Source: Chloroflexota bacterium
Lineage (GTDB): Bacteria > Chloroflexota > Anaerolineae > UBA1429
NCBI GenBank assembly: GCA_036774405.1
Contig: DAIPBO010000009.1
Span: 8,083 to 72,082, forward strand
Length of the DNA: 64,000 nucleotides
Reading direction: 5' to 3'
Shown here: positions 1 through 64,000 of the stretch, piece by piece
How the letters are laid out: each line of letters starts with the position of its first letter
Position numbering within the stretch: position 1 is the first letter of the stretch
Notes under the pieces: model-generated
The model's input: only the letters and a program-made list of their open reading frames with translations
Database searches by the model: none
What the model was told of the DNA's origin: nothing
Position numbers and translations under genes: made by a program

Positions 1-1
1 C

Positions 2-1018
2 GCGGCGCTGCGCGGAGAGCGCGCCGACCGCATCCCTGTGTCACCCTGGGGCCTGGCCAAGGTGCCACGTCAGAGTCCTGCGGGGCAGGCTCTACTCGAG
101 AAGGCCGATCCCTTCATCGACATCGGCCTCGGCTGCGATGCTGTTGGCGGCCTGGATTGGCGGCCTGAAGTGAGCGTCTCGGGGCCTGTGCGCACGCTAC
201 GAGTACGGCTGGCCGATCGTGATCTGACGGCAGCCTTCACTACGACAGCAGAGACTACGGCAGCCACCGAGTATCTCTGTAAAAACGGTGATGACTTGCG
301 GGCACTCCTCGAGGCGCCTTACCGTGAGCCGGTACCCGACGCCTCAGCCTACCGTGCGCTGCAGGAGGAGATCGGTGGGCGTGGGCTGGTGATCTTGGGT
401 TTTGGCAACGCGCTCAACTACCTGCACGATGCGATGGGGCCCGAGCTCTGTTGTCAACTCTGGGCAGAGCAGCCGGCGCTGCTCATGTGGGCCGCGAGCG
501 TGGCTGCCGAACGGATTCAGCGAGTGGTGGCCCGTGCCTGTGAAGCCGGCGTGGATTGTGTGCGCATCTATGGCGGCGAGTATGCCAGCGAACTGATGGG
601 GCCACGCGCCTGGAAACACCTGGTGATGCCCTTTGACAAGCCCCTGGTGGAGATGGCACATGCCGAAGGGGCGTTGGTGCACTATCACAATCACGGCCGC
701 ATGCAGCGTTGGCTGGAGTGTATTGCTGACCTGGGCGTGGACTCTCTGGACCCTATCGAGCAGCCGCCCTACGGCGATATGACCATGAGCGAGGCTCATC
801 GACGCATCGGCGACCGCGTCTGTCTGGTGGGAGGCCTCGATGATATGGAAGTGCTCGAAACGCGGCCCTGGACCGAGATCGAGCCACTGGCGCGCGAGCT
901 GCTGAACACCGTGGGCCCAAAGCGCTTTGTGTTGGGCGGCACTTCATCGAGCCTGTTTGGTGAGCGCGCAGCGCGGCACTTTATCAGGCTGGTTGATCTA
1001 GTGATCGAGTATAGCTAG
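2..1018 (+). CDS. Uroporphyrinogen decarboxylase (URO-D)-like family protein (MtaA/CmuA-type methyltransferase/decarboxylase fold). Probably 5'-partial, because the frame is open to the window edge and the first ATG is at 38.
   Basis: 326-aa ORF. The C-terminal half (VDCVRIYGGEY...HYHNHGRMQRW...DSLDPIEQPP...VLGGTSSSLF) resembles URO-D family proteins. There is no stop in frame upstream of the first Met. Confidence 0.5.
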   Translation, partial: AALRGERADRIPVSPWGLAKVPRQSPAGQALLEKADPFIDIGLGCDAVGGLDWRPEVSVSGPVRTLRVRLADRDLTAAFTTTAETTAATEYLCKNGDDLRALLEAPYREPVPDASAYRALQEEIGGRGLVILGFGNALNYLHDAMGPELCCQLWAEQPALLMWAASVAAERIQRVVARACEAGVDCVRIYGGEYASELMGPRAWKHLVMPFDKPLVEMAHAEGALVHYHNHGRMQRWLECIADLGVDSLDPIEQPPYGDMTMSEAHRRIGDRVCLVGGLDDMEVLETRPWTEIEPLARELLNTVGPKRFVLGGTSSSLFGERAARHFIRLVDLVIEYS

Positions 1019-1030
1019 AGGGAGATAGAC

Positions 1031-2104
1031 ATGACCGAGATGACCGAGCGCGGCGCTTTCTCATGGCATGAAATCGTCACTCAGGCGAGTAGCTGGCAGG
1101 GGGCGTTAATGGCCGCCAGCGCCAAGGGCCAGGCCGCCAAAGCTCTGCTGGCCCCCGTCAATCGAGTGCTCTTTATAGGCTGTGGCTCGACGCACTATCT
1201 GGCCCAGTTTGCAGCGCCTTTTTACCAGGTGGTAACGGGCTGTGCCAGCCAGGCCGTGCCCTCGTCCGAACTGCTGCTGCAGACCGAAACGGTGATCGCC
1301 CGTGGTGATCGGCCAGCGGTGGTGGCGCTGTCGCGCTCAGGTGAGACGAGCGAGACGATTATGGCCATGCAAAAGGCAGCTCAGCTTGGCTGCCCGACGC
1401 TCACCATCAGCTGCTACGAGGATGTTGGGCTGGCGCGTGTGTCAGATCTGACCATCGGCATCCCCGAAGGTCGTGAGGAGAGCTTTGCGCAAACGCGCTC
1501 GTTCGCTGGCATGTTGGTGGCAGCGCAGGTGGTGGCTGCGCTTGTGGCGGGGGATGCTGCCCTGTTGACCGAGCTGGGTCGGCTGCCTGGCCTGGCACAG
1601 GGCGTCATCTCGCGCGCGCAGCCGGTGGCACAGCGCTGGGGCGAAGATGAGACGATCAAGCGCATCACGTATCTCGGCTCGGGCTGGGTCTATGGTCTGG
1701 CAAGTGAGGCTACGGTCAAGATGAAGGAGATGTCCCTTTCAATGGCCGAGCCCTATCACTTTATGGAGTTCAGGCATGGGCCCATGTCGCTGGTCGACCA
1801 GGAGCATCTCATCGTGGCGCTGCTCTCAGACAGTGTGCGTGAATATGAGCTGGCTGTGCTCCGCGATCTGAAAGCGCGGGGGGCGCGCGTGCTGGCTGTG
1901 AGCAATAGAGTCGATGATTTGGCCGAGTTCGACGACGCCTATGCGCTACAGGCTACCGTTGGCGAGCGAGCTCGCCCTGTGCTCTACCTGCCGCTGGTGC
2001 AGCTCATGGCCTACTACCGGTCAATGCATCGAGGGCTGAACCCTGATCGCCCCCGCAACGTGGTGATGGCGATCAAACTCACTGGAACGGAGATGGGCGC
2101 ATGA
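1031..2104 (+). CDS. SIS-domain sugar-phosphate isomerase/aminotransferase-like protein (AgaS/FrlB/GlmS C-terminal-like).
   Basis: Two SIS-like halves are present. Motifs GCGSTHYLAQF and SRSGETSETI are typical of SIS phosphosugar-binding domains. The stop overlaps the start of the next gene (ATGA). Confidence 0.6.
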   Translation: MTEMTERGAFSWHEIVTQASSWQGALMAASAKGQAAKALLAPVNRVLFIGCGSTHYLAQFAAPFYQVVTGCASQAVPSSELLLQTETVIARGDRPAVVALSRSGETSETIMAMQKAAQLGCPTLTISCYEDVGLARVSDLTIGIPEGREESFAQTRSFAGMLVAAQVVAALVAGDAALLTELGRLPGLAQGVISRAQPVAQRWGEDETIKRITYLGSGWVYGLASEATVKMKEMSLSMAEPYHFMEFRHGPMSLVDQEHLIVALLSDSVREYELAVLRDLKARGARVLAVSNRVDDLAEFDDAYALQATVGERARPVLYLPLVQLMAYYRSMHRGLNPDRPRNVVMAIKLTGTEMGA

Positions 2105-3024
2105 GAGACTATGACTTGCTGGTCGTTGGCGAGCTCAACCCTGATCTGATCCTCAAGGGCAATGTTGACCCCGAGTTTGGTCAGGTTGAGAAGCTTGTCG
2201 ATGATTTCACAGTGGCGCCAGGCGGCTCGAGCTCGATCTTTGCGGCGAGCGCCGCCAAAATGGGCCTCAAGGTGCTCTACGCCAGCCGTGTGGGCGATGA
2301 TATCTTTGGCCATTACATGATCGATGCGTTGCAGGCGATCGGGATCGACACCCGCTATGTCAGAGTAGATCCCGAGATCAAGACCGGCGCCACGGTCATT
2401 CTGTCTCGCGGGCAGGACCGAGCGATGCTCACCTATCTGGGCTCGCTGAGCGTTATCTCGCGGCGAGACGTCGATCCCGCCTGGTTCTCGCGAGTGCGGC
2501 ACCTGCATGTTGCCAGTCCCTTTTTGCTGACGGGGCTGCGCCCGCACATGCCCACCCTGATGCGTGAGGCCAAGGCAGACGGGATGACGGTGTCGCTCGA
2601 CACCAACTGGGACCCTGAGGAGTCGTGGCATCTCGACGGCATGTTCGACCATCTCGACGTATTCCTGCCCAATGAGGGTGAGCTCATGGCCATCACGGGC
2701 AGGAGCGATCTGGATGCGGCCATCCAGATGATGGCTCCGCAGGTGCCTGTGCTGGCAGTCAAGCGAGGAGGTGACGGCGCCACCGGCGTGCAGCGTGGGC
2801 AGCGCATCGACGTGCCAGCCTTTCCTGTCGATGTCAAGGATACGACCGGTGCTGGAGATACCTTTGATGGTGGCTTCCTGGCGGCCTGGCTGGCTGGCAA
2901 GTCACTTGAGGAGTGCCTGCGCTTTGGCACGGCTTGTGGCAGTCTGACCACCACCATCCTGGGGGGGTTCAATGGGCAACCCACTTGGGACGAGGCCGAA
3001 GCCCATATTCGTGCGCATCTCTAG
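2101..3024 (+). CDS. PfkB-family carbohydrate kinase (ribokinase-like).
   Basis: C-terminal DTTGAGDTFDGGFLAAWL anion-hole/ATP motif of the PfkB family. N-terminal GG motif region is present. Size is 307 aa. Confidence 0.75.
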   Translation: MRDYDLLVVGELNPDLILKGNVDPEFGQVEKLVDDFTVAPGGSSSIFAASAAKMGLKVLYASRVGDDIFGHYMIDALQAIGIDTRYVRVDPEIKTGATVILSRGQDRAMLTYLGSLSVISRRDVDPAWFSRVRHLHVASPFLLTGLRPHMPTLMREAKADGMTVSLDTNWDPEESWHLDGMFDHLDVFLPNEGELMAITGRSDLDAAIQMMAPQVPVLAVKRGGDGATGVQRGQRIDVPAFPVDVKDTTGAGDTFDGGFLAAWLAGKSLEECLRFGTACGSLTTTILGGFNGQPTWDEAEAHIRAHL

Positions 3025-3040
3025 CCGATGTGCGTCCAGT

Positions 3041-3079
3041 GAACAAGAAGGGCGCCCCTTAGGGGCGCCCTTCTTGTTC
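3041..3079. terminator. Bidirectional intrinsic terminator hairpin between convergent pfkB-like and uxuA-like genes.
   Basis: Perfect 18-bp inverted repeat GAACAAGAAGGGCGCCCC / GGGGCGCCCTTCTTGTTC with a 3-nt loop. Confidence 0.6.
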
Positions 3080-4068
3080 TAGCGCGTCTTTTCGACTGCC
3101 TCGATCAGTCCCTTCATATAGCCGACAGCGAACAGCCGCCCCCACAGGCTGTATCCAGGGCGGGCGTTGGTGTCGCCTTCGATGGTGGGCACATGATCTG
3201 GGCGCATGGGCCCCTCGAAGCCAGCATCATAGTAGGCACGCATGGCCGCGAACATGTCGGTGTCGCCATCGTCGTGGAACATCTCGCAAAAGTCGGTTGC
3301 CAGGCCGTGCAGGTTGCGGAAATGCGCAAAGAACAGCCTGCCTTGACGACCAAACCTGGTGATGGTCGCTGGCACATCGATGCCCATCTCGGCAAAGCAC
3401 CCCTGGCAGAAAGTGAGCCCGTTCGCCGGGCTGGGCACCAGGTCGATCATCCGCTGGAATGCCTCGGGGCTGGTCATGATGCGGGCCATGCCGCGAATGG
3501 GCGACAGAGGTGGATCGTCGGGGTGCATGGCAAGTTTTACACCAGCCTCCTCGGCCACCGGCACCACCGCGCGCAAAAAGTAGCCAAGGGCATCCCAGAG
3601 CTGCTCCTCGTCGATCGGTCCGTAGGGGTTCATTGGCCCGCGCTGCATCAGCTCGTGGTTGTAGCTAGTGGCCAGCGCGTCGCCGCGTACGCGGGTGGTG
3701 AACGAAGTGCGCAGCCAGCCAAAGGCGGCCATCCAGTTGTAACAGATGATGGGGATGCCTACCGCACCCACATTGCGCAACGATTGCTGCCAGTTCTCGA
3801 TATCCTCATCGCGGCCATCAAGCCCGAGTTTGACGCGGTCGCTGATGGGCATGCTCTCGATGACAGACCAGCACAGCCCTGCATCCGATACCTTGCGCTG
3901 TTTGACCAAGAGCGACTGGAAATCCCAGACGCCGGTGCCACCCCCCTCATGGGCTCCCAACGACGTGACGACATCTGTCGCGCCGATCTGGCGCGCCAAC
4001 CTGAGCGTGCCTTCTTCGAGATCCGGAAGGACCAGTCCTATGCGCACTTTTCGCCTCCCTAACTCCAC
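3079..4068 (-). CDS. uxuA: Mannonate dehydratase (UxuA family, xylose-isomerase-like TIM barrel).
   Basis: The CYNWMAAFGWLRTS region matches the conserved UxuA motif (YNFMPVxDWTRT). Size 329 aa. Sits in a sugar-acid gene context. Confidence 0.55.
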   Translation of the reverse strand: MELGRRKVRIGLVLPDLEEGTLRLARQIGATDVVTSLGAHEGGGTGVWDFQSLLVKQRKVSDAGLCWSVIESMPISDRVKLGLDGRDEDIENWQQSLRNVGAVGIPIICYNWMAAFGWLRTSFTTRVRGDALATSYNHELMQRGPMNPYGPIDEEQLWDALGYFLRAVVPVAEEAGVKLAMHPDDPPLSPIRGMARIMTSPEAFQRMIDLVPSPANGLTFCQGCFAEMGIDVPATITRFGRQGRLFFAHFRNLHGLATDFCEMFHDDGDTDMFAAMRAYYDAGFEGPMRPDHVPTIEGDTNARPGYSLWGRLFAVGYMKGLIEAVEKTR

Positions 4069-5411
4069 AGTCTGTCATGAGCGTATTCGTCGTTCCAGGC
4101 GTCAGTGGGCGCCCAGAGCCCTGGATCATCCGAGCTGATATGGGCAGCGATGACCTCGTCATTGAGCGCCTCGATGCCAAGGCCAGGCGCATCGCTCACG
4201 GTCACATAGCCCTGGTCGACGATTGGCTTGTGTGGGCCGATCACGAGGTCGTCCCACCAGGGCAGGTCTACCGAGTGAACCTCGAGCGCGACAAAGTTCT
4301 CGGTGGCCGCTGCGGCATGGGCTGCAGCCATGCAGGCGATGGGCGTCTCGGCCATATGGATGGCCATGACGGCCGCGTGCTCTTGCGCCAGATCACCGAT
4401 CTTTTTGAGTTCATAGATGCCGCCACAGGTGAGCACGTCTGGATGCACCACCGTGACGCCCCCCGAAGTGAGTAATGGTACAAAGCCCTCTTTGAGGTAG
4501 ATGTCTTCACCGGTGCAGATGGGTGTATGACACGATTGCGCCAGCCGCGCATACTGCTCGGTGAGTCGCCAGGGCACCATGTCCTCATACCAGGCCAGAT
4601 TGTACTTGTCGAGGCGTTGAGCGATCTTGCAGCAGTCCTCGATGCCGATATGGCCAAAGTGATCGCTAGCCAAAGGCACATCGTAGCCGATGACGCTGCG
4701 TACATCGGCTACGTACTGCTCCATCTGGTCAAGCCCCTTTTCGGTAACACGTATGCCGGTGAATTGGTGGGGGATGTTATCCAGATCGTAGCGGCGATTA
4801 CGCACCTGGCGCTGCTCCTCGACCGAGGCCCCTGCCGGAGCGTGGCGTGGCGTGTGCCAAAAGGCCTCCAGGTGGCCGAGCGGCGCCGTCAGGGCACCGG
4901 GAACATCGCGTAGCATACCGATGCCAACGTCCATCTTGAGAAAGGTAAAGCCACGCTCCATGCGCTTCTTGAGCGCCTCGCCCATGGCCTGGCCGGTGTC
5001 CTTTCCCTGCACATCGGTATCGCAATAGCAGCGGATGCGATCGCGGAACTTGCCGCCGAGCATCTGATACACGGGCACGCCATAGGCCTTGCCAGCCAGG
5101 TCCCACAAGGCTACCTCAAGGCCCGACACGCCGCCGCCCTGCCGGGCATGATAGCCAAACTGTTTGATGCGGCGAAAGATGCGGTCTACATTACAGGGGT
5201 TCTCGCCCAAGAGGCGGCCCTTGAGCATGAGGGCATAGGTCTTGCTGGCGCCGTCGCGCACCTCACCATAGCCCACCAGGCCCTGGTTTGTGTAGACCTT
5301 GATCATGGGCCAGCGACCAACGGTGGCGATGCGGATGTCGGTGATCTTGAGCGCCGAGGGCGATGAATGGGTGTTGACGTGCGCGAGCGTGTGCTCATAG
5401 TTGTCAGTCAT
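4059..5411 (-). CDS. Enolase-superfamily dehydratase, D-mannonate/galactonate dehydratase (ManD)-like. Start re-assigned to the internal Met with a GGGAGG RBS.
   Basis: N-terminus LKITDIRIATVGRWPMIKVYTNQGLVGYGE aligns to the ManD N-terminal capping domain (MKIT..R....G.....LK.ETD.G..G.G). Mandelate racemase/muconate lactonizing fold features run throughout. The ORF-track start (5498) adds 29 non-conserved residues. Confidence 0.55.
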   Translation of the reverse strand: MTDNYEHTLAHVNTHSSPSALKITDIRIATVGRWPMIKVYTNQGLVGYGEVRDGASKTYALMLKGRLLGENPCNVDRIFRRIKQFGYHARQGGGVSGLEVALWDLAGKAYGVPVYQMLGGKFRDRIRCYCDTDVQGKDTGQAMGEALKKRMERGFTFLKMDVGIGMLRDVPGALTAPLGHLEAFWHTPRHAPAGASVEEQRQVRNRRYDLDNIPHQFTGIRVTEKGLDQMEQYVADVRSVIGYDVPLASDHFGHIGIEDCCKIAQRLDKYNLAWYEDMVPWRLTEQYARLAQSCHTPICTGEDIYLKEGFVPLLTSGGVTVVHPDVLTCGGIYELKKIGDLAQEHAAVMAIHMAETPIACMAAAHAAAATENFVALEVHSVDLPWWDDLVIGPHKPIVDQGYVTVSDAPGLGIEALNDEVIAAHISSDDPGLWAPTDAWNDEYAHDRLWS

Positions 5412-5491
5412 AGTGGGGCCTCCCGGAGCGATCTGTGCCCAGAGTCGAGCGCAGTCGAGGTTGGGCGTGAGCATAGAGAAAGGGAAGGGGC

Positions 5492-6538
5492 ATGTCAAGC
5501 GATCAAGACCGAATCGAGGCGGCGCGCACGTTGCTGCGCCAGCACCTGACGATCGATGGTCATAACGATGCCATCGTGGCGCATGTGCGCCACCACAACA
5601 GCAGTCTGGCCGGTCGCCGCGATGCGGCGCGCCGGCACTCTGGCACTATCTCGTTCGCCTGGGAGCATGAGAATCTGCAGCCGACCGGTAGCTTACAGCT
5701 CGATTTGCCCCGCATGCGCGAGGTCGGGTTGGATATGGGCTTTTTCGCGATCGACGTGACGCCTGCCTTTCCCAACAACCTGGCGTACGCCCTCGATGGG
5801 GTGGGCTACTTTCTGAACGATGTCGACGGGTGCAGTAATGTGCAGGTGATTCGTTGCGTGACCGACCTGTACGCTGCTCGCGAGCGCGGCGCCGTGGGTG
5901 TGTTGCTCGCTATCGAGCATGCCGATGCCACGGCGCGTAGCCTCAATGTCCTGCGGGCGCTCTATGAGCTGGGCGTGCGTTCCATCGGGCTGACGCACAA
6001 TGTCAGCAGTTGGGCGGCTGATGGTTGTCTACAGGCGCGCGAGGGCGTGGGCCTGACAACGTTCGGCGTTTCGTTGGTGCAAGAGATGAACCGACTGGGC
6101 ATGATCGTCGATCTGGCCCATGTCAGCCCTGGAGCCTTTGCTCACGCCATAGAAGTCAGTTCGCGGCCAGTGATCTTTTCGCATGGGAATGCTCGCGCCC
6201 TGCGCGACCATCCGCGCAACCTCAGTGACGATCAGTTGCGCGCTCTGGCGCGCAATGGCGGGGTGATCGGACTGAGCCTGGTGCGCTACTTTATCGATGA
6301 TGAGGACAAAGCCTCAGTAGAGCGCTGGGTCGATCACGCCGTGCACGTCACAGAGGTGGCTGGCATCGAGACGGTTGCGCTCGGAAGCGACTTTGATGGC
6401 GGCGGCACCCTGCTGAACGACGTCACCGAGCTGCCGCGGCTGGTCGATGCGCTGGCATGTCGTGGATATACTGAGGATGAACTCTTGGCGATACTGGGTG
6501 GCAACTGGTTGCGAGTCCTCAAGGCCACCATCGGGTGA
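5492..6538 (+). CDS. Membrane dipeptidase (peptidase family M19, renal dipeptidase-like).
   Basis: N-terminal IDGHNDAIVAH motif. Conserved His/Asp metal-ligand spacing (HVSPGAFAHAIEVS, FSHGNAR). Size 348 aa. Confidence 0.7.
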   Translation: MSSDQDRIEAARTLLRQHLTIDGHNDAIVAHVRHHNSSLAGRRDAARRHSGTISFAWEHENLQPTGSLQLDLPRMREVGLDMGFFAIDVTPAFPNNLAYALDGVGYFLNDVDGCSNVQVIRCVTDLYAARERGAVGVLLAIEHADATARSLNVLRALYELGVRSIGLTHNVSSWAADGCLQAREGVGLTTFGVSLVQEMNRLGMIVDLAHVSPGAFAHAIEVSSRPVIFSHGNARALRDHPRNLSDDQLRALARNGGVIGLSLVRYFIDDEDKASVERWVDHAVHVTEVAGIETVALGSDFDGGGTLLNDVTELPRLVDALACRGYTEDELLAILGGNWLRVLKATIG

Positions 6539-6547
6539 AACGATCAA

Positions 6548-6569
6548 GCGGGGCACCACAGTGCCCCGC
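6548..6569. terminator. Bidirectional terminator hairpin between convergent genes.
   Basis: GCGGGGCAC-caca-GTGCCCCGC, a 9-bp perfect stem with a 4-nt loop. Confidence 0.5.
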
Positions 6570-6586
6570 CTAGCTAACGCCGCTGA

Positions 6587-7489
6587 CTAGTTGTGCCGCG
6601 CGGGAATGCCGTATGACTTGGCATGTTCGGTGAGCTCGTCCATGAGGTCGGTTGTCGGACGCTTGAGGTCGCGCGCGCGATAGTCAATGTCCAGGCTGTC
6701 GTACTTGCTGGTGGCCATCGGGTGGAAGGGCAGCAGCTCATAGTACATCAGGTTGGGAAGCTTGCTGACGAACTCGGCGATTTTGCCAATCTCCTCTTTG
6801 TTATCGTTGATACCAGGGATGATCGGCGTGCGAATGAGCAATGGTTGCGGCTGCTGGCCCAGTCGGACAGCGTTGGCGAGGATGCGCTCGTTGGGCACGC
6901 TGGTGCACTCGCGGTGCTTGTCCGAGTCCATCACTTTGATGTCCATCATCACGATGTCTACCACTGGCAAGATGGCCTCGACCCGCTCCCAGGGAAAGTT
7001 TGCAGCGGTCTCGATGGCGGTCTGAATACCCTCGCGGCGGCACCCTTCGAGGATGTCATACGAGAACTCGAGCTGCAGCAGCGGCTCGCCACCAGACAGC
7101 GTGACCCCGCCCTCTGACGTCTCATAGAAGGCCTTGTCGCGCATGATCTCTTGGAGCACCTCTTCGTGGGTTTTTACCTCGCCCACGAGCACCAGCGCCT
7201 CGGAGAAGCAGTTGTCAGCGCACAGGCCGCAGCCAGTGCATAGCTCGCGCTTGAACACATGAACGTCATCAACCATGACGTGTGCACCTACAGGGCATAC
7301 CCGGAAGCATGCTCCGCAAGCGATGCAGCGCTCGGGAAAGAACTGGATCTCGGGCTTTGGCGCCAGAGTCTCGGGGTTATGGCACCAAAAGCAGCGCAGA
7401 TTGCACCCCTTGAGAAAGACGGTTGTCCGGATACCAGGACCGTCGTGAATGGAGAATCGCTGAATGTTGGTGATGACGCCTTCCGACAT
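6587..7489 (-). CDS. Glycyl-radical enzyme activating protein (radical SAM, PflA/YjjW-like, with an extra 2x[4Fe-4S] ferredoxin insert).
   Basis: CNLRCFWCHNPE radical-SAM CxxxCxxC motif. This is followed by CIACGACFRVCP and CTGCGLCADNC ferredoxin motifs. Start set at MSEGVITNIQRFSIHDGPGIRT, which is the typical activase N-terminus. Confidence 0.65.
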   Translation of the reverse strand: MSEGVITNIQRFSIHDGPGIRTTVFLKGCNLRCFWCHNPETLAPKPEIQFFPERCIACGACFRVCPVGAHVMVDDVHVFKRELCTGCGLCADNCFSEALVLVGEVKTHEEVLQEIMRDKAFYETSEGGVTLSGGEPLLQLEFSYDILEGCRREGIQTAIETAANFPWERVEAILPVVDIVMMDIKVMDSDKHRECTSVPNERILANAVRLGQQPQPLLIRTPIIPGINDNKEEIGKIAEFVSKLPNLMYYELLPFHPMATSKYDSLDIDYRARDLKRPTTDLMDELTEHAKSYGIPARHN

Positions 7490-7596
7490 GTTCGCCCCAC
7501 TTTGCTTGAGATGATGCGGGGACGTGCCCCCGCTGACCGAAAGCCTCGTCATGGTAAGGCCGCTGTAACAGACTGTCAAATAGCCGCCGGAGCTCA

Positions 7597-7624
7597 TTGT
7601 GAAAATGTCACTCTGCACTATAAT
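7597..7624 (+). promoter_or_regulatory. Candidate sigma-70 promoter (TTGTGA-N16-TATAAT) upstream of the ABC exporter gene.
   Basis: TTGTGA at 7597-7602 and TATAAT at 7619-7624, about 50 nt upstream of the start at 7673. Confidence 0.4.
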
Positions 7625-7672
7625 GAGGGTTGACGTCTGCTGGGAGGTGAGGTTCTGAAAACGCTACTTTTT

Positions 7673-9415
7673 GTGCTCGGTTACACGCGACGCTACATCA
7701 AGCCCATGTTGATCGCAATCGTCAGCATGGTGGTCCTGGTGGCTGTGCGCCTGATCTCTCCGCAGATCATCCGTACGCTCATCGCCCTGGTCTCTGAAGG
7801 CGCCGGAATGGAGGCGATGCCGCAAATCACGCGGCTGGCCGTCGGGCTGCTGGTCATCTATGTGATCCGCGGTCTGATGCAGTTTCTGAGTAGCTATATG
7901 TCGCACTGCGCCGGCTGGGGCGTGGTGGCAGATACGCGCCGTGCGGTGTACCAGCATCTACAGCGGCTATCGCTGCGCTTTTATGAGAATCAGCAGACCG
8001 GGCAGTTGATGTCGCGGGTTATCAACGACACCGAACTGTTCGAGCATCTGATCTCACACGCTGTGCCTGACCTGCTGGTAAACGCGCTGATGCTGGTTGG
8101 CGTGCTGGCTGTCATGTTCTCGATGAACCCGTTGCTGGCTGTGCTGACGATGTTGCCTGTGCCACTGCTGGCCGTAGCAATGCGCGGCTTTGGCAAGTAC
8201 GTGCGCCCCGCCTTTCGTCAGCGCCAGGCAGCGCTGTCTGACCTCAACGCCTCGCTAAACGATAGCCTGTCGGGCGTGCGCGAGATCATGGCGTTCACGC
8301 AGGAGGAAAAGCAGCAGCGCCACATCAGCCGACACATCGATCGCTATCGCGACTCGATGCTTAGGGCACTCAGGCTGATGGCCATGTTTGGTCCGCTGAT
8401 TGAGTTCGCCTCGTCTCTGGGCACCGTGGTGGTCATCTACTTTGGCGGGCGCTTGGCCTTTGGCAAGACGCTGCCCCTGGAAGACCTGGTGGCCTTTTTC
8501 CTTTACCTGGAGCTGTTCTATCAGCCGGTGCGCGTGCTGGGTGGTGTGTGGGAGCGTGTGCAAGAGAGTCTCGCGGGCGCAGATCGCATCAATGAGCTGC
8601 TCAGCGAGCAGCCAGACGTGGCCGACCGGCCTGGAGCCGATCCACTCGAGGCCCCCGTCACCGCTCGCATCGTGCTGGATGACGTCACCTTTGCCTACCA
8701 GGAGGGCGAAACCGTCCTCGAGCATATCGATCTAGCGATCGAATCGGGCCAGGTGGTGGCCCTGGTGGGGCCCACCGGTGTGGGCAAGACGACTCTGGCC
8801 AGCCTCATTCCTCGCTTTTACGATGTCACCGAGGGCGCGGTCTTGCTCGATGGTCGCGATCTGCGTGATCTACAGCTTGCCGGTCTGCGGCAGCAGGTGT
8901 CCATGGTATTGCAGGATGTCTTTTTGTTCACCGGCACCGTACGTGAGAATATCCTCTTCGGGCGTCCCGGGGCCACCGAAGAGGAGATGATCAACGCTGC
9001 CAAGGTGGCCAACGCCCATGATTTCATCATGCATATGCCCGAGGGCTATGACACACTCATCGGTGAGCGCGGCGTCAAACTGTCGGGCGGCCAGAAACAG
9101 CGCATCTCAATCGCTCGCGCCGTGCTGAAAGATGCTCCCATCCTGGTGCTGGACGAGGCTACCTCGTCGGTCGATACCGAGACCGAGGTGCTCATTCAGC
9201 AGGCACTGGAGCGGTTGATGGTTGGTCGTACCACGCTGGTGATCGCTCACCGGCTGTCGACCATTCGCAACGCCGATAAGATCGTTGTGCTTGAAGGCAA
9301 GGGCATCTCTCAGCAGGGCACTCACGATGAACTGATCGCCCAGGATGGTCTCTATCGTCATCTGTGGGAGGTGCAGGGACAGCTAGCCAGCTTCGGGGTG
9401 CCGACGCTCGGCTAG
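7673..9415 (+). CDS. ABC transporter, fused permease/ATP-binding subunit (MsbA/type I exporter family).
   Basis: Six-TM N-terminal domain. Walker A GPTGVGKTT, ABC signature LSGGQKQR and Walker B ILVLDEATS. Size 580 aa. Confidence 0.85.
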   Translation: MLGYTRRYIKPMLIAIVSMVVLVAVRLISPQIIRTLIALVSEGAGMEAMPQITRLAVGLLVIYVIRGLMQFLSSYMSHCAGWGVVADTRRAVYQHLQRLSLRFYENQQTGQLMSRVINDTELFEHLISHAVPDLLVNALMLVGVLAVMFSMNPLLAVLTMLPVPLLAVAMRGFGKYVRPAFRQRQAALSDLNASLNDSLSGVREIMAFTQEEKQQRHISRHIDRYRDSMLRALRLMAMFGPLIEFASSLGTVVVIYFGGRLAFGKTLPLEDLVAFFLYLELFYQPVRVLGGVWERVQESLAGADRINELLSEQPDVADRPGADPLEAPVTARIVLDDVTFAYQEGETVLEHIDLAIESGQVVALVGPTGVGKTTLASLIPRFYDVTEGAVLLDGRDLRDLQLAGLRQQVSMVLQDVFLFTGTVRENILFGRPGATEEEMINAAKVANAHDFIMHMPEGYDTLIGERGVKLSGGQKQRISIARAVLKDAPILVLDEATSSVDTETEVLIQQALERLMVGRTTLVIAHRLSTIRNADKIVVLEGKGISQQGTHDELIAQDGLYRHLWEVQGQLASFGVPTLG

Positions 9416-10893
9416 GCGTTCAGGGCACTCAATAGAGCCACAAGAGACTGGGCAGCATCACAAGCCCGACCTGCTGTGGTGGCATCGACGGTGCCGCCAT
9501 AGCGTGCTACCTCATAGGCGCTGGTGAGAACGGCGATGTCCGTGTCACCCAAGGGCAGCAGCTCCATAAGCCTGTTGCCCAGTAGCGCTGGCGTTTGTCC
9601 CGGTGCGCGTGACAGATGGCGCTGCTCGAGGGCGTGTAACACGCTCTGATAGGCACGACGTACGCTATCGGCGGGCGTGTTGCCCTCGATGGGCAGGTAG
9701 CGTGCACGTCGGGACTCTGGCCTGAGGCGGTCGAACAGGGAGCGCAACTGTGTGCCCAGCAGCGCTACACTAAAGATCGACTCGCGCTCTTCTTCAGCTG
9801 TAACCAGACCGGGGCGAGACTTGCGGGCGGCCAGGAGCAGGAGCCATGTAGCGATGGCTACTGTCGCAGCAACACCAAGAGCGGTTGTCAGCGACTGCAG
9901 CCACGCAGGGGCATTGCCACCTCTGGTTGACTCCTCGGCCAACTGCCTGATCTGATCGCCCATCTCGGCCGCCGCTGTGGGGTTGGGGCTCACGCTCGTC
10001 AGGCTCTGAAGCCAGCGGATCAGCGGCTCTAGCAGGGCGAAAACCCCATAGACGAGCCAGACCAGGCCGCCTGTCAGCAGCCGCCCTAACCAGCGCAGGC
10101 CTGCGGTCATGGCGCTGGCCACTGCCCGAACCAGGGCGGGGTCGGTCAGGCTGGCGATGCCCCAGCCGGCCAAGAGCAGCAGCAGAACGAGCGTCAGCAG
10201 GGCGCCCAGCCAGGACCGACTCAGCCTCAGGCGGCGGTTCAGGCGGGTCTCCTCGATGGCCACAGTGCCGCGCGCTGATAGAAGGGCCAGCAAGAGCAGG
10301 TTGCTGATCAGGAAAGCTACCATCGCCAGTGCTGTGGTGGTGTGGGTGTCTCGCGGGCCTGGCACAAGGGCGAGCAGCACCAGAGCGACGACGCCGATGG
10401 CTGTGCTGCGCCAGGCATCATCATAGCGCAGCCAACGAGCACGACTGCCATCGAGCCAGAGCAACAGCGCAATGGTTAACGCTGGCGCCGCAGCGGGCAG
10501 GTGTGTGAGTGCTTCCGAGGGCCCGAACAAGAGTAAAGTTTCGGCCAAAAGGCGCCCCGGCGACGCAGCCACAATGCCGCATGCCGCGGCAACTGCTCCC
10601 AGCAGGCCCGCCAACACCTGAACAGCTCGGGTGCCACGGCGCCCATCTAGCGCAACTCTGAGAAGCCCGGGCATCAACAGCAAGACGAGCACCATCCACA
10701 CCGGCAGGTGTGCTCCAGGTGCGACCAGCGGGCTGGCAAAGACACGTTCCGCCAGGAGCCAGTACCAGGCGGCACGAGCCGTTGCCCCCAGCAATGGGAG
10801 CCAGAGATGCTCATTCCACTGCCAGTGTCTGGAGTTGCTCCCAGGCATCGCTGCCTCCCATGTGGATGATCTCAAGTCCCTCGGCAGGCGCAA
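9412..10893 (-). CDS. Polytopic membrane protein with a C-terminal DUF4129-like domain, the third gene of a MoxR-DUF58 operon. Start is uncertain.
   Basis: Multiple hydrophobic helices. C-terminal ...SAYEVARYGG... motif as in DUF4129 proteins. Operon context with MoxR and DUF58. Confidence 0.4.
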   Translation of the reverse strand: MRLPRDLRSSTWEAAMPGSNSRHWQWNEHLWLPLLGATARAAWYWLLAERVFASPLVAPGAHLPVWMVLVLLLMPGLLRVALDGRRGTRAVQVLAGLLGAVAAACGIVAASPGRLLAETLLLFGPSEALTHLPAAAPALTIALLLWLDGSRARWLRYDDAWRSTAIGVVALVLLALVPGPRDTHTTTALAMVAFLISNLLLLALLSARGTVAIEETRLNRRLRLSRSWLGALLTLVLLLLLAGWGIASLTDPALVRAVASAMTAGLRWLGRLLTGGLVWLVYGVFALLEPLIRWLQSLTSVSPNPTAAAEMGDQIRQLAEESTRGGNAPAWLQSLTTALGVAATVAIATWLLLLAARKSRPGLVTAEEERESIFSVALLGTQLRSLFDRLRPESRRARYLPIEGNTPADSVRRAYQSVLHALEQRHLSRAPGQTPALLGNRLMELLPLGDTDIAVLTSAYEVARYGGTVDATTAGRACDAAQSLVALLSALNA

Positions 10894-12016
10894 CGTGGCT
10901 GTTGCCGATGGTATAGAGACAGACTGGATGATGTGCTCGTCGCAGCGCCAGCAACGTCTGCAGCAGCGGTGGTCGCACCCAGGAGCTGATGCACACTAGC
11001 GTCGCACCTGGCCTCAAGCGCGTCTGAATGGCGCCGAGCATCACCTCAAAGGGATCGCCCCGGTAGGGTGTTAGTCCGGCGAGAACGGTCAGCAATGCTG
11101 CCGCCTGCTGCGGGTGGCGCGAGGGCTCGACGTACTGCCAGGGCACCCCCGCTGGCGAAGGGCCATTCACCAGCAGGCCGGTCTGCCAGCGAGCCTCGAG
11201 CAGGGCCACCGCCAGGCTTGCTGCCATCGAGATGGCATACTCGAGGTGCGAGGGGATATGCTCGTACGAGCGCTCCATGGTCTGCACGTCGAGAGCAACA
11301 ATGGCCGCGGTGCTGGCCGAGGGTTCAAACTCGCGCATCTGCAGGGCACCGCTGCGGGCGCTGGCCCGCCAGTGAATGTGTCGTGGGTTGTCTCCCGGGC
11401 GATAGTCGCGCAACTGGCTAAAGCTGAGCGGATCGGGCCCCAGGCGCCGGTGGAAAGGGGCTTCGCCCTGAGGAACGCCGGCGTTGACAGTCAGTTGTGC
11501 AACGCTCCAAACACGTGGGTATACCACCAGGCGGATGGTGCCGGCCATGTCTCTGGTGACGCGACGATAGCCAAAAACATCGCCGGTGATGAGCTGGGCC
11601 GGCCCGATGGTGTACACGCCACGTGCAGTGCAGCGCAATGGCACGCGTCGCACAACACGCTCGTACCAGCGCAGCGACGCCAGCGAGTTCAGCCACTCGG
11701 GGGCCGACTCGGCGCCGTCGCTATCGATCAACGTCAGGCCCTTGGGCAGGCGATCACGTGCCAAGAGCCAGGCGAGCGGCAGCGGTTTGGCATTGACGAG
11801 GGCGATCTCCAGCATCGCCTGTTCACCGGCAGAGACACGCTCACGCTCGAGCCTGCGCTGATAGGTAAGGCCCTGAAAACACAGGCGCACCCACAGCTCA
11901 GATACAAGCATGGCCAGTGCCAGTACTGAGGCAAACACCGCCAGAGCCGTCTGGCCGCGTGTCACCGCCAGGGCAAAGACGATCAGGGCCGCCACCGGCC
12001 CCAGTAGGCGCCTCAC
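10811..12016 (-). CDS. DUF58-domain protein (vWA-like, MoxR-associated).
   Basis: DYRPGDNPRHIHWRASARSGALQ motif is characteristic of DUF58. Two N-terminal TM helices. Located downstream of the MoxR ATPase. Confidence 0.6.
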   Translation of the reverse strand: MRRLLGPVAALIVFALAVTRGQTALAVFASVLALAMLVSELWVRLCFQGLTYQRRLERERVSAGEQAMLEIALVNAKPLPLAWLLARDRLPKGLTLIDSDGAESAPEWLNSLASLRWYERVVRRVPLRCTARGVYTIGPAQLITGDVFGYRRVTRDMAGTIRLVVYPRVWSVAQLTVNAGVPQGEAPFHRRLGPDPLSFSQLRDYRPGDNPRHIHWRASARSGALQMREFEPSASTAAIVALDVQTMERSYEHIPSHLEYAISMAASLAVALLEARWQTGLLVNGPSPAGVPWQYVEPSRHPQQAAALLTVLAGLTPYRGDPFEVMLGAIQTRLRPGATLVCISSWVRPPLLQTLLALRRAHHPVCLYTIGNSHVAPAEGLEIIHMGGSDAWEQLQTLAVE

Positions 12017-13017
12017 GCTGTTCCCGTTGTCTCCGAACCTGCAGCGTCAGGCACAGACCAGCGTTCTTCCACCGGCACCGGCACCTCGCTCAGGATGGCG
12101 GCGAGAACCTCGTTGATGCGCATCCCCTGAAAGCGACGCTGCGCAGTAAGCATTACTCGGTGAGCCACCACCGGCTGCACCAGCTCTTGCACGTCGTCAG
12201 GCGTCACATAACCCCGCCCTCGACAGGCAGCCAGAGCCTGAGCGGCGCGATAGAGGGCCAGCGTGCCGCGCGGGCTCAGGCCAAGCGCCAGCTCTTCGCT
12301 GGCGCGGGTGGCGCGGGCCAGCGCTACGATATACGCCTCGATGTCGGCATGCACCATCACCTCGCGACAAGCACGCTCGAGCTCAAGCAACTCTGGCACC
12401 GTCAGCACGGGCTGCAGGCCAACGAGTGGATCGTCGTCGCGATAGCGGCGCAGAATCGCGCGCTCTTCTTCGGCCTCGGGATAGCCCACGCTGAGGCGCA
12501 TCAGGAAGCGGTCGAGCTGTGCCTCAGGCAATGGGAAGGTGCCCTCGAGGTCGATGGGATTTTGTGTCGCCAGCACCAGAAACGGCTCAGGGAGGGGGCG
12601 CGTGGCCCCCTCGGTAGATACCTGCCTCTCCTGCATGGCTTCGAGCAGGGCGCTTTGCGTGCGGGGCCCGGCGCGGTTGATCTCGTCGGCCAGGATCACC
12701 TGGTTAAAAACCGGCCCAGGCCTAAACACGAACGTCTGCTCGCGTTGGTTGTACACACCTACGCCGGTAACATCGCTGGGCAGCAGATCAGGCGTGAACT
12801 GAATGCGCCCAAAGGTGCAGTCGAGGCTGCTGGCAAGGGCTTTGGCCAGAGTGGTCTTGCCGGTGCCCGGGACATCCTCGAGGAGCACATGGCCGCGGCA
12901 CAGCAGGGCCACAAACAATAGCTCGATCGTCCGCTCCTGGCCGATGACGACAGTACTGACGTTAGCGATGACCCGTCTTGCGGCTGCACGAGTTTTGGCC
13001 GGTCCCACGGGCCTCAC
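12013..13017 (-). CDS. MoxR-family AAA+ ATPase.
   Basis: Walker A GTGKTTLAKALASS, Walker B ILADEINRA and a sensor region. Typical 330-aa MoxR. Confidence 0.8.
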   Translation of the reverse strand: MRPVGPAKTRAAARRVIANVSTVVIGQERTIELLFVALLCRGHVLLEDVPGTGKTTLAKALASSLDCTFGRIQFTPDLLPSDVTGVGVYNQREQTFVFRPGPVFNQVILADEINRAGPRTQSALLEAMQERQVSTEGATRPLPEPFLVLATQNPIDLEGTFPLPEAQLDRFLMRLSVGYPEAEEERAILRRYRDDDPLVGLQPVLTVPELLELERACREVMVHADIEAYIVALARATRASEELALGLSPRGTLALYRAAQALAACRGRGYVTPDDVQELVQPVVAHRVMLTAQRRFQGMRINEVLAAILSEVPVPVEERWSVPDAAGSETTGTA

Positions 13018-14135
13018 CAGTCCACCGCCGCGCCGTCATCTGGATGGAATGTCTGCGGGTTGGTCCAATCATGCCCGATCTTGTCGGCCAACGCCTCTTC
13101 ATCGAGCTCGATGCCCAGCCCGGGGGCGGTGGGCAGATTGATGTAGCCATCGCTGAACTCAAAGGGTTCTTTGAGGTACCCCTCTCCCAGACTGACCTGT
13201 TCTTGCGCCAGAAAGTTGGGTGTGGCCGCATCGAGCTGTACGCATGCCGCCAAAGCAACTGGCCCCAGTGGGCAGTGTGGGGCGATGGCGGCGTAGTAAG
13301 CCTCAGCCATGCCAGCGATGAGGCGCCCCTCGAAAATGCCGCCCACATGGGCGATGTCGGGCTGTAGGATCGAGGCGGCTCGCTTCTCTAGTACCTCGCG
13401 AAATGCCCATTTGGTAAAGAGGCGCTCGCCGGCAGCGATAGGAATATGAGTCTTGTGCGCCAGATCGGCGAGCACATCGACGTTCTGACACTGCACCGGC
13501 TCTTCGATAAACAGCGGGTGGTAGGGCTCGAGCGCCTTGATCAACAAGGCCGCTGTTTGCGGCGGCACCGCTCCGTGAAAGTCGATGGCGATGTCAACCT
13601 CTTTGCCGGCGCCCTCGCGCATGGCTGCGAAACGCTCGGCCACGCGCTCGACAAAGCCCATCGTTTCGACGATGCGCGCGGGCCGCTCGCCACTGATGCC
13701 TGTCTTGAGGGCCAAAAAGCCATCCTCGCGCCCCTTTGCCGCGCTCTCGCGGGCCTCTTCAGGGGTGCGTCCACCGCAGCGGCCGTATATCTTGATGCGG
13801 TCTCGCACCGGCCCGCCAAGCAGTTTGTAGACCGGCAGGCCCACGGCCTTGCCAGCTAGGTCCCACAGAGCATGCTCTACGCCCGAGAGCGCGCTCGTCA
13901 GGATGGGCCCACCTCTATAGAAGGCATGCTTGTACATCGCCTGCCAGTGGTGCACCACGCGAGTGGGGTCTTGGCCGATGAGATAAGGCTCGAGTTCTTT
14001 GACGGCCGTTGCCACGGTCAGGGCGCGCCCCTCCAGGATAGGCTCGCCAAGGCCCACCAGGCCTTCGTCGGTATGCATCTTGAGGAACAGCCAGCGTGGT
14101 TTGACTAGGAAGGTTTCGATTGCAGTGATGCGCAT
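13014..14135 (-). CDS. Enolase-superfamily dehydratase (D-galactonate dehydratase DgoD-like).
   Basis: N-terminus MRITAIETFLVKPRWLFLKMHTDEGLVGLGEP. Conserved KxK/Asp/Glu metal ligands of the MR/MLE fold. Size 373 aa. Confidence 0.65.
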   Translation of the reverse strand: MRITAIETFLVKPRWLFLKMHTDEGLVGLGEPILEGRALTVATAVKELEPYLIGQDPTRVVHHWQAMYKHAFYRGGPILTSALSGVEHALWDLAGKAVGLPVYKLLGGPVRDRIKIYGRCGGRTPEEARESAAKGREDGFLALKTGISGERPARIVETMGFVERVAERFAAMREGAGKEVDIAIDFHGAVPPQTAALLIKALEPYHPLFIEEPVQCQNVDVLADLAHKTHIPIAAGERLFTKWAFREVLEKRAASILQPDIAHVGGIFEGRLIAGMAEAYYAAIAPHCPLGPVALAACVQLDAATPNFLAQEQVSLGEGYLKEPFEFSDGYINLPTAPGLGIELDEEALADKIGHDWTNPQTFHPDDGAAVDW

Positions 14136-14163
14136 CTTGTCGCCCCTCGTTCGGTATGGCTAT

Positions 14164-15474
14164 CTAAAGTGGGATGTCGTCTGCCTCGGCGGCGAACAAC
14201 TCGTCGACCATGTCGCGAGCCTGATCCAGCGTAAGCAGCGAGGCGGTCAGTGGGTCGAGCTGGATCGCGCGGTAGATACACTCCCGATCGTGCTGCTCAT
14301 AGCCTTCGACGGCCAACGCCTGTACGGTGAGGTTGCTGCGGTTCAGGCCGGCCAGCGCCTCGGGCAGATCGCCCACATGGCAAGCGTGGAGGCCGCAGCC
14401 ATCGGCCAGAATCGGCACCTCGACGACGGCGCGTGGTGGCAGGTTGGTGATCAGGTGCGTGTTGGGCACGTTGCCGTTGAACACATACGGCTCGTTGGTC
14501 TCGATCGCATTGATGATACGTGTGCAGTACTCGTGCGAGCGCCCCATCTCGATGGGAGCGTCGCCATAGGCCATCTCGTGGAGATGAGCATCCTGCTCTG
14601 CACGGCGAGCGAGGGCGCGCTGCCAGCGCGCCTCGGGGCTGAGATCGCCATCGACAACGCCCCACATGCGTGGGTTGGTGTAGCGGGCGATCATCTCGGG
14701 GGTGCGCCTAAAGTAGGGCAAATACTCGGATAGATGGACTGACGACTCGGAGACAAAGGCGCCAAAGTGCTTGAGCGTCTCGAACTTGACGATGTCGCTC
14801 TCATAGACGTCGGGGTTCTGCATGGCCTCGTAGATTCTGGGATAGGCATCTTTGCCGCGGTGCCTGTACTCGAGGAACCAGGCCATGTGGTTGATGCCCG
14901 CCGCCCAATAGGATACCTCATTGAAGGGCACCCCGATATAGCCGGCCAACGTCTGTGCGGTGCCCTGTACCGAATGGCACAGGCCGACGTAGCGGATGTC
15001 GGTCAGGTCGGTGATGGTCCACGAAAGCATCACCATCGGGTTGGTGTAGTTAAGCATCAGCGCGTTCGGGCAGCAGATCTCCATGGCCTGGGCGATATCG
15101 ACCATTGCCTGCACGTTCTTGAGAAAGTAAAAGACGCCGCCCGGCCCGCTGGTGTCGCCGACAGCCTGGTTGATGCCATAGCGCTCAGGGATGGTGATGT
15201 GGTGCCGACTGTCTGAAGCGCGGACCGACACAGTGACATAATCGGCGCCCTGCAGCGCTGTCGTCAGGTCTGTAGTGGCGGTGATACGCGCGGGCTTGTT
15301 GCCCTGCAACACCATACGGTCGGCCAGCGCTTTCATAGTCCTGAGCCGGTCGGCGTCGAGATCCATAAGGGCGATCTCAGCGGCCTCGAGGGCGGGGAAG
15401 GAGAGGACATCGGCGATCAGACGGCGGGCAAACACGTGGCTGCCAGCGCCGATCATGGCGATCTTCATCTGCAC
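14164..15474 (-). CDS. Glycoside hydrolase family 4 enzyme (NAD+/Mn2+-dependent alpha-glucosidase/alpha-galactosidase type).
   Basis: N-terminal Rossmann fold MKIAMIGAGSHVF. GH4 catalytic region NYTNPM...GLCHS. Size 436 aa. Confidence 0.7.
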   Translation of the reverse strand: MQMKIAMIGAGSHVFARRLIADVLSFPALEAAEIALMDLDADRLRTMKALADRMVLQGNKPARITATTDLTTALQGADYVTVSVRASDSRHHITIPERYGINQAVGDTSGPGGVFYFLKNVQAMVDIAQAMEICCPNALMLNYTNPMVMLSWTITDLTDIRYVGLCHSVQGTAQTLAGYIGVPFNEVSYWAAGINHMAWFLEYRHRGKDAYPRIYEAMQNPDVYESDIVKFETLKHFGAFVSESSVHLSEYLPYFRRTPEMIARYTNPRMWGVVDGDLSPEARWQRALARRAEQDAHLHEMAYGDAPIEMGRSHEYCTRIINAIETNEPYVFNGNVPNTHLITNLPPRAVVEVPILADGCGLHACHVGDLPEALAGLNRSNLTVQALAVEGYEQHDRECIYRAIQLDPLTASLLTLDQARDMVDELFAAEADDIPL

Positions 15475-15527
15475 ACCTCCTGGGCGTCTCTATCGGCGAG
15501 TATAGACCCGCAGGCGATGGCCCGCAA

Positions 15528-15556
15528 TTGCCTCGAGCGCAGTAATGTCGTAGAAT
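15528..15556 (+). promoter_or_regulatory. Candidate promoter TTGCCT-N17-TAGAAT upstream of the ECF transporter operon.
   Basis: Hexamers at 15528-15533 and 15551-15556, about 150 nt upstream of ecfA1. Confidence 0.3.
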
Positions 15557-15704
15557 CCTATCGTACAGGTGACCCGCGCGCGGGCGCCCAGTGAGCGATG
15601 GCCATGGCCGGTCGGAGTATCCTTGAGCGATGACCGATACGGCCCATACAGTGGAGTTGAGCCCGCGCCTGTTGGCGTGGGTTCGTTTTGTTTGCAGAGG
15701 TGTC

Positions 15705-16550
15705 ATGTCGCTGTTGGTTTGTGAACAACTCGCCCTGAGCTATGGTTTAGACGGTGATACGCCGATTCAGGCTTTGCGTGGCATCGATCTGTCTATCGGC
15801 GCAGGCAGCTTTGTGGCGTTAGTGGGCCGCAATGGCTCCGGCAAGTCGAGCCTGGCGCGTTGCATGAATGGTCTACTGCAGCCAACCAGCGGTCGCGTGC
15901 TGGTAGACGGCCTGGATACACGATCGCGCAGTGACCGCATCGCCATCCGCTCAACGGTGGGCATGGTCTTTCAGAATCCAGACAACCAGTTCGTCATGTC
16001 CACCGTGCGTGAGGAGGTCGCTTTTGGCCCAGAGAACCTGGGCGTGCCTATGCCCGAGTTGGCGAATCGCGTAGAGCAGGCACTGCGGGCCACAGGCCTT
16101 GAAGACGTGGCTGATGCGGACCCGCAGCATCTTTCCGCGGGGGGTAAGGGGCGGCTGGCGATAGCCGCCATGTTGGCGCTCCAGCCTCGCTGTCTGGTGC
16201 TGGATGAGACGACGGCCCTGATGGACCCCCTGGCGCGACGCGAAACGCTGGCGATGGCGCGTCAGCTGCGCGATCGTGGCATCGCGGTGATCTGGGTTAC
16301 CCACCACATGGATGAGGTTGCCCACATGGAGCGTGTGGTGGCCCTCGACCACGGACGCATCGGCTTTGATGGCTCGCCAGCCGAGCTGTTTGCCGACATG
16401 GCGCTCTGTGAGGCGCTGGGGCTGGGGCTACCACCCTCGGTGCAGGTGGCCCAGGGGCTGGCGGCACGCGGGCTACCTGTGCGGCCGGTTGCGCTGCAGA
16501 CCGAAGCGCTCGTCGACGATCTGGTGACGGCGTGGAGTCAACGGGCATGA
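15705..16550 (+). CDS. ecfA1: ECF transporter energy-coupling ATPase subunit A1 (CbiO-like). Start re-assigned to the Met with a GAGGTG RBS.
   Basis: Walker A GRNGSGKSS, signature LSAGGKGR, Walker B LVLDETTA. C-terminal EcfA helical extension. Confidence 0.75.
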   Translation: MSLLVCEQLALSYGLDGDTPIQALRGIDLSIGAGSFVALVGRNGSGKSSLARCMNGLLQPTSGRVLVDGLDTRSRSDRIAIRSTVGMVFQNPDNQFVMSTVREEVAFGPENLGVPMPELANRVEQALRATGLEDVADADPQHLSAGGKGRLAIAAMLALQPRCLVLDETTALMDPLARRETLAMARQLRDRGIAVIWVTHHMDEVAHMERVVALDHGRIGFDGSPAELFADMALCEALGLGLPPSVQVAQGLAARGLPVRPVALQTEALVDDLVTAWSQRA

Positions 16551-17404
16551 CCCCCATCATCGAGATCTCACACCTGCAGCATACCTACCTGGCAGGAACG
16601 CTAGCCCACCGTGAGGCACTGTTCGATGCCAGCCTGCAGGTGCTGGCAGGGCAATCTGTAGCGCTGATCGGGCCCACAGGGGCGGGCAAGTCGACGCTTT
16701 TGCATTTCTGCAATGGCTTGCTGCGGCCCCGAGAGAGCGGACGCGTCATCGTCTTGGGGCATGATATGGGGCGCGATGTCGATCTGGCAGCCTTGCGGCG
16801 GCAAGTTGGCCTAGTCTTTCAAAACCCGCATCACCAGCTCTTTGAACGCTTTGTGGGTGACGATGTGGCCTATGGGCCTCGTCAGATGGGGCTCGATGAG
16901 GACGAAGTCGATCGGCGCGTGCAGTGGGCACTCGAGGCAGTGGCCCTCGATCCCGCCATCTTTGCCGATCGGCCGACACTCTCGCTGAGCGGTGGCGAAA
17001 TGCGTCGGGCGGCCATTGCTGGTGTGCTGGCTACACGCCCTGCAGTGCTGGTACTCGACGAGGTTACCACCGGGCTAGACCCTGAGGGCCGCCGGCAGTT
17101 GCATGCCCTGTTGCGGCGCCTCAAGTACGATGAGGGTGTTACGTTCTTGTTCGTGTCCAACGATCTCGATGAGGTGGCTGAACTGGCCGACGAGGTTATT
17201 GTCATTCACGCAGGCCGAACAGAGGTGCAAGGCCCTACGCGTGACGTGCTGGCCGACATCTCGCTGCTCGAGCGCTCCGGGCTAAGTGCACCCTTTGCCC
17301 CGGCGCTGTTCAGTTCGCTAAGGGCGCGCGGGTTATCACTTCGGGGGGCGCCGCTGACGCCAGCAGAGGCCGAGGAGGAGCTATGGCTGGCCTGGAAGGG
17401 CTGA
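16547..17404 (+). CDS. ecfA2: ECF transporter ATPase subunit A2.
   Basis: Walker A GPTGAGKST, signature LSGGEMRR, Walker B LVLDEVTTG. ATGA overlap with ecfA1. Confidence 0.75.
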   Translation: MTPIIEISHLQHTYLAGTLAHREALFDASLQVLAGQSVALIGPTGAGKSTLLHFCNGLLRPRESGRVIVLGHDMGRDVDLAALRRQVGLVFQNPHHQLFERFVGDDVAYGPRQMGLDEDEVDRRVQWALEAVALDPAIFADRPTLSLSGGEMRRAAIAGVLATRPAVLVLDEVTTGLDPEGRRQLHALLRRLKYDEGVTFLFVSNDLDEVAELADEVIVIHAGRTEVQGPTRDVLADISLLERSGLSAPFAPALFSSLRARGLSLRGAPLTPAEAEEELWLAWKG

Positions 17405-18216
17405 GGCATGTCTCTATCGGACGCTATGTGCCCCGAGACTCGCCGGTGCACCGGCTTGACCCGCGCGTCAAAGTTGGCGGCCTTGGAGTCCTGGTGATGC
17501 TGGTGGCCGTACTGAGTGGCATCAGTGGGCTGGCTATGCTCACGCTGGCTATGCTGGCCCTGACGCTGCTGGCGCGGATCGGCTTGGGCTACATGTGGAG
17601 CAGCATCAGACCGGCGTTGCCGATCATCATCGTGCTCTTGCTGCTGCAACTGCTGTATACACCGGCTCAGCCAGACGATCGCATCCTGCTCGCCTGGGGC
17701 GCTATTCGCCTCACATGGCCGGCGCTACGCCTTGTCATCGTGGCGTTGCTGCGCTTTGCTGCGTTGATGCTGGCCGTGGGTGTGCTGACGGGGAGCACGA
17801 CCTCGGGAGCACTGATTCGCGGCGTGGAGGGGCTATTGCGCCCACTTGTCCGGCTTGGGCTGCCGGCCCACGAGCTGGCATTGGTGGGCTCGGTAGCGCT
17901 GCGCTTTCTGCCGCTATTGGGCGAGCAGCTCGAGTCGATCGCCATGGCGCAAGCATCGCGCGGCCTGGCCGAGACACGGGGGCGCTGGCATCTCGTAGCT
18001 AACGCACGCCGCGTGGCGCAGACTATCGTGCCATTGTTCGTCGATGTCTATCGGCGCTCCGAAGAGCTGGCGCTGGCCATGCAAGCGCGCTGCTATAACG
18101 GCGGCAAGGGCCGCACCCATCTGATAGAGCAGCACCTGGTCGGCCAAGACTGGCTGGCGTTGGCCGCGTTGACGTTATTGGCTGCTTTGGCCATCTGGCT
18201 ACAAAGATTGCCGTGA
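17383..18216 (+). CDS. ecfT: ECF transporter transmembrane T component.
   Basis: N-terminal GRYVPRDSPVHRLDPRVK (typical EcfT start), a multi-TM body and the conserved Ala-Arg-Gly region ASRGLAETRGRW. Confidence 0.75.
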   Translation: MAGLEGLRHVSIGRYVPRDSPVHRLDPRVKVGGLGVLVMLVAVLSGISGLAMLTLAMLALTLLARIGLGYMWSSIRPALPIIIVLLLLQLLYTPAQPDDRILLAWGAIRLTWPALRLVIVALLRFAALMLAVGVLTGSTTSGALIRGVEGLLRPLVRLGLPAHELALVGSVALRFLPLLGEQLESIAMAQASRGLAETRGRWHLVANARRVAQTIVPLFVDVYRRSEELALAMQARCYNGGKGRTHLIEQHLVGQDWLALAALTLLAALAIWLQRLP

Positions 18217-18225
18217 AAGGGGGCT

Positions 18226-18960
18226 ATGATGGATGATCGGGGGATTCGCCGGGTGGTGCTCGCCGGGTTTTTGCTGGCCCTGACGCTGCTCCTCGTCTTT
18301 ACGCGTGTGGGAATGATCCCCATGCCAACACCCGCGGGCAATGCCACGGTGGCGCATATCCCTGCCATTGTGGGCGGCCTGCTCGAAGGGCCCCTGGTGG
18401 GCCTGATCGTTGGCCTGGGGCTCGGCTTTGCCTCGTTCGTGAACGCCACGGTGCCCATGTTCAAGGACCCAATGGTGGCTATCATGCCACGACTGTTCAT
18501 CGGCGTGGTGGCAGCGCTGGTCTATGCCGGTGTACGCAGGCTCGACAAGCGAGGCCTGCTCGCCATCGGCGTGGCGATGCTGCTGCTCTTGTTGGGTGCT
18601 AGCTGGCAGCTCGGGCGCGAGAGGCCCATCATGGGCGTGATCTGGGCTGCGGTGGCTCTGGCGGCGGCCGCGGCCCTGTGGTTCTGGCTGCAGCGCGAAG
18701 ACGTTGCGCTGGTGCGAGTGGGCATAGCGGCGGGGGCAGGCTCGTTGACCAACACGGTGCTGGTGTTGGGCATGGCCGTGGTGCGCGCCTATCTGACACT
18801 GCCGGTGGCAGCTGGCATTGGGTTGACCCATGGTCTGCCCGAGATGATCGTGTCGGCGCTGATCACCATCGGTGTTGTGGCGGCGGTGCGCAATCTGGGC
18901 GGGCGACGACGTCGGCAGGCCAAAAGGTCGTCGGCAATGAGTGGCCGTAAGGGGGGATGA
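18226..18960 (+). CDS. ECF transporter substrate-specific S component. By context possibly pantothenate-specific (PanT-like).
   Basis: About 240-aa polytopic membrane protein (6 TM), immediately after ecfA1A2T and before coaX/coaBC. Confidence 0.45.
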   Translation: MMDDRGIRRVVLAGFLLALTLLLVFTRVGMIPMPTPAGNATVAHIPAIVGGLLEGPLVGLIVGLGLGFASFVNATVPMFKDPMVAIMPRLFIGVVAALVYAGVRRLDKRGLLAIGVAMLLLLLGASWQLGRERPIMGVIWAAVALAAAAALWFWLQREDVALVRVGIAAGAGSLTNTVLVLGMAVVRAYLTLPVAAGIGLTHGLPEMIVSALITIGVVAAVRNLGGRRRRQAKRSSAMSGRKGG

Positions 18961-18961
18961 G

Positions 18962-19729
18962 ATGCTATTGTGCATCGATGTCGGCAACACCAATATCGTC
19001 TTTGGCGTGTATGCTGACCAGCAGTTGGTTGCTCACTGGCGGGTGGCCACCGACAGTCAAAAGATGCCCGATGAGTACGGACTGCAGACGCTGGGATTTC
19101 TACAGCGGGTGGGGGTCACGCCCCAAGATATCACCGGCATCTGCATGGCAAGTGTAGTTCCACCGGTAACCGATCTGATGTTGGAGATGCTCGCCGAATA
19201 CGTTGGGCAGCGCCCCCTTGTGGTCGGCGCCGGAGTGCGCACGGGCGTCGCCGTGCGCTACGATGCGCCGCGAGACGTGGGCGCCGACCGCATTGTCAAT
19301 GCCGCGGCGGCCTACCGACTGTATGGCGGCCCCGCCTGCATCGTCGATCTGGGCACGGCCACCACCTTTGATGCACTCTCAGAGCAGGGCGACTATCTGG
19401 GTGGTGCCATCGCACCTGGCATACGCCTGGGCGCCGAGGCGCTCTTTGCCCGCACAGCCAAGCTGCCCCGAATCGACCTGCGACGTCCGCCCAAAGCCAT
19501 CGGCGCGAACACCGTCGACGCCATGCGCTCGGGCATTCTGTTTGGATATGTGGGGTTGGTCGAGGGAATGGTGGGGCGCTTCCGGCAAGAGCTAGGGCCT
19601 GAGATGCGCGTTATCGCTACCGGTGGCCTGGCAGAGATCATCGCCGCCGAGACGTCGGTGATCGAGCATATCGAGCCCTGGCTTACCCTGAAGGGATTGC
19701 GCATTATCTACCAGCTCAACGAGGTGTAG
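18962..19729 (+). CDS. coaX: Type III pantothenate kinase.
   Basis: MLLCIDVGNTNIVFGV N-terminus, the hallmark of CoaX/Bvg accessory factor fold. Size 255 aa. Confidence 0.8.
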   Translation: MLLCIDVGNTNIVFGVYADQQLVAHWRVATDSQKMPDEYGLQTLGFLQRVGVTPQDITGICMASVVPPVTDLMLEMLAEYVGQRPLVVGAGVRTGVAVRYDAPRDVGADRIVNAAAAYRLYGGPACIVDLGTATTFDALSEQGDYLGGAIAPGIRLGAEALFARTAKLPRIDLRRPPKAIGANTVDAMRSGILFGYVGLVEGMVGRFRQELGPEMRVIATGGLAEIIAAETSVIEHIEPWLTLKGLRIIYQLNEV

Positions 19730-19731
19730 CC

Positions 19732-20949
19732 ATGATCTTGCAGGGCGCCGATATAGTGTTGGGCGTGACGGGTGGCATCGCCGCCTACAAGGCGGTTGAC
19801 CTGTGCAGCAAGCTGGTGCAAGCCGGTGCAGGCGTTGACGTCGTCATGACAGACGCTGCCACGCACTTTGTGACGCCGCTGCCCTTTCAGACCATCTCAA
19901 AGCGGCCAGTCTCGGTAGACCAGTTTCGGCTACTACGAGACATGGATATGGCCCACATCGAGCTCTCGAAGAAGGCCGATGTGCTGGTGATTGCGCCGGC
20001 GACGGCCAACACCATTGCCAAACTCGCTAACGGGGTGGCCGACAATCTGCTATCCAGCACGGCTCTGGCCTGCACAGCGCCGTTGGTGCTGGCGCCTGCG
20101 ATGGACGCTGATATGTGGGCTCACCCTGCTGTCCAACGAAATGTAGCAGTGCTGGTCGAACGAGGCGCCTGGGTGGTGGGGCCCGGCGAGGGACGGCTGG
20201 CATCGGGCCGCATGGGCCGGGGCCGGCTCGTCGACACGAGTCAGATCCTCGGGGCCATCCGGCAGGCCTTGGGCAGCCGAGGGGCCCTGGCTGGTCGTAG
20301 CGTGGTGGTTACGGCGGGCGGCACTCAGGAGCCGCTCGATCCCGTGCGCTATCTGGGCAATCGGTCATCGGGCAAGATGGGCTATGCCCTGGCCGAGGCC
20401 GCGCGCGATGCCGGTGCGCGAGTGGTGCTTGTGTCGGCCCCCACAGCCCTAGAGACGCCCTTTGGCGTTGAGCTGCGTCCCGTTCAGACAGCGGCGGAGA
20501 TGGCTGCAACGGTGCTGTCAGCCCTCGAACAGGCTGACGTGCTACTGATGGCCGCTGCAGTGGCCGACTATCGCCCCGCCGAGGTGTCGCAGCAAAAGAT
20601 CAAAAAGGGCTCCGGCGATCTGGCCTTATCGTTGGCTCGCACCACCGATATTCTGGCTGCGGTGGCTGAACGCCGTGCCCAGCCTGACGCTCGGCCTGGC
20701 GTGGTGGTGGGGTTCGCAGCCGAGACCGAGCATGTGCTCGCCAACGCCCGCGACAAGTTGGTGCGAAAGCGCCTCGATCTGATCGTCGCTAACGATGTCT
20801 CGGCCAGCGACAGCGGCTTTGCGGTGGACACCAACCGCGCCACCCTCATCGACCAAGAGACAGAAGAGAACCTGCCGCTGATGTCCAAAGCAGACTTGGC
20901 CGCGCGGATCATCCAGCGTGTGGCCAGTCTGTTCGAGGTGCGTCGATGA
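19732..20949 (+). CDS. coaBC: Bifunctional phosphopantothenoylcysteine decarboxylase / phosphopantothenate-cysteine ligase.
   Basis: N-terminal flavoprotein domain (GVTGGIAAYKA), C-terminal CoaB domain with GNRSSGKMG. Size 405 aa. Confidence 0.85.
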   Translation: MILQGADIVLGVTGGIAAYKAVDLCSKLVQAGAGVDVVMTDAATHFVTPLPFQTISKRPVSVDQFRLLRDMDMAHIELSKKADVLVIAPATANTIAKLANGVADNLLSSTALACTAPLVLAPAMDADMWAHPAVQRNVAVLVERGAWVVGPGEGRLASGRMGRGRLVDTSQILGAIRQALGSRGALAGRSVVVTAGGTQEPLDPVRYLGNRSSGKMGYALAEAARDAGARVVLVSAPTALETPFGVELRPVQTAAEMAATVLSALEQADVLLMAAAVADYRPAEVSQQKIKKGSGDLALSLARTTDILAAVAERRAQPDARPGVVVGFAAETEHVLANARDKLVRKRLDLIVANDVSASDSGFAVDTNRATLIDQETEENLPLMSKADLAARIIQRVASLFEVRR

Positions 20950-21911
20950 CACTCTATCCGGGCTCGCTGACGGATGTGCTTGGCTTGCGTGTTGGCCACG
21001 CCCACGACGCCGCGGCGCTGACGGGCTGCACAGTGGTGTTGTGCGATTGGTCAGCCACCGTCGGGGGCGAGGTGCGCGGCAGAGCGCCCGGCACCCGCGA
21101 GACGGCATTGCTCGAGCCAGGCGGACTGGTGCAGCAGGCGCATGCTGTGCTACTCGCAGGCGGAAGTGCCTTTGGCCTTGCGGCTGCCGACGGGGTGATG
21201 CGCTATCTGGAAGAGCGAGAGATCGGCTTTGATGCGGGTGCTGCGCGTGTGCCCATCGTGCCGGCAGCCGTGCTCTTTGACCTGGCGATCGGCTCGGCTC
21301 AGGTGCGACCAGACATGGCTATGGGATACGCTGCCTGCGTCCACGCCAGCGCGCCCGCCGTTGAACAGGGCAATGTGGGCGCAGGTATGGGAGCCACCGT
21401 AGGCAAGCTGGCGGGGTTGGGGCGCGCCACCAAGGGCGGGCTTGGCATGGCGAGCCTCACGGCTGGCTCACTGACGGTTGCCGCACTGATGGCAGTCAAC
21501 GCGCTGGGCGAAGTGCGCTCGCCTGCCAATGGGCGCATCTTGGCGGGCGTGCGAGCTGACGTCTCGCCTGGCTGGCTGCCAGCGGACACACTGCTAGCGG
21601 CCTCTGCAGGAGGCGCGGTGGGCAATACGGTCATCGGCGTAGTGGCCTGTAACGCCTGTCTCGACCAGGCCGAGGCCAATCGGCTGGCACAGGCTGGGCA
21701 AGACGGGCTTGCCAGAGTGATTCGGCCCGTGCACACGCTGTATGATGGCGATACGGTGTTTGCCCTGGCGCTGGGCGATGTGCGCCCCAACGCCGTGCTC
21801 CTTGGCGAGTTGGCCACCGAGGCCGTAGCGCGCGCCGTGGCGAATGCGGTGTGGGTCTGCGAGAGCGCTGGTGGCCTGCCCAGTGGCGCTGCTTGGAGTA
21901 GCGAAACGTAA
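20946..21911 (+). CDS. P1-family peptidase (S58, DmpA/L-aminopeptidase D-Ala-esterase/amidase-like).
   Basis: LTDVLGLRVGHAHD...TGCTVVLCD matches the conserved N-terminus of DmpA-type Ntn hydrolases. Size 321 aa. Confidence 0.55.
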   Translation: MTLYPGSLTDVLGLRVGHAHDAAALTGCTVVLCDWSATVGGEVRGRAPGTRETALLEPGGLVQQAHAVLLAGGSAFGLAAADGVMRYLEEREIGFDAGAARVPIVPAAVLFDLAIGSAQVRPDMAMGYAACVHASAPAVEQGNVGAGMGATVGKLAGLGRATKGGLGMASLTAGSLTVAALMAVNALGEVRSPANGRILAGVRADVSPGWLPADTLLAASAGGAVGNTVIGVVACNACLDQAEANRLAQAGQDGLARVIRPVHTLYDGDTVFALALGDVRPNAVLLGELATEAVARAVANAVWVCESAGGLPSGAAWSSET

Positions 21912-21930
21912 AGAAGCGCGACGATAGGGT

Positions 21931-21959
21931 TGACCTTGGCGGCGGGCTTGGGTATAATG
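21931..21959 (+). promoter_or_regulatory. Consensus sigma-70 promoter (TTGACC-N17-TATAAT) driving sigA through a roughly 290-nt leader.
   Basis: TTGACC at 21931-21936, 17-nt spacer, TATAAT at 21954-21959. Confidence 0.6.
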
Positions 21960-22248
21960 TGAAGGTGAACACATGCAGTCAGTGTAGGTCGCGCCAAACG
22001 TTGATGTTGCAAAGCCTCGTTGTCTGGCCCCGCTGAGGGTGCTGGTGGCGAGCGCTTTTTTATGCGCAGCGTGCCCGTCTTTTTGACGAGAGGAGGTGTA
22101 CTCGATTCATCGTGAGGCCCGGCCGGCCCGGGGTCGCCGGCCGTGGCGCCATCTTTGCCAGCAGTCATCCAAGACATCGATCTGCGCTTTTGGCCTCATT
22201 AACAGAATCCAATAGGGACGGCACTGAGTTAGGCAAAGGAGCAGAGAC

Positions 22249-23235
22249 TTGACTCGCACGGATGCTTACGACGATGGAGCTCTGGAACGACCGCGCCGCC
22301 GCATAGAAGCTGACCTGGACAGCATCTCTCCCGACGATACAGTCAGCCTGTACCTCAAGCAGATGGGCCAAGTGCCGCTGCTCACCGCAGAAGAAGAGGT
22401 CATGTTGGCTCAGCGTATCGAGCGGGGTGTTCAGGCTGTCGAGCGGTTGCGCTGCGAGCAAGACCTTGATCAGGACAGCATCGAGGACCTCAAGGATGTG
22501 GTTTACCGTGGTGAGTTGGCCCGCAACCGTCTAATCGAGGCCAACACGCGTCTGGTCGTTAGTGTGGCCAAAAAGTACATTGGCCAGGGGGTGCCCCTGC
22601 TAGACCTTGTGCAGGAAGGCAATATCGGGCTGATGAAGGCCGTCGAAAAGTTCGACTATCACCGTGGCTTCAAGTTCAGCACCTACGCCACATGGTGGAT
22701 TCGCCAGGGCATCACCCGTGCCCTAGCACAACAGAGCCGGCTGATTCGCTTGCCTGTTCACGCTGGTGATCAGATCAGGCGTATCTATCGTGTGGTGGAG
22801 CAGTTCGAGCAAGATGAGGGGCGTCGCCCGACGCCCGAGGAGATCGCCGAGCAGACGGGCATCCCTGAATCCAAAGTTGATCGCCTCATGCGGATCTCGC
22901 GCTATCCGGTATCGCTCGAGCGGCCGGTGGGCGATGAGGGCGATACCGAGTTCGGAGACTTTATCGAGGATGAGGACTCACCTGCGCCCAGCGACATGGC
23001 CTACCGACAGCTCTTGCGCGAGGCGCTGCAAGAGGTGATGTCGTCGCTATCGCAGCGCGAGTCTCGCATCTTGCGCATGCGCTTTGGCCTGCGAGATGGC
23101 AAGGCGCACACGCTCGAAGAGGTGGGCGAAAAGTTCGGCCTAACGCGTGAGCGCATTCGGCAGATCGAACACCAGGCTCTGGCTCGGCTTCGGCACCCCT
23201 ATCGCAGCAAGCAATTGCTCGATTATCTGCGCTGA
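22249..23235 (+). CDS. sigA: RNA polymerase sigma-70 factor, RpoD/SigA family (regions 1.2-4.2). TTG start with an AAAGGAG RBS.
   Basis: Region 2 DLVQEGNIGLMKAVEKFDYHRGFKFSTYATWWIRQGITRA and region 4 helix-turn-helix LTREREIRQIEHQALARLR... are present. Size 328 aa. Confidence 0.85.
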   Translation: MTRTDAYDDGALERPRRRIEADLDSISPDDTVSLYLKQMGQVPLLTAEEEVMLAQRIERGVQAVERLRCEQDLDQDSIEDLKDVVYRGELARNRLIEANTRLVVSVAKKYIGQGVPLLDLVQEGNIGLMKAVEKFDYHRGFKFSTYATWWIRQGITRALAQQSRLIRLPVHAGDQIRRIYRVVEQFEQDEGRRPTPEEIAEQTGIPESKVDRLMRISRYPVSLERPVGDEGDTEFGDFIEDEDSPAPSDMAYRQLLREALQEVMSSLSQRESRILRMRFGLRDGKAHTLEEVGEKFGLTRERIRQIEHQALARLRHPYRSKQLLDYLR

Positions 23236-23250
23236 CCTCAACGCGCAATC

Positions 23251-23284
23251 ATCGACGCCCCGCCCGACCCGGCGGGGCGTCGAT
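23251..23284. terminator. Bidirectional terminator hairpin between sigA and pdxA-like (convergent).
   Basis: 14-bp perfect stem ATCGACGCCCCGCC / GGCGGGGCGTCGAT with a 6-nt loop. Confidence 0.55.
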
Positions 23285-23286
23285 TG

Positions 23287-24303
23287 TCACTGGCCAGCAC
23301 TTTTACTGCGGGCCATGGTTGCGGCCAGCTCAAAGGCTTGTCGCAGGCTCGAAGGGTTGGCCACACCCTGACCAACGATGTCATAGGCGGTGCCGTGATC
23401 GACAGACGTTCTGATGATCGGCAAACCTAAGGTCACGTTGACGCCCTCGTCAAAGGCCAGCAGCTTGGTGGGGATGTGCCCTTGATCGTGGTACATGGCC
23501 ACCACAGCATCATAGCGGCCCTGGGCGTGCATTTGGTGAAAGACTGTGTCGGGCGGCTGTGGCCGCTGGGCGACATCGATGCCTGCAGCGCGTGCCGCGT
23601 CGATGGCCGGCTGAATCTCGAGTCGTTCTTCGTCGCCAAACAGGCCACCCTCTCCAGCGTGCGGATTCAGGCCGGCAACGGCAAGGCGGGGGCGAGCGAT
23701 ACCGAGTTGGTGCACCGTGCAATGCGTGAGCTCGATGACGGTTTGTATGCGGGCCACCTGCACCCGCTCGATGGCCTCGCGTAGTGAGCAGTGCGTGCTC
23801 ACGTGGGTGACGCGAAAGGCCCCCGCCACAAGCATCATCGTCACGTTGCGCACGCCGGCCCGTGCAGCCAGGATCTCGGTATGCCCCGGCTCCTGTATGC
23901 CGGCGAGGTGGAGTGCCTCTTTGTTGAGAGGCGCTGTGACGATGGCATCGATCTGCCCTGCCAGAGCGAGATCGGCAGCCATGATCAGCGCCTCGTGGGC
24001 GGCGTGGCCTGCGGCGGGCTGAACTGTGCCCATACGCTGAGCATGCTCATCGACATTCTTGAGGTCGAGCACATCGATGCACTCTGGCTCCTCAGGGGGA
24101 AGCTCAACGGCCGAAGCCAGCCGACGCACGGCACGCTGTATGCGCAGCTTTTGGAGAGAGCGCTCGATGCAGCCAGCGTCACCGATCACCAGAGCGCGTG
24201 CCTTTGGTTTGAACGCCGTATCGCCCAGGAGCTTGGCAATGATCTCGGGACCGATGCCGTTAGGGTCACCCATTGTAATGCCGAGCAATGGCTTTGTCGT
24301 CAT
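23287..24303 (-). CDS. pdxA: PdxA-family 4-hydroxythreonine-4-phosphate (4-phospho-threonate) dehydrogenase, PdxA2-type by context.
   Basis: ITMGDPNGIGPEI N-terminal motif. Conserved His/Asp metal sites. Immediately downstream of a DUF1537 kinase. Confidence 0.7.
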   Translation of the reverse strand: MTTKPLLGITMGDPNGIGPEIIAKLLGDTAFKPKARALVIGDAGCIERSLQKLRIQRAVRRLASAVELPPEEPECIDVLDLKNVDEHAQRMGTVQPAAGHAAHEALIMAADLALAGQIDAIVTAPLNKEALHLAGIQEPGHTEILAARAGVRNVTMMLVAGAFRVTHVSTHCSLREAIERVQVARIQTVIELTHCTVHQLGIARPRLAVAGLNPHAGEGGLFGDEERLEIQPAIDAARAAGIDVAQRPQPPDTVFHQMHAQGRYDAVVAMYHDQGHIPTKLLAFDEGVNVTLGLPIIRTSVDHGTAYDIVGQGVANPSSLRQAFELAATMARSKSAGQ

Positions 24304-24308
24304 GCTGC

Positions 24309-25625
24309 TCACCTCGTCGCTCCATGTCGAATCCACTCGCTGGCCGCCAGCAGGGCGCGTGGCGAACCAAAACCACCGGCCTTGGTGACCACAGCTAGGC
24401 CGGCCAGAGGGCCATCTGCTACCAGCGAGCCAGGGATGCCTGGCTCTATCGCCGCTATGATCTCCAGTGATGTGATGCCCAGCGCGCGCCCCACCTCGAG
24501 CGCCGTGTCGCCGCCCGTGAGCACCAGGCCCGCCAAACGCGGCCTGGCGGAAAGCGCAAGTTGGGCTGCTCGCCCCAGGTTGCCGGCTATGGTAGCCGAC
24601 CTTACGCCAGATACCGACGGCCCGAACGAGGTCGTCAGAGCAACATCATCACCGGCCAGTAGGGCGGCTGCCGCCATATGCCCGGCATCCTCCGCTGCCT
24701 GAGCGGAGGTCGGAGGGTCGAGCTCGCACCAGGTGATACGGGCGCTACGGAGGGTATCGAGTTGCGAGCGGGTTGCGGCATTGAGGCTTCCTGAAACCAG
24801 CAGCACAGGGCCGGCACTGCCGGTGTAGATGGGGTGGTATTCGCCCTCCAGACGCATTGCATCAGCCCAGGACGCCGCCAGGCCAGCCGAACCACAGGGC
24901 AGCATGGCACTGTCGCTCGCCGCAATGGCGTGTGCCAGCCGGTCTAGATCATCACGGTTCTGCGTCTCGACGACGGCCAGCCGAACCGCGTTCAGGGCAC
25001 GCATCAGCCACGGGCGTTCGCTGCGCACTGTGTCCACGCCGATGAGCGCCACAGGCTCGTCAATACCTCGTCGCACGATCGACACTAGGTCGGCGGTGTG
25101 TGCTGGCCACTGCGGGTCATTGGCCAGCCCCGTCTTGTGCACTGGCACGCCGTCCACCAACAGTCGCCCGTCCTCGACGGTGCGCCCGGTCTCGATGAAC
25201 GCCGGCGCGATCACGGCCACGTTGTACCCGAGCGCGTCTCGCAGGGCGACGCACTCTGGCCCTACGTGGCCTCGTAGCGTCGAGTCGAGCTTTTTGTAGA
25301 CGAGCCGCCCGGTGCACATGGTTGCAGCCTGTCTCACGCGGGTCAGCGCTACACCACGCTCTGCCGCGCGGGTTGCGGTGTTAAAGACCATCGCATCGGC
25401 GGCGGGCTGCGGCATCAGACCAAGCGAAACGCGCGTGTCCAGCCCGCAGGTGGCCAACTGCAGGCCAGCGTCGAGGGCGCCGGTCAGATCATCGGACACA
25501 ACTGCCACACGGCGCCGCGTGACGGCTCTATCGGCGACCACGCAACCTTCCTTGAGAGAAGCGTTGTTGCGACCTACAATAGCACTGCTCAGCAGGGCCT
25601 CTATCGTCAGCGACGCTGGGCACAA
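24309..25625 (-). CDS. Four-carbon acid-sugar kinase (DUF1537 family, OtnK/DtnK-like).
   Basis: N-terminal VVSDDLTGALDAG motif. Two-domain DUF1537/DUF1357 architecture of about 430 aa. Paired with a PdxA2-type gene. Confidence 0.6.
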   Translation of the reverse strand: MCPASLTIEALLSSAIVGRNNASLKEGCVVADRAVTRRRVAVVSDDLTGALDAGLQLATCGLDTRVSLGLMPQPAADAMVFNTATRAAERGVALTRVRQAATMCTGRLVYKKLDSTLRGHVGPECVALRDALGYNVAVIAPAFIETGRTVEDGRLLVDGVPVHKTGLANDPQWPAHTADLVSIVRRGIDEPVALIGVDTVRSERPWLMRALNAVRLAVVETQNRDDLDRLAHAIAASDSAMLPCGSAGLAASWADAMRLEGEYHPIYTGSAGPVLLVSGSLNAATRSQLDTLRSARITWCELDPPTSAQAAEDAGHMAAAALLAGDDVALTTSFGPSVSGVRSATIAGNLGRAAQLALSARPRLAGLVLTGGDTALEVGRALGITSLEIIAAIEPGIPGSLVADGPLAGLAVVTKAGGFGSPRALLAASEWIRHGATR

Positions 25626-25638
25626 AGGAGCGGAAGGG

Positions 25639-26025
25639 ATGCAGAAAAAGTACCGTGCACTGCGATTCGTGGTTGGGCTCTATCGCGTCTTGGCCTGGGT
25701 GGTGCTGGCTCTCGGCGTGCTGGCGTCCATCGGCATGATCATTGCCAGCATAACGGCCAGGGGCCAAGGCATGGGCTCTATGCTGGAGAACGTGCCCATG
25801 ATGCCGGTTGGCACTGGGATTGTGGGCGGCCTGGTGGCGGCGGTTGTGATGCTGCTCTACACCGCGCTGCTCTTTATCATCATGTGGGCCGGCAGCGAGT
25901 TTGTGATGCTCTTCTTGGATATTGAGCGCAATACCCGTGAGACGGCCCTCTATCTGAGGGGCGAGTTGCAGCAGACGCCGCCTCCCGAGGCCATCACCTG
26001 GCAGCAGCCAGGGCCCAACGTCTAG
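25639..26025 (+). CDS. Small hydrophobic membrane protein (3 TM), function unknown.
   Basis: ATG with an AAAGGAG RBS right after the convergent kinase gene. The ORF-track start (25312) is antisense to the kinase and was rejected. Confidence 0.35.
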   Translation: MQKKYRALRFVVGLYRVLAWVVLALGVLASIGMIIASITARGQGMGSMLENVPMMPVGTGIVGGLVAAVVMLLYTALLFIIMWAGSEFVMLFLDIERNTRETALYLRGELQQTPPPEAITWQQPGPNV

Positions 26026-26030
26026 GTTGC

Positions 26031-26624
26031 TCATTCCCAGCAGCGCGGTTTGCAGATCAGCTCTAGAACGCGCAGGTCGAACAGGTCCTGCGCGTTCGCT
26101 GCTCGTACCACCAGCGCGGCGTCAACGCCGCCACCCGTGCCGCCCAGTGAGACGATCTCTGGGCCCACGGGGATGGCGCCGCAATCTGCTGCCATGAGGG
26201 CGAGTTCGCAAGCAACTTTGACTCCTTGACACATGGTTCGTAGCGTAAAGGCGATGATCTCGTCGATCTGATAGCTGCCCAGTTTGCGGCGCACAGCTCG
26301 ACCGACGCCGCCCAGAGCATGCTGGCAGGTGATGACCTGAGCACCGGCTGCGATCAACTCTTGGCGCACATCAGCGGGCATCTCCTGCTGGTTGGGGCGC
26401 ACGAATCCGGCCGAGTGGGTCACCACCACCACCTGCTCGTCGCGGCGCAACTGCAGCGCCTTGCGGCCCGTGGCGCCAGTGGTCGAGGGCACCACGACGT
26501 GTCCGATGCCCAGTGCGCGCGCCCGCCCAAAGGCCAGCTCTAACGCGCGATCTGTGTTATCGGGACCGGCTTGAGCAAAATAGGTGCATGGCACGGTCTG
26601 TTCAGGCATCTGTCTGCTCCTCAT
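26031..26624 (-). CDS. Hypothetical protein with a pyruvate-kinase C-terminal (PK_C alpha/beta)-like domain.
   Basis: GHVVVPSTTGATGRKALQ...VVVVTHSAGF pattern resembles the PK_C fold. Size 197 aa. Assignment is weak. Confidence 0.3.
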   Translation of the reverse strand: MRSRQMPEQTVPCTYFAQAGPDNTDRALELAFGRARALGIGHVVVPSTTGATGRKALQLRRDEQVVVVTHSAGFVRPNQQEMPADVRQELIAAGAQVITCQHALGGVGRAVRRKLGSYQIDEIIAFTLRTMCQGVKVACELALMAADCGAIPVGPEIVSLGGTGGGVDAALVVRAANAQDLFDLRVLELICKPRCWE

Positions 26625-27405
26625 TCTGACGTGCGAGCGCTTCTCGCGCCCATCTAGCTCGGTTCATCTCGGTTTCGTAGCGATCGAGGGCGCGGAAGAT
26701 CGAGCGCTTGATGCGGTGTCGGCCTACCTCCAGTTCGCGCAGCATGCGCTTGATCTGGGCACGCTGCGAGTCGACACCTGCGGGGCAGGGCGATCCCTCG
26801 ATGGGGTAGCCGCTGGCCTGAGCGAAGTCCGCAAGGTCACGTTCTTCTGTCAGCAGCAGGGGGCGAATCAACTGTAGCTCTCCCTCAAAGAACGACGATC
26901 TGCCTGCCATGCCCTCGATACGTGAGGCGTACAGCAGATTGAGCAATACGGTCTCGGCGGCATCGTCGCCATGGTGCCCCAGGGCCACTTTGTTGCAGCC
27001 GAGCGAGTATGCCAGCTCAAACAGGGCCTTGCGCCGATGCCACGAGCAAACAAAACAGGCGCTCTTGTCCGTGGTATCGAGCTGAGCGGCGACTTCCATG
27101 GCGGCCATGGCTAGTGGTATGGCGCGTTCGTGGCACCATGCCTCGAGCCACGGCAACGCCACAGCTCGGCCGCAATGGGCATCACTACGCACATGCCCGG
27201 CCACCAGAGCGTAGTGGGCTCGTGACGACGTTTGACGGCGGTGTAGCAGATCGAGCAGCGAGAGGCTATCCTTACCGCCAGACACTGCCACAAGAATGCG
27301 GTCGCCATCCTCAAGCAGCCGAAAGCGCTTGTCAGCCTTGGTGATCGCCTTATTGAGATAGTGGGCGAGTTTATCGGTGCGCTCTGGCGCAGTAGGTCGC
27401 ATCAT
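26602..27405 (-). CDS. ttcA: PP-loop ATPase, tRNA 2-thiocytidine(32) synthetase TtcA-like. Start re-assigned to MMRPTAPER.
   Basis: ILVAVSGGKDS PP-loop. Cys motifs CFVCSWHRR and SPCPAG as in [4Fe-4S] TtcA. The ORF-track start would overlap the divergent Rrf2 gene. Confidence 0.55.
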   Translation of the reverse strand: MMRPTAPERTDKLAHYLNKAITKADKRFRLLEDGDRILVAVSGGKDSLSLLDLLHRRQTSSRAHYALVAGHVRSDAHCGRAVALPWLEAWCHERAIPLAMAAMEVAAQLDTTDKSACFVCSWHRRKALFELAYSLGCNKVALGHHGDDAAETVLLNLLYASRIEGMAGRSSFFEGELQLIRPLLLTEERDLADFAQASGYPIEGSPCPAGVDSQRAQIKRMLRELEVGRHRIKRSIFRALDRYETEMNRARWAREALARQNEEQTDA

Positions 27406-27452
27406 GGTAGAGGGGATGATACTAGCTCCTTGAGGCGCCGACAACTGGCCGA

Positions 27453-27480
27453 TTGACAGACACTCTGGTTGTGTTATAAT
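27453..27480 (+). promoter_or_regulatory. Near-consensus sigma-70 promoter (TTGACA-N16-TATAAT) for the Rrf2 regulator gene.
   Basis: TTGACA at 27453-27458 and TATAAT at 27475-27480, about 48 nt upstream of the start at 27528. Confidence 0.5.
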
Positions 27481-27527
27481 CGCAGTAAGTTGATGTAGAA
27501 TATGTACTAGAGGGCGGGCAGGGCGCG

Positions 27528-27974
27528 ATGAAGATATCGACAAAGGGCGAGTACGGCATCAGGGCGATGCTAGAGTTGACGGCACGCTACGGCCAGGGCT
27601 ATGTGCAGAGCACCGAGATCGCCGAGGCGCGCAACATCCCTGCCAACTACCTCTATCAGCTCCTGATCACCCTGCGCAAGGCAGGCGTGATTCGCAGTCG
27701 TCGAGGGCCGCAGGGTGGGCATATGCTGGCACGTCCGCCCGTCGACATCAGCCTGTCTGAGGTGGTGATCGCCCTCGAAGGGCCGCTGGCGCCCACTGGC
27801 TGCGTGCAACCTGATGTGGTGGACGATTGCCCCTTTGGCGAGCGCTGCGCTGTTCGCCACGTGTGGCAACGTGTTACCGATGCCACACGACGCATCCTCG
27901 ATGAAACTTCATTCGCTGACCTTGCCGCCGAAGAAGTCCATCTGGCTCAGAGCCAGCGGGCGCGCACTTCATAG
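27528..27974 (+). CDS. Rrf2-family transcriptional regulator (IscR/NsrR-like, three-Cys putative Fe-S ligand set).
   Basis: N-terminal wHTH MKISTKGEYGIRAMLELT. Cys cluster CVQPDVVDDCPFGERCA. Confidence 0.8.
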   Translation: MKISTKGEYGIRAMLELTARYGQGYVQSTEIAEARNIPANYLYQLLITLRKAGVIRSRRGPQGGHMLARPPVDISLSEVVIALEGPLAPTGCVQPDVVDDCPFGERCAVRHVWQRVTDATRRILDETSFADLAAEEVHLAQSQRARTS

Positions 27975-28607
27975 GTCGCCCTTGACCTCCCGCTCAAGTC
28001 GCTCAAAGTAGGCGCACATGAAGACGTGACGCTCCTCTGCCAACTGCCTGGCCGTGGGGGTCACCACGAGTTCGCGCAGGCGCTGCAACTTGAAGCGGAA
28101 CTCGTGCAGCGGCGTGTGAGTGTCGTTGGTCAAATCGTCGGCGCCGTCAACGGGCAGTCGCTCGGAGAGATTGTTCGCGACCTCGGCCCATAGTTGCTGA
28201 TGCATGGCCCCTGCGACGGCATAGGCGCGGGCCACACCCACAGCGCCGATGGCATCAAGCTTGTCGGCGTCAAACAGCACTTGCGACTCGAGTGTGGTTG
28301 GTCGTCGATCGCTGCGAAAGCGGTGTTCGCGTATCGCGCGGCAGACCGCCTCGCGGTGCATCGGCGTTGCGGTGCTCAGCAGGCTGTGCGCCAAGTCGGC
28401 GCTGATCGCCGCGTGGTCTTGGCCCGTGGCCAACTGCTGGGCTCGGCCAGCATCGTGCAGCAGGGCAGCGTCGTTGACCACTTGGAGATCTGCTCCCTCC
28501 TCTCGCGCGATGCGCATCGCAAGCCGCCAGACGCGTAACACATGCTCAAAGCCGTGGGCGCTGTCGTGGTCGGCATAGTGCGCTCGGGCTTGATCCAGCG
28601 AGATCAT
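27969..28607 (-). CDS. HD-domain phosphohydrolase.
   Basis: H...HD...D motifs (FEHVLRV, LLHDAGR, FDADKLD). Start set to MISLDQ, which forms an ATGA overlap with the upstream gene stop. Confidence 0.5.
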   Translation of the reverse strand: MISLDQARAHYADHDSAHGFEHVLRVWRLAMRIAREEGADLQVVNDAALLHDAGRAQQLATGQDHAAISADLAHSLLSTATPMHREAVCRAIREHRFRSDRRPTTLESQVLFDADKLDAIGAVGVARAYAVAGAMHQQLWAEVANNLSERLPVDGADDLTNDTHTPLHEFRFKLQRLRELVVTPTARQLAEERHVFMCAYFERLEREVKGDL

Positions 28608-29281
28608 ACGCGGCTCCTGCGCTTGATGAGCATCGTCAGCCCCCACAAGAGTGCCGCCATGAACAGCATCGTGATCACGTAGCCGACCACTGCATTCACC
28701 CAGAAAGGCAGGGGATAGAGCTGAATCAACGTGTCACGGTAGTCAAACACCCAGGTCCCGCTCTGGAAGAACAGGCCATGAAAGACCGTGAAAAAGCGCT
28801 CAAAGTCCAGGGCTACCGAGAGCAATATGACCCCAATGAGGGCCGCCGTCAGCAAAACGCCGTGACGCAGGCCGCGGACCAGCGCCTGCCAGCGGCCGGT
28901 TCGTAACAGCCAGGCAGCGATACTGATCGAGACTACGGCGGCCACGCCCTCTGCCCAAAAGAATCCATCCATCACGCGTTGTACGTCGGCCATGTGATTG
29001 AGCTCTGCAGCGTTCAGAGCGACGGCACCTGCGTCGGTGCGCAATGCCGCTAGCTCGTCGTCTGTCACGCGGTGGCGCAGATAGTCGATGAGGGCATTGG
29101 AGAGGCGTACACGCTCCGAATCAGCGAATCTTTCGGCCGCCGGAAAGCGAGACTGCCTGTACTGTAACGCGGCAAAGCCTGGCCGTACATAGATGAGTAG
29201 CGGTGTGGCCAGCAATACGACCAGCGTGAGCAACGCCAGAATGGACGCGGGCCAACGGACGTCAGCGCGATCTTGCATGGG
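28604..29281 (-). CDS. Integral membrane protein (TIGR01906/DUF1461-like).
   Basis: Four predicted TM helices. C-terminal YPLPFWVNAVVGYVITMLFMAALLWG. Start set at MQDRADVRWPASILALL. Confidence 0.35.
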   Translation of the reverse strand, partial: PMQDRADVRWPASILALLTLVVLLATPLLIYVRPGFAALQYRQSRFPAAERFADSERVRLSNALIDYLRHRVTDDELAALRTDAGAVALNAAELNHMADVQRVMDGFFWAEGVAAVVSISIAAWLLRTGRWQALVRGLRHGVLLTAALIGVILLSVALDFERFFTVFHGLFFQSGTWVFDYRDTLIQLYPLPFWVNAVVGYVITMLFMAALLWGLTMLIKRRSRV

Positions 29282-29412
29282 CGCTCCTCGCTTGAGCAGG
29301 CTGTCGGCTGCGAGTATAGCACGACAGTCTCCAGACGCAATCGCCCCTGTGGGAACCGACGGCGTACTGCTAACGTTGTACAGGCAAGAGGGCATTTCTG
29401 GGGGTAGAAGGA

Positions 29413-31548
29413 ATGAGGCGACGACTGTTGCTTTGCATAGCAGTACTGGCTCTGCTGGCAGGTGCACTGCCTGTCCAGGCGCAGAGGCTGTTGCCTCCTG
29501 TGCCCATCGAGCCGCCTGCTCAACCGGAGCGGAATCTCGTGACGGTGTCGGCGCACGACGTCAAGATCACTGTCGACGAGCAGGTGGCCGTCTTTGAGGT
29601 AACACTGGAGCTCTCTAACCGTGGTCGTCGCGACGCTGAGGCCGATCTGGTCATGCCTCTACCTGCTCAAGCCGCCGTAACCGACCTCGGCCTGTGGATC
29701 GATGGTCGGCGTCTTGAGGCTCGACTGCTCGACGCTGATGAAGCCCTGCAGGCCTATACCGATATAGTGAGGCAGAGGCTCGACCCTGCGCTGCTGGAAT
29801 ACGCTGGCGAGGGCGCCCTGCGAGCCAGGGTCTTTCCTGTGCCGGCCGATGGCTCTGTGCAGGTTGCCCTGCGGTATGCGCAGGTGCTTCCTCGCGAGGG
29901 AGACCTTATTCGGCTCGACTATGCCTTCCAAACGAGCCTTGTGGCTGACGAGGACTTGCAGAGGTCGTTCGCAGCAGCGCTGCGCTCCTCTGAAGGTATT
30001 GGTGTCGTCTACTCTCCCACGCATGACCTAGACATAGACCGTGACACGGAGCAGACGCTTGTTACTGTCCGTGGGGCATCGATAGCCACTGTGCCAGGTG
30101 TGCTACTCTACTATGGCCTCCAGGAAGAAGATGTGGCCGCTTCGGTGCTCTCTTACCGCGAGGGTGACGGCGATGGCCACTTTATGCTCCTGCTGATGCC
30201 GCCCGGGCCGGCCGCTGGGGCGCGCGTCGTGAGCCGTGATGTGACCATCGTGCTAGACACCTCAGGCAGCATGCGGGGCGAAAAGCTCGACCAGGCCAAG
30301 GCGGCAGCCATCTATGTGTTGCGCAACCTCAATCGCGGCGATCGTTTCGGGCTCGTGAGCTTTGGTAGCAGTGTGCGGCCTTTTGCGAGCGAGCTGCTGG
30401 GGCTCGAGCGAGTCGATGATGCTATACAGCATATCCAGGAGCTGCGCGCCGAAGGGGGAACAAACATCGGAGGCGCATTTAATGCAGCCATTGACCTGAC
30501 GGTGGCCAATCGCGCGCAGGTAATCCTCTTTCTGACCGATGGGCTGCCCACTGTGGGGCAGGTATCGGTGGACAGGCTTCTGGACGATCTGGACCGGGAC
30601 ATGCGCCCCAACGTTCGCCTTTTCGCCTTTGGCGTGGGTTATGATGTGAACACGTTGCTGCTTGACCGCGCCGCTCTCGGGCACCATGGTACGGGGACCT
30701 ATGTGCGCCCCGGAGAGAACATCGAGCAGCGTGTCTCGGCTCTGTATGACAAGATCAGCCAGCCCGCCCTTACCGATGTAACGCTGGATATCACTGGGGT
30801 GGGCGCCTACGACCTCTATCCGACGCCGTTGCCCGATCTCTTTGCTGGCGAGCAGTTGGTGTTGGTAGGGCGCTACAGCGAGCCCGGGGAGATGGTGATC
30901 AAGCTGAGCGGCACACGTGCAGAGGGCCGCGTGGTACAGACGATCACCGGCCTGACATTGGCCTCATCTGGCGGCGCTGACCATGTACCGGCCGTTTGGG
31001 CGGCGCGCAAGGTGGGTTACCTGCTGGCACAGATCCGACTACACGGGGCTCAAGAGGAGCTGGTTGACGAGGTGGTTGCGCTGGCCAAGCGCTATGGCAT
31101 TCTGACACCCTACACATCGTTCCTGGCTGATGAGGGAGAAGATGCCATCCCGCCCGTGGCCCCCATGCTGCGCGGTCCAGCTTCTCGCGAGGATGGCGTC
31201 GGCGCTGTGCAAGGCGCGAGCCAACTGGCGGAATATGGGCTGGGCGCCTCGGCCGTAACCGGTGAGAAGGCGGTCGAACATAGCATCGCTGAGCAGTCAC
31301 TCCGTGATAGCGATCGGCCCATCGGTTTGGACGTCGTCAAGACCATTGCTGGCAAGACCTTTGCGCTTCAGGGCGACACCTGGGTCGATGCGGCGTATGT
31401 AGAGGGCATGGCCGAAGAGCAGGTGGCACTGGGGTGCGCCCGTTACACAGAACTGCTGCAGATGCATCCGGAGTGGGGGCGCTGGCTGGCCCTGGGCCTG
31501 GACGTGGTGATCGTGCACCAGGGTAGCGCCTATCGGTTTGGGCGCTAG
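29413..31548 (+). CDS. Secreted VIT (vault protein inter-alpha-trypsin) + von Willebrand factor A domain protein.
   Basis: Signal peptide MRRRLLLCIAVLALLAGALPVQA. VIT-like N-domain. VWA with MIDAS DTSGSM...SFGS...TDG. Size 711 aa. Confidence 0.65.
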   Translation: MRRRLLLCIAVLALLAGALPVQAQRLLPPVPIEPPAQPERNLVTVSAHDVKITVDEQVAVFEVTLELSNRGRRDAEADLVMPLPAQAAVTDLGLWIDGRRLEARLLDADEALQAYTDIVRQRLDPALLEYAGEGALRARVFPVPADGSVQVALRYAQVLPREGDLIRLDYAFQTSLVADEDLQRSFAAALRSSEGIGVVYSPTHDLDIDRDTEQTLVTVRGASIATVPGVLLYYGLQEEDVAASVLSYREGDGDGHFMLLLMPPGPAAGARVVSRDVTIVLDTSGSMRGEKLDQAKAAAIYVLRNLNRGDRFGLVSFGSSVRPFASELLGLERVDDAIQHIQELRAEGGTNIGGAFNAAIDLTVANRAQVILFLTDGLPTVGQVSVDRLLDDLDRDMRPNVRLFAFGVGYDVNTLLLDRAALGHHGTGTYVRPGENIEQRVSALYDKISQPALTDVTLDITGVGAYDLYPTPLPDLFAGEQLVLVGRYSEPGEMVIKLSGTRAEGRVVQTITGLTLASSGGADHVPAVWAARKVGYLLAQIRLHGAQEELVDEVVALAKRYGILTPYTSFLADEGEDAIPPVAPMLRGPASREDGVGAVQGASQLAEYGLGASAVTGEKAVEHSIAEQSLRDSDRPIGLDVVKTIAGKTFALQGDTWVDAAYVEGMAEEQVALGCARYTELLQMHPEWGRWLALGLDVVIVHQGSAYRFGR

Positions 31549-31673
31549 AACGCCGCCAACCACTGCTCGATACAGAGCCTACGGCCTTCCTTGACCAACG
31601 CGGTGGCAGCGGCTAGCATGAAAACAACAGGGTTGAGTTGCTGACACAGCCGCCAAAGGAGGCCCAATAGACC

Positions 31674-32459
31674 ATGACGCTGCTGAAGCTTGCCACCTTT
31701 AACGCCAACTCGATCCGTGTGCGTCTCGAACAGATGCTCACATGGCTCGACCGCGAGAACATCGATATCCTGGCGGTGCAAGAGACCAAAGTTCAGGATG
31801 CAGACTTTCCGCAGAGTGAGATCAAGGCCGCAGGGTTCCACGTGGTGTTCCGCGGGCAAAAGTCTCATGCAGGGGTAGCGCTCCTGTCGCGCGCCGAGCC
31901 CGACGAGGTGATGTATGGCTTTGATGATGATGGCGATCGCGACGAGCCCAGGCTGATCCGCGCCCGGGTGGCCGGAATCAACATCATCAATACGTACGTG
32001 CCTCAAGGACGCTCGGTAGATGATCCCGTTTTCCAATACAAGCTCGCCTGGTATGGGAGGTTGCGGGCGCTGCTCAAGCGGCACTATGTCACTGACGATC
32101 TCTTGGCGTGGGTAGGCGATCTCAATGTTGCCCCTGAAGAACGCGACCTCCACGACCCCAAGGGGAACCGCAATCACGTTGATTTTCACCCCGAGGTGCG
32201 CGAAGCCCATGCCCAGGCCATGGCCTGGGGACTCGTCGACGTCTTTCGCATGCATCACCCCGACGAGGACGGACAATACACCTACTGGGATTACCGCGTG
32301 CGCAACGCCGTCGAGCGCAACGTGGGTTGGCGCATCGACCACATCATGGCGACGCCAGCTCTGGCCGAGCGCTCGCGCGATTGCTGGATTGATGTCGAGC
32401 CGCGTCGAGCAGAACGACCGTCAGACCACACTTTTCTGGTGGCCAGTTTTGAGCTCTAG
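31674..32459 (+). CDS. xth: Exodeoxyribonuclease III (AP endonuclease, EEP superfamily).
   Basis: MTLLKLATFNANSIRVR...LAVQETK N-terminus. Conserved His/Asp catalytic residues at the C-terminus (WRIDHIMAT). Confidence 0.85.
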   Translation: MTLLKLATFNANSIRVRLEQMLTWLDRENIDILAVQETKVQDADFPQSEIKAAGFHVVFRGQKSHAGVALLSRAEPDEVMYGFDDDGDRDEPRLIRARVAGINIINTYVPQGRSVDDPVFQYKLAWYGRLRALLKRHYVTDDLLAWVGDLNVAPEERDLHDPKGNRNHVDFHPEVREAHAQAMAWGLVDVFRMHHPDEDGQYTYWDYRVRNAVERNVGWRIDHIMATPALAERSRDCWIDVEPRRAERPSDHTFLVASFEL

Positions 32460-32557
32460 AGACCGAACATTCATTCTGGTTTACTTCTATGACGCTGGTG
32501 CTATAATGGTTGTACGCTCTTGTGCAGAGTCTTGTTGAGTGTGGTCAGTTGTTGTGA

Positions 32558-32580
32558 TCACCTCACCATTGGTGAGGTGA
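32558..32580 (+). promoter_or_regulatory. Perfect 10-bp hairpin in the 5' leader of the SH3b protein gene, downstream of a TTACTT-N15-TATAAT candidate promoter (32481-32507).
   Basis: TCACCTCACC-att-GGTGAGGTGA. Confidence 0.3.
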
Positions 32581-32629
32581 GTTCGCCTGGAGAAGTGTGC
32601 TGGTCTGTGTCGGATTTGGTAGAGCATAC

Positions 32630-33217
32630 ATGGAGGCAAGCATGAGAAGGCGCACAGTGTTGTTTGTGGTGGTGTTGGTTTTGCTGGGGATCCTGGCCGT
32701 CCCCATGATGGTGTCGGCTGAGGAGGCCAAGGTGAACGCCCCAGTGGGGCTCAAGCTGCGCCTCGAGCCAGGTCTCGATGGGTTTGAGATGTTCACGCTC
32801 AAGCACCGCGAGCTGGTCTGGGTAGACCCTAACGAGCCTTCAGTATGGCTAGACCACATCCTCTGGTCCAAAGTCGAGACCGAGCGTGGCACGGGCTGGT
32901 GTGCAGCGGCCCATCTGGACAACTACCCTGGCTTTTGGAACGTCGATACGCCTGTCATGCCAGACTTGCCCGAGGGCTTTTTCATGGTCAAGGCGCCTGC
33001 CGGGCTCAAGCTGCGCGAAGAGGCCGGGTACAGCGATGTCGCCTTCATCGTGCCCTATGGCACCGTGCTTGAGTCGCCTAACGGCAAAGTCGTGCCTGCC
33101 GATGGCATTTACTGGCGCGAGCTAAAGGTCGGGGGCGATCTGCTCTGGGGCTGGAACAAGTGGCTGGATGAGATTGGCCCTTCGAGCGCTGCGACTGAAG
33201 AGGCTGCGGTCGGCTGA
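32630..33217 (+). CDS. Secreted protein with two bacterial SH3 (SH3b)-like repeats.
   Basis: Signal peptide. Internal repeats APVGLKLRLEPG / APAGLKLREEAG, each followed by a roughly 60-aa SH3_3-like segment. Confidence 0.45.
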   Translation: MEASMRRRTVLFVVVLVLLGILAVPMMVSAEEAKVNAPVGLKLRLEPGLDGFEMFTLKHRELVWVDPNEPSVWLDHILWSKVETERGTGWCAAAHLDNYPGFWNVDTPVMPDLPEGFFMVKAPAGLKLREEAGYSDVAFIVPYGTVLESPNGKVVPADGIYWRELKVGGDLLWGWNKWLDEIGPSSAATEEAAVG

Positions 33218-33237
33218 TCGCTCCGGTGAATATCCAC

Positions 33238-33272
33238 AACGGGGCGGCCGTCAGGCCGCCCCGTTGCTTTTA
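33238..33272 (+). terminator. Intrinsic terminator.
   Basis: 12-bp stem AACGGGGCGGCC / GGCCGCCCCGTT with loop GTCA, followed by GCTTTTA. Confidence 0.55.
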
Positions 33273-33319
33273 CTGACGTCCACTCCATAGTCGCAGAATA
33301 CGTGAAGCGCGGAGGCAGC

Positions 33320-34084
33320 ATGGGCATACTCGATCGTTTTTCACTCAAGGGGCGCGTTGCACTGGTCACTGGCGGTGGCCAGGGCATTGGCCAGGCATAT
33401 GCCTTGGCTCTGGCTGAGGCAGGGGCAGATGTAGCCATTGTTGACCTGAACCCCGAGACAGCTGGGACAGTGGCTGGTGAGGTCCAGCGGTTTGGCCGAC
33501 GCTCGTTAGCCGTAGTGGCAGATGTGAGCGATGCCGCGCAGGTGAGCGAGATGGTGACTCGCGTGGTCGACGGGTTGGGCAGGCTCGATATCGGCGTTAA
33601 CAATGCCGGTGTGCGTTGCTGGGCGGCCGCTGAAGAGATGACGCCGACGGAGTGGGATGATCTGATGGCCGTCAATCTCAAGGCGGTCTTTCTCTGTTGT
33701 CAGGCCGAGGCCCGCGTCATGCTGGCACAGGGGTATGGCAAGATTATCAACACAGCGTCGATGTCGGCGCACATCGTCAATCGCCCACAGAAGCAGGTGG
33801 GCTACAACACGTCCAAGGCGGGCGTGGTGCACCTGACGCGCTCTCTCGCAGCAGAGTGGGCCGACCGCGGCGTGCGTGTCAACAGCATCAGCCCTGGCTA
33901 CACTGAAACGCCTCTTGTGGCCAGTGTCGCGCATCTGATCCCGGGGTGGCTCAAAGACGTGCCGTTGGGCCGTATGGGGCAGGTGAGTGATCTGCAGGGG
34001 GCGGTGGTCTATCTGGCCTCACAGGCATCGGACTATGTCACCGGGCATGACCTTGTCGTCGATGGCGGCTACACCTGCTGGTGA
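33320..34084 (+). CDS. SDR-family NAD(P)-dependent oxidoreductase.
   Basis: TGGGQGIG Rossmann motif, NNAG, catalytic S...YxxxK (YNTSKAG). Size 254 aa. Confidence 0.7.
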
Positions 34085-34103
34085 GGTTCGCCACCAAAGC
34101 GAA

Positions 34104-34127
34104 GGGCCCGCTCGATCGAGCGGGCCC
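34104..34127. terminator. Bidirectional terminator, 24-nt perfect palindrome between convergent genes.
   Basis: GGGCCCGCTCGATCGAGCGGGCCC. Confidence 0.5.
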
Positions 34128-34153
34128 CGTTGTTGTCTGCTATCAAGTGGTGT

Positions 34154-34933
34154 TCAGGCCGAGAACCAGGGGATGATGCCCAAATAGCGGACGATCAGGA
34201 CCACCAACATCACGCCAAGCACGACCTTGACGAGCTTTTCACCGCCCTTGACGGCGGCATGGCTGCCGATCCAGGCACCAGAGCCATTGCCAATGGCCAG
34301 GAAAAGCCCGTAAAGCCAGTTCACCTGGCCGCCGAGCGCGAATATGAGCAGCGCTACGGCCGTGGTAGCACCGATGATGAAAACCTTGTGCATGTTGGTC
34401 TTGACGAGATCCAGACCGGTGGTGAGAACAAGCGCTGCGATGATGTAAAAGCCCACACCAGCTTGGACGATTCCCGAGTAGAAGCCGATTGCCAACAGGG
34501 CCACAACAGCGATGGCGATGCGCGTTGGCGTCATCTCGATCTCACGCTTGTTCTTTAGCCAGCGCTGCGGGTTGACGACCAGCACCACCAGCATGGCCAC
34601 CATGGCGAATACGAGCAACTTGTTAAAGAAGCTAGGATCGAGCTGGACGCCTGCCAACGCCCCCGCCACCGAGCCGATCACAGCGGGCACAGATAGCATC
34701 AGACTCATCTTGACGTCGGACATGCCGCCTTTGCGAAAGCCTGCGACTGCCGAGACGTTCTGAACCAGGACCGCCACGCGATTGGTGCCGTTCGCCATAG
34801 AGATCGGCAGGCCAGCCAACTCGAGCGCAGCAAGGGTCAAGAACGAACCGCCGCCGGCCAACGTGTTGATAAATCCTGCCAGCGTTCCGGCTACAATGAT
34901 GATGGCCGCAGTGAGGACGTTGAGCTCGCCCAT
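34154..34933 (-). CDS. TauE/SafE-family sulfite/anion exporter membrane protein.
   Basis: Two-repeat 4+4 TM architecture with GxGGG-like motifs (LAGGGSFLTL, GVGFYII). Size 259 aa. Confidence 0.65.
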   Translation of the reverse strand: MGELNVLTAAIIIVAGTLAGFINTLAGGGSFLTLAALELAGLPISMANGTNRVAVLVQNVSAVAGFRKGGMSDVKMSLMLSVPAVIGSVAGALAGVQLDPSFFNKLLVFAMVAMLVVLVVNPQRWLKNKREIEMTPTRIAIAVVALLAIGFYSGIVQAGVGFYIIAALVLTTGLDLVKTNMHKVFIIGATTAVALLIFALGGQVNWLYGLFLAIGNGSGAWIGSHAAVKGGEKLVKVVLGVMLVVLIVRYLGIIPWFSA

Positions 34934-35046
34934 CGGTCAGTCTCCCCCTGTATCGTAATGCCAGACGAGCCTTCATTATAGTGCACCACTGCACAGCTGC
35001 AACCTGCCCCGACCGACTCATCGCCCTTCATGACGGTCGACATGTG

Positions 35047-35075
35047 TTGACAGTTAGCCTGGTAGATGATAGAAT
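35047..35075 (+). promoter_or_regulatory. Candidate promoter TTGACA-N17-TAGAAT for apt.
   Basis: Hexamers at 35047-35052 and 35070-35075. Confidence 0.45.
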
Positions 35076-35154
35076 CACTGAAAATGAGAGGGGCGGAGAC
35101 GCCCATTCATCTGGGCTGCACGGCAGCCTTTTGGCTTTGTGGAGGCCTCCAAGG

Positions 35155-35667
35155 ATGGATCTTGCCGCCATCATCAGAGATATCCCCGATTTTCCCGTCA
35201 AGGGAATCCTCTTTAAAGACATCACCCCGCTGCTGCGCGAGCCCGAAGCATTTGGACAGGCCGTCAGGCAGTTGGCAGAACGGTTCCGCGATGCGCATAT
35301 CGACCAGGTTCTGGCGATAGAGTCTCGTGGGTTCATCTTTGGCGCTCCCCTGGCGCTCGAGCTTGGCGCTGGGTTTGTGCCCGTTCGCAAGCCGGGCAAA
35401 CTGCCTGATGAAACGATTGCTGTCGAGTACACTCTCGAGTATGGCACCAACCGGCTCGAGATCCACACAGATGCCATCCATGCTGGCGAGCGCGTGCTGG
35501 TGGTGGACGACCTGCTAGCCACAGGCGGGTCGGCCAAGGCGGCCATACAGCTGGTAGAGAGGCTGGGGGGAGAGGTCGTTGCTGCGACCTTTGTCATCGA
35601 ACTAGAGTCACTGGGCGGTGCCGAGAGGCTCGCAGGCTACCCGGTGTACTCGCTCATCAAGTTCTGA
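35155..35667 (+). CDS. apt: Adenine phosphoribosyltransferase. Start re-assigned, giving a 170-aa protein.
   Basis: MDLAAIIRDIPDFPVKGILFKDITPLL N-terminus. PRPP-binding VLVVDDLLATGGS motif. GGAGG RBS. Confidence 0.8.
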   Translation: MDLAAIIRDIPDFPVKGILFKDITPLLREPEAFGQAVRQLAERFRDAHIDQVLAIESRGFIFGAPLALELGAGFVPVRKPGKLPDETIAVEYTLEYGTNRLEIHTDAIHAGERVLVVDDLLATGGSAKAAIQLVERLGGEVVAATFVIELESLGGAERLAGYPVYSLIKF

Positions 35668-35681
35668 TCGAGGACACTGAC

Positions 35682-36110
35682 ATGAACGCTGAACATCCGC
35701 ATGCTGAGCGTCTTCGTAATGAAAGAGAGAACGCGGTCCGCGAGATTGCGCGGCTTGAGGAGCAACTCAAGGAGGAGATCGAGCCGGCTTCGGCCACTGA
35801 TGACGATTCGGCCGATGCTGCCGCTGACATCTATGAGCGGGGCAAGATCATCTCTCTGATCGCGAACCTCGAGAACAAGATCCACTCGTTGGATCGTGCG
35901 CTCGAGCTGGTGGCCGACGGCAGCTATGGCATTTGCGAAAAATGCGGCGAAGCGATTCCACTCGAGCGGTTACAGATCATGCCTGAGACAACGCTGTGCG
36001 TGCGCTGTGCCAGCGAGCGCGAGCGAGGCCTACGGCGGTATGCCAGTTCTCGCCGCCGCCGTGATGCCGATCTCCCTGATGACGAGGAAGAAGACGAGGT
36101 CGACGACTGA
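35682..36110 (+). CDS. DksA/TraR-family C4 zinc-finger protein.
   Basis: Coiled-coil N-terminus, then CEKCGEAIPLERLQIMPETTLCVRC (CxxC-N17-CxxC). Confidence 0.6.
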   Translation: MNAEHPHAERLRNERENAVREIARLEEQLKEEIEPASATDDDSADAAADIYERGKIISLIANLENKIHSLDRALELVADGSYGICEKCGEAIPLERLQIMPETTLCVRCASERERGLRRYASSRRRRDADLPDDEEEDEVDD

Positions 36111-36145
36111 GCCTACGACACCGGCCCTGACGCCGCTCGCCGCCT

Positions 36146-36175
36146 TTGACAAACATTCAGCGTTCGGCCTATTAT
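36146..36175 (+). promoter_or_regulatory. Candidate promoter TTGACA-N18-TATTAT upstream of the por operon.
   Basis: Hexamers at 36146-36151 and 36170-36175. Confidence 0.3.
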
Positions 36176-36322
36176 ATGCCGGTTTGGCAAGTGATGGGTG
36201 CGAACGCTGTTGTTGTGTGTGCCTGTGGCCAACTGGCAGGGCCGCTGTGCGACACTGCGCTGTTGCCCAACTGGGGCGCCGCACGGGCCCTTGCTGACAA
36301 GACATACGAGGAGGTATCATCG

Positions 36323-36895
36323 ATGAGCCAGATGATGGAGATCCGCTGGCACGGACGCGCGGGTCAAGGGGTGGTGACAGCTGGCGAGCTCCTGGCCGAG
36401 GCTTCGCTAGAGCAGGGCAACTACTTTCAGGCCTTCCCCGAATATGGTTCAGAGCGTATGGGCGCTCCGATCAAGTCGTACAATCGCATCAGCGATGAGC
36501 CGGTAGAGGTGCACTCGCCGGTGCTCGAGCCAGATATGGTCATCATCGTGAACCCGAACTTGATCGGGGTGGTGGATCTGACCGAGGGGCTCAAGTCGGA
36601 TGGCTATATCCTCATGAACACGCCACAAACGCCGGCCGAGATTCGCCAAAGACTCGGCTATAGCACGGGCCAGGTCTGGTGTGTCGACGCTTCTCGGATC
36701 GCTATGGAAGAGTTCAAGCGGGATATCCCCAGCACGATGATGATCGGCGTCGTCTGTCGTGCCACAGGCATCGTCAACCTCGATACCGTAGTACATCTGA
36801 CCCGCGAGCGCCTGGGTGGCAAACTGCGTCCTGAGGTGGTCGAGGCCAACGTGCGTACTCTGCAACGCGCCTACGATGAGGCAGTGCAGGGCTAG
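36323..36895 (+). CDS. porG: Pyruvate/2-oxoacid:ferredoxin oxidoreductase, gamma subunit.
   Basis: MSQMMEIRWHGRAGQGVVTAGELLAEA is the classic PorG N-terminus. GAGGAGG RBS. Size 190 aa. Confidence 0.8.
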   Translation: MSQMMEIRWHGRAGQGVVTAGELLAEASLEQGNYFQAFPEYGSERMGAPIKSYNRISDEPVEVHSPVLEPDMVIIVNPNLIGVVDLTEGLKSDGYILMNTPQTPAEIRQRLGYSTGQVWCVDASRIAMEEFKRDIPSTMMIGVVCRATGIVNLDTVVHLTRERLGGKLRPEVVEANVRTLQRAYDEAVQG

Positions 36896-36973
36896 GTTTG
36901 ATCGGCTCGCTAAAGCCGCTGCGCGGCCTAGCGAGGTTCTCATATGGCTCTTAGTCCGATAGTGGAGGTTATC

Positions 36974-37318
36974 ATGGCCGAAAAGCAGGCTCCGCGCCTT
37001 GATCTGCCCTGGCGTGACGCGAGGCCGGGCGGCGTCGTCGTCGAGACCGGCAACTCTGAGACATACATCACCGGCACTTGGCGCACTATGCGCCCCGTAC
37101 GTGATATGGACCAGTGCACACAGTGCCTGATCTGCTGGATCATGTGCCCTGACTCGGCAATCACTGTCGAGGATGGCAAAGTGGCTGCGTTTGACTATGC
37201 ACACTGCAAGGGTTGCGGTATCTGCGCTGAACAGTGCCCTGTTAATATCAAGCAGCCTCACAGCGTCACCGGGAATCTGGGCAAAGTGATCCAGATGGTG
37301 CCCGAAGGCGACGAGTAG
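36974..37318 (+). CDS. porD: Pyruvate:ferredoxin oxidoreductase, delta subunit (2x[4Fe-4S] ferredoxin).
   Basis: CTQCLICWIMCP and CKGCGICAEQCP motifs. GGAGG RBS. Size 114 aa. Confidence 0.75.
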   Translation: MAEKQAPRLDLPWRDARPGGVVVETGNSETYITGTWRTMRPVRDMDQCTQCLICWIMCPDSAITVEDGKVAAFDYAHCKGCGICAEQCPVNIKQPHSVTGNLGKVIQMVPEGDE

Positions 37319-37345
37319 GCACGACGACTGAGGAGGTAATATCAC

Positions 37346-38539
37346 ATGGTTACCAGCAAATACATGCCGCTAGACGGCGCGAATGCTGTCTCGCAGGCAA
37401 TGCGCCAGATCAACCCCAATGTCGTCGCCGCCTATCCCATTACTCCCCAGACTGCCGTGGTGCAGAATTTCTCCGAGTACGTGGCTGACGGCATCGTCGA
37501 CACAGAATTTGTGCCCGTTGAGAGCGAGCACGCGGCTATGAGCGCCTGCATTGGCGCCTCGGCAGCTGGTGCGCGGGTGATGACGGCGACGGCCGCCAAC
37601 GGCCTTGCGCTGATGTGGGAGATGCTCTACATCGCAGCTGGCATGCGTCTGCCCATTGTGCTCACAGTGGTCAACCGCGCCCTGTCGAGCCCGCTGAACA
37701 TCCACTGCGATCACTCTGACAGCATGGGCGCTCGCGATGCCGGTTGGCTTCACTTTTATGCAGAGACTGGTCAAGAGGCCTACGACAACACCATCAAGGC
37801 CATCAAGATCGCCGAGCATGCCGATGTGTTGCTGCCCGTCATGAGCTGCCAGGATGGGTTCATCACCGGGCATGGCGTCGAACGCGTAGGGTTGCTGCCA
37901 GACGAGGCCGTCAAGGAATTCGTCGGTGGGTATGACCCCAAGTACGCTCTGCTAGACACAGATCATCCTGTTACGATGGGGGCCTGGGACTTTACAGACT
38001 ATTACTTTGAGCACAAGCGCCAGCAGAGTGAGGTCCTCAATAGCTGTCTGCCCATCGTCGAGGCAGTGAGCAAAGAGTATGAGCAGCTCTCGGGTCGCGA
38101 TCAGGCCATCTTGGACTGCTACGGCATGGATGATGCCGATGTGGCCATCGTGGTGCTCAGCTCACAGGCCGGCACCACTCGTTCGGTGGTGCGCGAGTTG
38201 CGGGCTAAGGGCGTCAAAGCTGGCGTGGTCAAGCCGCGCTTGTTCCGCCCCTTCCCCGCGACGCAGCTGGTGGATGCCATCAAGAACTGTAAGGCTGTGG
38301 CCGTGATGGATCGCGCAATCTCGTTTGGCGCCATGGGCGGGTGTGGCCCCTTGTTCCTCGACCTGACATCGGCGCTCTTCAACCTGGGCGTGCAGCTCCC
38401 GGTGGTCAACTATATCTATGGCCTCGGCGGGCGCGATACGATGCCCTCTGACATCGCATCGGCCTTTGCCGACTTGCAGGAGATTGCAGCGACAGGTACC
38501 CGCGGCGAGCTCGTCCGATACCTGGGTCTGCGTGACTAG
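37346..38539 (+). CDS. porA: Pyruvate:ferredoxin oxidoreductase, alpha subunit.
   Basis: PorA-type N-terminus MVTSKYMPLDGANAVSQAMRQINPNVVAAYPITPQT. Size 397 aa. Confidence 0.85.
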   Translation: MVTSKYMPLDGANAVSQAMRQINPNVVAAYPITPQTAVVQNFSEYVADGIVDTEFVPVESEHAAMSACIGASAAGARVMTATAANGLALMWEMLYIAAGMRLPIVLTVVNRALSSPLNIHCDHSDSMGARDAGWLHFYAETGQEAYDNTIKAIKIAEHADVLLPVMSCQDGFITGHGVERVGLLPDEAVKEFVGGYDPKYALLDTDHPVTMGAWDFTDYYFEHKRQQSEVLNSCLPIVEAVSKEYEQLSGRDQAILDCYGMDDADVAIVVLSSQAGTTRSVVRELRAKGVKAGVVKPRLFRPFPATQLVDAIKNCKAVAVMDRAISFGAMGGCGPLFLDLTSALFNLGVQLPVVNYIYGLGGRDTMPSDIASAFADLQEIAATGTRGELVRYLGLRD

Positions 38540-38581
38540 CTTGGCCAGGTCCTTGCTGGTTGCGCACCCTATTGCTAAGGA

Positions 38582-39538
38582 GTGACCGACATGGCAGAAC
38601 GCATCCGCATCAACTTGCGTGAGATCATCAAGCCGGAAGAACGGCTGGCTCCGGGTCACCGCCTGTGCGCCGGCTGTGCAGAACCGACGGTCGTGCGCCA
38701 GATCATGCACGCCATCGATGAGCCGGTGGTCGTGGCCACTGCGACCGGCTGTCTTGAGGTATCAACCACAGTATATCCTTACACGTCTTGGAACGTGCCC
38801 TGGATACACAGTGCCTTTGAGAACGCGTCAACCACCATTGCCGGCGTGGAGGCTGCCTACAAGGCGCTCAAGCGCACGGGCAAGATCCCAGCCGATCAGG
38901 ACATCAAGTTCCTGGCCTTTGGGGGCGATGGTGCCAGCTATGACATCGGCTTTCAGTTTATCTCTGGCGTTCTAGAGCGTGGGCACAAGGTTGTTTACAT
39001 CTGCCTCAACAACGAGGCATATATGAACACAGGTATTCAGCGCTCGAGCGCCACGCCGCTGGGAGCCCACACCACCACATCGCCCGCCGGCGAGGTGATT
39101 CAGGGCAAGACTCAGTGGCGCAAGCCCTTTACGCGCATCATGGCCGCTCACGATATCCCTTACGTGGCTCAGGCCTCGCCCCACAACTATCGCGATCTGA
39201 TGACCAAGGTAAAAAAGGCCGTCGCGGCCGATGGCCCAGCGGTACTGAACGTTCTTGCGCCGTGCCCGCGCGGCTGGCGCCACGAGAGCGACCAAACCAT
39301 GGCCATCGCCAAGTTGGCCGCCGATACCTGCTATTGGCCGCTGTACGAGATCGAAGATGGCTACAAGGTGACTGTCAACTACAAGCCGCGCGAAAAGCGC
39401 CCGGTAGCAGACTGGCTGCGTGCTCAGGGCCGCTTCCGTCACCTGTTCCGCCCCGCTAATGCCGGCTTGCTCGAAGAGATTCAGAGCCGTGTCGACTTTG
39501 AGTGGGAGCGCCTGCTCAAAGACGAGGCCAACTCGTAG
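38582..39538 (+). CDS. porB: Pyruvate:ferredoxin oxidoreductase, beta subunit (TPP-binding).
   Basis: CAGCAEP...GCLE Cys ligand set. TPP motif GGDGASYDIG...NNEAYMNTG. Size 318 aa. Confidence 0.85.
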   Translation: MTDMAERIRINLREIIKPEERLAPGHRLCAGCAEPTVVRQIMHAIDEPVVVATATGCLEVSTTVYPYTSWNVPWIHSAFENASTTIAGVEAAYKALKRTGKIPADQDIKFLAFGGDGASYDIGFQFISGVLERGHKVVYICLNNEAYMNTGIQRSSATPLGAHTTTSPAGEVIQGKTQWRKPFTRIMAAHDIPYVAQASPHNYRDLMTKVKKAVAADGPAVLNVLAPCPRGWRHESDQTMAIAKLAADTCYWPLYEIEDGYKVTVNYKPREKRPVADWLRAQGRFRHLFRPANAGLLEEIQSRVDFEWERLLKDEANS

Positions 39539-39545
39539 GCAGGAG

Positions 39546-39583
39546 TGCACAGACAAGAGGGTAGCCCTAGAGAGCAAGGCTAC
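39546..39583 (+). terminator. Rho-independent terminator after porB.
   Basis: 11-bp stem AGAGGGTAGCC / GGCTACCCTCT followed by TTTTTGT. Confidence 0.65.
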
Positions 39584-39615
39584 CCTCTTTTTGTAACAGA
39601 GGAGCGCACCAGAGT

Positions 39616-40278
39616 ATGGTCATTCCACCTAATGTTCACATATCGCAGCATCCTTTGGTGCTGCACAAACTCACGCTGATGCGGAGCGTAACCACCGAAC
39701 CGAAAAAGTTCCGCGAGCTGATCCGCGAGGTGTCTACGCTGCTGGGCTATGAGGCCACGCTTGACCTGCGCCTGTGTGATGCCGATGTGCAAACCCCTCT
39801 TGCGCGCATGACGGGCTGGCAGCTGCAGGACAAGATCGGCCTGGTGCCCATCTTGAGGTCGGGGCTAGGGATGGTGGATGGCATCTGGGAGATGATGCCT
39901 GGCGCCGAGGTTTGGCATATCGGGCTCTATCGTGATCACGAGACGCTGCAGCCGGTGCAGTACTATAACAAGTTGCCAGTGATCCCCACGGTGCAGGTGT
40001 GCCTGTTGCTTGACCCGATGTTGGCCACCGGCGGTTCTGCGGTGGCTACCTGTCAGATACTCAAAGACTGGGGCGCCAAGCGCATCAAGTTCGTGGGCAT
40101 CATCGCCGCGCCCGAGGGCATCCTGCGTCTCTCTGAGGCGCACCCCGATGTGGATATCCACGTTGCTGCCATCGACGATCACCTGACGCCCGTCCCCAGC
40201 AAGCCCGGAGACCCGCCAGAGGGCTATATCGTGCCGGGACTGGGCGACGCAGGTGATCGTCAGTTCGGCACTGCCTGA
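39616..40278 (+). CDS. upp: Uracil phosphoribosyltransferase.
   Basis: [13 protein letters not shown]-terminus. PRPP motif [12 protein letters not shown]. Size 220 aa. Confidence 0.85.
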
Positions 40279-40292
40279 TGTGAGGTGACGCA

Positions 40293-41333
40293 ATGACGAT
40301 CTGGCCGTTTGTAGCCGTGTTCGCGGTGGCGCTGGGGCTCACGCTGGCGTTGACGCCGGTGAGCATCTGGCTGGGGAAACGGCTGGATATCGTTGACCGG
40401 CCCGGCGGACGACGACGCCACACGGGCGTCGTCGTCCGCATCGGTGGTTTGGCGCTCTTCCCCGCTTTTGCCGTTGCGGCGCTGCTGCCAGTAACCCTCA
40501 GACTGCCCAGGCAGGATCCCCTCGAGCTGATTCGGTTGGTGGGCGTGGTAGTGGGCGTGGGCATCATCTGGGTCATGGGCCTGCTCGACGACCGCTTCAA
40601 GCTGCGCCCTGGTCTGCAGTTCCTGGGCATGGCATTGGCAGCCGTGGCTGCAATCCTCTGCAAGGTGTTCATCGAGGTCTTTAACAGCCCCTTCAGCGGC
40701 CGCCAGGTCTTTATAGACTGGTACCTGATGGTACCGCTTACTTTTGGCTGGCTGGTGGGCATGACCGAGACGGTCAACATGCTCGATGGTGTCGATGGAC
40801 TGGCCACCGGTGTGACCGCCATTGCGTCATTGGTGCTGTTCATCCACATGGTGCGGTTGGGGCAACTGACTGTGGCGCTTCTGCCGCTGGCGCTATTGGG
40901 CGTTTGCCTGGGATTCCTGGTGTTTAACTTTTATCCCGCCAAGGTGTTCCTCGGTGGAGGCGCCTATGTGCTGGGATATGCCCTCGGCGCGCTAGCGATT
41001 GTGGCGGGGGCCAAAGTGGCCACAGCGCTGCTGGTGCTATGGGTGCCCATCGTCGACATCGCCTGGCAGGTCTATTCGCGGTGGAAACGCGGGCAGCCCA
41101 TCAGTCTGGGAGACCGCGGCCACCTGCAGTTCCGTCTGCAAGACTCGGGCTGGAGCGCGCCGCAGATATCACTGTTGTACTATGCTATCACGGCGGGGCT
41201 GGGCGCCCTGGCGCTCTTTAGCCCGTCGCGCATCCTCAAGCTGGTAGTGCTGCTCGTGTTGGCGGGGTTGGTCCTGCTAGGGCTTTGGGTGCTGACCCGC
41301 AAGATGGGCGATCGTACCCCTACGGGGACCTAA
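40293..41333 (+). CDS. Glycosyltransferase family 4 (MraY/WecA-like UDP-HexNAc:polyprenyl-phosphate HexNAc-1-phosphate transferase).
   Basis: 10-11 TM helices. DRPGGRRRHTGVVVRIGG and NMLDGVDGLA motifs. Size 346 aa. Confidence 0.7.
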   Translation: MTIWPFVAVFAVALGLTLALTPVSIWLGKRLDIVDRPGGRRRHTGVVVRIGGLALFPAFAVAALLPVTLRLPRQDPLELIRLVGVVVGVGIIWVMGLLDDRFKLRPGLQFLGMALAAVAAILCKVFIEVFNSPFSGRQVFIDWYLMVPLTFGWLVGMTETVNMLDGVDGLATGVTAIASLVLFIHMVRLGQLTVALLPLALLGVCLGFLVFNFYPAKVFLGGGAYVLGYALGALAIVAGAKVATALLVLWVPIVDIAWQVYSRWKRGQPISLGDRGHLQFRLQDSGWSAPQISLLYYAITAGLGALALFSPSRILKLVVLLVLAGLVLLGLWVLTRKMGDRTPTGT

Positions 41334-41854
41334 TCGCTAGCAGCGTCCTCTCGCAGAGACAGGTGCATGACGACAAGATCGGCCAATGCGTCGACCTCAT
41401 CGAGGCCGAACAGCGGCGCGTCGTCGGCCGCGTTTGGATCGGAGCTGACCACTGCCAGCAGCTCGCCAGGGCTCTGGATGCGCCCATGCCCATAGCCAGG
41501 GCGAATCACTTCGATTTTCGGCGTAGGCTCTCGCTTGTAGCCTTCGGTGATCACGAGATCTATATAGTGTGGCAAGCGCCTGACGACATCGCTCAGCGGC
41601 ACCTCGACTGCAGGCTGCTCGAGCAGCGCGAGACGCCCCTGGGAGGAGATCGCCACCAGATCGGCGCCTGCCTGCGCCAGCAACCAGGTGTCTGTGCCCG
41701 GCTGGTCGAGATCGACGTCTTCTCGCGAGTGCTTGATGACCGCCACGTGCAGTCCACGCTGTTTGAGGCAACGCACCAATGCGGTGGCAATGGTGGTTTT
41801 GCCGCTGTTGTGCCACCCGATGATCGAGACGATGGGGGGTGGGGCCTGCGTCAT
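41330..41854 (-). CDS. mobB: Molybdopterin-guanine dinucleotide biosynthesis adapter protein MobB.
   Basis: P-loop IIGWHNSGKTT. IKHSRED, TEGYK. Start set to the Met overlapping the dapA-like stop. Confidence 0.6.
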   Translation of the reverse strand: MTQAPPPIVSIIGWHNSGKTTIATALVRCLKQRGLHVAVIKHSREDVDLDQPGTDTWLLAQAGADLVAISSQGRLALLEQPAVEVPLSDVVRRLPHYIDLVITEGYKREPTPKIEVIRPGYGHGRIQSPGELLAVVSSDPNAADDAPLFGLDEVDALADLVVMHLSLREDAASD

Positions 41855-41855
41855 A

Positions 41856-42815
41856 CTAGGCCAGCCTGCCGCGTGCCGCATCGCCTGCCTGGGGGGACAG
41901 GGCAGGGCGATCGCGCAGCTCAAAGAGCCCAGCTGTACGCATGTCTCGCTCAAAGGCGTGCAGCGTCTCGCCTGTGATAGGTGGCATAGGAGGCACCCCC
42001 TGGCCCACATCGATGCCGAGCACGCGCAAAGCCGCTTTGATGCCTGGAATGACGCCGTACTTGTGTAGCACCTGGATGATGCGGTTGGCGCGCCAGTGTA
42101 ACTCGCGGGCAGCCACGACCTTGCCCGCCAGAGTGGCGGCGCGGATATCGCTGAACAGGCGCGGCGCTATGTTGTAGGTGGTGCCGATGGCGCCATCGGC
42201 ACCGAGCATCTGGCAGAGCATGCACAGCTCATCGGGCCCTGAGAGCACGTTTACGCGCGTCACATCGCGCTGAGCCATCACCTCGGAGAAAAAGAGCATA
42301 TCCTGCGAGGTGTACTTGAAGCCTGCTACGCCGTCCAGGCCGCAGATCTCCAGCAGCTGTGCTACCGTCATGGGGTTGCCGGTGGCACCAGGGATGTAGT
42401 AGACGTAGAGGGGGAGCGCAGTAGCCGTTGCCAGCGCACGATAATGCGATTTGATCGCCTCGAACGTGTAGGCATAGTAGAACGGTGGCACCGCACTGAT
42501 GGCGTCTGCGCCCACGGCCACAGCGTCTTGAGCCAGGGCCACGGCCTCGCGCGTCGTCAGGGCGCCTATATGCACCATGACCGGCACCTGACCACCAACC
42601 ACGCCCACCACCGTCTCGGCGATCTGCCGACGCTGCTCGCGGCTCAGAAGCACACCCTCGCCGGTGCCGCCGCAAACGTACAGCCCCCCAATATCGGCCT
42701 GAAGCAATAGTTCCACCAATCGTTCGGTCGCTCGTACGTCCACATTGCCGGCGACGTCTAGCGGTGACACCAGTGCCGGCCAGATCCCCGTAAAGCTCAT
42801 GGCAACCACCTCCAA
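41856..42815 (-). CDS. DapA-family class I aldolase (dihydrodipicolinate synthase / N-acetylneuraminate lyase-like).
   Basis: GIWPALVSPLD...GLYVCGGTGEG...YYIPG. The Schiff-base Lys region is conserved. Confidence 0.6.
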   Translation of the reverse strand: MEVVAMSFTGIWPALVSPLDVAGNVDVRATERLVELLLQADIGGLYVCGGTGEGVLLSREQRRQIAETVVGVVGGQVPVMVHIGALTTREAVALAQDAVAVGADAISAVPPFYYAYTFEAIKSHYRALATATALPLYVYYIPGATGNPMTVAQLLEICGLDGVAGFKYTSQDMLFFSEVMAQRDVTRVNVLSGPDELCMLCQMLGADGAIGTTYNIAPRLFSDIRAATLAGKVVAARELHWRANRIIQVLHKYGVIPGIKAALRVLGIDVGQGVPPMPPITGETLHAFERDMRTAGLFELRDRPALSPQAGDAARGRLA

Positions 42816-42906
42816 GCACTAGTCTACCCAGGAGTGTCTGAGCTGCAAGCGACGACATTCGTTGTGTTGCTGCTTATCTATACACATGTATCGTCTTGTA
42901 TGGCCA

Positions 42907-42935
42907 TTGACACTCGAAAATCGTAGACCTATAAT
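42907..42935 (+). promoter_or_regulatory. Perfect consensus sigma-70 promoter (TTGACA-N17-TATAAT) upstream of the contractile injection system gene block.
   Basis: TTGACA at 42907-42912, 17-nt spacer, TATAAT at 42930-42935. Sits 53 nt upstream of the ATPase start. Confidence 0.6.
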
Positions 42936-42988
42936 CGAGGTAGGGTAAGGACGTCTTACTGAAGGGTCCCGTCAGGCGGTAAAGGGCC

Positions 42989-45100
42989 ATGAGCCAAGCT
43001 GGACTGCAGTGCGACTCTGGGCTCGAGCTGCTACCGCTGCTTGAGCGTGTTGGGCGCGAGTTGCGAGAGCGGTCTCGTGCACTTGCCGCGCAACTGACCG
43101 AGCCCAACCTGCGCGGGCTGGTCATCGCAGATGACGAGTTCGACCAACTGCTCGGCCAGTCACTGGGCGCATCTCCCTTTGCCTGTCTGCAACCCTTGGA
43201 TAATGCCCTCCACGGGGGAGCCTGGGAGCAACTGCTGGTACGGGTTGGGCTCTCGCATCTCGAAGGTCTGATCATCCTCATCGCGCTGTTGCCCGAGATA
43301 GATCGTGCTTTCGAGCGCATCTTTGGCTACCTGCAAGATGACGTCACTGCGCGGCGCCCGACGGTCGATCTCATGCTACGCCTGCTGTGGGATGCGCCCA
43401 GAGACCGCCTGGCCGCCCGAAGCCTCTTCTGGCCGCAGTCGCCTCTGCGACGGCTGGGCCTCGTGATGCTCCGCTCTGAGGGAGAGCGTGATTGCGGCCT
43501 GCTTGCCCAACAAGTCCTGGTACATCCTATTGCCACCGAGCATCTGCTGCGGCAGGGCGACGCCCCTGAGCCCGTGCAGCACGCCGTACGCGTGCTGGCG
43601 GTCGGCTCGCTGCTCGTGGACGCAGCCAGCCAGCAGGCACACGGCATGCTGGCTTGGCTGAATGATCAGTCGCCCACACGTCTCTGGGTGCAGGCACAGG
43701 CCCCCTACACCGAACTTGTGCGCAACCTGGCTCAGGCAGCTTGCGATAGCTGGCAACTCTCACTCGTCGAGCTGGACCTGTCGCAGACTGGCGATATCGA
43801 AGACGCCACGCGGGCGGCTGCGCTTGAGGCGCTGCTGCGAGACGCCGCTCTGTTCATCAGTGGTCTTGGCGACGAACAGGCTCCCTCTGAGCAACGTCTG
43901 ATGGTCGAGCGCGCCGCTGCCCTATTGTGCGCCTTTCCGCGTCCCGTGTTCTGGCACTGTTCGCTGCTAGTGCCCCTGGCTGCGCCCCCTCATACACGCA
44001 GTGCGACCTGTGAGTTGCCCGCCCCTGATTATGCCCAACGTTTGGCGCTATGGCAGGCCGCCATAGCCCCGGGCACATGCTGTGAGGCTGCTGCGCTCGA
44101 GAAAGTGGCGGGGCGCTACCGTCTGGCGCCAGAGCGTATCGCCTGGTCAGCCCGTGTGGCAGTAGAGACGGCGGCCAGGCTCGCGCCGCAGGCGGCGGTG
44201 CGATTTGCGGACCTGGCCGATGGTGCCCTGCGTGCAAGCAGTCGGGATATCGGGCAGCTAGCGCACCGCATCGCGCCACGGCATGGTTGGCAAGACCTGG
44301 TGCTCCCGGCCGATCGACTGGCGCAGCTCAGGGAGATGTGCGATCAGCTTGCCTACCGGCACGTCGTGATGGAGCAGTGGGGCTATGGTCGACGTAGTGC
44401 CGCGCCCGGCCTGTCGGCGCTGTTCGCTGGTCCATCGGGGACGGGCAAATCGATGGCCGCTGAAGTGATCGCAGGCGAGTTAGGGCTCGATCTCTATCGC
44501 ATCGACCTTTCTGGCGTCGTGAGCAAGTACATTGGAGAGACCGAAAAGAACCTGGCGCGCATCTTTTCGCTGGCGCGAGACGCTAACGCGATCCTGCTAT
44601 TCGATGAGGCCGACGCCCTCTTTGGCAAGCGCTCTGAGACGCGTGATGCCCACGACCGTTACGCCAATATTGAGGTCAGTTATCTGCTCCAGAAGATCGA
44701 AGAGTACGATGGTCTGGTGATCCTCACCAGCAATCTACGGCAGAACCTCGACGAGGCCTTTATGCGGCGGCTGCAGCTCTCGGTCGATTTCCCGTTTCCT
44801 GATGAGCAGACGCGCTTGCAGATATGGCGCAGGCTCATCACGCCGCAGACGCCCGTAGGGGAGCTCGACCTGGAGCATCTCGCCCGACGCTTTCGGCTGT
44901 CGGGTGGCAGCATTCGTAATGTGGTGCTCACGGCGGCATTCCTGGCGGCCCGTGATGGCCAGCCGCTCAACACCGACTATGTGACCTGGGCTGTCCGCCG
45001 CGAGTATCAAAAGCTCGGTCGTTTGGTTGAGGCTGGGCAGTTCGCGACCGGAGAGCGTTTGGGCGCTCGTATCGAGATGCAAGGGTGGGGTGATGCCTGA
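42989..45100 (+). CDS. eCIS-associated AAA+ ATPase (Afp15/Pvc15-like), with a large non-ATPase N-region and a C-terminal AAA+ domain.
   Basis: Walker A GPSGTGKSMAAE, Walker B ILLFDEADALF, sensor/arginine finger ...TSNLRQNLDEAFMRR. This is the first gene of the tail-like cluster. Confidence 0.75.
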   Translation: MSQAGLQCDSGLELLPLLERVGRELRERSRALAAQLTEPNLRGLVIADDEFDQLLGQSLGASPFACLQPLDNALHGGAWEQLLVRVGLSHLEGLIILIALLPEIDRAFERIFGYLQDDVTARRPTVDLMLRLLWDAPRDRLAARSLFWPQSPLRRLGLVMLRSEGERDCGLLAQQVLVHPIATEHLLRQGDAPEPVQHAVRVLAVGSLLVDAASQQAHGMLAWLNDQSPTRLWVQAQAPYTELVRNLAQAACDSWQLSLVELDLSQTGDIEDATRAAALEALLRDAALFISGLGDEQAPSEQRLMVERAAALLCAFPRPVFWHCSLLVPLAAPPHTRSATCELPAPDYAQRLALWQAAIAPGTCCEAAALEKVAGRYRLAPERIAWSARVAVETAARLAPQAAVRFADLADGALRASSRDIGQLAHRIAPRHGWQDLVLPADRLAQLREMCDQLAYRHVVMEQWGYGRRSAAPGLSALFAGPSGTGKSMAAEVIAGELGLDLYRIDLSGVVSKYIGETEKNLARIFSLARDANAILLFDEADALFGKRSETRDAHDRYANIEVSYLLQKIEEYDGLVILTSNLRQNLDEAFMRRLQLSVDFPFPDEQTRLQIWRRLITPQTPVGELDLEHLARRFRLSGGSIRNVVLTAAFLAARDGQPLNTDYVTWAVRREYQKLGRLVEAGQFATGERLGARIEMQGWGDA

Positions 45101-46925
45101 GAAACGCTTTGATCGCGTGAGAGTGACTCCTCGCACAGAGACAGCGCGAAGGGGCGAGTCGCCCCGGCCAGATTCGCTGCGCGCGGACTCTCAGCGGGCA
45201 GGGAATAGGTGTCTGCGCGCCCTGCTGGCGAGCGGAATGCCCAGCGGCATCCTGCGATCGGGGCGTGGCGGAGCTTTTTCCGCGTCGCACAACGTAGAGA
45301 TGGCCCTTGAGCGACGCCGCGGTCTTGGCCAGCCCCTGCCGGAACCAACTCGCACCAAGATGGAGATGGCTTTTGGGGCTTCGTTCGAGGGCGTTACCGT
45401 TCACACCGGCGGCGAGGCGGATGGCCTCGCGCAGCAGGTGGCCGCGGTGGCGTTCACCCATGGCAAAGATCTGTACTTTTCTGCTGGGGCTTTCGCACCC
45501 GACACGCCACACGGTCAGCGTCTGTTGGCTCACGAGTTGACTCATGTGATACAGCAGCGCCCTGGTCGCAAGGTCATGGTTGGCGCGGCCAATGACCCTG
45601 CCGAGTTGGAGGCCGATGCGTTGGCAGACGCCGTCGTGCAGCGTCTGACCTTTGATAGAGCCAGGGGGCAGAACGAGGTTCAGCCCATTCAGCGGCAAGT
45701 AGAACTTGAGGAAGAGGAGCCCATCCAGGCACTGCGGCGCCAGGTTGAGCCCGAGGAAGAAGAGCCCATTCAGACGCTGCGCCGCCAGAGCGAGGATGAC
45801 GAGTTGGCGCAGCCGCTGCGCCGTTCGTCACCGGTCGAGCCTGTGTCGAGCGCGCCTGCCGTCACATCGCAAGGGCCCACGACGGCCGGCGAGGCCTCAA
45901 CCTATGCCCGAGCTATGCAAGCCTATCGGGCCGGCGAGTTGCGCAGCGCTCAGGACCTCTTTCAGCAGGTGCGCGACGATCCTCAGGTGAGCGACCGTGA
46001 ACGAGCCAGCGCTACCTGGAACGTTGGTCGCATTCATGAGGAGCTGGGCGACGAGGCCGCCGCGCTGGCATGTTATCGCGAGTATCTATCCATGCCCGGG
46101 GCCTCTGCTGACCGTCGTCCGGTGGCCGAACGCATTGTGGAGCGAATGGAGAGCGAGCAGCGGGAGGGCGCAGAGCCGGCCGCTGGCATGGGATCGACGG
46201 CAACGGCCGCTGCAGAGCCCGAGGCCGCCACTGCCGAGACGTCGGCGCCTCACCGTCCTCGCCCCGAGGCCGCCCCCGACCCAGCCTCACGAGCCAGGGC
46301 CGTCTATCGCGAGGGCGTTCGCGCCTATCGCGCGGGCGAGTTGCGTGGCGCTCTGGACCGATTCCAGCAGGTGCTCGAGATCGATCAGGCGCCTGCGAGC
46401 CACCGCGCTAGTGCCATCTGGAACATAGGCCGCATCTATCAGGGGATGGGCAATAGCAGGGCCGCTCTGGCCATGTACCGCGCCTATATCGCTCAGCCCG
46501 CCGTGCCCCCCGAGCGTCTCGAGGTGGCGCAGGGCATCATCGCAGACCTGGAGCGTGAAAGCAAAGCCGGCACTGCGGAACCTGAGGCTGGAGTAGGGGC
46601 TGGCCCCGACGACAAGGCGACGGCGCCCGAACGTCTGCCCACCGTTCCCGAGCAGCGAGCTCAGGCGCTCTATGGCCTGGCATCGCAGGCCTATCAGAAC
46701 GGCGACTATGCCACAGCACTCGAGCACCTGCAACAGCTCATGCGTACCGATGGGCTCGAGCAGCGGTTGTATACCGAGACGCTCTACAACATGGCGCAAT
46801 GTTATCGACGGCTTGGCAACAATGGCGCCGCCATAGACATGTATCGTGGTTTTATGGAGCAGCCCGATGCCGCACCCGAAGAGCGCGAGCGCGCACAGCA
46901 ACTGATCGCGACGCTGCGCCGCTAG
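45093..46925 (+). CDS. DUF4157 (HExxH metallopeptidase-like, eCIS-associated) domain protein with an acidic tandem repeat and three roughly 95-aa TPR-like repeats. Candidate effector/cargo or adaptor.
   Basis: AFGASFEGVTVHTGGEADGLAQQVAAVAFTHGKDLYFSAGAF...LLAHELTHVIQQR matches the DUF4157 core. Start ATG overlaps the ATPase stop (ATGCCTGA). Confidence 0.6.
   Translation: MPEKRFDRVRVTPRTETARRGESPRPDSLRADSQRAGNRCLRALLASGMPSGILRSGRGGAFSASHNVEMALERRRGLGQPLPEPTRTKMEMAFGASFEGVTVHTGGEADGLAQQVAAVAFTHGKDLYFSAGAFAPDTPHGQRLLAHELTHVIQQRPGRKVMVGAANDPAELEADALADAVVQRLTFDRARGQNEVQPIQRQVELEEEEPIQALRRQVEPEEEEPIQTLRRQSEDDELAQPLRRSSPVEPVSSAPAVTSQGPTTAGEASTYARAMQAYRAGELRSAQDLFQQVRDDPQVSDRERASATWNVGRIHEELGDEAAALACYREYLSMPGASADRRPVAERIVERMESEQREGAEPAAGMGSTATAAAEPEAATAETSAPHRPRPEAAPDPASRARAVYREGVRAYRAGELRGALDRFQQVLEIDQAPASHRASAIWNIGRIYQGMGNSRAALAMYRAYIAQPAVPPERLEVAQGIIADLERESKAGTAEPEAGVGAGPDDKATAPERLPTVPEQRAQALYGLASQAYQNGDYATALEHLQQLMRTDGLEQRLYTETLYNMAQCYRRLGNNGAAIDMYRGFMEQPDAAPEERERAQQLIATLRR
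45681..45824 (+). repeat. Imperfect 45-nt tandem repeat encoding (V)E(P)EEEEPIQxLRRQ acidic repeats inside the DUF4157 gene.
   Basis: ...QPIQRQ / VELEEEEPIQALRRQ / VEPEEEEPIQTLRRQ / SEDDELAQPLRR. Confidence 0.5.
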
Positions 46926-46931
46926 GGAGCC

Positions 46932-47777
46932 GTGATGATTCACTTGCTTGATGATGCCATCCGTAAACTGATCCAGACTGAGACGGGCTATGCCGCGCCC
47001 GATGTTGAGGTCAGCTTCAGCCAGCCTACGGGCGATTGGGCAGCTGGCCTGACGCATCCGGTGATCAACTGTTATCTATATGATGTTCGTGAGAATAACG
47101 AACTGCGCTCGGCCGAGTGGACCGTCGACCGCGGCCCCAACGGGTATGCGGCCAAGCGAATGGCTCCGCTGCGCTTTGACGTCAGCTATCTCATCACAGT
47201 GTGGACGCAAGACCATATCGACGACGAGCATGCCATGCTCTGGCGCGTGCTCGAGTCCTTGGCGACGCACGAGACGCTCCCAGACCAGTACTGTGATGAG
47301 GCCCTGAAAAGCCAGCCCTATCCACTGCGCTGCAAGACGGCGCAGGCGACGCGTGCCATCGATGATCTACCCGATTTGTGGAGTGTGATGGACAACCCTT
47401 TGCGTCCATCGATCAACTATGTGGTCACCATGGCAATGGAGCGCATGGAGCCGATCCACAGTCGTCAGGTGGTTACCAAACAGATCGACGTGGTGCAACG
47501 TGGGGTGATCGAAACTCAGGCCGAGACGATCCTGCAGATCGGAGGCATCGTCCACAACGGTGGGCGAACGCCTGCCCCAGTTGCGGGCGCCAGCGTCACT
47601 CTGGTCGAAACGGCCCAGCAGACCTTGACTGATCGGCTGGGGCGCTATCGCTTTCGCAACGTGCCGCGCGGTCGCTATCGGCTGGTGGCAGCCCACGAGG
47701 GCATGCATGGTGAGCGCGAGATCATCGTACCTCTACGTTCGGGCGATACCGACCTGTATGACATCGGTGTGCACTGA
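46932..47777 (+). CDS. eCIS cap/tail-terminator protein (Afp16/Pvc16-like, DUF4255) with a C-terminal carboxypeptidase-regulatory-like beta-sandwich.
   Basis: N-terminus MIHLLDDAIRKLIQTETGY...PVINCYLYDVRENNELRS is the typical DUF4255 start. C-terminal GASVTLVE...GRYRFRNVPRGRYRLVA. Confidence 0.65.
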   Translation: MMIHLLDDAIRKLIQTETGYAAPDVEVSFSQPTGDWAAGLTHPVINCYLYDVRENNELRSAEWTVDRGPNGYAAKRMAPLRFDVSYLITVWTQDHIDDEHAMLWRVLESLATHETLPDQYCDEALKSQPYPLRCKTAQATRAIDDLPDLWSVMDNPLRPSINYVVTMAMERMEPIHSRQVVTKQIDVVQRGVIETQAETILQIGGIVHNGGRTPAPVAGASVTLVETAQQTLTDRLGRYRFRNVPRGRYRLVAAHEGMHGEREIIVPLRSGDTDLYDIGVH

Positions 47778-47855
47778 TGCCGAAAGGAGGCACAGCTTTA
47801 TTCTGACATTGTGGCAGGCACCCTGGCTCTGAGGTTGTGAAAAGGACGAGCGAAC

Positions 47856-49418
47856 ATGCCAATCTATCAGTCTCCGGGCGTTTACATCGAAGAGGTCGAC
47901 CGTGGCACACGGCCCATTGAGGCGGTGGGCACCGCAGTTGCGGCCTTTGTCGGCTTTAGCGCCAAGGCCGAGATGCCAGGCGGCGTCAATGAACCGGTGT
48001 CGCTTTTGGGCAAAGCTGTTGCGGTGACCAACTGGTCGCAGTATGTAGAGAGGTATGGCGGCTTTCTCGATGGGGCATACCTGCCCTATGCCGTGTACGG
48101 CTACTTTTTGAACGGTGGCAGTCGCTGCTATGTCGTCAGCGTCAAGACATTGGGAGCTTCGACAGATCCGAGCCTGGCCAGCCCCGCCATGGTGGCGCTG
48201 CCAAGCGGCGGTGAAAAGCCGGCCGATACCCTACAGATCACGTCACGCTCGGGTGGCCCCGCCGGCAATGATATTCAGGTGGCAGTGCGTCCGCTCGAGG
48301 AGGATCGCTTTACGCTGGTCATCAGCGGGCCCGATGGCGCCAGCGAGACCTTCGAGGGCCTGACTCTCGCCAAAGACGAGCGTAACGTCGAGGTGGTGGT
48401 CAACGCCCAGTCTCGACTGGTCAAAGTGGCGGTGCTTAAGGCGGCTGGCAGTTTGGTCGAGCGCAAGCCCCAAGAGGGCACCTACACGCTGACCGGCGGC
48501 GCTATGCAGACCAAGGCCGTTACTGCGGCCGACTATCGCGGGCAGGTGGCGGAGCGCACGGGGATCGGCGGCCTCGAGGCGGTGGAAGAGATCACCATGC
48601 TGGCTGCACCAGATCTCATGGCCAGCTATCAGGCCGGTGAGATGTCGTTGGGCGACGTGCAGGCGGTGCAGCAGGCAATGTACGAGCACTGCGAACGTGT
48701 CAAGTACGCTTTTGCCATCCTCGATTGCCCACCCGATCTGGGGCCTCAGGCCATGCGCGATTGGCGCCTCACAGCCAACTACGACACCAAGTACGCCGCG
48801 CTCTACTATCCCTGGATCGAGACGGGCGACATGGTACGTGGCAAGGGCGTTGTGCGCGTTCCGCCTTCGGGCCACATCGCTGGCGTCTATGCGCGTAGCG
48901 ACGCCGAGCGGGGCGTACACAAGGCTCCAGCCAACGAGGTGGTGCGCGGTGCTACGGGGCTGCCCATCCAGATCACTCGCGCCGAACAGGATAGCCTCAA
49001 CCCGATCGGCATCAACTGCATCCGATCCTTCCCAGGGCGTGGCCTGCGCGTTTGGGGCGCTCGCACCCTCAGCAGTGATCCTGCCTGGCGCTACATCAAC
49101 GTGCGCCGGCTGTTCAACATGGTTGAAGAGTCGATCGAGCGGGGGACACAGTGGGTCGTGTTTGAGCCGAACGACGCCGACCTGTGGGCACGGGTGCGCC
49201 GCGATGTGCGCGCCTTTCTCAAGACCGTGTGGTCGTCGGGGGCGCTGTTCGGGGCTTCGCCCGACGAAGCCTTTTACGTCAAGTGTGATGAGGAACTCAA
49301 CCCACCCGAAGTGCGCGATCTGGGCCAGCTGATCATCGAGATCGGCATTGCGCCAGTCAAGCCGGCTGAGTTTGTCATCTTCCGTATCAGCCAGTGGGCC
49401 GGGCCATCGGCCGAGTAG
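47856..49418 (+). CDS. Contractile tail sheath protein (Afp2/3/4, phage sheath family).
   Basis: MPIYQSPGVYIEEVDRGTRPIEAVGTAVAAFVG N-terminus. Conserved C-terminal sheath domain (AALYYPW...GHIAGVYARSD...APANE). Size 520 aa. Confidence 0.85.
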   Translation: MPIYQSPGVYIEEVDRGTRPIEAVGTAVAAFVGFSAKAEMPGGVNEPVSLLGKAVAVTNWSQYVERYGGFLDGAYLPYAVYGYFLNGGSRCYVVSVKTLGASTDPSLASPAMVALPSGGEKPADTLQITSRSGGPAGNDIQVAVRPLEEDRFTLVISGPDGASETFEGLTLAKDERNVEVVVNAQSRLVKVAVLKAAGSLVERKPQEGTYTLTGGAMQTKAVTAADYRGQVAERTGIGGLEAVEEITMLAAPDLMASYQAGEMSLGDVQAVQQAMYEHCERVKYAFAILDCPPDLGPQAMRDWRLTANYDTKYAALYYPWIETGDMVRGKGVVRVPPSGHIAGVYARSDAERGVHKAPANEVVRGATGLPIQITRAEQDSLNPIGINCIRSFPGRGLRVWGARTLSSDPAWRYINVRRLFNMVEESIERGTQWVVFEPNDADLWARVRRDVRAFLKTVWSSGALFGASPDEAFYVKCDEELNPPEVRDLGQLIIEIGIAPVKPAEFVIFRISQWAGPSAE

Positions 49419-49461
49419 CTGACTCGTGGCGCATGAGCGCGGCGATTGAGGAGGAACACAG

Positions 49462-49905
49462 ATGGGTGAGCGTCAGGACCCATTGGTTGGTTTTCACTAT
49501 GCCATTGACGTGCAAGGCAAGATCCGCGGTTACTTTACCGAGTGTAGCGGCATCGGCTCAGAGCACGAAGTCATCGAACACAAAGTCGTCGACGAAAAGG
49601 GCCGCGAGGTCATCATGAAGCTCCCTGGACGCCTCAAGTGGGAGAACATCACTCTCAAGCGGGGCATCACCAACAATATGGACATCTGGGATTGGCGCGA
49701 CGAGGTTGTCCGCGGCAAGGTGGATGATGCGCGACGCAACGGCTCGATTATCATGTTCGATCAATCGCTCAAAGAGGTCGCGCGCTGGAACTTTGAGCGA
49801 GCGTGGCCGGTCAAGGTTAGCGGACCGGCGGTCAAGGCTGACAGCAACGAGTTTGCGATCGAGGAACTGGTGATCACGCACGAGTATCTGTATCGCGCGC
49901 CTTAA
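49462..49905 (+). CDS. Inner tube protein (Afp1/Pvc1-like, T4 gp19 fold).
   Basis: PLVGFHYAIDVQG...GYFTECSGIGSE...KWENITLKRGIT pattern of eCIS/T6SS Hcp-like tube proteins. Size 147 aa. Confidence 0.8.
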   Translation: MGERQDPLVGFHYAIDVQGKIRGYFTECSGIGSEHEVIEHKVVDEKGREVIMKLPGRLKWENITLKRGITNNMDIWDWRDEVVRGKVDDARRNGSIIMFDQSLKEVARWNFERAWPVKVSGPAVKADSNEFAIEELVITHEYLYRAP

Positions 49906-49921
49906 GGCTGGCGGCTGAACC

Positions 49922-50281
49922 ATGCAGACCGAATTCACGTTCCGCCTGCCCTTGGGCTATCAGGACGGCGCTGGCCAGGTGCACCGAGAGGGCTCGATGC
50001 GCCTGGCGACGGCCATAGATGAGATCGCGCCGCTTGGCGACGCGCGCGTGCGCGCAAACGAAGCCTATCTCTCCGTGCTGTTGCTCGCGCGGGTGGTCAC
50101 ACGGCTGGGATCTCTTCCGACGGTGACCACCGAGGTCATCGAGGGGTTGTTCTCGGCCGACGTGGCCTTTTTGCAGGCGCTCTATCGGCAGATCAACCTG
50201 ACCGGCGGTTCCGTGGTCGAGGCCGTTTGCCCGCACTGCGGCCAGACGTTTGAGGCGCTGCTCGCCTCGTCCGAACCATGA
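49922..50281 (+). CDS. Small conserved hypothetical protein between the two tube genes (possible assembly chaperone). C-terminal CxxC.
   Basis: 119-aa ORF with an ATG 16 nt after the tube stop. No recognisable family. VCPHCGQTFEAL at the C-terminus. Confidence 0.4.
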   Translation: MQTEFTFRLPLGYQDGAGQVHREGSMRLATAIDEIAPLGDARVRANEAYLSVLLLARVVTRLGSLPTVTTEVIEGLFSADVAFLQALYRQINLTGGSVVEAVCPHCGQTFEALLASSEP

Positions 50282-50322
50282 TCAGGTGACATGAGATCAT
50301 GTGCTGTGAGTAGGATGGGCTG

Positions 50323-50751
50323 ATGGAAGTCGAGGCGTATCCGGCCTTTCGGTTTGCCGTGCAGATCGAGGGCGTCACTGAGGCCATGTTCACCGAATGC
50401 ACCTTGCCGTCCCTCGAGGTAGACGTGCGCGAGCAACTCGAGGGCGGCTATAACGATGGCACGCATCTCTTGCCAGGGCGGGTCAAGCGCGGCACCGTGG
50501 CTCTCAAGCGTGGCGTGGCCCGGCAGAGCGCGCTGCTGCGCTGGTACAACGAAGTGATGCAGGGGCAGATCGCCAAGAGCCGTCGGCAGGTATCGGTGCT
50601 CTTGCTCGACTCGCTTGGCGAGACGGTGCTGCGATGGGATTTCGTCGGAGCCTATCCAACCAAGTGGTCGGGTCCTACACTCAACAGTGGCAGCAAAGAG
50701 CTGGCCGTCGAGACGCTCGAACTGGGCTTTGAGAATGTGACGGTGGGGTGA
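50323..50751 (+). CDS. Second tube paralog (Afp5/Pvc5-like).
   Basis: FRFAVQIEG...FTECTLPSLEVDV...GRVKRGTVALKRGV. Size 142 aa. Confidence 0.8.
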   Translation: MEVEAYPAFRFAVQIEGVTEAMFTECTLPSLEVDVREQLEGGYNDGTHLLPGRVKRGTVALKRGVARQSALLRWYNEVMQGQIAKSRRQVSVLLLDSLGETVLRWDFVGAYPTKWSGPTLNSGSKELAVETLELGFENVTVG

Positions 50752-52793
50752 CTGTGACCGAGCGAACGGCAAAGGTAGACGTGGTAAGCGACCTGGCTCA
50801 CGAGGTGGCCGGTCGGTATGCGCCAGCGAGGCTGCTTGTGGGGCTGGGCTCGACGGGCCCAGTGCGCCTACGGCCGCAGGTGACGCTGCGCCTGAGCGAG
50901 CCGGCACCTCCGGCGATTCCTGGCGAGGCGCAAGAGTCGCCCGTAGCCACAGAGTCCCTGACGACACCAGATAGGTCGGCGGTCGCTCCACCCGAGGTAT
51001 CTACAGCCAGCCAAGGGCGTGCCTGGTATGAGCGGCCGTGGCCGTTCACGGTGGAGCAGGTACAGGCCGCCCTCGAGCAGCCGAAAGTATCCTCACCTGA
51101 GGCCATCGCGGCGTCGCAGATTGTGGCTGAGCCGACGCAATCGGCCGCTGAACAACCATCGCATTCAGGCCCAGCGCCAGATCGCGAGCTGCTGCCTGGC
51201 GCCGCAGAGTCGGCCCCACAACAGGGGGTACCCCCTCGCCGTCGACGCGCACAGGTCGACGAATTGTCTGCGACAGTCACCGCAGTTGCCGAGGATACCC
51301 CGTCTCATAGAGCGCCTCGCGCTGAGTCAGGCCGTATAGACGATGAGATGGTTGCCCCTGCCAGTACGGCCGAGCGGGGGCCGGTCGCCGACGCACACAG
51401 ACCAGCCACTGAGGCCACGCGGCCCGCAGCAGCAATCGCGCGTCGCCAGCGAGTCGATAGCGCGCGACCAGATGCACCTGCTGATGTGATGCCGCCGCGA
51501 GCAGCAGCGCCCGCGCCAGCCAGCCAGGCCCCGAACAAAGACGCGATCGACGCGACTGAAGACAGTGCCATGCAAGTACCCGAACCTCTCGCCCGGCCGG
51601 CGAGAGCCTCGGAGCCAGTCGCGCCGCCGATTGTCTCCAACGCATCCTCTGCTGATGCTGTGGTCGCGCAGAACATGCCCCTCATCGACCTATCCATCGC
51701 CCCCCCGCGTGTCGGGGGTGAATATGATGCTGGGCCGCGCCCAACTGGTGGCGACATAGAGACACGGCCAGCCGCGGAGTCACTGTCCGAGCCCGGTCGC
51801 GCTCTAGCCTCGCCGCAGCCCACAACCATGGTCCGCCCAAGGGCGCCGCTGCTACCATCAACGACAGCTGAACCGCGCAGCAGCGAGGTGGCCCTGACCT
51901 TAGCGGCCGTGCCGCCCGTCGGCGAGCCGCCAACCTCCTTTCTGCCTCCCACAGCGGCGGCAGACGCTACCAGTAGATCGGTGCCCGCGGCTGTGAACGG
52001 TCCATTGCCCCTGCAGCGCAGGGCCGTGCAGCGTAGCGATGTCGCACAGCCTCTGGATCAAGCCGAAAGCCTGCCGGAGCGTCATTCTCAGGCTGAAAGG
52101 CCCACAGAACCTCTGGACAGACCACCCGCAGGGCCACCTGTGTACGACCTCAGCGCGCGGTACGAGGCGGCCCTGGACGCCTATCGTGCTGTGCGCTCAG
52201 GCCAGACAGAGCCGTCCATCGAGGCCGCCTCAGCGTCGCCGGCCATAGCCTCTGAGAACTCAGGTGGCTCGATGGTGCAGCGAGTGTCTCTCCGGTCAGA
52301 GGATGCCGCTTCCGCCTCGCTGCTCGAGCCCTCGGCTCATACCGAGCCGGAGACTCTGGGTACCGCCATCCCGACCTTGTCTCTGGTGCGACCTCTCGCG
52401 CGGGCTGGCGCTGCGGTTGAGCAGGCCCCATCGCCGCAGATGGCGCCAGCAGAAGGCGACCGCAGCGTGCAGCTACAGCGTGTGCAGCAGCCTGTCGCGC
52501 TCGAGCAGGCGCATGTTGGGGCCAGAGTGATCTCGACGCCGCCGATGGTCAGCGAACCGTCGAGGAGCAAGCACGCCGCACCTGAGGCATCTGCCGGTGG
52601 CGATGTGGTTCTGCAGCGCGCAACGGTCACGGCCCCAGAGGGACAGGGCGAAGCGAACACGTCTGGCGCGCAGGCTGGGCCTCCTCCAGCGGCCGAGGTC
52701 AATATCGACCGCCTTGCAGAGGAGGTTATGCAGCGTCTGCGCCGTCGTCTACAGATCGAGGCCGATCGCCTCGGCCGGCCAGGTTGGCGCTAG
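50748..52793 (+). CDS. Large Pro/Ala/Ser-rich low-complexity protein in the tape-measure position (candidate tail-length determinator analog, or a disordered substrate/scaffold). GTG start.
   Basis: 681 aa with extreme P/A/S/E bias and a short helical C-terminus (EVNIDRLAEEVMQRLRRRLQIEADRL). Lies between the tube and the LysM/tube-initiator gene. Confidence 0.35.
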   Translation: MTVTERTAKVDVVSDLAHEVAGRYAPARLLVGLGSTGPVRLRPQVTLRLSEPAPPAIPGEAQESPVATESLTTPDRSAVAPPEVSTASQGRAWYERPWPFTVEQVQAALEQPKVSSPEAIAASQIVAEPTQSAAEQPSHSGPAPDRELLPGAAESAPQQGVPPRRRRAQVDELSATVTAVAEDTPSHRAPRAESGRIDDEMVAPASTAERGPVADAHRPATEATRPAAAIARRQRVDSARPDAPADVMPPRAAAPAPASQAPNKDAIDATEDSAMQVPEPLARPARASEPVAPPIVSNASSADAVVAQNMPLIDLSIAPPRVGGEYDAGPRPTGGDIETRPAAESLSEPGRALASPQPTTMVRPRAPLLPSTTAEPRSSEVALTLAAVPPVGEPPTSFLPPTAAADATSRSVPAAVNGPLPLQRRAVQRSDVAQPLDQAESLPERHSQAERPTEPLDRPPAGPPVYDLSARYEAALDAYRAVRSGQTEPSIEAASASPAIASENSGGSMVQRVSLRSEDAASASLLEPSAHTEPETLGTAIPTLSLVRPLARAGAAVEQAPSPQMAPAEGDRSVQLQRVQQPVALEQAHVGARVISTPPMVSEPSRSKHAAPEASAGGDVVLQRATVTAPEGQGEANTSGAQAGPPPAAEVNIDRLAEEVMQRLRRRLQIEADRLGRPGWR

Positions 52794-52806
52794 GAGGGAT
52801 GCAGAG

Positions 52807-53466
52807 ATGCCTACCACTCGCGGCGGCCTCGAGCCCGCTACCATTACCAACAAGACCACGGGCGAAATCACGGCGTGCATGTTCAATCCGTTTGAGTACA
52901 CGATCAGCAAGCAGAATCAGTACGAGAACGCCGAGACCAAAGGGCGGAACATTCCTCGTGTACGCTTTCGGCAGGGTGGCGCCCAGACGCTGGGGCTCAG
53001 GCTGCTGTTCGACACCTATGCCGAGGCCAGCGATGTGCGGGCCGTCACGGGTACGCTATGGCGCATGATGATGATCGATGAGGATCAGGCTGATAGCCGT
53101 ACCGGCAAAGGAGAGCCGCCACACTGTGTCTTTCGGTGGGGCAGGTTCGAATTCGAGGCCGTGATCACCCGCGTGACAGAGAAGATGACTCTCTTCTTGC
53201 GTGACGGTACGCCGGTGCGCAGCGAGGTTGACATTGCCCTGCAGCAAGTGATCGATGAGGAAGAGCATGCCGCAACCAACCCCACATCGGGTGGTGGTGC
53301 CGCCTATAGGACACGCCTGGTACTGGCCGGCGATCGCCTCGACCTGATCGCCTTTGACGTGTATGGCGATGCCACCCGCTGGCGTCTGTTGGCCGAGGCC
53401 AACGCCATCACCGATCCGCTACGCCTGCGGCCTGGGCAGGTTCTCCTAATCCCACCGTTGGTGTGA
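52807..53466 (+). CDS. LysM-domain tail protein (Afp7/P2 gpX-like tube initiator/baseplate hub component).
   Basis: C-terminal LysM YRTRLVLAGDRLDLIAFDVYGDATRWRLLAEANAITDP...LRPGQVLLIP. GGAGGG RBS. The ORF-track start (52597) lies inside the previous gene. Confidence 0.6.
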   Translation: MPTTRGGLEPATITNKTTGEITACMFNPFEYTISKQNQYENAETKGRNIPRVRFRQGGAQTLGLRLLFDTYAEASDVRAVTGTLWRMMMIDEDQADSRTGKGEPPHCVFRWGRFEFEAVITRVTEKMTLFLRDGTPVRSEVDIALQQVIDEEEHAATNPTSGGGAAYRTRLVLAGDRLDLIAFDVYGDATRWRLLAEANAITDPLRLRPGQVLLIPPLV

Positions 53467-53470
53467 GACG

Positions 53471-55174
53471 ATGACAGCCAATCAGGAAGCACTGATCAGA
53501 CAGATTCATGTGAGCGTGGGGGGCCAAGAGCTCGACGCACGGCTGATGACCGACCTGTTCCGCGTCGAAGTCGATACCAGCCTCACCCTGCCCGACATGT
53601 GTGTGCTGCACCTACACGATCGCAACGCCGAACTTGTTGATGAAGGTCCCTTTGAGCTGGGGGCCGAAGTGAGTGTGGGGGTGGGCGACGAGCAGGGCCG
53701 CGGTGACAACGCTCTGTTTGTTGGCGAGATCACTGGCATCGAGCCCGAGTATCGCCGCGGGACAGTGGTCGATCTGCTGGTGCGAGCCTACGACCGCACC
53801 CATCGGTTGCAGCGAGGTACGCGGACGCGCACCTTTCAGAATGTCACCGATAGCGACATCGCCACGGAGGTGGCTCAAGTGGCGGGGCTGCGTGCCGACG
53901 TGGACACGACCACCACGCAACACGAGCACGTATTCCAGGATGGCACCAGCGACTATGCCTTCTTACAACAGCGTGCCGATGCGATCGGCTACTATCTCTG
54001 GGTGCGCGAGCAGACGCTCTACTTTAAGCGCGAGTCTGCCACGGGCAATGCTGTGGACCTCGAGTGGGGCCGCGGGTTGCTCGAGTTTCATCCGGTGCTG
54101 GCGCTAACACAACAGGTCAACGAAGTGGCCGTGCGCGGCTGGAATCCCGAGGCCAAGCGTGAGGTTCTGGGGAGTGCCACCACCGGCAGCGCAGCGCCCG
54201 CAATCGGCCAGTCTGGCAGCGGGGCCAGTCTGGCAGAAGACTCCTTTGGGGCGGCCAGCGCACTGGTGGTGGCAACGGGGCTTGCAGCGCAAGAGGAGGC
54301 CGACCGGCTGGCACGCGCCACATTCGATCACTATGACGGCCGTTTTGTCGAGGCGCAAGGTGTCTGCGTGGGCAATGATGCTATCCAGGCTGGAACCATT
54401 GTGAACATCAGCGCCGTGGGCCAGCGCTTTAGTGGACACTATACGGTTACCAAGGCTACCCATATCTGGGATACTCAAGATGACTATCTGACCCACTTTG
54501 CTGTGACGGGCAGAGGTGGAGACACGCTTCGTGAGCTGATTACTGGCAGACCACGAGAGGATCGCACGTGGCCCATCATGGTGGGCATTGTCACCAACAA
54601 CGATGATCCGCAGGGGCAGGGCAGAGTGCGCGTCAGGTTGCCATGGCTGGGAGACGAGGCCGAAGCCCAATGGGCACGTGTGGCCAGCCCAGGAGCCGGC
54701 AACCGGCGAGGGCTTTTGGTGCTGCCCGAGGTGAACGATGAGGTGCTGGTCGGCTTTGAGCAGGGTGATATCGGACAGCCGATCGTGCTCGGGGGTCTAT
54801 GGAATGGGCAGGACGCCTTGCCAGCTGACTCGTCTGATGTGGTGGTGAATGGCGAGGTCAACCAGCGTGCATGGGTGACGCGACGAGGGCACAAGATCGT
54901 GCTCTCTGAACAGAACCCGGCGTTGGTGCGCATTGAGAGTGTGGCGGGCAACACGCTGGTTATCGATGATGACAACGCACGGATTGAGATAAGAACTGCA
55001 GGGGGCAACACACTAACGCTCGACGACAACGGACAGTCACTCAAGATCGGGGGCAATGGACAGATCGAGATCGAGTCGAGCACCAACCTCAGTATCAAAG
55101 CGGGCGGCAATCTTGATCTCGAGGCCAGTGGCGTCACCACGATCCGTGGCGCCACTGTACAGCTCAACCCATAG
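53471..55174 (+). CDS. Baseplate hub/spike protein (Afp8-like, phage late control gene D + gp5/VgrG-like C-terminal beta-helix).
   Basis: gpD-type N-domain. C-terminal repeats ...LVIDDDNARIEIRTAGGNTLTLDDNGQSLKIGGNGQIEIESSTNLSIKAGGNLDLEASG. Confidence 0.75.
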   Translation: MTANQEALIRQIHVSVGGQELDARLMTDLFRVEVDTSLTLPDMCVLHLHDRNAELVDEGPFELGAEVSVGVGDEQGRGDNALFVGEITGIEPEYRRGTVVDLLVRAYDRTHRLQRGTRTRTFQNVTDSDIATEVAQVAGLRADVDTTTTQHEHVFQDGTSDYAFLQQRADAIGYYLWVREQTLYFKRESATGNAVDLEWGRGLLEFHPVLALTQQVNEVAVRGWNPEAKREVLGSATTGSAAPAIGQSGSGASLAEDSFGAASALVVATGLAAQEEADRLARATFDHYDGRFVEAQGVCVGNDAIQAGTIVNISAVGQRFSGHYTVTKATHIWDTQDDYLTHFAVTGRGGDTLRELITGRPREDRTWPIMVGIVTNNDDPQGQGRVRVRLPWLGDEAEAQWARVASPGAGNRRGLLVLPEVNDEVLVGFEQGDIGQPIVLGGLWNGQDALPADSSDVVVNGEVNQRAWVTRRGHKIVLSEQNPALVRIESVAGNTLVIDDDNARIEIRTAGGNTLTLDDNGQSLKIGGNGQIEIESSTNLSIKAGGNLDLEASGVTTIRGATVQLNP

Positions 55175-55177
55175 GAG

Positions 55178-55585
55178 TTGATGATGGCGGCGGTGCCGGC
55201 GGCCAAGCAGGGCGATTTGGTGCAGGCGATGGACACCCACATCGTGATGGTGCCCACGCCCGGTGGATCTGTACCCACGCCCATGCCCGGGCACCCTTTC
55301 GCGGGCACCATCGATGGTGGGTTGAGCAGTAATGTCACCATCATGGGGCGACCCGCTGCCACCATGAACAGTACTGCTACCAACCAGCCCCCACATATAC
55401 CCATCGGCGGGCCATCTTTTCAGGTGCCGCCCAGTAATCGTGCCACCATTGTGCAAGGAAGCGCCACAGTCTTGATCAACGGACTGCCAGCGGCGCGTAA
55501 CGGTGATATGGCGCTCACTTGCGATGACGCCGCACCAGCTCCGCACGGTCAGGTGATTGCCACAGGTACCGTCTTGATTGGCTGA
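55178..55585 (+). CDS. PAAR-domain spike tip protein (Afp10-like).
   Basis: Three PAAR-like beta-strand repeats. Ends GDMALTCDDAAPAPHGQVIATGTVLIG. Size 135 aa. Confidence 0.65.
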   Translation: MMMAAVPAAKQGDLVQAMDTHIVMVPTPGGSVPTPMPGHPFAGTIDGGLSSNVTIMGRPAATMNSTATNQPPHIPIGGPSFQVPPSNRATIVQGSATVLINGLPAARNGDMALTCDDAAPAPHGQVIATGTVLIG

Positions 55586-55599
55586 AAGGCAGGAGACCA

Positions 55600-55995
55600 T
55601 TGGCGGGCGATATCATTGGACGTGGTTGGACATTTCCGCCTCGACTCGATGAGCGTGGTCAGGTCGCCATGGTCGGTGGCGAGGTCGAGATCGAACAGGC
55701 AGTAAGGATCATTCTAGGCACCTCACCGGGCCAGCGGGTCATGCGACCCGAGTTCGGCTGTCGGCTTCAAGAACTCGTTTTTGCGCCCAACAACAGCCGC
55801 ACCGCTGGCCTCGCCGAGCGCTATGTACGCGAGGCGCTAGGGCGCTGGGAGCCGCGCATTCGAGTGACCGCGGTGAGCGTGAGCACTGACAATCAGCATG
55901 AGGGGCAGTTGTCTATCGGCGTCGAGTATCTCATCAAGGCAACTCACTCGAGCCGTTCCTTGGTCTACCCATTCTACCTGATTCCAGAGGAGTAA
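55600..55995 (+). CDS. Baseplate wedge protein gp25/GPW-like (Afp9).
   Basis: GDIIGRGWTFP...EQAVRIILGTSPGQRVMRPEFGCRLQELVF is the conserved GPW_gp25 motif. Size 131 aa. Confidence 0.8.
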   Translation: MAGDIIGRGWTFPPRLDERGQVAMVGGEVEIEQAVRIILGTSPGQRVMRPEFGCRLQELVFAPNNSRTAGLAERYVREALGRWEPRIRVTAVSVSTDNQHEGQLSIGVEYLIKATHSSRSLVYPFYLIPEE

Positions 55996-56001
55996 AGCAG
56001 C

Positions 56002-57987
56002 ATGCCGCTGCCCAGCCAGCCCCTAGATGATCGCTCGTTTCAGGACCTGGTTGACGAGGCCAAGAAGCGCATCCCGCTCTATTGCCCCGAGTGGACTGAT
56101 CACAATGTGAGTGACCCCGGGGTGACACTGATTGAGCTGTTTGCCTGGATGATGGACATGCTCCTATTTCGCCTCAATCAGGTGCCACGCAAGCACTATG
56201 TCAAGCTGCTCGAGTTGCTTGGCATCCAGCTTCAGCCACCAAGGGCCGCTATGGCACCGTTGGTATTCTATCTATCGACGCCACAGGCACAACCGGTGCA
56301 GGTGGCTCGTGGCACCGCGGCGAGCACGAAGCGTTCAGGCGGTGAGGAGGCGATCGTCTTTACCACCGAGAAGGACCTTACGATCCAGCCGGCCCAGCTA
56401 GAGCATCTAGTGGCACGCCGACGTCTCGGCGATCAGGGCATGGTATTCCAGGATATCGGCCTGCAAAGGCTCGAGCGCGACTTTCGTCCGTTCTCTGCCA
56501 CCGATCCGCATCAGGGCGAGGCACTCTACTTTGGTTTGGGCGGCGAGTTGCATCGACACGTGCTCGGGCTCGAGCTCGACTGTGTGCGCGCAGGTGGGCT
56601 GAACATCATCCCAGAAAACCCACCTCTGGTGTGGCAGGCTTGGAGCGAGGGGGGCTGGAGCGATGTTGATGTGGAGCAGGATACCACCGGCGGCCTAAGC
56701 TGGACTGGGCAGGTGCGGATTCATCTGCCCCAGATGGCCCGCAGCGACGTCAACGGTGTTGAGGCGTACTGGGTGCGCTGCCAGGTGATCGCCGCAGAGC
56801 AGGGGCGGCGTGCCTATGCGACCTCGCCGATCATCCGCAATGTGCGGGCTCTGACCTGGGGTGCCACTGTCGATGCCATGCATGCCACCGAGGTACAGGC
56901 CGAGCCGTTGGGGCGCAGTGATGGGTCGCCCGGGCAGGTGTTCAGTCTCGAACACGCGCCAGTTCTGCCGCGCATGAAAGAGGAGTGCGTCGTGATCTGG
57001 CAACCCGGGCTCGACAGCGGGGAGGAATGGCACGAGGTGGAGAGTTTCGCCGAGACCTCGGCCGAGGATCGGTGCTACACACTCGACAGCGCCACCGGTG
57101 AAGTAACCTTTGGCCCTGCCATCCGCCAGCGCGATGGGTCGGTGCGTAGCTACGGGGCCATACCCCCGCGCGGCGCCGAGCTGCGCATGACGCGCTATCG
57201 CTATGGCGGTGGCACTCGTGGCAATGTCCGTGCAGGGGCGGTCACCGAGCTGCGCACTGCCATACCCTACGTCGCACGCGTGACGAATCGCCTGCCGGCC
57301 AGCGGCGGGTGGGACCCCGAGGATCTAGAGGCAGCGATGTTCCGTGCCCGCCATGAGTTGCGGACACGCTATCGGGCGGTAGCTCCTGACGATTTCGAGT
57401 TCTTGGTGCTGCAGGGCTTTCAGGGCCGCATCGCCCGTGCGCGCTGTCTGCAGGCAGCCCAGATGGGGCGTGGCGCACCCTCGCCAGGGCAGGTCTATGT
57501 GGTGGTCGTTCCCCAGCTGTCACCTGACGAGGCTCGGCGCTACATCCCCCCCTCGCGGCTCGCCCTGACGCCCGAGTTGCAGCAAGAGGTCACAGCTTTC
57601 CTGGATGAGCGCCGTCTCTTGACGACGCAGCTGGCCGTGCGTGAGGCGGGCTACAAGCGCATTGCTGTACAGGTGGCGGTCGTAGCCAGGCCAGGCACCG
57701 ACGCCCACCGGTTAAGGACTGATGTGCACCAAGCGCTCGACCTTTTCCTGAATCCTCTCGTGGGGGGATTGGATGGCACCGGCTGGCCCTTTGGGCGTGA
57801 GGTCTATCTGTCTGACCTGTACACGTGTATTCAGCAGGTCGACGGGTTGCTCAACGTACAGACACTGCAGATGGCCTGGCTTGATGAGACCGACCAGCCG
57901 CACCTGGGCGAGCGCAAAATCGACTTGTTGGCGCATGAGGTGGCGATCTCAGACATCCACGTCGTCACTGTTGAGGCGGGAGAGTGA
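56002..57987 (+). CDS. Baseplate J-like protein (Afp11, T4 gp6-like).
   Basis: 661 aa. N-terminal FQDLVDEAKKRIPLYCPEWTDHNVSDPGVTLIELFAWM is typical of baseplate J. Confidence 0.8.
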   Translation: MPLPSQPLDDRSFQDLVDEAKKRIPLYCPEWTDHNVSDPGVTLIELFAWMMDMLLFRLNQVPRKHYVKLLELLGIQLQPPRAAMAPLVFYLSTPQAQPVQVARGTAASTKRSGGEEAIVFTTEKDLTIQPAQLEHLVARRRLGDQGMVFQDIGLQRLERDFRPFSATDPHQGEALYFGLGGELHRHVLGLELDCVRAGGLNIIPENPPLVWQAWSEGGWSDVDVEQDTTGGLSWTGQVRIHLPQMARSDVNGVEAYWVRCQVIAAEQGRRAYATSPIIRNVRALTWGATVDAMHATEVQAEPLGRSDGSPGQVFSLEHAPVLPRMKEECVVIWQPGLDSGEEWHEVESFAETSAEDRCYTLDSATGEVTFGPAIRQRDGSVRSYGAIPPRGAELRMTRYRYGGGTRGNVRAGAVTELRTAIPYVARVTNRLPASGGWDPEDLEAAMFRARHELRTRYRAVAPDDFEFLVLQGFQGRIARARCLQAAQMGRGAPSPGQVYVVVVPQLSPDEARRYIPPSRLALTPELQQEVTAFLDERRLLTTQLAVREAGYKRIAVQVAVVARPGTDAHRLRTDVHQALDLFLNPLVGGLDGTGWPFGREVYLSDLYTCIQQVDGLLNVQTLQMAWLDETDQPHLGERKIDLLAHEVAISDIHVVTVEAGE

Positions 57988-57990
57988 GCG

Positions 57991-58941
57991 ATGGCTGATG
58001 CCCTGGGCGCACGATTGATCATCCGTATGCCCGATGGCCCCGACGTAGTTTTTGCACTTGCTCAGCCGGTGGTGCGCATCGGCCGTAACCCTGCGCCACA
58101 GAACGACCTGGTGCTACCACATAGCGCTGTGTCGCGCTATCACGCTCGCATCTACTGCGATCGCTTGCCCTATCGCGTGCAAGATGTGGGCAGCAGCAAC
58201 GGCACCGCCCTGAACGACGCGCCGGTGGCCCCTAATGAGATGTGGCCCCTGACTGACGGCGATATCATTGGCATCGGGCCCTTTCGGCTGACCTATGTGG
58301 CACCCCGCGAGTCGGATCAGGCTTTGGCCATCGAGCCTCCTGTGGCGAGGGCTGAGGCAGAGATCGCCGCAGGTGGGCAGGCAATGCCCGGCACACCAGG
58401 TGGCGCAGAGCCGCCCATCCCCCCCTCTCAAGGGCAGCGTGTATTGTCAGAGCCGCCGCCATGGTTAGGCATGCCCACCGACGCCAGTCGGTGGTTGCAG
58501 CACCTGCCGCCACTCTACGCCGAGGAAGGATTCCTGGGGCGGTATCTCCTGCTGTTCGAAGATTTGCTGGGGCCAGCCGAACAGGCGATTGCGCATTTCG
58601 ACCTGTTCCTTGACCCCGAGACCTGCCCCGATGATATGGTGCCGTTGTTGGCGCAGTGGCTTGGCGTTGAGGTTGCCGAGCGCTGGCCACTGGCCGTCAA
58701 GCGGCAGCTCGTAAAGCATGGCGCCTGGCTGCATCGAGCCCGTGGTACGCTGCCTGGCCTAAAGCGTCACCTCGAGATCTGCACGGGCGGTGCGGCCGAG
58801 ATCAGCGAGAACGACGAGCGCCCTCACACCATCGTCGTTCGCATCGCTGCCCCTCAAGAGACGATCGATCGGCCGCTGCTCTCTGAGGTGATCCGCTATC
58901 ACTGCCCTGCTCACGTGGGCTTTGCCTTACGGATAGACTGA
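57991..58941 (+). CDS. FHA domain fused to a P2 gpI-like baseplate protein (Afp12-like).
   Basis: N-terminal FHA (VVRIGRNPAPQNDLVLPHSAVSRYHARIY...VQDVGSSNGTALND). C-terminal LDPETCPDDMVPLLAQWLGVEV...KRQLVKHGAWLHRARGT matches the tail protein I family. Confidence 0.7.
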   Translation: MADALGARLIIRMPDGPDVVFALAQPVVRIGRNPAPQNDLVLPHSAVSRYHARIYCDRLPYRVQDVGSSNGTALNDAPVAPNEMWPLTDGDIIGIGPFRLTYVAPRESDQALAIEPPVARAEAEIAAGGQAMPGTPGGAEPPIPPSQGQRVLSEPPPWLGMPTDASRWLQHLPPLYAEEGFLGRYLLLFEDLLGPAEQAIAHFDLFLDPETCPDDMVPLLAQWLGVEVAERWPLAVKRQLVKHGAWLHRARGTLPGLKRHLEICTGGAAEISENDERPHTIVVRIAAPQETIDRPLLSEVIRYHCPAHVGFALRID

Positions 58942-58951
58942 CGACGGCCCT

Positions 58952-61900
58952 GTGCCGAGAAAGGCGACTGACATGGAGAGACTCGTTGGCACGGTGCTCA
59001 ATAGCTCCTATCGCGTTGACAAGCTGCTTGGCCAGGGGGGCATGGGCGCCGTCTTTCGCGCTCGAGACGTCGCACTGGACAGAGACGTGGCCATCAAGCT
59101 GATGCATAGCCACATCTCGACGCAGCAAGGCTTTCGCGAGCGCTTTTTGCAGGAAGCACGGGCCATCGCCGCTCTGTCGCATCCTGGCATCGTGCCGATC
59201 CACGCCTTCAGTAGTGATCCCCAGCAGCTCTATATCGTGATGGCGTTCATCGAGGGGCAGAACCTAGCCGACTGGCTTCATCTGCTCAATCAGCGCCAGC
59301 AGACGGCCTCGCTTTCCGAAACGCTGGGCATCGCCGAGATGGTGGCCGACGCTTTGGCCTATGCGCATCGTCGGGGCGTGTATCATCGCGACATCAAGCC
59401 CGGCAATATAATCCTTAGACCGCTGGAGGCGGGACAGGTCAACGAGGCGGGGCTGACCTTTCACCCCATCGTGACCGACTTTGGCCTGGCCAAACTGGCT
59501 GAGGGCGGCGTGCAGTCGATGGCAGGGCTCTCGATGGGCACGCCGGCCTACATGGCGCCCGAGCAGTGTGAAGCCAGGCCCATCGACGGTCGCGCTGACC
59601 TCTACTCGCTGGGCATCGTGCTCTACGAGTTGGTCGCAGGGCGCGTGCCCTTTGCAGTCAGCACCCTCACCGAGGCGCTGAAGGCTCACACACAACAGAC
59701 GCCGCCTCCACCACGTACACTGGCGCCCGATCTGCCCACGTCTGTCGAGAGGGTCATCCTCAAGGCACTGGCCAAGCGGCCCGAGGAGCGCTTTCAGAAT
59801 GGCGCCGAGATGGCCGAAGCGCTGCGCCTGGCGCGGCAGGGTCTGTCGGCTGACCAGGGGGCCTCCACAGCAGCGCCCACGCAGGCGGGCTATGCCAGCC
59901 TGGCAACGTTGATGTCACAGCAGACGCCACCGCCAGCGCCCAAAGAGGCGGCCTGGCCTACGCCGCCCTCTGATCTCGAAGCTGGTGCTCAGGTTATGGT
60001 GATGGCCCCCGATGGCACGAGTAGCGCGGTGGCCTTTGGGACGCGAAGCGCCCTCACCATCGGCCGTGACCCCGGCAACAGCATCGCGCTGGACGATCCG
60101 CAAGTCTCGCGCCAGCACTGCCAGGTGAGCACCGACAACGGGCGGTTTTTTGTGACCGACCTCAATTCGACCAACGGTACCTTTCTGGGCGACAACAAGC
60201 TGCTGCCGGGCGTGGCCGAGCCCTGGCGGCCAGGGCAGCCTGTACGCGTAGGGGGGCATTGGCTGCGTCTGCGGTTGGCCGAGGGCGGCTCACGACCGGT
60301 GGCTCAAGAGGCATTGTCTGCCGCTGTGGGCCCACGCCTGACCGCAAGGCCTGTCACCCTGACGCTCGAGCCTGAGCGCGTGATTGTAGAGCCTGGCAAG
60401 GCCGTGAACATGACGCTTCATGTGCTCAATCAGCAGCAGCAGGTCGATCATTTTGTCGCGGTGGTAGAGCAGCTGCCACAGCAGTGGGTTACAGCCCCTG
60501 CCCAGCCATTGCGCCTTGCCCCCGGCGATGCCGGCATCTTGGCTCTGCGCCTAGCGCCGCCTCGTGACGCGACCAGCGTGAGTGGCGAGCATGTCTTTGA
60601 TGTTCGCGTGGTATCACGGGCCGACCCGAGCATCAGCGCTCAGGCCACCGGCACTTGCCAGATCACGCCGTTTCGCGCCATGAGCCTCGACCTGCAGCCC
60701 AGCACCTTTGTCAACGCGGGCACGGCGTTCCTCGGTGTAGCGAACCAAGGCAATAGCCTGGAGACCATAGAGTTGGCCGTGGTCGACCCAGCAGGGGTGT
60801 TGGCCACACCCCCTTCGAGCCAGCGCCTTGTGTTGCAGGCAGGGCAGCGCCAGCAGGTAGAACTGCCTCTTGTCGCCAAGCGGAGGCGCCCCTTGATCGG
60901 CAATCCGAGTACCAGCGCTTTTCAGGTGCAGGCGCGCGCCCAGGAGCAACAGCTCGCCGCGGTACAGGGCTCGTTCACGGTGAGACCGATCGTGCCCACG
61001 TGGGCCATCCCCATTCTCACGACGCTGGTGTTGCTGCTCTGCGCGGGGGTGGCGCTCGCCTACAACAACGCCCAAAAGGGCAGGACAGCCGAACGCACCG
61101 CCATCGCGATGGGCATCAACCAGGCGACGGTAACCGCTGAAGCGGTCATGGCCATCAATGCGACGCAAACGGCAGAAGCATTGGCCGCAGTGGCGACGTC
61201 ACAGGCTCAGGCAGAGGCTACTGCCAACATGCAGACGGCCACCGTTGTAGCGGCCAAGAGCACCGCAGACTGGCTCGCTGCCGATACCGATGGAGATGGG
61301 CTGACCAATGCACAAGAGCAGGCCTATGGCACAGACCCTCATAACATCGACACCGATGGGGATACCCTACCAGACGGCCACGAAGTGGCGACCGGAACGA
61401 GCCCCGTCAATCGAGACACCGATGGCGATGGCCAGCAGGACAACGTTGACCCCAGCCCCGGCGAGCTGCCCACCGCCACACCCTCGCCCACCTCTACGGC
61501 CACGCCGACGCTGACGCCGAGCCCGTCGCCAACGCCAGAGCACGTTTTTGCAGCCGACCAGATCCGCTCGTTTGCAGTGGTAGCCACCGATGTTGGCACT
61601 GTGACGGGGGTCTGCATCAGGCACGATAATGCGGGGCCAGAACCCGATTGGTTCGTATCAGAGGTGCGCGTCGACGGTGGGGCAGGGTTTGTCTCGTTTA
61701 CGTTCAATCGTTGGTTGGCCACTGACAAGGCCGATGGGATGATCGAGGCGTGTCGTGGCACCGCAACCAGTCTTCTCATCGAAGGGCGTCTACCGCCGGC
61801 ACGACCGGACTTGATTGAGGATAGCGCGTTCCATCTGCTTGCTCTGACGCCCACGCCCACGATCGATTTCGGCGTCATCCGCGAGTTCTACCAGGTGCAG

Positions 61901-62050
61901 CCCAGGCCCTTCTTGCCCATGCTGCCTCTCGGCAAGGCCTACACCATCGAGATTACGACGGGCAACGCCAACGGTGCGGGCACCAGCGCCAAGGTGTCGG
62001 CCAAGATAGCGGGAAGTAGCGGGCAGACCGACTGGATCGCTGTAGAGTAG
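58952..62050 (+). CDS. Transmembrane Ser/Thr protein kinase. Architecture is kinase - FHA - tandem beta-sandwich repeats - TM - thrombospondin type-3 repeats - PLAT/LH2 domain.
   Basis: Hanks motifs GQGGMGAVF, AIK, HRDIKPGNIIL, DFG and APE. Internal FHA (ALTIGRDPGNSIALDDPQVSRQHCQV...NSTNGTF). TM WAIPILTTLVLLLCAGVALAY. TSP3 DTDGDGLTNAQE / DTDGDTLPDGHE / DTDGDGQQDNVD. C-terminal PLAT-like beta-sandwich. Confidence 0.8.
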   Translation: MPRKATDMERLVGTVLNSSYRVDKLLGQGGMGAVFRARDVALDRDVAIKLMHSHISTQQGFRERFLQEARAIAALSHPGIVPIHAFSSDPQQLYIVMAFIEGQNLADWLHLLNQRQQTASLSETLGIAEMVADALAYAHRRGVYHRDIKPGNIILRPLEAGQVNEAGLTFHPIVTDFGLAKLAEGGVQSMAGLSMGTPAYMAPEQCEARPIDGRADLYSLGIVLYELVAGRVPFAVSTLTEALKAHTQQTPPPPRTLAPDLPTSVERVILKALAKRPEERFQNGAEMAEALRLARQGLSADQGASTAAPTQAGYASLATLMSQQTPPPAPKEAAWPTPPSDLEAGAQVMVMAPDGTSSAVAFGTRSALTIGRDPGNSIALDDPQVSRQHCQVSTDNGRFFVTDLNSTNGTFLGDNKLLPGVAEPWRPGQPVRVGGHWLRLRLAEGGSRPVAQEALSAAVGPRLTARPVTLTLEPERVIVEPGKAVNMTLHVLNQQQQVDHFVAVVEQLPQQWVTAPAQPLRLAPGDAGILALRLAPPRDATSVSGEHVFDVRVVSRADPSISAQATGTCQITPFRAMSLDLQPSTFVNAGTAFLGVANQGNSLETIELAVVDPAGVLATPPSSQRLVLQAGQRQQVELPLVAKRRRPLIGNPSTSAFQVQARAQEQQLAAVQGSFTVRPIVPTWAIPILTTLVLLLCAGVALAYNNAQKGRTAERTAIAMGINQATVTAEAVMAINATQTAEALAAVATSQAQAEATANMQTATVVAAKSTADWLAADTDGDGLTNAQEQAYGTDPHNIDTDGDTLPDGHEVATGTSPVNRDTDGDGQQDNVDPSPGELPTATPSPTSTATPTLTPSPSPTPEHVFAADQIRSFAVVATDVGTVTGVCIRHDNAGPEPDWFVSEVRVDGGAGFVSFTFNRWLATDKADGMIEACRGTATSLLIEGRLPPARPDLIEDSAFHLLALTPTPTIDFGVIREFYQVQPRPFLPMLPLGKAYTIEITTGNANGAGTSAKVSAKIAGSSGQTDWIAVE
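61280..61455 (+). repeat. Three tandem thrombospondin type-3 (DxDxDG) calcium-binding repeat units inside the kinase gene.
   Basis: Repeated gacaccgatggnga-type units encoding DTDGDG. Confidence 0.5.
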
Positions 62051-62053
62051 GAG

Positions 62054-62088
62054 GCTCAGGCCATCGTCTCCGAGACGATGGCCTGAGC
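62054..62088. terminator. Bidirectional terminator palindrome between the kinase gene and convergent larC-like gene.
   Basis: GCTCAGGCCATCGTCTC-c-GAGACGATGGCCTGAGC near-perfect inverted repeat. Confidence 0.5.
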
Positions 62089-62094
62089 GCCAGT

Positions 62095-62547
62095 TCAGCG
62101 GGAGAGGGCCAGCCGCTCGGCTTCGCGGGCGACCTGACGTAGCGGCACACCATGGGCCTCTGCCACGCTGGCGCAGTCATCGTACTCGGCCTTGGCGGCC
62201 ACCACACGCCCCTTGATCAGTTTAAGCTTGCAGTGCACTTCGCCCCAGGGTGTTGAGACGGTGACGGTTTGCCGCTGACAGACGATGCGCTGCCACGTCT
62301 GCCAGCGCACACCCAACGTCGACGTATGCAGCAAGAGGCGGTCGCGCAGGCTTGCTGCATCTTCTGGGCGGGCCAGCACGCTGAACACCACGGCTGGACG
62401 GCTCTTTTTCATCACGATGGGCGTGTGCCAGGCATCAAGCGCTCCCTCGCGCAGCATCGCCTCCAGCACATGCCCCAGTTCTTCGCCGGTCATATCGTCG
62501 ATGTTGCAGGTCAGCAGAACGACATCCTCACATTGCGGCGTAGACAT
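62095..62547 (-). CDS. larC: LarC C-terminal domain only (DUF111 C-terminal half, LarC2-like CTP-binding domain).
   Basis: NIDDMTGEELGHVLEAML...TPIVMKKSRPAVVFSVL and ...AKAEYDDCASVA... match the middle and C-terminal conserved blocks of DUF111/LarC. Only 150 aa. No N-terminal half is adjacent. Confidence 0.5.
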   Translation of the reverse strand: MSTPQCEDVVLLTCNIDDMTGEELGHVLEAMLREGALDAWHTPIVMKKSRPAVVFSVLARPEDAASLRDRLLLHTSTLGVRWQTWQRIVCQRQTVTVSTPWGEVHCKLKLIKGRVVAAKAEYDDCASVAEAHGVPLRQVAREAERLALSR

Positions 62548-62551
62548 GGAG

Positions 62552-63280
62552 CTATTCCTTTACGGTGGCCTTGCGACATCTGGCGGCGCGGTTGGCCACC
62601 AGCGCCGCCGTCACCCCGGCCCCCACGCCGTTGTCGATATTGACCACAGCCAGGCCTGGCGCGCAGGTCTGCAGCATGGTCAACAGAGCAGCCTCGCCCT
62701 GGCCGCCCATGCCATAGCCGACGGCCGTGGGCAGGCCGATCACAGGGATGTCGACCAGTCCAGAGACTACTGACGGCAGCGCGCCGTCCATGCCTGCCGC
62801 CACGATGATCACATCTACGTCATGCTGGTTCAACAGGGCTTCGAGCGGCCCAAAGAGGCGGTGCAGCCCTGCAACGCCCACGTCGTAAAAAGGGTACACT
62901 TCACAGCCCATCTCTTGACACACGATGGCGGCCTCTTCGGCCCGTGGCTGATCGGATGTGCCCGCGGTGAGCAGGCCTACCCGCCCGCCTGTGGCAGGCA
63001 CCCGATGACCGCCGCGGATGATGGCCGTACGCGAAGCGTCGTACCACTCATAGGCCGCGTCGCCGAACTCGGCATCGAGCGCTGTCTGCAGCTCGGGAGA
63101 CACTCGGCTGAGTATGGCGCGACCGGTGTGCTGTAAGAACTGGCGTGCAATCTCGATGCATTGCGGAACGGTCTTGTTCGCCGTCCAGACGATCTCTGGC
63201 GCGCCCTTGCGGTGCTCGCGGAGCAGATCGAGTTCGGCGAAAGGGACGCGGTTCAGGTTCATCGATTCAGACATCGGCAT
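62552..63280 (-). CDS. larB: Nickel-pincer cofactor biosynthesis protein LarB (PurE/AIR-carboxylase-like pyridinium-3,5-biscarboxylic acid mononucleotide synthase).
   Basis: PurE-like fold GLLTAGTSD...IIVAAGMDGALPSVVSGL. N-terminal LarB extension. Adjacent to larE and larC. Confidence 0.7.
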   Translation of the reverse strand: MPMSESMNLNRVPFAELDLLREHRKGAPEIVWTANKTVPQCIEIARQFLQHTGRAILSRVSPELQTALDAEFGDAAYEWYDASRTAIIRGGHRVPATGGRVGLLTAGTSDQPRAEEAAIVCQEMGCEVYPFYDVGVAGLHRLFGPLEALLNQHDVDVIIVAAGMDGALPSVVSGLVDIPVIGLPTAVGYGMGGQGEAALLTMLQTCAPGLAVVNIDNGVGAGVTAALVANRAARCRKATVKE

Positions 63281-64000
63281 TCATGCTCCCCATTCGATAG
63301 CCTTCCAGGTCTAGGCTGATATAACGGTATCCCAGCGCCTGCAGTGCCGTCACCACCTCTTGACGTAGCGGTTCTGAGGCCGCGGCGACGATGCGCTCTG
63401 CCGGAAGCTCGATGCGCGCTAGCGGAAAGTGATCGCGCACGCGCAGGTGCTGCTCGCCGAGCAACGTTTGCAGGGCGGCCTCAGCGCGCTCGATGCGGCC
63501 GAGCGCTTCGGGCTCGAGCGCAGTGCCCGTGGGCACCCGCGTCGCTAGACACGAAGCGGCGGGGTGATTCCACGTTGGCAAACCACGACGCCGCGAAAGC
63601 TCGCGGATCTCGGCCTTGGTGAGTCCTGCCTCGGCCAGTGGCGCCCGCACGCCCAACTCGCGTGCGGCCCGCGAACCCGGACGATAGTCGTTGATGTCAT
63701 CGGCGTTCTCACCGTGGATGAGCACAGCGCCCGGCAACACCCGCTCTGCGTGCGCCTGGAGCGCCTCAAAACGCGCTCGCTTGCAGTGATAGCAGCGCAT
63801 CGGCCCGTTTGCGCGCACGCCCTCGATTATGAGCTCGTCGAACGGCACTACCACCAGCCTGGCCTTGAGCCGCGAGGCCACCTGCTCAGCTGTAGCATAC
63901 TCGTGACGCGGCAGCAGGGGCGAATCGGCCGTTAGGGCGACGACACGATCACTACCGAGCGCCTCGACAGAGAGAGCCAACAGCAGGCTGCTGTCGACGC
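63267..64000 (-). CDS. larE: LarE-like ATP-dependent sulfur transferase (PP-loop), 5'-partial. The N-terminal PP-loop lies beyond the window edge.
   Basis: C-terminal two-thirds with the conserved ...RCYHCKRARF... cysteine region and substrate-binding residues. The frame is open to the window end. Confidence 0.6.
   Translation of the reverse strand, partial: VDSSLLLALSVEALGSDRVVALTADSPLLPRHEYATAEQVASRLKARLVVVPFDELIIEGVRANGPMRCYHCKRARFEALQAHAERVLPGAVLIHGENADDINDYRPGSRAARELGVRAPLAEAGLTKAEIRELSRRRGLPTWNHPAASCLATRVPTGTALEPEALGRIERAEAALQTLLGEQHLRVRDHFPLARIELPAERIVAAASEPLRQEVVTALQALGYRYISLDLEGYRMGSMNADV

Follow-up and report, generated by a model that had tools for sequence, protein, structure and literature searches.

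A fibre-less contractile injection system with a kinase/FHA module in a Chloroflexota bacterium

Gene content and surroundings of the locus

The 64-kb stretch of DNA analyzed here (the window) comes from an uncultured Anaerolineae (Chloroflexota) bacterium and carries a cluster of 15 genes at positions 42907 to 62050, every one on the + strand. Gene assignment with Pfam and NCBIfam profiles confirmed that this cluster encodes a contractile injection system (CIS) with none of its core parts missing. The 15 codirectional genes proposed in a first-pass annotation of the sequence are all present (Pfam, NCBIfam, and PHROG), and profile searches support its sheath, tube, and baseplate assignments (PF04984, PF06841, TIGR02243, and TIGR01634). 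The genes lie downstream of a sigma-70-type promoter, TTGACA-17 nt-TATAAT (42907 to 42935, + strand), which was read directly from the sequence and matches the consensus at 12/12 positions. It lies 54 nt before the first gene and is the only 12/12 site that a motif scan found in 42600 to 62400. The CIS genes are probably transcribed from it as a single operon.

The first gene encodes a Cis15/Afp15-like AAA+ ATPase (703 aa) whose N terminus forms a winged-helix domain (42989 to 45100; PF00004, E = 1e-25; PF22977, E = 2.5e-23); it has one AAA module and is not ClpV-like. It is followed by a DUF4157/eCIS_core protein with C-terminal TPR repeats (45093 to 46925, start refined to the ATG at 45093; PF13699, E = 2e-29, plus TPR families), a candidate Sle2-like effector core or loading factor. 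Next comes the cap, or tail terminator, Cis16/Pvc16_N (DUF4255; 46932 to 47777; PF14065, E = 1.6e-31), which also carries a CarboxypepD_reg domain and matches chain 9gts_0A of the Streptomyces CIS cap (E = 1.7e-23). The contractile sheath Cis2 (520 aa; 47856 to 49418; PF04984 and PF17482) matches, over its full length, the sheath 8bky_A of the cytoplasmic CIS of Streptomyces coelicolor (CIS-Sc) (E = 4e-161).

We found two gp19-type tube genes, one for the inner tube Cis1a (49462 to 49905; PF06841, E = 2.5e-37) and one for a Cis1b-like tube initiator layer (50323 to 50751; PF06841, E = 2.7e-37). Between them lies a gene for a tail-assembly-chaperone-like protein of 119 aa (49922 to 50281; PHROG 508, “tail assembly chaperone,” E = 6e-8), which has a CxxC zinc-ribbon-like C-terminal end, no match in Pfam or PDB, and a position that is kept in relatives. 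The tape-measure slot, also kept in relatives, is occupied by a Pro/Ala/Ser-rich, largely disordered protein (50748 to 52793) of about 650 to 681 aa; its start is uncertain, with 651 aa in an independent gene call. Its C-terminal helix is conserved, and it had no family match in Pfam, NCBIfam, or PHROG. It may serve as a length ruler or as cargo in the lumen; in Streptomyces, Sle1 is a tape-measure-related cargo.

The LysM tube initiator Cis7/Afp7 (219 aa; 52807 to 53466; PF19266, E = 1.7e-25, plus LysM), whose ATG at 52807 is preceded by an AGGAGG ribosome-binding site, matches CIS-Sc chain 9gtp_P (E = 1.5e-21). The VgrG-like spike Cis8 is encoded by one contiguous gene (53471 to 55174; PF05954 [Phage_GPD] and PF04717 [Phage_base_V]), followed by the PAAR spike tip Cis10 (55178 to 55585; PF05488, E = 1.7e-17), the gp25-like sheath initiator Cis9 (55600 to 55995; PF04965, E = 6e-27), and a single-copy Baseplate J wedge protein, Cis11 (56002 to 57987; TIGR02243, E = 1e-138), residues 1 to 624 of which match CIS-Sc chain 9gtp_1K (E = 2.5e-146).

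Housekeeping genes flank the cluster on both sides, and thus the locus is not a prophage. Its GC content is in line with that of the flanks, and in a relative at about 50% identity the cluster is followed directly by the same genes. No capsid, terminase, integrase, or tRNA genes were detected in the window, nor in the next 10 kb downstream, which a second, independent assembly of this locus covers; this agrees with the absence of prophage context asserted earlier; portal and lysis genes were likewise absent from the 64 kb and the extended assembly. The claimed absence of a tail fibre gene also held over the window and those 10 kb.

The FHA-Cis12 fusion and the kinase protein

The two remaining genes set the locus apart. 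Cis12 (316 aa; 57991 to 58941) is fused to an FHA domain (PF00498, E = 3.7e-18; PF09684, E = 8.8e-16; Tail_P2_I TIGR01634, 35.5 bits versus a cutoff of 30.05). FHA occupies aa 4 to 105 (nucleotides 58000 to 58305), followed by a disordered linker (aa ~106 to 165) and the Tail_P2_I/Cis12 wedge (aa ~166 to 316), with AF2 pLDDT values of ~96, ~45, and ~93, respectively; the model thus predicts that FHA stands apart as a domain of its own, tied to the wedge by about 55 disordered residues. In Foldseek the best match was CIS-Sc baseplate chain 9gtp_A, and the next were GarA/OdhI FHA domains.

The last gene of the operon encodes a putative bitopic sensor kinase/adaptor (58973 to 62050, open reading frame from 58952; PF00069, E = 3.8e-44; PF00498, E = 1.2e-17; PF18884; PF01477). 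The start at ATG 58973 is supported by an independent gene call, also of 1025 aa; residue numbers here count from codon 1 at 58952. A Hanks kinase domain (aa 20 to 282) is followed by a Thr-containing linker (aa 285 to 365, with SLATL at 316 and WPTPP at 335), an FHA domain of its own (aa 369 to 432), and two predicted Ig-like (NEW3/FixG_C-like) domains (aa 466 to 683; weak Pfam matches and a single-sequence AF2 model). There is one hydrophobic helix, the transmembrane (TM) segment (aa 684 to 704; nucleotides 61001 to 61063), so the earlier description of two FHA domains and a Hanks-type transmembrane kinase holds. Beyond it lie predicted extracellular TSP3 repeats (aa 778 to 831), a Pro/Thr linker (aa 839 to 862), and PLAT-like domains (aa 868 to 1032). 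The first-pass annotation placed this kinase fused or adjacent to the machine; it does adjoin it, and it is more than adjacent, since it is the last operon gene and fills the tail fibre/CisA slot.

The catalytic motifs VAIK, HRDIKPGN, DFG, and APE are intact, from which we predict an active kinase. The predicted phosphothreonine-binding residues of the Cis12 FHA (G31, R32, S48, R49, H51, N70, G71, and T72) are conserved, and so are those in the FHA of the kinase protein. Across the whole window, one kinase domain and two FHA domains were found, all of them inside the CIS cluster, and no phosphatase gene was found in the 64 kb. The Cis12 FHA is nearest, in sequence and fold, to GarA/OdhI of mycobacterial/corynebacterial PknB-FHA signalling; the kinase is similar to those of the PknB type, and its own FHA to FhaB/FipA. 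The GarA/OdhI, FhaA, and FhaB/FipA systems act in metabolism and cell wall synthesis, whereas the reader described here is a phage-tail baseplate part.

Relatives and conservation of the coupling

The closest solved homologues are CIS-Sc subunits (sheath, Cis11, Cis12, Cis7, and cap). By analogy we place the system, known here from its genes, with subtype IId, the Streptomyces-like cytoplasmic CIS. Homology of the structural genes to those of CIS-Sc extends along their full length, and CIS-Sc, too, has no fibre (Casu et al. 2025, PMC12237407). Streptomyces Cis12, in contrast, is 190 aa long and has no FHA, and CisA, whose cytoplasmic region is unstructured and whose outer domain is solute-binding-like, lacks the kinase, FHA, and Ig domains of the protein found here (PMC12237407). 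Unlike in CIS-Sc, the membrane protein here is predicted to connect to the baseplate in a phosphothreonine-dependent manner.

Roseiflexus RS-1 has a colinear locus, RoseRS_1650-1670, in which an FHA+Tail_P2_I gene precedes two Pkinase+FHA genes (Geller et al. 2021, Suppl. Data 3). That CIS is from the same phylum and subtype with a near-identical gene order, but it has two kinase paralogues, with a methyltransferase inserted before them, against one kinase gene here. Roseiflexus particles, which belong to the Chloroflexota-Deinococcota intracellular CIS, were imaged fully assembled, extended, unanchored, and free-floating inside intact cells (Gaisin et al. 2026, PMC12998442). Its firing mechanism was stated to be unknown because close cisA homologues are absent, and the FHA and kinase genes go unmentioned (PMC12998442).

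Afp/PVC systems (lineage I) share the sheath, gp19 tube, LysM, VgrG, PAAR, gp25, and Baseplate_J families, as well as the DUF4255 cap, AAA ATPase, and DUF4157. The window differs in having no Afp13 fibre, a Tail_P2_I adaptor in place of Afp12, and another gene order. The first-pass annotation was right that the order departs from Afp/PVC; it is not peculiar, being normal for subtype IId, e.g., Roseiflexus RS-1. Its “eCIS” (extracellular) label is probably wrong, given the subtype IId grouping and a baseplate FHA domain that only makes sense within the producing cell; the system is predicted to act intracellularly, unlike Afp/PVC.

FHA-Cis12 fusions form a large, mostly Chloroflexota family, counted first as 104 clusters at 90% identity and then as at least 380, with 1231 representatives at E ≤ 1e-30. 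Among 60 species-representative loci with at least 3.5 kb of downstream DNA, a kinase-FHA-Ig-TM gene follows in 47, as the proposed synteny with kinase genes anticipated; six more have an FHA-Ig-TM partner without kinase, and seven have neither kinase nor FHA partner within 10 kb. The kinase was absent from all three loci whose Cis12 lacks FHA. Synteny is kept down to about 30% identity, and judging from these patterns the coupling is no accident. Of the 53 partners, 41 retain intact catalytic motifs; a few are pseudokinases (HGN replaces HRD) or lack the kinase domain altogether, and therefore catalysis is dispensable in some lineages. The Ig-Ig-TM module is the conserved core of the protein, kept even where the kinase domain is lost, and could dock the particle without phosphorylation. 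Extracellular domains vary between loci (here TSP3 and PLAT), some kinases are giants with 4 to 6 FHA domains, and in a sister clade the operon also encodes a TM-FHA protein and a PP2C-like phosphatase. The likeness to the Streptomyces cytoplasmic CIS, suggested at first pass for a complete fibre-less machine with a kinase/FHA module, is thus borne out by CIS-Sc subunit homology and phylum-wide synteny. In the searchable literature, FHA in eCIS operons appears only as an uninterpreted supplementary-table enrichment.

A predicted phosphothreonine switch and its alternatives

FHA proteins that dock on autophosphorylated kinase linkers are an established paradigm. [quoted passage not shown] The machine itself is not a T6SS, as profiles found no TssB/C, Hcp, ClpV-type recycling ATPase, or TssJLM-like trans-envelope complex in the cluster. 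In T6SS, FHA is a separate scaffold; here it forms part of a structural wedge protein of the baseplate, and the kinase protein has an FHA domain and an Ig-TM module of its own. The PP2C-like phosphatase is present in the sister clade but not in the window.

We think it reasonably likely that this is a cytoplasmic subtype IId CIS whose kinase protein is the counterpart of CisA and whose baseplate FHA domains read phosphothreonine and thereby control both docking and firing. The particle (cap, sheath, tube, spike, and gp25/Cis11/Cis12 wedges) would assemble in the cytoplasm, its six Cis12 subunits tethering six FHA domains at the baseplate. The single-pass membrane protein would hold its kinase, FHA, and two Ig-like domains in the cytoplasm and its variable sensor outside. 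An envelope or extracellular cue may activate the kinase, which would phosphorylate threonines on itself and/or CIS proteins; the invariant Thr residues of SLAT[LM] and WPTPP are candidate sites. Multivalent binding by the baseplate FHA domains could then dock the free-floating particle baseplate first on the cytoplasmic membrane and license contraction. Unanchored Roseiflexus particles fit such a switch in its off state and are equally expected if docking never occurs.

An assembly checkpoint, in which phosphorylation read by the Cis12 and kinase FHAs nucleates or permits assembly of the baseplate and particle, or loading of cargo, at a membrane site, Fha-like as in T6SS, with firing under other control, appears unlikely. 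In T6SS, PpkA/Fha threonine phosphorylation governs positioning and initiation of assembly; multi-FHA giant kinases and sister-clade TM-FHA proteins look scaffold-like, and FHA engagement could gate wedge incorporation because Cis12 is a wedge subunit. However, Roseiflexus has the same FHA-Cis12 and kinase set and fully assembled free-floating particles (PMC12998442), so assembly seems not to need a membrane site, and slot-equivalent Streptomyces CisA is needed for contraction, not assembly. We also doubt a T6SS-like outward weapon, anchored at its baseplate by the kinase-FHA-Ig-TM protein and firing PAAR/VgrG-associated or DUF4157-linked cargo through the envelope into neighbours. The partner's membrane topology, the PAAR, VgrG, and DUF4157/TPR genes, the T6SS-like kinase/FHA/PP2C cassette (PP2C in the sister clade), and variable extracellular domains that could mean neighbour sensing point that way, and Gaisin et al. 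left cyanobacteria open as the Roseiflexus target (PMC12998442). Yet the T6SS parts named above are missing, the locus has no immunity-like or recognizable toxin gene, the nearest characterized relatives act on their own producing cell, and Roseiflexus particles are not membrane anchored (PMC12998442).

That a conventional extracellular eCIS is released by lysis, with kinase and FHA as neighbours or expression regulators only, is highly improbable. Earlier surveys class the locus with eCIS and list FHA as a “regulatory shell” domain, and adjacent genes often regulate eCIS operons, but an FHA covalently fused to a wedge protein cannot work via transcription and would have no ligand outside a cell. 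The kinase occupies the slot of the missing fibre/receptor-binding gene, the synteny reaches deep, and relatives are intracellular. Although the structural genes are all phage-tail homologues, a defective prophage tail or tailocin remnant is effectively refuted by the lack of head, packaging, and the other phage genes sought in the 64 kb and the extended assembly, by the eCIS-specific markers DUF4157, DUF4255, and the Afp15-like ATPase, and by the downstream genes shared with a relative and the flank-like GC content.

For the CisA-like phospho-switch that we favor, cytoplasmic localization and cell death are extrapolated from relatives, and we infer who phosphorylates whom, docking, and the trigger. 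The kinase protein would be the CisA counterpart in function and position, with a phospho-switch like that of T6SS PpkA/Fha. By analogy with CIS-Sc, a producing cell within a filament may then undergo regulated death or lysis. The FHA domain fused to the baseplate and the kinase in the fibre/CisA slot therefore offer a testable phosphorylation switch for firing.

Gene content and classification of the injection system

The region from 42907 to 62050 carries 15 consecutive plus-strand genes, as the first-pass annotation had stated, and profile searches (Pfam, NCBIfam) supported each protein family predicted there. The core set of a contractile injection system (CIS) is complete, with matches that exceed curated cutoffs (Pfam, NCBIfam, PHROGs). 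Profile matches identify an Afp15-like AAA+ ATPase with a single AAA domain, a DUF4157/eCIS_core-TPR protein (start refined to 45093), a DUF4255 (Pvc16_N) cap (also matching PDB 9gts_0A), two gp19 tube proteins (PF06841), a VgrG encoded by one contiguous gene (567 aa), a PAAR protein, gp25, and a single-gene Baseplate_J protein, Cis11 (TIGR02243, E 1e-138; PDB 9gtp_1K, E 2.5e-146). The sheath (PF04984) matches PDB 8bky over its full length (E 4e-161), and the CIS_tube-LysM initiator Cis7, whose start we refined to 52807 with AGGAGG ahead of it, matches 9gtp_P. The last two genes encode a fusion of FHA and Tail_P2_I (Cis12) domains at 57991-58941 (PDB 9gtp_E, E 7e-11) and, by profile match, a Pkinase, FHA, TSP3, and PLAT protein; the refined start of the latter, 58973, agrees with an independent 1025-aa gene call in an identical locus from a Logan assembly. 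A perfect plus-strand TTGACA-17-TATAAT promoter at 42907-42935 coincides with the start of the reported region.

Two further plus-strand genes encode proteins with no Pfam match. The product of 49922-50281 (119 aa) matches PHROG 508, a family of phage tail-assembly chaperones (E 6e-8), and ends in a CPHCG zinc-ribbon-like motif. The product of 50748-52793, in the tape-measure position, is a Pro/Ala/Ser-rich disordered protein of 681 aa, nearly all of it low-complexity Pro/Ala/Ser/Glu sequence with several short "(V/L)QR" motifs, that ends in a conserved, basic C-terminal helix. The tape-measure slot is filled by RoseRS_1661 (975 aa, with a DUF4157 domain) in Roseiflexus RS-1 and by genes of 1200-1550 aa in other relatives (L005, L033, and L060, three of the Cis12-bearing loci that we fetched). 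In relatives a DUF6760 ORF of 54-57 aa lies directly 3' of the chaperone-like gene (L001, 2207-2371; L004, 1730-1903), an arrangement that recalls the G/GT chaperone pair 5' of phage tape-measure genes; we looked for this small ORF in the window and did not find it.

By a wide margin, the best PDB sequence matches were to subunits of CIS-Sc, the cytoplasmic CIS of Streptomyces coelicolor, and of S. venezuelae, which bears out the likeness to the Streptomyces systems noticed at first pass; Afp, PVC, AlgoCIS, and tCIS subunits gave far weaker matches. The traits of subtype IId (Chen et al. 2019) are all present: a single afp11, a contiguous afp8 (VgrG), an afp10 (PAAR), and no canonical afp12, afp13, or afp14, with Tail_P2_I in place of Afp12. 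The cluster is also colinear, gene for gene, with RoseRS_1650-1670 of Roseiflexus sp. RS-1, tabulated in Supplementary Data 3 of Geller et al. (2021), and the Chloroflexota/Deinococcota CIS lineage has been assigned to IId (Gaisin et al. 2026, PMC12998442). On these sequence criteria the cluster is probably a CIS-Sc-like system of subtype IId. The ATPase and cap genes do come first, as had been noted, but this order is not peculiar to the locus; it is simply the IId order seen in RoseRS_1650-1670. Afp/PVC-type eCIS (lineage I) combine an Afp13-like fibre and an Afp12 with ATPase and cap genes that close the locus at its 3' end, whereas in the cluster described here these two genes stand at the 5' end and there is no fibre-like ORF; the reported lack of a tail-fibre gene therefore stands, and a kinase occupies the slot after Tail_P2_I. 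Between FHA-Cis12 and two kinase-FHA genes, Roseiflexus RS-1 carries a Methyltransf_31/MethyTransf_Reg gene (RoseRS_1668) that has no counterpart in the window.

[quoted passage not shown] TssB/TssC, Hcp, ClpV, and TssJLM were not found among the profile matches of the cluster, in which the sole T6SS-related match was a sub-threshold TssF inside Baseplate_J.

Ordinary metabolism and transport genes fill the 43 kb upstream, the 2 kb downstream in the window, and a further 7 kb recovered from an independent assembly. Upstream, these include PFOR, UPRTase, GT4, and MobB; LarC/LarB-like genes and NAD synthase lie downstream; the flanks, including the independent assembly, also encode an ECF transporter and CoA biosynthesis. 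GC content is uniform across the region, and in a relative with ~50% protein identity the cluster is again followed directly by the Ni_insertion and AIRC genes. These features argue for a long-resident chromosomal system rather than a prophage. The capsid or terminase flanks that the first-pass annotation had named as counterevidence are absent, as are any head, packaging, integrase, or lysis genes or tRNA in the window and the independent-assembly extension; with housekeeping genes alone at its borders, the cluster is neither a prophage nor a tailocin. The host is an uncultured Anaerolineae-like Chloroflexota, and the closest of the GTDB species representatives is the Anaerolineae MAG AnMBR.bin314, with a Cis12 73% identical.

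Two minus-strand ORFs that flank the cluster, 42229-42858 (209 aa) and 63267-63980 (237 aa), have no significant Pfam match; the gene at the position of the latter in the independent assembly has a weak NAD_synthase match. Elsewhere in the window, clustered genes for MoxR-type AAA_3 ATPase, DUF58, and DUF4129 proteins (9412-13017, minus strand) and a gene for a 711-aa VIT and VWA protein (29413-31548, plus strand) are apparently unrelated to the CIS.

The predicted baseplate reader and the membrane kinase

FHA-Cis12 (316 aa) consists of an FHA domain at residues 4-105, a disordered linker of ~55 residues, and a C-terminal Tail_P2_I/Cis12 domain, which an AF2 model built with 33 homologues predicted with pLDDT values of ~96, ~45, and ~93, respectively. 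Structurally, the model came closest to Cis12 in the baseplate of CIS-Sc and next to the FHA domains of GarA and OdhI (TM 0.8-0.9). Streptomyces Cis12, at 190 aa, lacks the FHA domain to which the Cis12 of the window is fused. The CIS-Sc baseplate has six wedges, each of two Cis11 and one Cis12, so that the baseplate encoded here should display six tethered FHA domains. Across 33 sequences of the Cis12-FHA, G31, H51, S68, and G71 do not vary, and conservation is at least 90% at R32, R49, N70, and T72; the domain thus has the conserved phosphothreonine (pThr)-binding residues of characterised FHA domains and is predicted to be competent.

The kinase gene (58973-62050) begins 32 nt past the Cis12 stop. 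From its N-terminus, the product comprises a Hanks kinase, a linker of 80 residues, an FHA domain (TIGRD/VSRQH/STNGT), two Ig-like domains, a transmembrane (TM) helix, and an outside region. The glycine-rich loop GQGGMGAV and the motifs VAIK, HRDIKPGN, DFGLAK, and APE occur at the expected spacing, and the protein is predicted to be an active Hanks-type Ser/Thr kinase. The single TM helix spans residues 684-704 (codon 1 at 58952), with the kinase and FHA domains on its N-terminal side; because both need cytoplasm, the topology is taken as N-in/C-out. Outside lie TSP3 calcium-binding repeats, a Pro/Thr linker, and PLAT-like domains. The 80-residue linker is variable except for two threonines, one in SLAT[LM], kept in all 17 aligned orthologues, and one in WPTPP, kept in 15 of the 17. 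We infer that these are candidate autophosphorylation and docking sites.

The Ig-like domains gave weak NPCBM_assoc/FixG_C matches. A single-sequence AF2 model of the region was confident for the first beta-sandwich only, and Foldseek returned generic tandem-Ig matches. A search of a 5.8-billion-protein set with an Ig-Ig-TM profile recovered only distant NEW3/CARDB-like Ig proteins, missing known orthologues; these distant matches are consistent with an Ig-like fold.

The position of the kinase gene, 3' of Tail_P2_I, is the tail-fibre slot of conventional eCIS and also the cisA slot of Streptomyces. CisA (SCO4242) is a bitopic N-in/C-out membrane protein that is needed for contraction and stress-induced death; purified particles do not contain it, and a role as sensor and checkpoint has been proposed (Casu et al. 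2025, PMC12237407). Like CisA, the kinase protein appears bitopic and N-in/C-out and is encoded directly 3' of the baseplate genes. Its extracytoplasmic part is swapped between orthologues (window 61283-62047 versus ~13100-14028 in locus L002): the window and locus L001 share TSP3 repeats and PLAT-like domains and the C-terminus of L002 is unrelated, while over the 790 cytoplasmic residues the window and L002 proteins remain 44% identical. Such exchanges suggest that the sensed signal has diversified.

Reader and kinase across the Chloroflexota

With clustering at 90% identity, the FHA and Tail_P2_I architecture was found first in 104 and then in at least 380 clusters. Among 1.84 billion representatives, a profile search recovered 1231 proteins at E<=1e-30; of the best 150, most matched over their full length, at 300-350 aa. 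Nearly all named sources are Chloroflexota MAGs. A few cases (L029, L031, L045, and protein P0112) come from short contigs that binning assigned to Oceanobacillus, Rhodothermaceae, Bacteroidetes, or Burkholderiales and that are probably mis-binned Chloroflexota.

With the FHA-Cis12 protein as the only anchor, we collected 80 loci on Chloroflexota-dominated contigs, one genome per species, and scored them with the domains found in the window. Partners were counted in the 60 FHA-Cis12 loci whose contigs continued for 3.5 kb or more downstream. Cis12 carries an FHA domain in at least 76 of the 80. A kinase-domain ORF was present in 47 of the 60 counted loci (78%), in almost every case co-oriented and 0-2 kb away; the first-pass annotation had proposed such a synteny search as a check. 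The partner architecture is kinase, one to six FHA domains, Ig-Ig, TM helix, and outside domain. An FHA-Ig-Ig-TM protein without a kinase domain took its place in 6/60 loci, and neither partner was seen in 7/60, two of which were inspected and continue into unrelated housekeeping genes. The 64-kb window itself contains one kinase and two FHA domains, all inside the cluster, and this single kinase, together with the 47 loci, rules out chance adjacency.

Both HRD and DFG are kept in 41 of 53 partner kinases, and a few partners are pseudokinases (HGN). The substitutions are HGN for HRD or DVG for DFG; these and two irregular arrangements were noted across the set L005 (6459-9881), L006 (8821-11319), L027 (9298-12849), and L079 (10861-20984). 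Locus L079 carries four kinase-FHA paralogues in tandem, and L005 places its kinase gene between those for Cis11 and FHA-Cis12 and not after the latter. In L004 (11014-12843; MAG GCA_964449465.1), FHA-Cis12 is followed, near the contig end, by a 609-aa protein with no Pfam match and by no kinase; this protein may be an effector, or it may take the place of the usual partner.

Three loci (L080, L081, and L082, from Dehalococcoidia, SAR202, and the unclassified bacterium MAG UCB2) have a Cis12 without FHA and encode Ig-Ig-TM proteins but no kinase; those of L081 and L082 are short, at 244-291 aa. Where Cis12 lacks FHA, Ig-Ig-TM occurs alone, so that it looks ancestral, and the kinase and FHA look like an added layer. 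The module may represent the membrane partner of Chloroflexota CIS in its minimal, ancestral form.

The layer is most elaborate in a sister clade of Aggregatilineales/Candidatus Flexifilum-type loci, in which FHA-Cis12 is followed by a DUF4157 gene, a ~2100-aa kinase with 4-6 FHA domains (range ~1700-2600 aa), and a ~700-aa TM-FHA protein. Giant kinases of this kind are encoded downstream of the match, at ~10000, in loci L033, L039, L042-L044, L048, L052-L054, L056, L059, L060, L064-L066, L072, L075, L076, and L085. Where the contig continues, a PP2C-like phosphatase gene comes next in at least 11 sister-clade loci (e.g., L060, 19131-20468). The cassette thus has the full kinase, reader, and phosphatase logic of the PpkA/Fha/PppA pathway of T6SS. 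Compared with that threonine phosphorylation pathway, the window has the kinase and two FHA domains but no PP2C homologue in its 64 kb.

A candidate switch for a probable cytoplasmic CIS

The DNA encodes a complete IId CIS with a predicted-competent, wedge-tethered FHA domain and a predicted active bitopic kinase in the CisA/fibre slot, and the co-occurrence of the two is conserved. The most secure of the further steps is that the machine would work inside the producing cell, because an FHA domain would be useless outside, relatives have their particles within the cell, and fibres are lacking. Cryo-ET of Roseiflexus revealed intracellular, unanchored CIS particles (Gaisin et al. 2026, PMC12998442), and a cytoplasmic mode of action is what these relatives and a cytoplasmic signalling domain on the baseplate point to. 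With decreasing certainty, the kinase protein would be the membrane partner and sensor of the CIS; phosphothreonines made by the kinase would be bound by the six baseplate FHA domains, turning a free-floating "safe" particle into a membrane-docked, firing one; and firing would, as in Streptomyces, kill or lyse the producing cell. The unanchored particles in unstressed Roseiflexus fit an off state.

We postulate that the Chloroflexota exchanged the tail fibre or CisA for a sensor kinase and that a direct pThr "handshake" of the autophosphorylated membrane kinase with the six tethered baseplate FHA domains decides firing, a tentative reading to which we give slightly less than an even chance. 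Alternatively, phosphorylation could serve as an assembly checkpoint, as in T6SS, a comparison that the sister-clade cassette invites. The system could also be an outward weapon like T6SS. A further alternative is that the Ig domains dock the particle and phosphorylation merely modulates the process. Pseudokinase and kinase-less variants favour a structural partner role, with catalysis sometimes dispensable.

A full-text literature search for CIS with FHA or kinase returned T6SS papers only, most subscription journals lying outside the search, so that an earlier mention is possible. The main texts of two eCIS surveys (Chen 2019; Geller 2021), of Gaisin (2026, PMC12998442), and of a tail-fibre catalogue and a metagenome survey contain neither FHA nor Ser/Thr kinase, and that of Vladimirov (2023) does not mention a kinase. 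FHA is listed as enriched in eCIS operons, under "Regulatory/Shell," with an odds ratio of 5.6 and 35 occurrences in four phyla (Geller 2021, Supplementary Data 10). Given those four phyla, FHA may have spread in CIS beyond the Chloroflexota. As far as we have seen, this raw association was tabulated and never interpreted, and the Cis12 fusion, the occupancy of the CisA slot, and the phylum-wide cassette were not discussed. The regulatory logic proposed for this probably cytoplasmic IId CIS has so far been known otherwise from T6SS alone.

For the firing of cytoplasmic CIS, the one requirement established so far is that of CisA in Streptomyces. For Chloroflexota and Deinococcota the firing mechanism was called unknown, and the lack of close cisA homologues in Roseiflexus led the imagers to suggest that it may differ from that in Streptomyces (Gaisin et al. 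2026, PMC12998442). The window locus suggests a specific, genetically encoded candidate answer, shared by its several hundred relatives and testable in vitro with two small domains, the cytoplasmic fragment of the kinase and the 110-residue FHA. If correct, T6SS would be joined by a first phospho-gated CIS of another kind, and threonine-phosphorylation gating, hitherto a T6SS speciality, would extend to the other major CIS branch. The model would also supply the missing trigger of the intracellular Roseiflexus CIS. Such a switch might serve programmed cell death or abortive infection in filamentous bacteria, and would give a handle on regulated death in the abundant, mostly uncultured filaments of sludge, sediments, and mats, among them Candidatus Flexifilum and the Aggregatilineales, which bear the elaborated cassettes.

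Follow-up and report, generated by a model that had tools for sequence, protein, structure and literature searches.

A DUF4157 protein with three C-terminal TPR modules encoded between the ATPase and cap genes of a Chloroflexota contractile injection system cluster

The window analysed here, a 64,000-nt stretch from a Chloroflexota bacterium (contig DAIPBO010000009.1), contains at positions 42989-62050, with housekeeping genes on its flanks, a contractile injection system (CIS) cluster of the Afp/PVC superfamily. The gene order comprises an ATPase, the gene under study, a Pvc16 cap, sheath, two tube genes, CIS_tube/LysM, a VgrG-like spike, PAAR, gp25, Baseplate_J and Tail_P2_I. The relatives of the sheath are labelled Chloroflexi or Anaerolineae. 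No tail-fibre gene was seen in the cluster, and the machine may therefore not be extracellular. The first-pass annotation had described the gene under study as the only plausible effector or adaptor in a locus lacking classical toxin genes. No other toxin-like domain was found between 42989 and 62050, but the gene is not the only non-structural one, since the cluster further encodes a Ser/Thr kinase-FHA-PLAT protein (58952-62050) and, where a tape-measure gene would be placed, a disordered protein of 681 aa (50748-52793). The latter lacks DUF4157, by which an effector of the tme type (a DUF4157 and tape-measure-like fusion; Nagakubo 2024) was discarded as a candidate.

The gene (45093-46925; it, its parts and its two neighbours lie on the plus strand) is an uninterrupted ORF of 610 aa, whose product is composed of a disordered N-terminus, a DUF4157 zincin domain, an acidic repeat linker and three TPR modules. 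It is preceded by the gene for an Afp15/Pvc15-type AAA+ ATPase of 703 aa (42989-45100), which matches the Pfam WHD and AAA models and opens the cluster, and is followed 6 nt past its stop codon by a Pvc16/Afp16-type cap protein gene with a C-terminal CarboxypepD_reg domain (46932-47777). The proposed overlap with the ATPase stop is confirmed: the start ATG (45093-45095) and the ATPase TGA (45098-45100) lie together within ATGCCTGA, with 8 nt shared by the two genes. This ATG, and not an upstream TTG at 45027, is considered the true start, because the N-terminal motif M-x-[ED]-K-x-[YF]-[DE]-R-V-R is common to P0002, P0004 and the extended ORF of locus L004.

The PF13699 (eCIS_core/DUF4157) profile matches aa 81-158 of the protein (E=2e-29, 102 bits against a cut-off of 22) over profile positions 1-78 of 79, in agreement with the domain assigned by the first-pass annotation, and this is the only DUF4157 match in the window over all six frames. 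Judged by this match, the protein belongs to the known DUF4157 ("eCIS core") family, a marker of the cargo of injection machines that resemble phage tails, and its gene is an expected component of a CIS cluster such as the one in which it resides. The profile core and the long helix that follows it (aa 169-194) form a folded zincin-like domain (aa 58-196; 45264-45680) that was modelled confidently by AlphaFold2. The predicted HExxH zinc-binding and catalytic motif is HELTH (aa 147-151, with H147, E148 and H151; 45531-45545), followed by VIQQ; it was expected to be kept in orthologs, and is indeed unchanged in 49 aligned homologs and in an alignment of 29 sequences, a near-universal conservation that is partly an artefact of a homolog set picked by shared 5-residue words. 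The stretch DPAELEAD (aa 168-175; 45594-45617) contributes the predicted third zinc ligand, E171, where helix 169-194 begins, and its residues D168, E171, E173 and A174 are invariant in the 29 sequences. Together, HELTHVIQQ (aa 147-155) and E171/E173 at the start of a predicted helix correspond to the HExxHxxQ signature plus a glutamate on the next helix, which defines the PVC-metallopeptidase (Zhang 2012, PMC3482391). A gluzincin precedent for the third-ligand glutamate is E983 of VgrG2b (Wood 2019, PMC6899460). The DUF4157 site is thus predicted to be an intact gluzincin site, and a zinc-dependent peptidase activity or autoprocessing is putative, with support from the motifs and the predicted fold. 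The lack of a classical toxin consequently does not imply that a warhead is lacking, since the site is predicted to be intact and VgrG2b has a DUF4157-type domain that acts as a toxin on its own. In most homologs sampled, a glutamate motif of the form D..E.EAD precedes the domain, while here it directly follows it.

The domain is preceded by a basic N-terminal region (aa 1-57; 45093-45263; pI 11.7, 13 K+R), which is predicted to be disordered (pLDDT below 50 across aa 1-51), whose extreme N-terminus is kept in orthologs, and in which, as in the rest of the protein, no signal peptide or hydrophobic segment was seen by eye. A disordered region ahead of DUF4157 is also found in tube-lumen cargo of the Cgo1/Cgo2 type, and by analogy with these AlgoCIS proteins aa 1-57 would act in loading. 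Behind the domain lies an acidic repeat linker (aa 197-246; 45681-45830), disordered in the AlphaFold2 model and composed of QPIQRQVELEEEE, PIQALRRQVEPEEEE, PIQTLRRQSEDDEL and AQPLRRSS, i.e. of three to four imperfect units of 13-15 aa (EEEEPIQxLRRQ). The 45-nt tandem repeat reported for this region was recovered by a DNA repeat search, in which two copies with a period of 45 nt share 82% identity and a third, spaced by 39 nt, has 73%, and on the protein level, where 11 of 13 residues match at an offset of 15 and the best of 2000 shuffles reached 8. Tandem Repeats Finder returned no array even at score 30, so the acidic array is short and imperfect. The number of copies differs among orthologs, with invariant RR(Q) pairs. 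Acidic repeats of an E-run, Q and basic residues are a recurring feature of DUF4157 proteins, in which they usually stand on the N-terminal side of the domain; by this comparison the repeats are not peculiar to the present protein but family-wide.

The C-terminal region matches TPR_12 in three stretches (58.2 bits against a cut-off of 30.1), and TPR_6, TPR_2, TPR_8 and TPR_16 likewise score above cut-off. AlphaFold2 predicts three five-helix modules with pLDDT above 90, joined by disordered linkers. Module A (aa 270-360; 45900-46172) consists of two TPR hairpins and a capping helix, and is the least conserved of the three, being missing from P0004; module B (aa 397-494; 46281-46574) is 43% identical to module A, with direct DNA repeats 402 nt apart; and module C (aa 519-609; 46647-46919) is the best-conserved part of the C-terminal region, with 72-79% identity between orthologs that overall share 52-58%. 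The triplication of a TPR-like unit had thus been recognised correctly from the letters, but its size of about 95 aa fits the folded cores, while the modules start 134 and 122 aa apart, and the TPR region begins near aa 266 rather than at 285. For the full model, 159 of 610 residues are predicted to be disordered and the pTM is 0.38. Foldseek with the full model and phmmer with the C-terminal region returned generic or consensus TPR proteins as best matches, and no functional lead. With the C-terminal region alone as query, four relatives were found at E<=1e-5 in a search limited by its word index: P0003 and P0004, of the CIS-linked DUF4157-TPR family, and P0119 and P0121, which are short TPR-only proteins. 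No ortholog of the TPR type was found in the GTDB representative genomes, whose DUF4157 matches are at the domain level only (29-51% identity, mostly within aa 53-203).

Five variants of the slot that separates the ATPase from the Pvc16-like cap exist in related clusters of the Chloroflexota type. A DUF4157 gene comes after the ATPase gene in loci L001, L004, L041, L044, L046 and L047, and in every related locus examined the gene directly behind the DUF4157/TPR slot is that of the cap. The N-terminal module of about 250 aa is fused to the three TPR modules in L001, L004, L041 and L046; to a DUF922 domain in protein P0241, whose locus has no TPR; and to an unrelated helical C-terminal region in L044, where a separate protein with an N-terminal region and three TPR modules, devoid of DUF4157, is encoded beside the DUF4157 protein with acidic repeats. 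It stands alone, without any C-terminal region, in L047 (254 aa), and in L048 the slot is empty. This is a polymorphic architecture, with a constant N-terminal module and variable C-terminal domains, and on the sequences compared the five variants are the pattern of polymorphic cargo. The layout of P0136, an N-terminal region followed by three TPR modules and no DUF4157, would fit a loading that depends on the N-terminus only.

About a quarter of the protein is predicted to be disordered and no enzymatic C-terminal domain is present, as might be expected if the gene were the decayed remnant of a toxin gene, with repeats and a TPR-like region produced by low-complexity drift. This reading is disfavoured and, in our judgement, extremely improbable: six or more independent loci with conserved synteny carry an unbroken frame, all catalytic-motif residues and the RR(Q) repeat positions are invariant, and the TPR modules are confidently modelled, with module C highly conserved.

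The reading of the protein as a cargo-type protein of the Afp/PVC-superfamily system, to which we give about an even chance, is based on its PF13699 membership, its layout, its place in an ATPase-cap slot with conserved tight spacing, the occurrence of the same N-terminal module with differing C-terminal partners in related clusters, the lack of another toxin-like domain in the cluster, and the cargo precedents of Cgo1 and Cgo2 in AlgoCIS and of Tme in Streptomyces. The "effector or adaptor" role suggested by the first-pass annotation, whose identity claims hold, would fit a known cargo architecture. Most likely, the protein is loaded via its N-terminus, with the three TPR modules serving as payload or for targeting, in either case without enzymatic activity; we infer loading, delivery and proteolysis for it along the following lines. 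The basic disordered aa 1-57 would serve as a loading signal, by which the neighbouring Afp15-type ATPase would recognise the protein and feed it into the tube lumen. DUF4157 would be a small gluzincin in which H147, H151 and E171 bind the zinc and E148 is the catalytic base; it may process the protein itself, possibly inside the EEEE-x-x-Q-x-L-R-R-Q linker, or have its peptidase role in the recipient. The three TPR modules, as peptide-binding units on flexible linkers, would form the C-terminal payload and bind or sequester a partner, or steer the peptidase to it; that such a beads-on-a-string layout suits packing in a narrow tube is speculation.

Several observations count against cargo, among them the missing tail-fibre gene. 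Adaptors and chaperones, and not toxins, are the proteins in which TPR domains are typically found, and the 45-58% identity of the three TPR modules across clusters in different chromosomal settings exceeds the usual conservation of polymorphic payloads. The gene lies at the 5' end, by the ATPase and the cap, while eCIS toxin genes are usually located at the 3' end (Geller 2021, PMC8213781). In AlgoCIS, DUF4157 is dispensable for loading and HExxH for the toxicity of Cgo1, and the L047 version suggests that a constant function resides in the DUF4157 module itself.

BepA (YfgC) is a periplasmic peptidase of family M48 that carries a TPR domain and takes part in the assembly of outer-membrane proteins. 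An analogous protein that is not injected but works inside the cell with the Afp15 ATPase, as a peptidase-TPR adaptor or assembly chaperone, whose TPR part holds unfolded cargo, the tape-measure-like protein or the acidic repeats of DUF4157 proteins while the peptidase trims or quality-controls, would account for a gene wedged between the ATPase and the cap, for the conservation of the TPR modules and above all of module C, for TPR modules with a gene of their own beside another acidic-repeat DUF4157 protein in L044, and for the absence of another cargo gene from the cluster; a role for DUF4157 as a chaperone in cis or in trans has also been proposed (Danov 2024). We nevertheless regard such an accessory factor as somewhat unlikely. 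The slot is empty in L048, and TPR is missing in L047 and the P0241 locus, all with otherwise the same structural genes, so close relatives can do without the TPR modules in assembly. The neighbourhood encodes no client, which an adaptor would require; the protein matches no Pfam M48 model; its TPR part resembles consensus TPR proteins in a generic way only; and, in a model with a pTM of 0.38, the modules sit on disordered linkers and are not docked on the peptidase.

Also encoded in the cluster are an Afp12-like baseplate protein fused to FHA and a membrane Ser/Thr kinase that contains an FHA domain, both conserved in L047 and L048, and TPR scaffolds of Ser/Thr kinase signalling exist (PknG is an example), which would allow the TPR modules to scaffold a kinase-FHA circuit over assembly or firing. 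The kinase and FHA baseplate genes of L047 and L048 are maintained where the TPR modules are missing, so the two are not coupled; the protein has no phospho-binding or kinase-related feature, and in all systems studied the DUF4157 module marks cargo. A regulatory part of this kind is very unlikely.

We consider it quite unlikely that in this CIS lineage DUF4157 and the TPR modules form, instead of a toxin, a two-part device for loading or processing. In such a device the acidic E-run/Q/RRQ repeats found family-wide would be the ligand of the TPR modules, be it the repeats of the same protein or, as in L044, those of another DUF4157 protein; the cargo would so be held for the ATPase, and a gluzincin completed by its ExEAD helix would cut within the repeats. 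If true, this would provide a general mechanistic role for DUF4157, a question open since 2012, and explain why the repeats and the ExEAD helix can be located before or after the domain. No marker of CIS cargo is more widespread than DUF4157, and its role is unsettled, with loading, processing, chaperoning and toxicity all proposed. A single CIS lineage offers here a natural dissection, in which the N-terminal module occurs with the three TPR modules, with another domain, alone, split from the TPR modules, or not at all. Cargo with only a protein-binding scaffold at its C-terminus would be a simple test case for DUF4157 and acidic repeats without a confounding toxin, and could reveal whether small helical modules on flexible linkers are packed and delivered.

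Among known systems, the M48 peptidases (BepA/HtpX/Ste24) share with the protein an HExxH followed by a glutamate of the E-x-x-A-D type: DPAELEAD aligns with QQNEQEAD of BepA in a profile alignment, the first Glu of NEQEAD being E201 by a numbering offset of +43. Membership of M48 was rejected, as no family model matches; the catalytic domain is much smaller, and the TPR part of BepA is one contiguous domain packed on the protease rather than three separate modules. The C-terminal metallopeptidase domain of Pseudomonas aeruginosa VgrG2b (PDB 6h56), a solved DUF4157-type domain and itself a toxin (Wood 2019, PMC6899460), is part of a T6SS spike protein with an immunity gene downstream; the present protein is free-standing, without spike or PAAR fusion or a downstream immunity gene, the next gene being the cap, and the VgrG-like gene of the cluster (53471-55174) has no metallopeptidase extension. 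In Streptomyces, the DUF4157 protein Tme co-purifies with the CIS tip. The AlgoCIS proteins Cgo1 and Cgo2, which reside in the tube lumen and whose loading needs the N-terminal region and not DUF4157, are similar in layout: they start with a disordered N-terminal region, have DUF4157 in the centre and end in a variable C-terminal region, and they belong to a CIS cluster with an Afp15-type ATPase. They differ by a putative enzyme in place of the three TPR modules, whereas the present protein has its acidic linker after the domain and its gene between ATPase and cap, and their tube loading was shown experimentally, while that of the present protein would follow by analogy. The link between DUF4157 and CIS was already published in 2012 and 2021 (Zhang 2012, PMC3482391; Geller 2021, PMC8213781), and a literature search found no description of a DUF4157-tetratricopeptide (TPR) fusion. 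With the PVC-metallopeptidase (PF13699) the protein shares the HExxHxxQ...E signature, a domain ahead of a variable C-terminal region and a CIS cluster, and its sole departure from described members, whose partners are mostly toxin domains, is the presence of three small TPR modules in the usual place of the toxin domain.

The DUF4157-TPR protein is encoded by an ORF of 610 codons that translates without interruption (45093-46925, plus strand), within an Afp/PVC-type CIS cluster that extends from 42989 to 62050 and is bounded upstream by minus-strand DHDPS and MobB genes and downstream by LarC- and LarB-like genes. The sheath clade comprises 8000 or more relatives, and sheath relatives of this cluster carry the labels Chloroflexi or Anaerolineae. 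The ORF is located directly behind the gene for an Afp15/Pvc15-type ATPase of 703 aa (Pfam WHD and AAA domains), and the gene for a Pvc16/Afp16-type cap protein (46932-47777, plus strand) begins 6 nt past its stop codon. The cap protein has a C-terminal CarboxypepD_reg domain, and this Ig-like domain is kept in all related loci seen. No DUF4157 match besides the target was found in the six frames of the window.

Downstream of the cap gene follow, in this order, a sheath gene, a tube gene, a 119-aa ORF, a second tube gene, a 681-aa ORF at the tape-measure position (50748-52793, plus strand), and genes for a CIS_tube/LysM protein, a VgrG-like spike, PAAR, gp25 and Baseplate_J. The 681-aa ORF is without any Pfam match, rich in Pro and Ala and apparently disordered; it has several [LV]QR motifs (LPLQRRAVQRS, MVQRVSL, VQLQRVQQP, VVLQRATV), similar to motifs in the linkers of DUF4157 proteins. 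The cluster ends with an Afp12-like FHA-Tail_P2_I baseplate protein, whose FHA domain is N-terminal (57991-58941, plus strand), and a Ser/Thr kinase (58952-62050, plus strand) displaying FHA, TSP3 repeats, PLAT and one apparent transmembrane helix, WAIPILTTLVLLLCAGVALAY. This pair is kept in the related loci L047 and L048, and resembles the PpkA/Fha1 threonine-phosphorylation switch of the T6SS, here in combination with an Afp/PVC-type baseplate. No Afp13-like tail-fibre gene was recognised within the cluster (42989-62050), and for this reason the machine might be something other than a free extracellular particle.

The first-pass annotation had the start of the DUF4157 gene overlapping the ATPase stop, and this holds: the target ATG (45093-45095) and the ATPase stop codon TGA (45098-45100) lie together in ATGCCTGA, an overlap of 8 nt. 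The ATG at 45093 is supported as start by the N-terminus MPEKR[FY]DRVR, which is common to the target and its orthologs P0002 and P0004, and which is also present in the ORF of the related locus L004 if that ORF is lengthened up to an ATG giving a 17-nt overlap with the ATPase stop there. The distance to the ATPase gene is small in most relatives examined: the two genes overlap by 8 nt in L001, by 17 nt in L004 and by 14 nt in L041, and they are separated by 2 nt in L044, by 4 nt in L047 and, measured from the called start, by 44 nt in L046. Because of this tight spacing in most relatives, we infer that the target is probably translationally coupled to the ATPase gene. The protein differs by a single residue, aa 306 (near nt 46008; RERASATWN in the window, RERANATWN in P0001), from P0001, a database cluster representative that is listed as 100% identical.

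The DUF4157 domain with a HExxH motif, as claimed earlier, was confirmed by Pfam: PF13699 matches aa 81-158 (E=2e-29, 102 bits versus a cut-off of 22), and HELTH occupies aa 147-151. According to AlphaFold2, the part that is confidently folded, aa 58-196, reaches past the Pfam limits, with two helices added on the N-terminal side and a single long one (aa 169-194) on the C-terminal side. The A4 profile, composed of 29 sequences of the DUF4157 domain and the following helix, matches the M48 peptidase BepA at E=0.001, with D-P-l-E-r-E-A-D placed opposite QQNEQEAD of BepA. With a numbering offset of +43, the latter motif has as its first Glu E201, the third zinc ligand of BepA; because of this alignment, E171 is predicted to be the third zinc ligand of the target. 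D168, E171, E173 and A174 are invariant across the 29 sequences.

The acidic tandem repeat described in the first-pass annotation is real but short. The find_repeats search revealed two copies with a period of 45 nt and 82% identity, and a degenerate third; Tandem Repeats Finder gave no output. In the translated sequence, an offset of 15 brings 11 of 13 residues into agreement, and no more than 8 were reached in 2000 shuffles. Such repeats are a feature of the family rather than of the target, and runs such as VQRQVEPEEEEEPIQAKP are present in many DUF4157 homologs. The D..E.EAD motif accompanies the domain in most homologs, usually on its N-terminal side. It was found only before the domain in 72/115 and only after it in 12/115 domains of the word-index hit set, and in the word-free HMMER set only before in 120/320, only after in 33/320 and on both sides in 9/320, counts in which before and after are ambiguous for multi-domain proteins. 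In the target, the motif, which is predicted to be the helix with the third zinc ligand, is located 8 residues past the DUF4157 domain. Both the acidic E-run/Q repeats and D..E.EAD are N-terminal of DUF4157 in most homologs (P0013, P0016, P0023 and P0060 among P0005-P0265), and follow it in the target and a minority of homologs. This swapped placement may correspond to a circular permutation or to a pro-peptide-like element.

The AlphaFold2 model, based on a 49-sequence alignment (mean pLDDT 77), displays a disordered and very basic N-terminus (aa 1-57, pI 11.7), the folded DUF4157 domain, a disordered acidic linker holding the repeats (aa 197-265), and three modules of five helices each with pLDDT above 90 (aa 270-360, 397-494 and 519-609), joined by disordered linkers. 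Pfam places TPR_12 in three stretches, so that the triplicated TPR-like region proposed previously was recovered by both approaches, and the top Foldseek and sequence matches are consensus TPR proteins. In the clade to which the window belongs, modules A and B show 43-62% identity to one another, while module C is distinct and shows 72-79% identity between orthologs; module A is missing from P0004.

Orthologs of the TPR type are rare (P0002, P0003, P0004, P0118 and P0120). A word-indexed search with the C-terminal region alone retrieved no more than four relatives at E<=1e-5, namely the DUF4157-TPR orthologs P0003 and P0004 and the short TPR-only proteins P0119 and P0121. On the contigs that were read and long enough (L001, L004, L041 and L046), the DUF4157-TPR gene is located between the ATPase and Pvc16 genes, and the chromosomal surroundings are of at least two kinds. 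Other occupants of this slot have the N-terminal ~250 aa in common (disordered region, DUF4157, DPAExEAD and acidic repeats) and differ beyond: P0241 continues into a DUF922 domain and has Pvc16 as the next gene, and L044 carries two genes, one encoding a DUF4157 protein of 611 aa whose C-terminal region is helical and unrelated, and the other P0136 (439 aa), comprised of an N-terminal region and three TPR modules without DUF4157. The DUF4157 and TPR modules of L044 thus reside in two adjacent genes (4342-7509), and P0136 retains NRALQRLAQE...VRRQE near its N-terminus, which gives the impression that DUF4157 and the repeats were excised. In L047, whose sheath is 75% identical and whose chromosomal neighbourhood is that of the window, the protein has 254 aa and ends directly after the acidic repeats; in L048 (sheath 72% identical) no gene is found between ATPase and cap.

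Close relatives thus keep the same structural genes without the three TPR modules or without the whole gene, which argues against the main rival explanation, that the target is an adaptor or assembly factor inside the cell. Such a role, which we consider possible but rather doubtful, would agree with the adjoining ATPase and cap genes, the relatively high conservation of the TPR modules, the roles that TPR domains commonly have, the combination of a peptidase with TPR as in BepA, and the chaperone action proposed for DUF4157 (Danov 2024).

In 2012, DUF4157 was described as a marker of CIS and presumed to act as a releasing peptidase (Zhang 2012, PMC3482391), and in 2021 it was named a core domain (Geller 2021, PMC8213781), PF13699 now being the eCIS core domain; work of 2022 and 2026 demonstrated the layout of the cargo and what its N-terminal region does. 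No description of a DUF4157-TPR fusion was found in the literature. Members of the family generally differ in their C-terminal regions, and the target with its three TPR modules therefore fits the known DUF4157 kind. We give roughly even chances to the target being CIS cargo, a role favoured because its layout is that of the AlgoCIS proteins Cgo1 and Cgo2 and because slot occupancy varies. Every functional step is one that we infer for this protein: the N-terminus would act as loading signal, the predicted intact gluzincin site would process the protein itself or act on a target, and the TPR modules would form a non-enzymatic binding part. Cgo1 and Cgo2 are located in the tube lumen, and their loading requires the disordered N-terminal region, DUF4157 being dispensable. 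The variable occupancy of the slot among relatives has the look of polymorphic cargo (Zhang 2012, PMC3482391; Geller 2021, PMC8213781).

Follow-up and report, generated by a model that had tools for sequence, protein, structure and literature searches.

The 64 kb window, by which we mean the whole stretch of DNA analysed, comes from an Anaerolineae (Chloroflexota) genome and contains a plus-strand cluster of 15 genes (42989-62050). The cluster encodes a phage-tail-like contractile injection system (CIS) of eCIS subtype IId, the type to which the Streptomyces CIS-Sc belongs. The genes, in their order along the strand and preceded by a candidate promoter, are as follows.

42907..42935, plus strand: candidate promoter TTGACA-17 nt-TATAAT (12/12 match to the sigma-70 consensus; called from the consensus match alone)
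42989..45100, plus strand: AAA+ ATPase (Cis15/Afp15 equivalent) with winged-helix domain (Pfam AAA 1.1e-25, WHD 2.5e-23)
45027..46925, plus strand: eCIS_core (DUF4157) protein with C-terminal TPR repeats (Pfam eCIS_core 2.2e-29, TPR_12 1.1e-15)
46932..47777, plus strand: cap or tail terminator (Cis16), Pvc16_N plus a C-terminal CarboxypepD_reg beta-sandwich (Pfam 1.6e-31)
47856..49418, plus strand: single sheath gene (Cis2; Pfam)
49462..49905, plus strand: inner tube (Cis1a; Pfam Phage_T4_gp19 2.5e-37)
49922..50281, plus strand: 119-aa protein with C-terminal CPHCG motif, conserved in position
50323..50751, plus strand: second tube paralogue (tube initiator, Cis1b equivalent; Pfam Phage_T4_gp19 2.7e-37)
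50748..52793, plus strand: disordered Pro/Ala/Ser/Glu-rich protein, 651-681 aa (from sequence)
52807..53466, plus strand: CIS_tube / weak LysM protein (Cis7, tube-to-spike adaptor; Pfam CIS_tube 1.7e-25)
53471..55174, plus strand: VgrG-like spike (Cis8), one contiguous ORF (Pfam Phage_base_V 1.6e-29, Phage_GPD 7e-8)
55178..55585, plus strand: PAAR spike tip (Cis10; Pfam PAAR_motif 1.7e-17)
55600..55995, plus strand: gp25-like sheath initiator (Cis9; Pfam GPW_gp25 6.3e-27)
56002..57987, plus strand: baseplate wedge J (Cis11), single copy (Pfam Baseplate_J 1.2e-11)
57991..58941, plus strand: FHA-Cis12 fusion (gpI; Pfam FHA 3.7e-18, Tail_P2_I 8.8e-16)
58952..62050, plus strand: single-pass membrane Ser/Thr kinase (Pfam and sequence; alternative start 58973)

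The first 14 genes (42989-58941) had been listed in an earlier, sequence-only reading, and Pfam confirmed its calls, the 119-aa and 681-aa proteins themselves having no Pfam match. The AAA module of the ATPase is similar to Cdc48/p97 D1, and the DUF4157-TPR protein, in which the HExxH motif reads HELTH, has its probable start at the ATG at 45093, as judged from the translation. In the PDB, the cap had the CIS-Sc cap as its top match (9gts_0A, E=1.7e-23), the sheath matched, along its entire length, the Streptomyces CIS sheath chains 8bky/9gtp (E=4.1e-161), and residues 1-624 of Cis11 matched CIS-Sc Cis11 (9gtp_1K, E=2.5e-146). The 119-aa protein found no match in Pfam or PDB searches; its homologues (E 1e-35 to 1e-46) occupy the equivalent place in loci of Chloroflexota and of the Streptomyces type. 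As for the gene previously queried as a 'ruler', its presence stands, but its product is a disordered protein with no Pfam match and no detectable family, for which a role as ruler or lumen protein is possible; it ends in a conserved C-terminal helix motif, LAxxVxxxLxxRLxxExxR, and 30 related loci encode, at its position, a protein of 611-1473 aa that shares this motif. The LysM match of Cis7 (0.0014) is below the Pfam cut-off, and the start of this gene was adopted from the gene call in locus L001.

The candidate promoter lies 54 nt 5' of the first cluster gene, and no second perfect match occurred over the 20 kb scanned. The cluster is directly adjoined upstream by a DHDPS-family gene and downstream by LarC/LarB/LarE, all on the minus strand; since both flanks thus consist of housekeeping genes, a prophage was rejected.

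It is to be noted that the ATPase and cap at the 5' end and the single sheath gene, to which the sequence-only reading drew attention, are indeed present, but the order that it called non-canonical is the published norm of subtype IId, namely ATPase and cap first, one sheath, a single Afp11, a contiguous Afp8, PAAR, and neither Afp13 nor Afp14 (PMC6899500). The window locus likewise has a single Afp11, a contiguous Afp8 and PAAR, and lacks Afp13/14, and the same order, with cap and ATPase at the start, was found in three actinobacterial IId-type loci, those of S. clavuligerus, Kitasatospora and S. cattleya pSCATT. Neither the gene order nor the missing fibre is therefore unusual for this subtype. 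The canonical lineage I eCIS, AFP/PVC, share with the window the tube, sheath, LysM-tube, VgrG, PAAR, gp25, J and I genes as well as an AAA+ ATPase, a Pvc16-type cap and a DUF4157-type protein; however, they have three sheath paralogues, an Afp13 fibre and an Afp14 tape measure, carry the ATPase and cap at the 3' end, and are set free as particles whose targets are eukaryotic cells.

The CIS-Sc of S. coelicolor, also of subtype IId (Casu 2023, PMC10066040; Vladimirov 2023, PMC10020575; CisA preprint, 10.1101/2024.06.25.600559; PDB 8bky, 9gtp, 9gts), was the top structural match for the sheath, cap, Cis11 and Cis12 core. It resembles the window in having one sheath, two tubes, the small conserved protein of unknown function, a contiguous VgrG and a single Cis11, in placing the ATPase and cap before the sheath, in lacking an Afp13 fibre and an Afp14 homologue, and in having both a bitopic membrane protein directly after cis12 and a Sco4256-type Ig-TM protein. 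In contrast to CIS-Sc, the window has a PAAR protein and, between ATPase and cap, the DUF4157-TPR protein. The Anaerolineae are filamentous bacteria, as is the Streptomyces host of CIS-Sc.

A Pfam scan of nearly all ORFs of at least 200 aa in the 64 kb window matched no fibre-like gene, and the statement of the sequence-only reading that no fibre or receptor-binding gene lies between gpI and the kinase was borne out, since the gap between the two is 10 nt. The intracellular or membrane-associated mode of action that it proposed is also the likeliest reading, because the closest characterised relative, CIS-Sc, is fibre-less and was experimentally found to be cytoplasmic (PMC10066040; bioRxiv 10.1101/2024.06.25.600559), is not released as an intact particle, and depends on a bitopic membrane protein, CisA, encoded right after cis12 (bioRxiv 10.1101/2024.06.25.600559).

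The two genes at the 3' end, FHA-Cis12 and the kinase, have the following parts.

58012-58305, plus strand: N-terminal FHA domain of Cis12, about aa 8-105 (Pfam)
Cis12 about aa 106-165, plus strand: disordered flexible linker of about 55 residues (AF2 pLDDT)
Cis12 aa 166-316, plus strand: Tail_P2_I core (Pfam)
59009-59797, plus strand: kinase domain, aa 20-282 (Pfam)
Between kinase domain and FHA, plus strand: linker with conserved SLxT motif (from sequence)
60056-60247, plus strand: FHA domain of the kinase protein, aa 369-432 (Pfam)
60353-61003, plus strand: two Ig-like domains, aa ~468-684
61004-61060, plus strand: transmembrane helix, aa 685-703
61283-61345, plus strand: TSP3 repeats, predicted extracytoplasmic, with a Pro/Thr linker next to them
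61553-61729, plus strand: PLAT domain, predicted extracytoplasmic

When Cis12 was searched against the PDB, its N-terminal half retrieved the GarA/OdhI FHA and its C-terminal half CIS-Sc Cis12 (9gtp_E, 7e-11). In the AF2 model the FHA domain had a pLDDT above 93 and the linker one below 50, and Foldseek with this model agreed with the FHA assignment. The domain is closest to the phosphothreonine (pThr)-dependent regulators GarA/OdhI, and its pThr-binding residues (GR, SxxH, NG) are conserved in 25 homologues. The fusion is found in about 100 protein clusters, whereas Streptomyces Cis12 (183-222 aa) has no FHA; if the stoichiometry is that of CIS-Sc, each baseplate would bear about six FHA domains. 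The FHA domain of gpI had escaped the sequence-only reading. FHA domains are present on both partners, Cis12 and the kinase.

Across 45 aligned homologues of the kinase protein, the K, HRD, DFG and APE of the catalytic site are conserved, which suggests a Ser/Thr kinase of the active type, and since the conservation of GR, SxxH and NG is at least 90% in each of the two FHA families, the kinase and FHA signalling domains look functional by their residues. Nearly all homologues have a hydrophobic helix after the Ig module, some C-termini of the homologues consist of wall-binding domains (PG_binding_1, SH3_3), and the AF2 model of aa 455-740 had a pLDDT of 93; the conserved single helix and the wall-binding domains together predict a topology with the N-terminus inside and the C-terminus outside, which would place the tandem Ig module, like the kinase and FHA, on the cytoplasmic side. 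The outer part, TSP3/PLAT, is variable, and its probable role is to sense the cell envelope or to bind to it. Its identity as a fibre-like adhesin delivered with the particle, which had been raised earlier, is unlikely, because the region lies beyond the conserved transmembrane helix of a protein of which the kinase and FHA are necessarily cytoplasmic. The membrane-spanning kinase occupies the gene position of the tail fibre or CisA; the Streptomyces protein after cis12 is of Zn-ribbon/TM/carbohydrate-binding (CisA) type, with no similarity to the kinase.

The association of the two genes was examined in loci collected through one Cis12 peptide motif; in Chloroflexota, 43 of them had FHA-Cis12 followed by 4 kb or more of sequence. 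A same-strand kinase-FHA-Ig-TM gene lay within 3 kb of FHA-Cis12 in 33 of the 43, a kinase-less FHA-Ig-TM gene was found in six, and neither version in four. Among loci with a Cis12 lacking FHA, the kinase was found in none of 16 (Fisher p=5e-8, the loci not being phylogenetically independent), and in 14 of these 16 a convergent FHA-Ig-TM gene abuts cis12. At least 20 kinase and FHA-Cis12 matches were on equally long contigs. Considering this co-occurrence and the 10-nt gap, the kinase is a conserved part of the injection system and not the mere neighbour for which it had been taken, and the cluster therefore reaches 62050 instead of ending before it.

The Ig-TM module of the kinase protein is homologous to a membrane protein of the S. 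clavuligerus CIS cluster (hhalign 99.7%, E=4.7e-27), and its HMM matched the N-terminal part of the membrane protein in S. clavuligerus (1e-51), S. cattleya (2e-39) and Kitasatospora (4e-31). The S. clavuligerus homologue fits the published description of Sco4256-4258, its Sco4256-family identity being based on position and architecture. The Streptomyces-type genes differ in having no kinase or FHA and in their site within or next to the cluster: in S. clavuligerus they lie between ATPase and sheath on the opposite strand, in pSCATT upstream of the cap, and in Kitasatospora on the same strand downstream of the CisA-like gene.

This homology bears on the possibility that the kinase-FHA-Ig-TM protein is cargo, loaded inside or onto the particle and passed into a membrane when the particle fires, with the kinase as a toxic or manipulative activity and the Cis12 FHA merely loading or retaining it. 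Sco4256 co-purifies with the CIS particle, sco4256-4258 are required together for CIS function, their deletion leaves the tube lumen empty and phenocopies CIS loss, and Casu et al. read the proteins as lumen-loaded effectors and not as anchors; moreover, the 3' end of eCIS operons often holds effector genes, and the cluster has no other obvious toxin, the DUF4157-TPR protein excepted. Nonetheless, multi-domain proteins of 900-2600 aa with folded kinase, FHA and TM helix fit the tube lumen poorly, the C-terminal wall-binding domains imply insertion in the producer's own membrane, the kinase-less versions retain FHA, suggesting a signalling or adaptor role rather than a toxic payload, and the gain of FHA on the structural Cis12 tracks that of the kinase; we thus regard delivery as cargo as unlikely.

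We consider it quite unlikely that the system is an ordinary released eCIS, with its receptor-binding protein encoded elsewhere or unrecognisable and a kinase that regulates expression or assembly without touching the particle, e.g., through a BTAD/SARP-type regulator. A kinase of the same architecture does occur at a distance from CIS genes (L086) and, in L088, upstream of the cluster, where a BTAD regulator adjoins it, positions with which a role in transcription would also agree; regulators of the BTAD and kinase-linked kinds are known to accompany eCIS genes, and the fibre search covered the 64 kb window. Against this, no regulator gene was found in or adjoining the window cluster, the FHA is fused to the structural Cis12 itself, the Ig-TM module comes from a particle-associated family, and CIS-Sc is not released intact. 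Improbable, too, is that the FHA domains are phosphorylation-independent adaptors, as in T3SS YscD, bolting the baseplate to the membrane protein, with the kinase a later add-on of separate role. The Yop-YscD_cpl Pfam model does match both FHA domains, the FHA-Ig-TM protein adjoins cis12 in most of the kinase-less loci, as counted above, and neither the window nor four Pfam-annotated related contexts yielded a PP2C phosphatase, so that a reversible switch would be putative; yet the closest structures are pThr-dependent FHA regulators (35-37% identity), and the pThr-binding residues and kinase catalytic motifs are intact and conserved.

We therefore lean, somewhat, towards a cytoplasmic CIS in which contacts between phosphothreonines and FHA domains would gate membrane docking or firing, much as T6SS is regulated. 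The analogy with the T6SS threonine phosphorylation pathway (PpkA/TagE, Fha1/TagH, PppA/TagG; Agrobacterium p-TssL-Fha; PMC13584744) is one of function and not of family membership. There, too, the cluster of a contractile machine encodes a Ser/Thr kinase that spans the membrane and has an extracytoplasmic domain, together with an FHA, and the pair gates assembly or firing at the membrane-baseplate junction through FHA binding of pThr on Fha or TssL (PMC13584744). The window belongs to a different CIS lineage and to Chloroflexota, has no TssB/C, TssJLM or TssK and yielded no PP2C phosphatase, and its FHA is fused to the baseplate wedge protein and the kinase, whereas that of T6SS is a separate scaffold protein. 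A second precedent is the thylakoid-anchored CIS of Anabaena (tCIS), which is intracellular, bound to a membrane and hosted by a filamentous bacterium, as the window CIS would be by its genes. In it an extra Cis12 domain forms the link to the membrane, and a gene beside those of the baseplate encodes a membrane-spanning protein (Weiss 2022, PMC8894136). It differs in its fibre-like Cis13 with TM helix, Cis19 crown and Cis11 cage, in a Cis12 extension that is not FHA and involves no kinase, and in a far more distant sheath (E=1.3e-55, C-terminal part only).

In the gating that we propose, an envelope signal would activate the kinase, and phosphothreonines would arise on its linker, with the conserved SLxT as candidate site, or on a CIS protein; the FHA domains would then bind them, and the baseplate would dock to the membrane protein, or firing would be licensed. 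Overall, extrapolating from Streptomyces to a system represented here by its genes alone, the CIS of this Anaerolineae bacterium most likely assembles and acts at the cytoplasmic membrane, within the cell that produces it, without being released as free particles.

ORF calling resolved the contractile injection system (CIS) cluster into 15 closely packed plus-strand ORFs (42989-62050), with intergenic spacing that ranges from a 4-nt overlap to 78 nt, and each of the gene identities proposed in the sequence-only reading was supported by Pfam. The sheath, tube, VgrG spike, gp25 and Baseplate_J matches all exceeded the curated Pfam cut-offs. The genes are as follows.

Genes of the CIS cluster (window coordinates, strand, identity)
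From 42989, plus: AAA+ ATPase with a winged-helix domain (Pfam AAA, 1.1e-25)
Between ATPase and cap, plus: eCIS_core/DUF4157 protein with TPR repeats (Pfam eCIS_core, 2.2e-29; HELTH motif)
46932-47777, plus: Pvc16_N cap, or tail terminator (Pfam, 1.6e-31)
Next, plus: sheath, single copy, Phage_sheath_1 type (Pfam)
Next, plus: two gp19-type tubes (Pfam) and, between them (49922-50281), a 119-aa protein without family
50748-52793, plus: 681-aa protein without family (no Pfam match)
Next, plus: CIS_tube protein with a weak LysM match (Pfam)
Next, plus: VgrG, one contiguous ORF of 567 aa (Pfam)
Next, plus: PAAR, gp25, Baseplate_J and Tail_P2_I, one ORF each in this 5' to 3' order (Pfam), the last (gpI) at 57991-58941
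58952-62050, plus: kinase protein, comprising kinase, linker, FHA, about 220 residues without a Pfam match, transmembrane (TM) helix, TSP3, Pro/Thr linker and PLAT

A perfect sigma-70 consensus (TTGACA-17-TATAAT, 12/12) was found on the plus strand at 42907-42935, 54 nt ahead of the ATPase gene; the 20 kb scanned contain no other perfect match, and the genome has 62% GC. The cluster is bordered upstream by a minus-strand gene of the DHDPS family and downstream by LarC/LarB/LarE, also on the minus strand. Nearly all remaining window ORFs of at least 200 aa were scanned against Pfam; the flanking ones that matched were all housekeeping genes, and a few had no match. No fibre, collagen-like protein, PP2C phosphatase or LuxR/BTAD regulator was detected among the scanned window ORFs, no tape-measure family matched in the cluster or the window, and the window contains no tRNA genes. 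The single sheath and the lack of a gene between gpI and the kinase, both noted before, were borne out by the ORF calls and Pfam. Thus, the Pfam identities, the housekeeping borders and the lack of a fibre among the scanned window ORFs confirm the earlier observation of a fibre-less locus. Elsewhere in the window, a minus-strand group at 9412-13017 encodes a MoxR-type AAA_3 ATPase together with DUF58 and DUF4129 proteins, and a 711-aa VIT+VWA protein is encoded 16 kb away (29413-31548, plus); as far as can be seen, these are unrelated to the CIS.

A prophage or tailocin identity was rejected on the basis of the housekeeping flanks and the presence of the ATPase, Pvc16 and DUF4157 markers, and the scanned ORFs of the 64 kb window included no capsid, portal or terminase gene. 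According to Vladimirov 2023 (PMC10020575), eCIS are told apart from phage tails by the AAA+ ATPase and the Pvc16_N tail terminator, and the DUF4157/eCIS_core protein is a criterion for eCIS (Geller 2021). The hallmarks of the eCIS/CIS superfamily were indeed all found, namely the core tail genes, ATPase plus Pvc16_N, eCIS_core and a non-prophage setting. The best PDB relatives of the sheath were structures of the Streptomyces coelicolor CIS (CIS-Sc, eCIS subtype IId; E=4.1e-161, full length), and those of the cap (1.7e-23), Cis11 (E=2.5e-146) and the Cis12 core (7e-11) were likewise CIS-Sc entries (8bky, 8bl4, 9gtp and 9gts in all), with AFP, PVC, AlgoCIS and tCIS far weaker. The window sheath is also 48-54% identical to sheaths encoded on megaplasmids of Streptomyces, Kitasatospora and Deinococcus. 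The traits of subtype IId are one afp11, one contiguous afp8 and PAAR, with no afp13 in the majority of IIc and IId loci and no afp14 in lineage II (Chen 2019, PMC6899500); the window cluster, with one Baseplate_J ORF, one contiguous VgrG and one PAAR, has exactly the IId traits. Judged by best matches and gene content, as distinct from placement in the dbeCIS tree, the cluster is of the eCIS subtype IId, or CIS-Sc, type.

Gene order was compared with three actinobacterial loci, namely those of S. clavuligerus and Kitasatospora (annotated) and that of S. cattleya pSCATT, listed as IId by Vladimirov et al. (PMC10020575). The actinobacterial order is cap, ATPase, sheath, tube, small unknown, tube, LysM, VgrG, gp25, J, I and a membrane protein, although the part of it visible in Kitasatospora starts at a divergent cap, with no ATPase found. 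Cap comes before ATPase in S. clavuligerus and pSCATT, whereas the window has ATPase, DUF4157 and cap; this internal order and the inserted DUF4157-TPR gene are the only differences. Since the same layout is seen in the actinobacterial loci, it is the norm for IId that ATPase and cap come first. In contrast, the AFP and PVC systems of lineage I have three sheath paralogues, Afp13, Afp14 and a 3'-terminal ATPase and cap, where the window cluster has one sheath, no fibre in the window and a 5'-terminal ATPase and cap. The order had previously been called non-canonical, but by the survey of Chen 2019 (PMC6899500) and the three actinobacterial loci it is ordinary for IId, so that the unusual-looking order and the missing fibre are already explained by the literature. 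CIS-Sc itself is cytoplasmic, is not released intact, lacks fibres and mediates stress-induced cell death (Casu 2023, PMC10066040; bioRxiv 10.1101/2024.06.25.600559). The earlier suggestion of a non-extracellular mode of action agrees with this nearest relative, and by analogy with it we infer a cytoplasmic location for the present machine.

Several of the less familiar genes have counterparts in related loci. The 50748-52793 gene encodes a disordered Pro/Ala/Ser/Glu-rich protein with a counterpart of 611-1473 aa at the same position in 30 related loci (e.g., L003:2802-4790 and L039:667-5001), sequence conservation being limited to a basic N-terminus and, at the C-terminus, the helix motif LAxxVYxxhxxRLxhExER; it could be an unrecognised ruler or lumen protein in lineage II, whose systems are said to have no Afp14. 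The 119-aa protein matched nothing in Pfam or the PDB, and is conserved between Chloroflexota and Streptomyces. Many loci have a gene of about 55 aa (DUF6760) that follows the 119-aa-type gene with a 4-nt overlap (L003:2207-2371; L090:16627-16785); the window has no DUF6760 gene, and 41 nt lie between its 119-aa gene and second tube gene. The cap has a C-terminal CarboxypepD_reg beta-sandwich (aa 203-277), also seen in two other Chloroflexota loci (L004 and L088), and the 225-aa CIS-Sc cap aligns with the window cap only over residues 1-169.

The Tail_P2_I identity of gpI held, but the earlier reading had overlooked a second domain, since Pfam revealed a fusion of an FHA domain (aa 28-96, E=3.7e-18) with Tail_P2_I (aa 197-301, E=8.8e-16). 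In the PDB search, the N-terminal half matched GarA and OdhI, which are FHA regulators dependent on phosphothreonine (pThr), and the C-terminal half matched the S. coelicolor CIS baseplate protein Cis12, a 190-aa protein without FHA. An AlphaFold model, built from a 25-sequence alignment, placed the FHA domain at pLDDT >93, followed by a linker at about aa 109-160 with pLDDT <50 and then the Cis12 core, and a Foldseek search with this model returned GarA/OdhI at 35-37% identity together with the 9gtp baseplate of CIS-Sc. The pThr-binding residues Gly31-Arg32, Ser48-x-x-His51 and Asn70-Gly71 are invariant or nearly so in the 25 homologues.

The kinase protein retains every catalytic motif that an active Hanks-type kinase has (GxGxxG, VAIK, HRD, DFG and APE; Pkinase 3.8e-44), and conservation of its catalytic and FHA residues across 45 aligned homologues is 90% or higher. 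These homologues also share a Ser-Leu-x-Thr motif in the kinase-FHA linker, a candidate phospho-acceptor. A model of aa 455-740 (pLDDT 93) consists of two Ig-like beta-sandwiches and then a long helix, with tandem ASH/MSP/PapD-like Ig domains as the nearest folds. There is a single strongly hydrophobic helix at aa 685-703 and no signal peptide; since kinase and FHA domains also need the cytosol, an N-in/C-out topology is deduced, which makes the TSP3/PLAT part, with its TSP3 repeats of the calcium-binding type, extracytoplasmic. Consistent with this topology, some homologues carry cell-wall-binding C-termini (SH3_3, PG_binding_1). The TSP3/PLAT region had been offered as a possible fibre-like adhesin delivered with the particle; the predicted topology, which places it on an integral membrane protein of the producer, argues against this, and its role as a particle fibre was rejected.

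In Streptomyces, the bitopic membrane protein CisA is encoded directly after cis12, is required by CIS-Sc and is predicted to bind the baseplate (bioRxiv 10.1101/2024.06.25.600559). The kinase was, however, rejected as a homologue of CisA (Sco4242), because BLASTP against the CisA-position proteins of S. clavuligerus and Kitasatospora, which carry Zn-ribbon and F5/8-type C domains, gave no significant match; the two have only position and bitopic topology in common. The Ig-TM module of the kinase instead aligned with residues 4-242 of a 559-aa S. clavuligerus cluster protein (hhalign 99.7%, E=4.7e-27, 236 columns), which is encoded between ATPase and sheath and comprises an Ig module, a TM helix and PG_binding_1; an HMM of the module also matched proteins in pSCATT (2e-39) and Kitasatospora (4e-31). 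The published Sco4256-4258 proteins have a conserved N-terminal pilus-chaperone-like domain, one TM helix and a variable lectin-like C-terminus (PMC10066040; PMC10020575), and Sco4256 co-purifies with CIS particles (PMC10020575). The position of the S. clavuligerus protein agrees with the locus-tag order of sco4256-4258, and this position, together with the published description, suggests that it belongs to the Sco4256 family. Homologues in Chloroflexi (Roseiflexus) were reported by Vladimirov et al. (PMC10020575) without a described kinase or FHA fusion, and their supplements include Roseiflexus homologues of Sco4256 without any kinase fusion.

The distribution of the two fusions was then considered. 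A protein search with FHA-Cis12 returned 104 clusters, nearly all of the same two-domain architecture, and the named ones were all from Chloroflexota MAGs except the weakest (Planctomycetota, FHA only). A genome scan with the single FHA-gpI sequence gave no matches, and one with an alignment gave 80 loci, nearly all from Chloroflexota, the best being on a 3.3 Mb contig of an Anaerolineae MAG (73% identity). ORFs were called at every locus, and the window proteins and the Ig-TM module HMM served as queries against them, with the following result.

Membrane-protein genes beside cis12 (only loci with 4 kb or more of sequence downstream of cis12; kinase counted on the same strand and within 3 kb)
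Cis12 with FHA, n=43: kinase-FHA-Ig-TM 33; kinase-less (FHA)n-Ig-TM 6; Ig-TM without FHA 0; none 4
Cis12 without FHA (mostly Dehalococcoidia), n=16: kinase 0; kinase-less (FHA)n-Ig-TM 14, convergent and abutting cis12; Ig-TM without FHA 2; none 0

The association of the kinase with FHA on Cis12 gave a Fisher p of 5e-8, uncorrected for phylogeny, the loci not being phylogenetically independent. These counts document that an FHA-bearing Ig-TM membrane protein beside cis12 is a phylum-wide feature, and that one large clade has gained a kinase domain on the Ig-TM protein and an FHA domain on Cis12. To judge from this gene neighbourhood, the kinase belongs to the CIS cluster. The convergent FHA-Ig-Ig-TM gene, of about 480-690 aa and without a kinase domain, is seen in loci L059-L084 (e.g., L076:10520-12010, minus) and ends 3-30 bp from cis12 in most of the 14 of 16 loci with FHA-less Cis12. 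Tandem kinase-FHA-Ig-TM paralogues follow cis12 in L013 (at -73 and +3105 relative to cis12) and on a 46571-bp contig (protein matches P0140 and P0164). In L018 (10983-14441) and L039 (10945-12045), the gene directly after cis12 encodes an additional eCIS_core (DUF4157) protein; this gene either replaces the kinase gene or separates it from cis12. The kinase was found in three further contexts: after a baseplate with FHA and Tail_P2_I as separate ORFs; in L088 (10001-17452), upstream of a CIS cluster and followed by a BTAD/Trans_reg_C regulator, ATPase, cap and sheath; and without a CIS gene within 10 kb. The link of the kinase family with CIS is thus strong but not exclusive.

The best-supported reading, by analogy, is a CIS-Sc-like cytoplasmic machine that would interact with the membrane via the kinase-FHA-Ig-TM protein, gated by phosphothreonine recognition. 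Contacts would be made by the FHA domains and by the Ig module, whose family is particle-associated, with the kinase acting as the switch and the variable outer domain supplying the input. Architecture, homology, residue conservation and gene neighbourhood are the observations here; a cytoplasmic machine, direct binding, its phospho-dependence and the consequence of firing are what we infer. There are two precedents. In the Anabaena tCIS, an extra Cis12 domain forms a wide connector to the membrane (Weiss 2022, PMC8894136). In the T6SS, PpkA/TagE gates assembly with Fha1/TagH or, in Agrobacterium, with p-TssL (PMC13584744), and a membrane Ser/Thr kinase with an FHA partner in the cluster is common to that pathway and the window. 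However, the T6SS core (TssB/C sheath, TssJLM, TssK) is absent from the window, where the only T6SS match was a sub-threshold TssF on the J protein, and the PP2C phosphatase of that pathway, PppA/TagG, has no match among the scanned window ORFs. The locus may work like the T6SS threonine phosphorylation pathway without being a member of it.

There are three less likely rival readings. The membrane protein may be a delivered effector; in favour of this, deletion of sco4256-4258 leaves the tube lumen empty and has the same phenotype as loss of the CIS (PMC10066040), and against it, the topology predicted here is that of a producer's integral membrane protein. Alternatively, the kinase may do no more than regulate the transcription or assembly of a released eCIS; the L088 arrangement hints that some members of the kinase family act on transcription, whereas the nearest relative, CIS-Sc, is not released intact. 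The FHA domains may also be phospho-independent adaptors, against which the near-invariant pThr-binding residues speak. The main weaknesses of the pThr-gated reading are that no PP2C phosphatase matched in the scanned window ORFs or in four annotated related contexts, that FHA is present on both partners, and that the loci are not phylogenetically independent. Returning to the pThr-gated reading, its full form is held only tentatively, at somewhat less than even confidence: in Chloroflexota, a eukaryotic-type Ser/Thr kinase and FHA phospho-switch would be built directly into a cytoplasmic CIS baseplate, such that a receptor-like kinase would use its variable outer domain to sense the envelope or neighbouring cells and would dock and fire the machine via pThr-FHA-Cis12 binding, controlling regulated death or cell-cell interaction of these filamentous bacteria.

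No publication connecting eCIS or CIS-Sc-type systems with FHA domains or with Ser/Thr kinases was found, only T6SS papers, and the large eCIS surveys make no mention of FHA. Two features, both recurrent in Chloroflexota, appear to be new against the searchable literature, namely the FHA-Cis12 fusion and the kinase-FHA fusion to an Sco4256-type membrane protein at the fibre position. The coupling recurs across the phylum, with FHA-Cis12 in about 100 protein clusters and the kinase in more than 120, and the hosts are abundant, uncultured filamentous bacteria of sludge, sediments and soils. This domain architecture may hold the answer to how a cytoplasmic, fibre-less CIS is recruited to the membrane and triggered. 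In Streptomyces the adaptor CisA is required, and its contact with the particle is a predicted one (bioRxiv 10.1101/2024.06.25.600559); with a pThr reader on the baseplate and a kinase on a CIS-associated membrane protein, the triggering question becomes simple to test. If true, phospho-regulation of contractile machines would reach beyond the Gram-negative T6SS, as a solution convergent with its threonine phosphorylation pathway, and would constitute the first molecular trigger for the CIS-Sc class.
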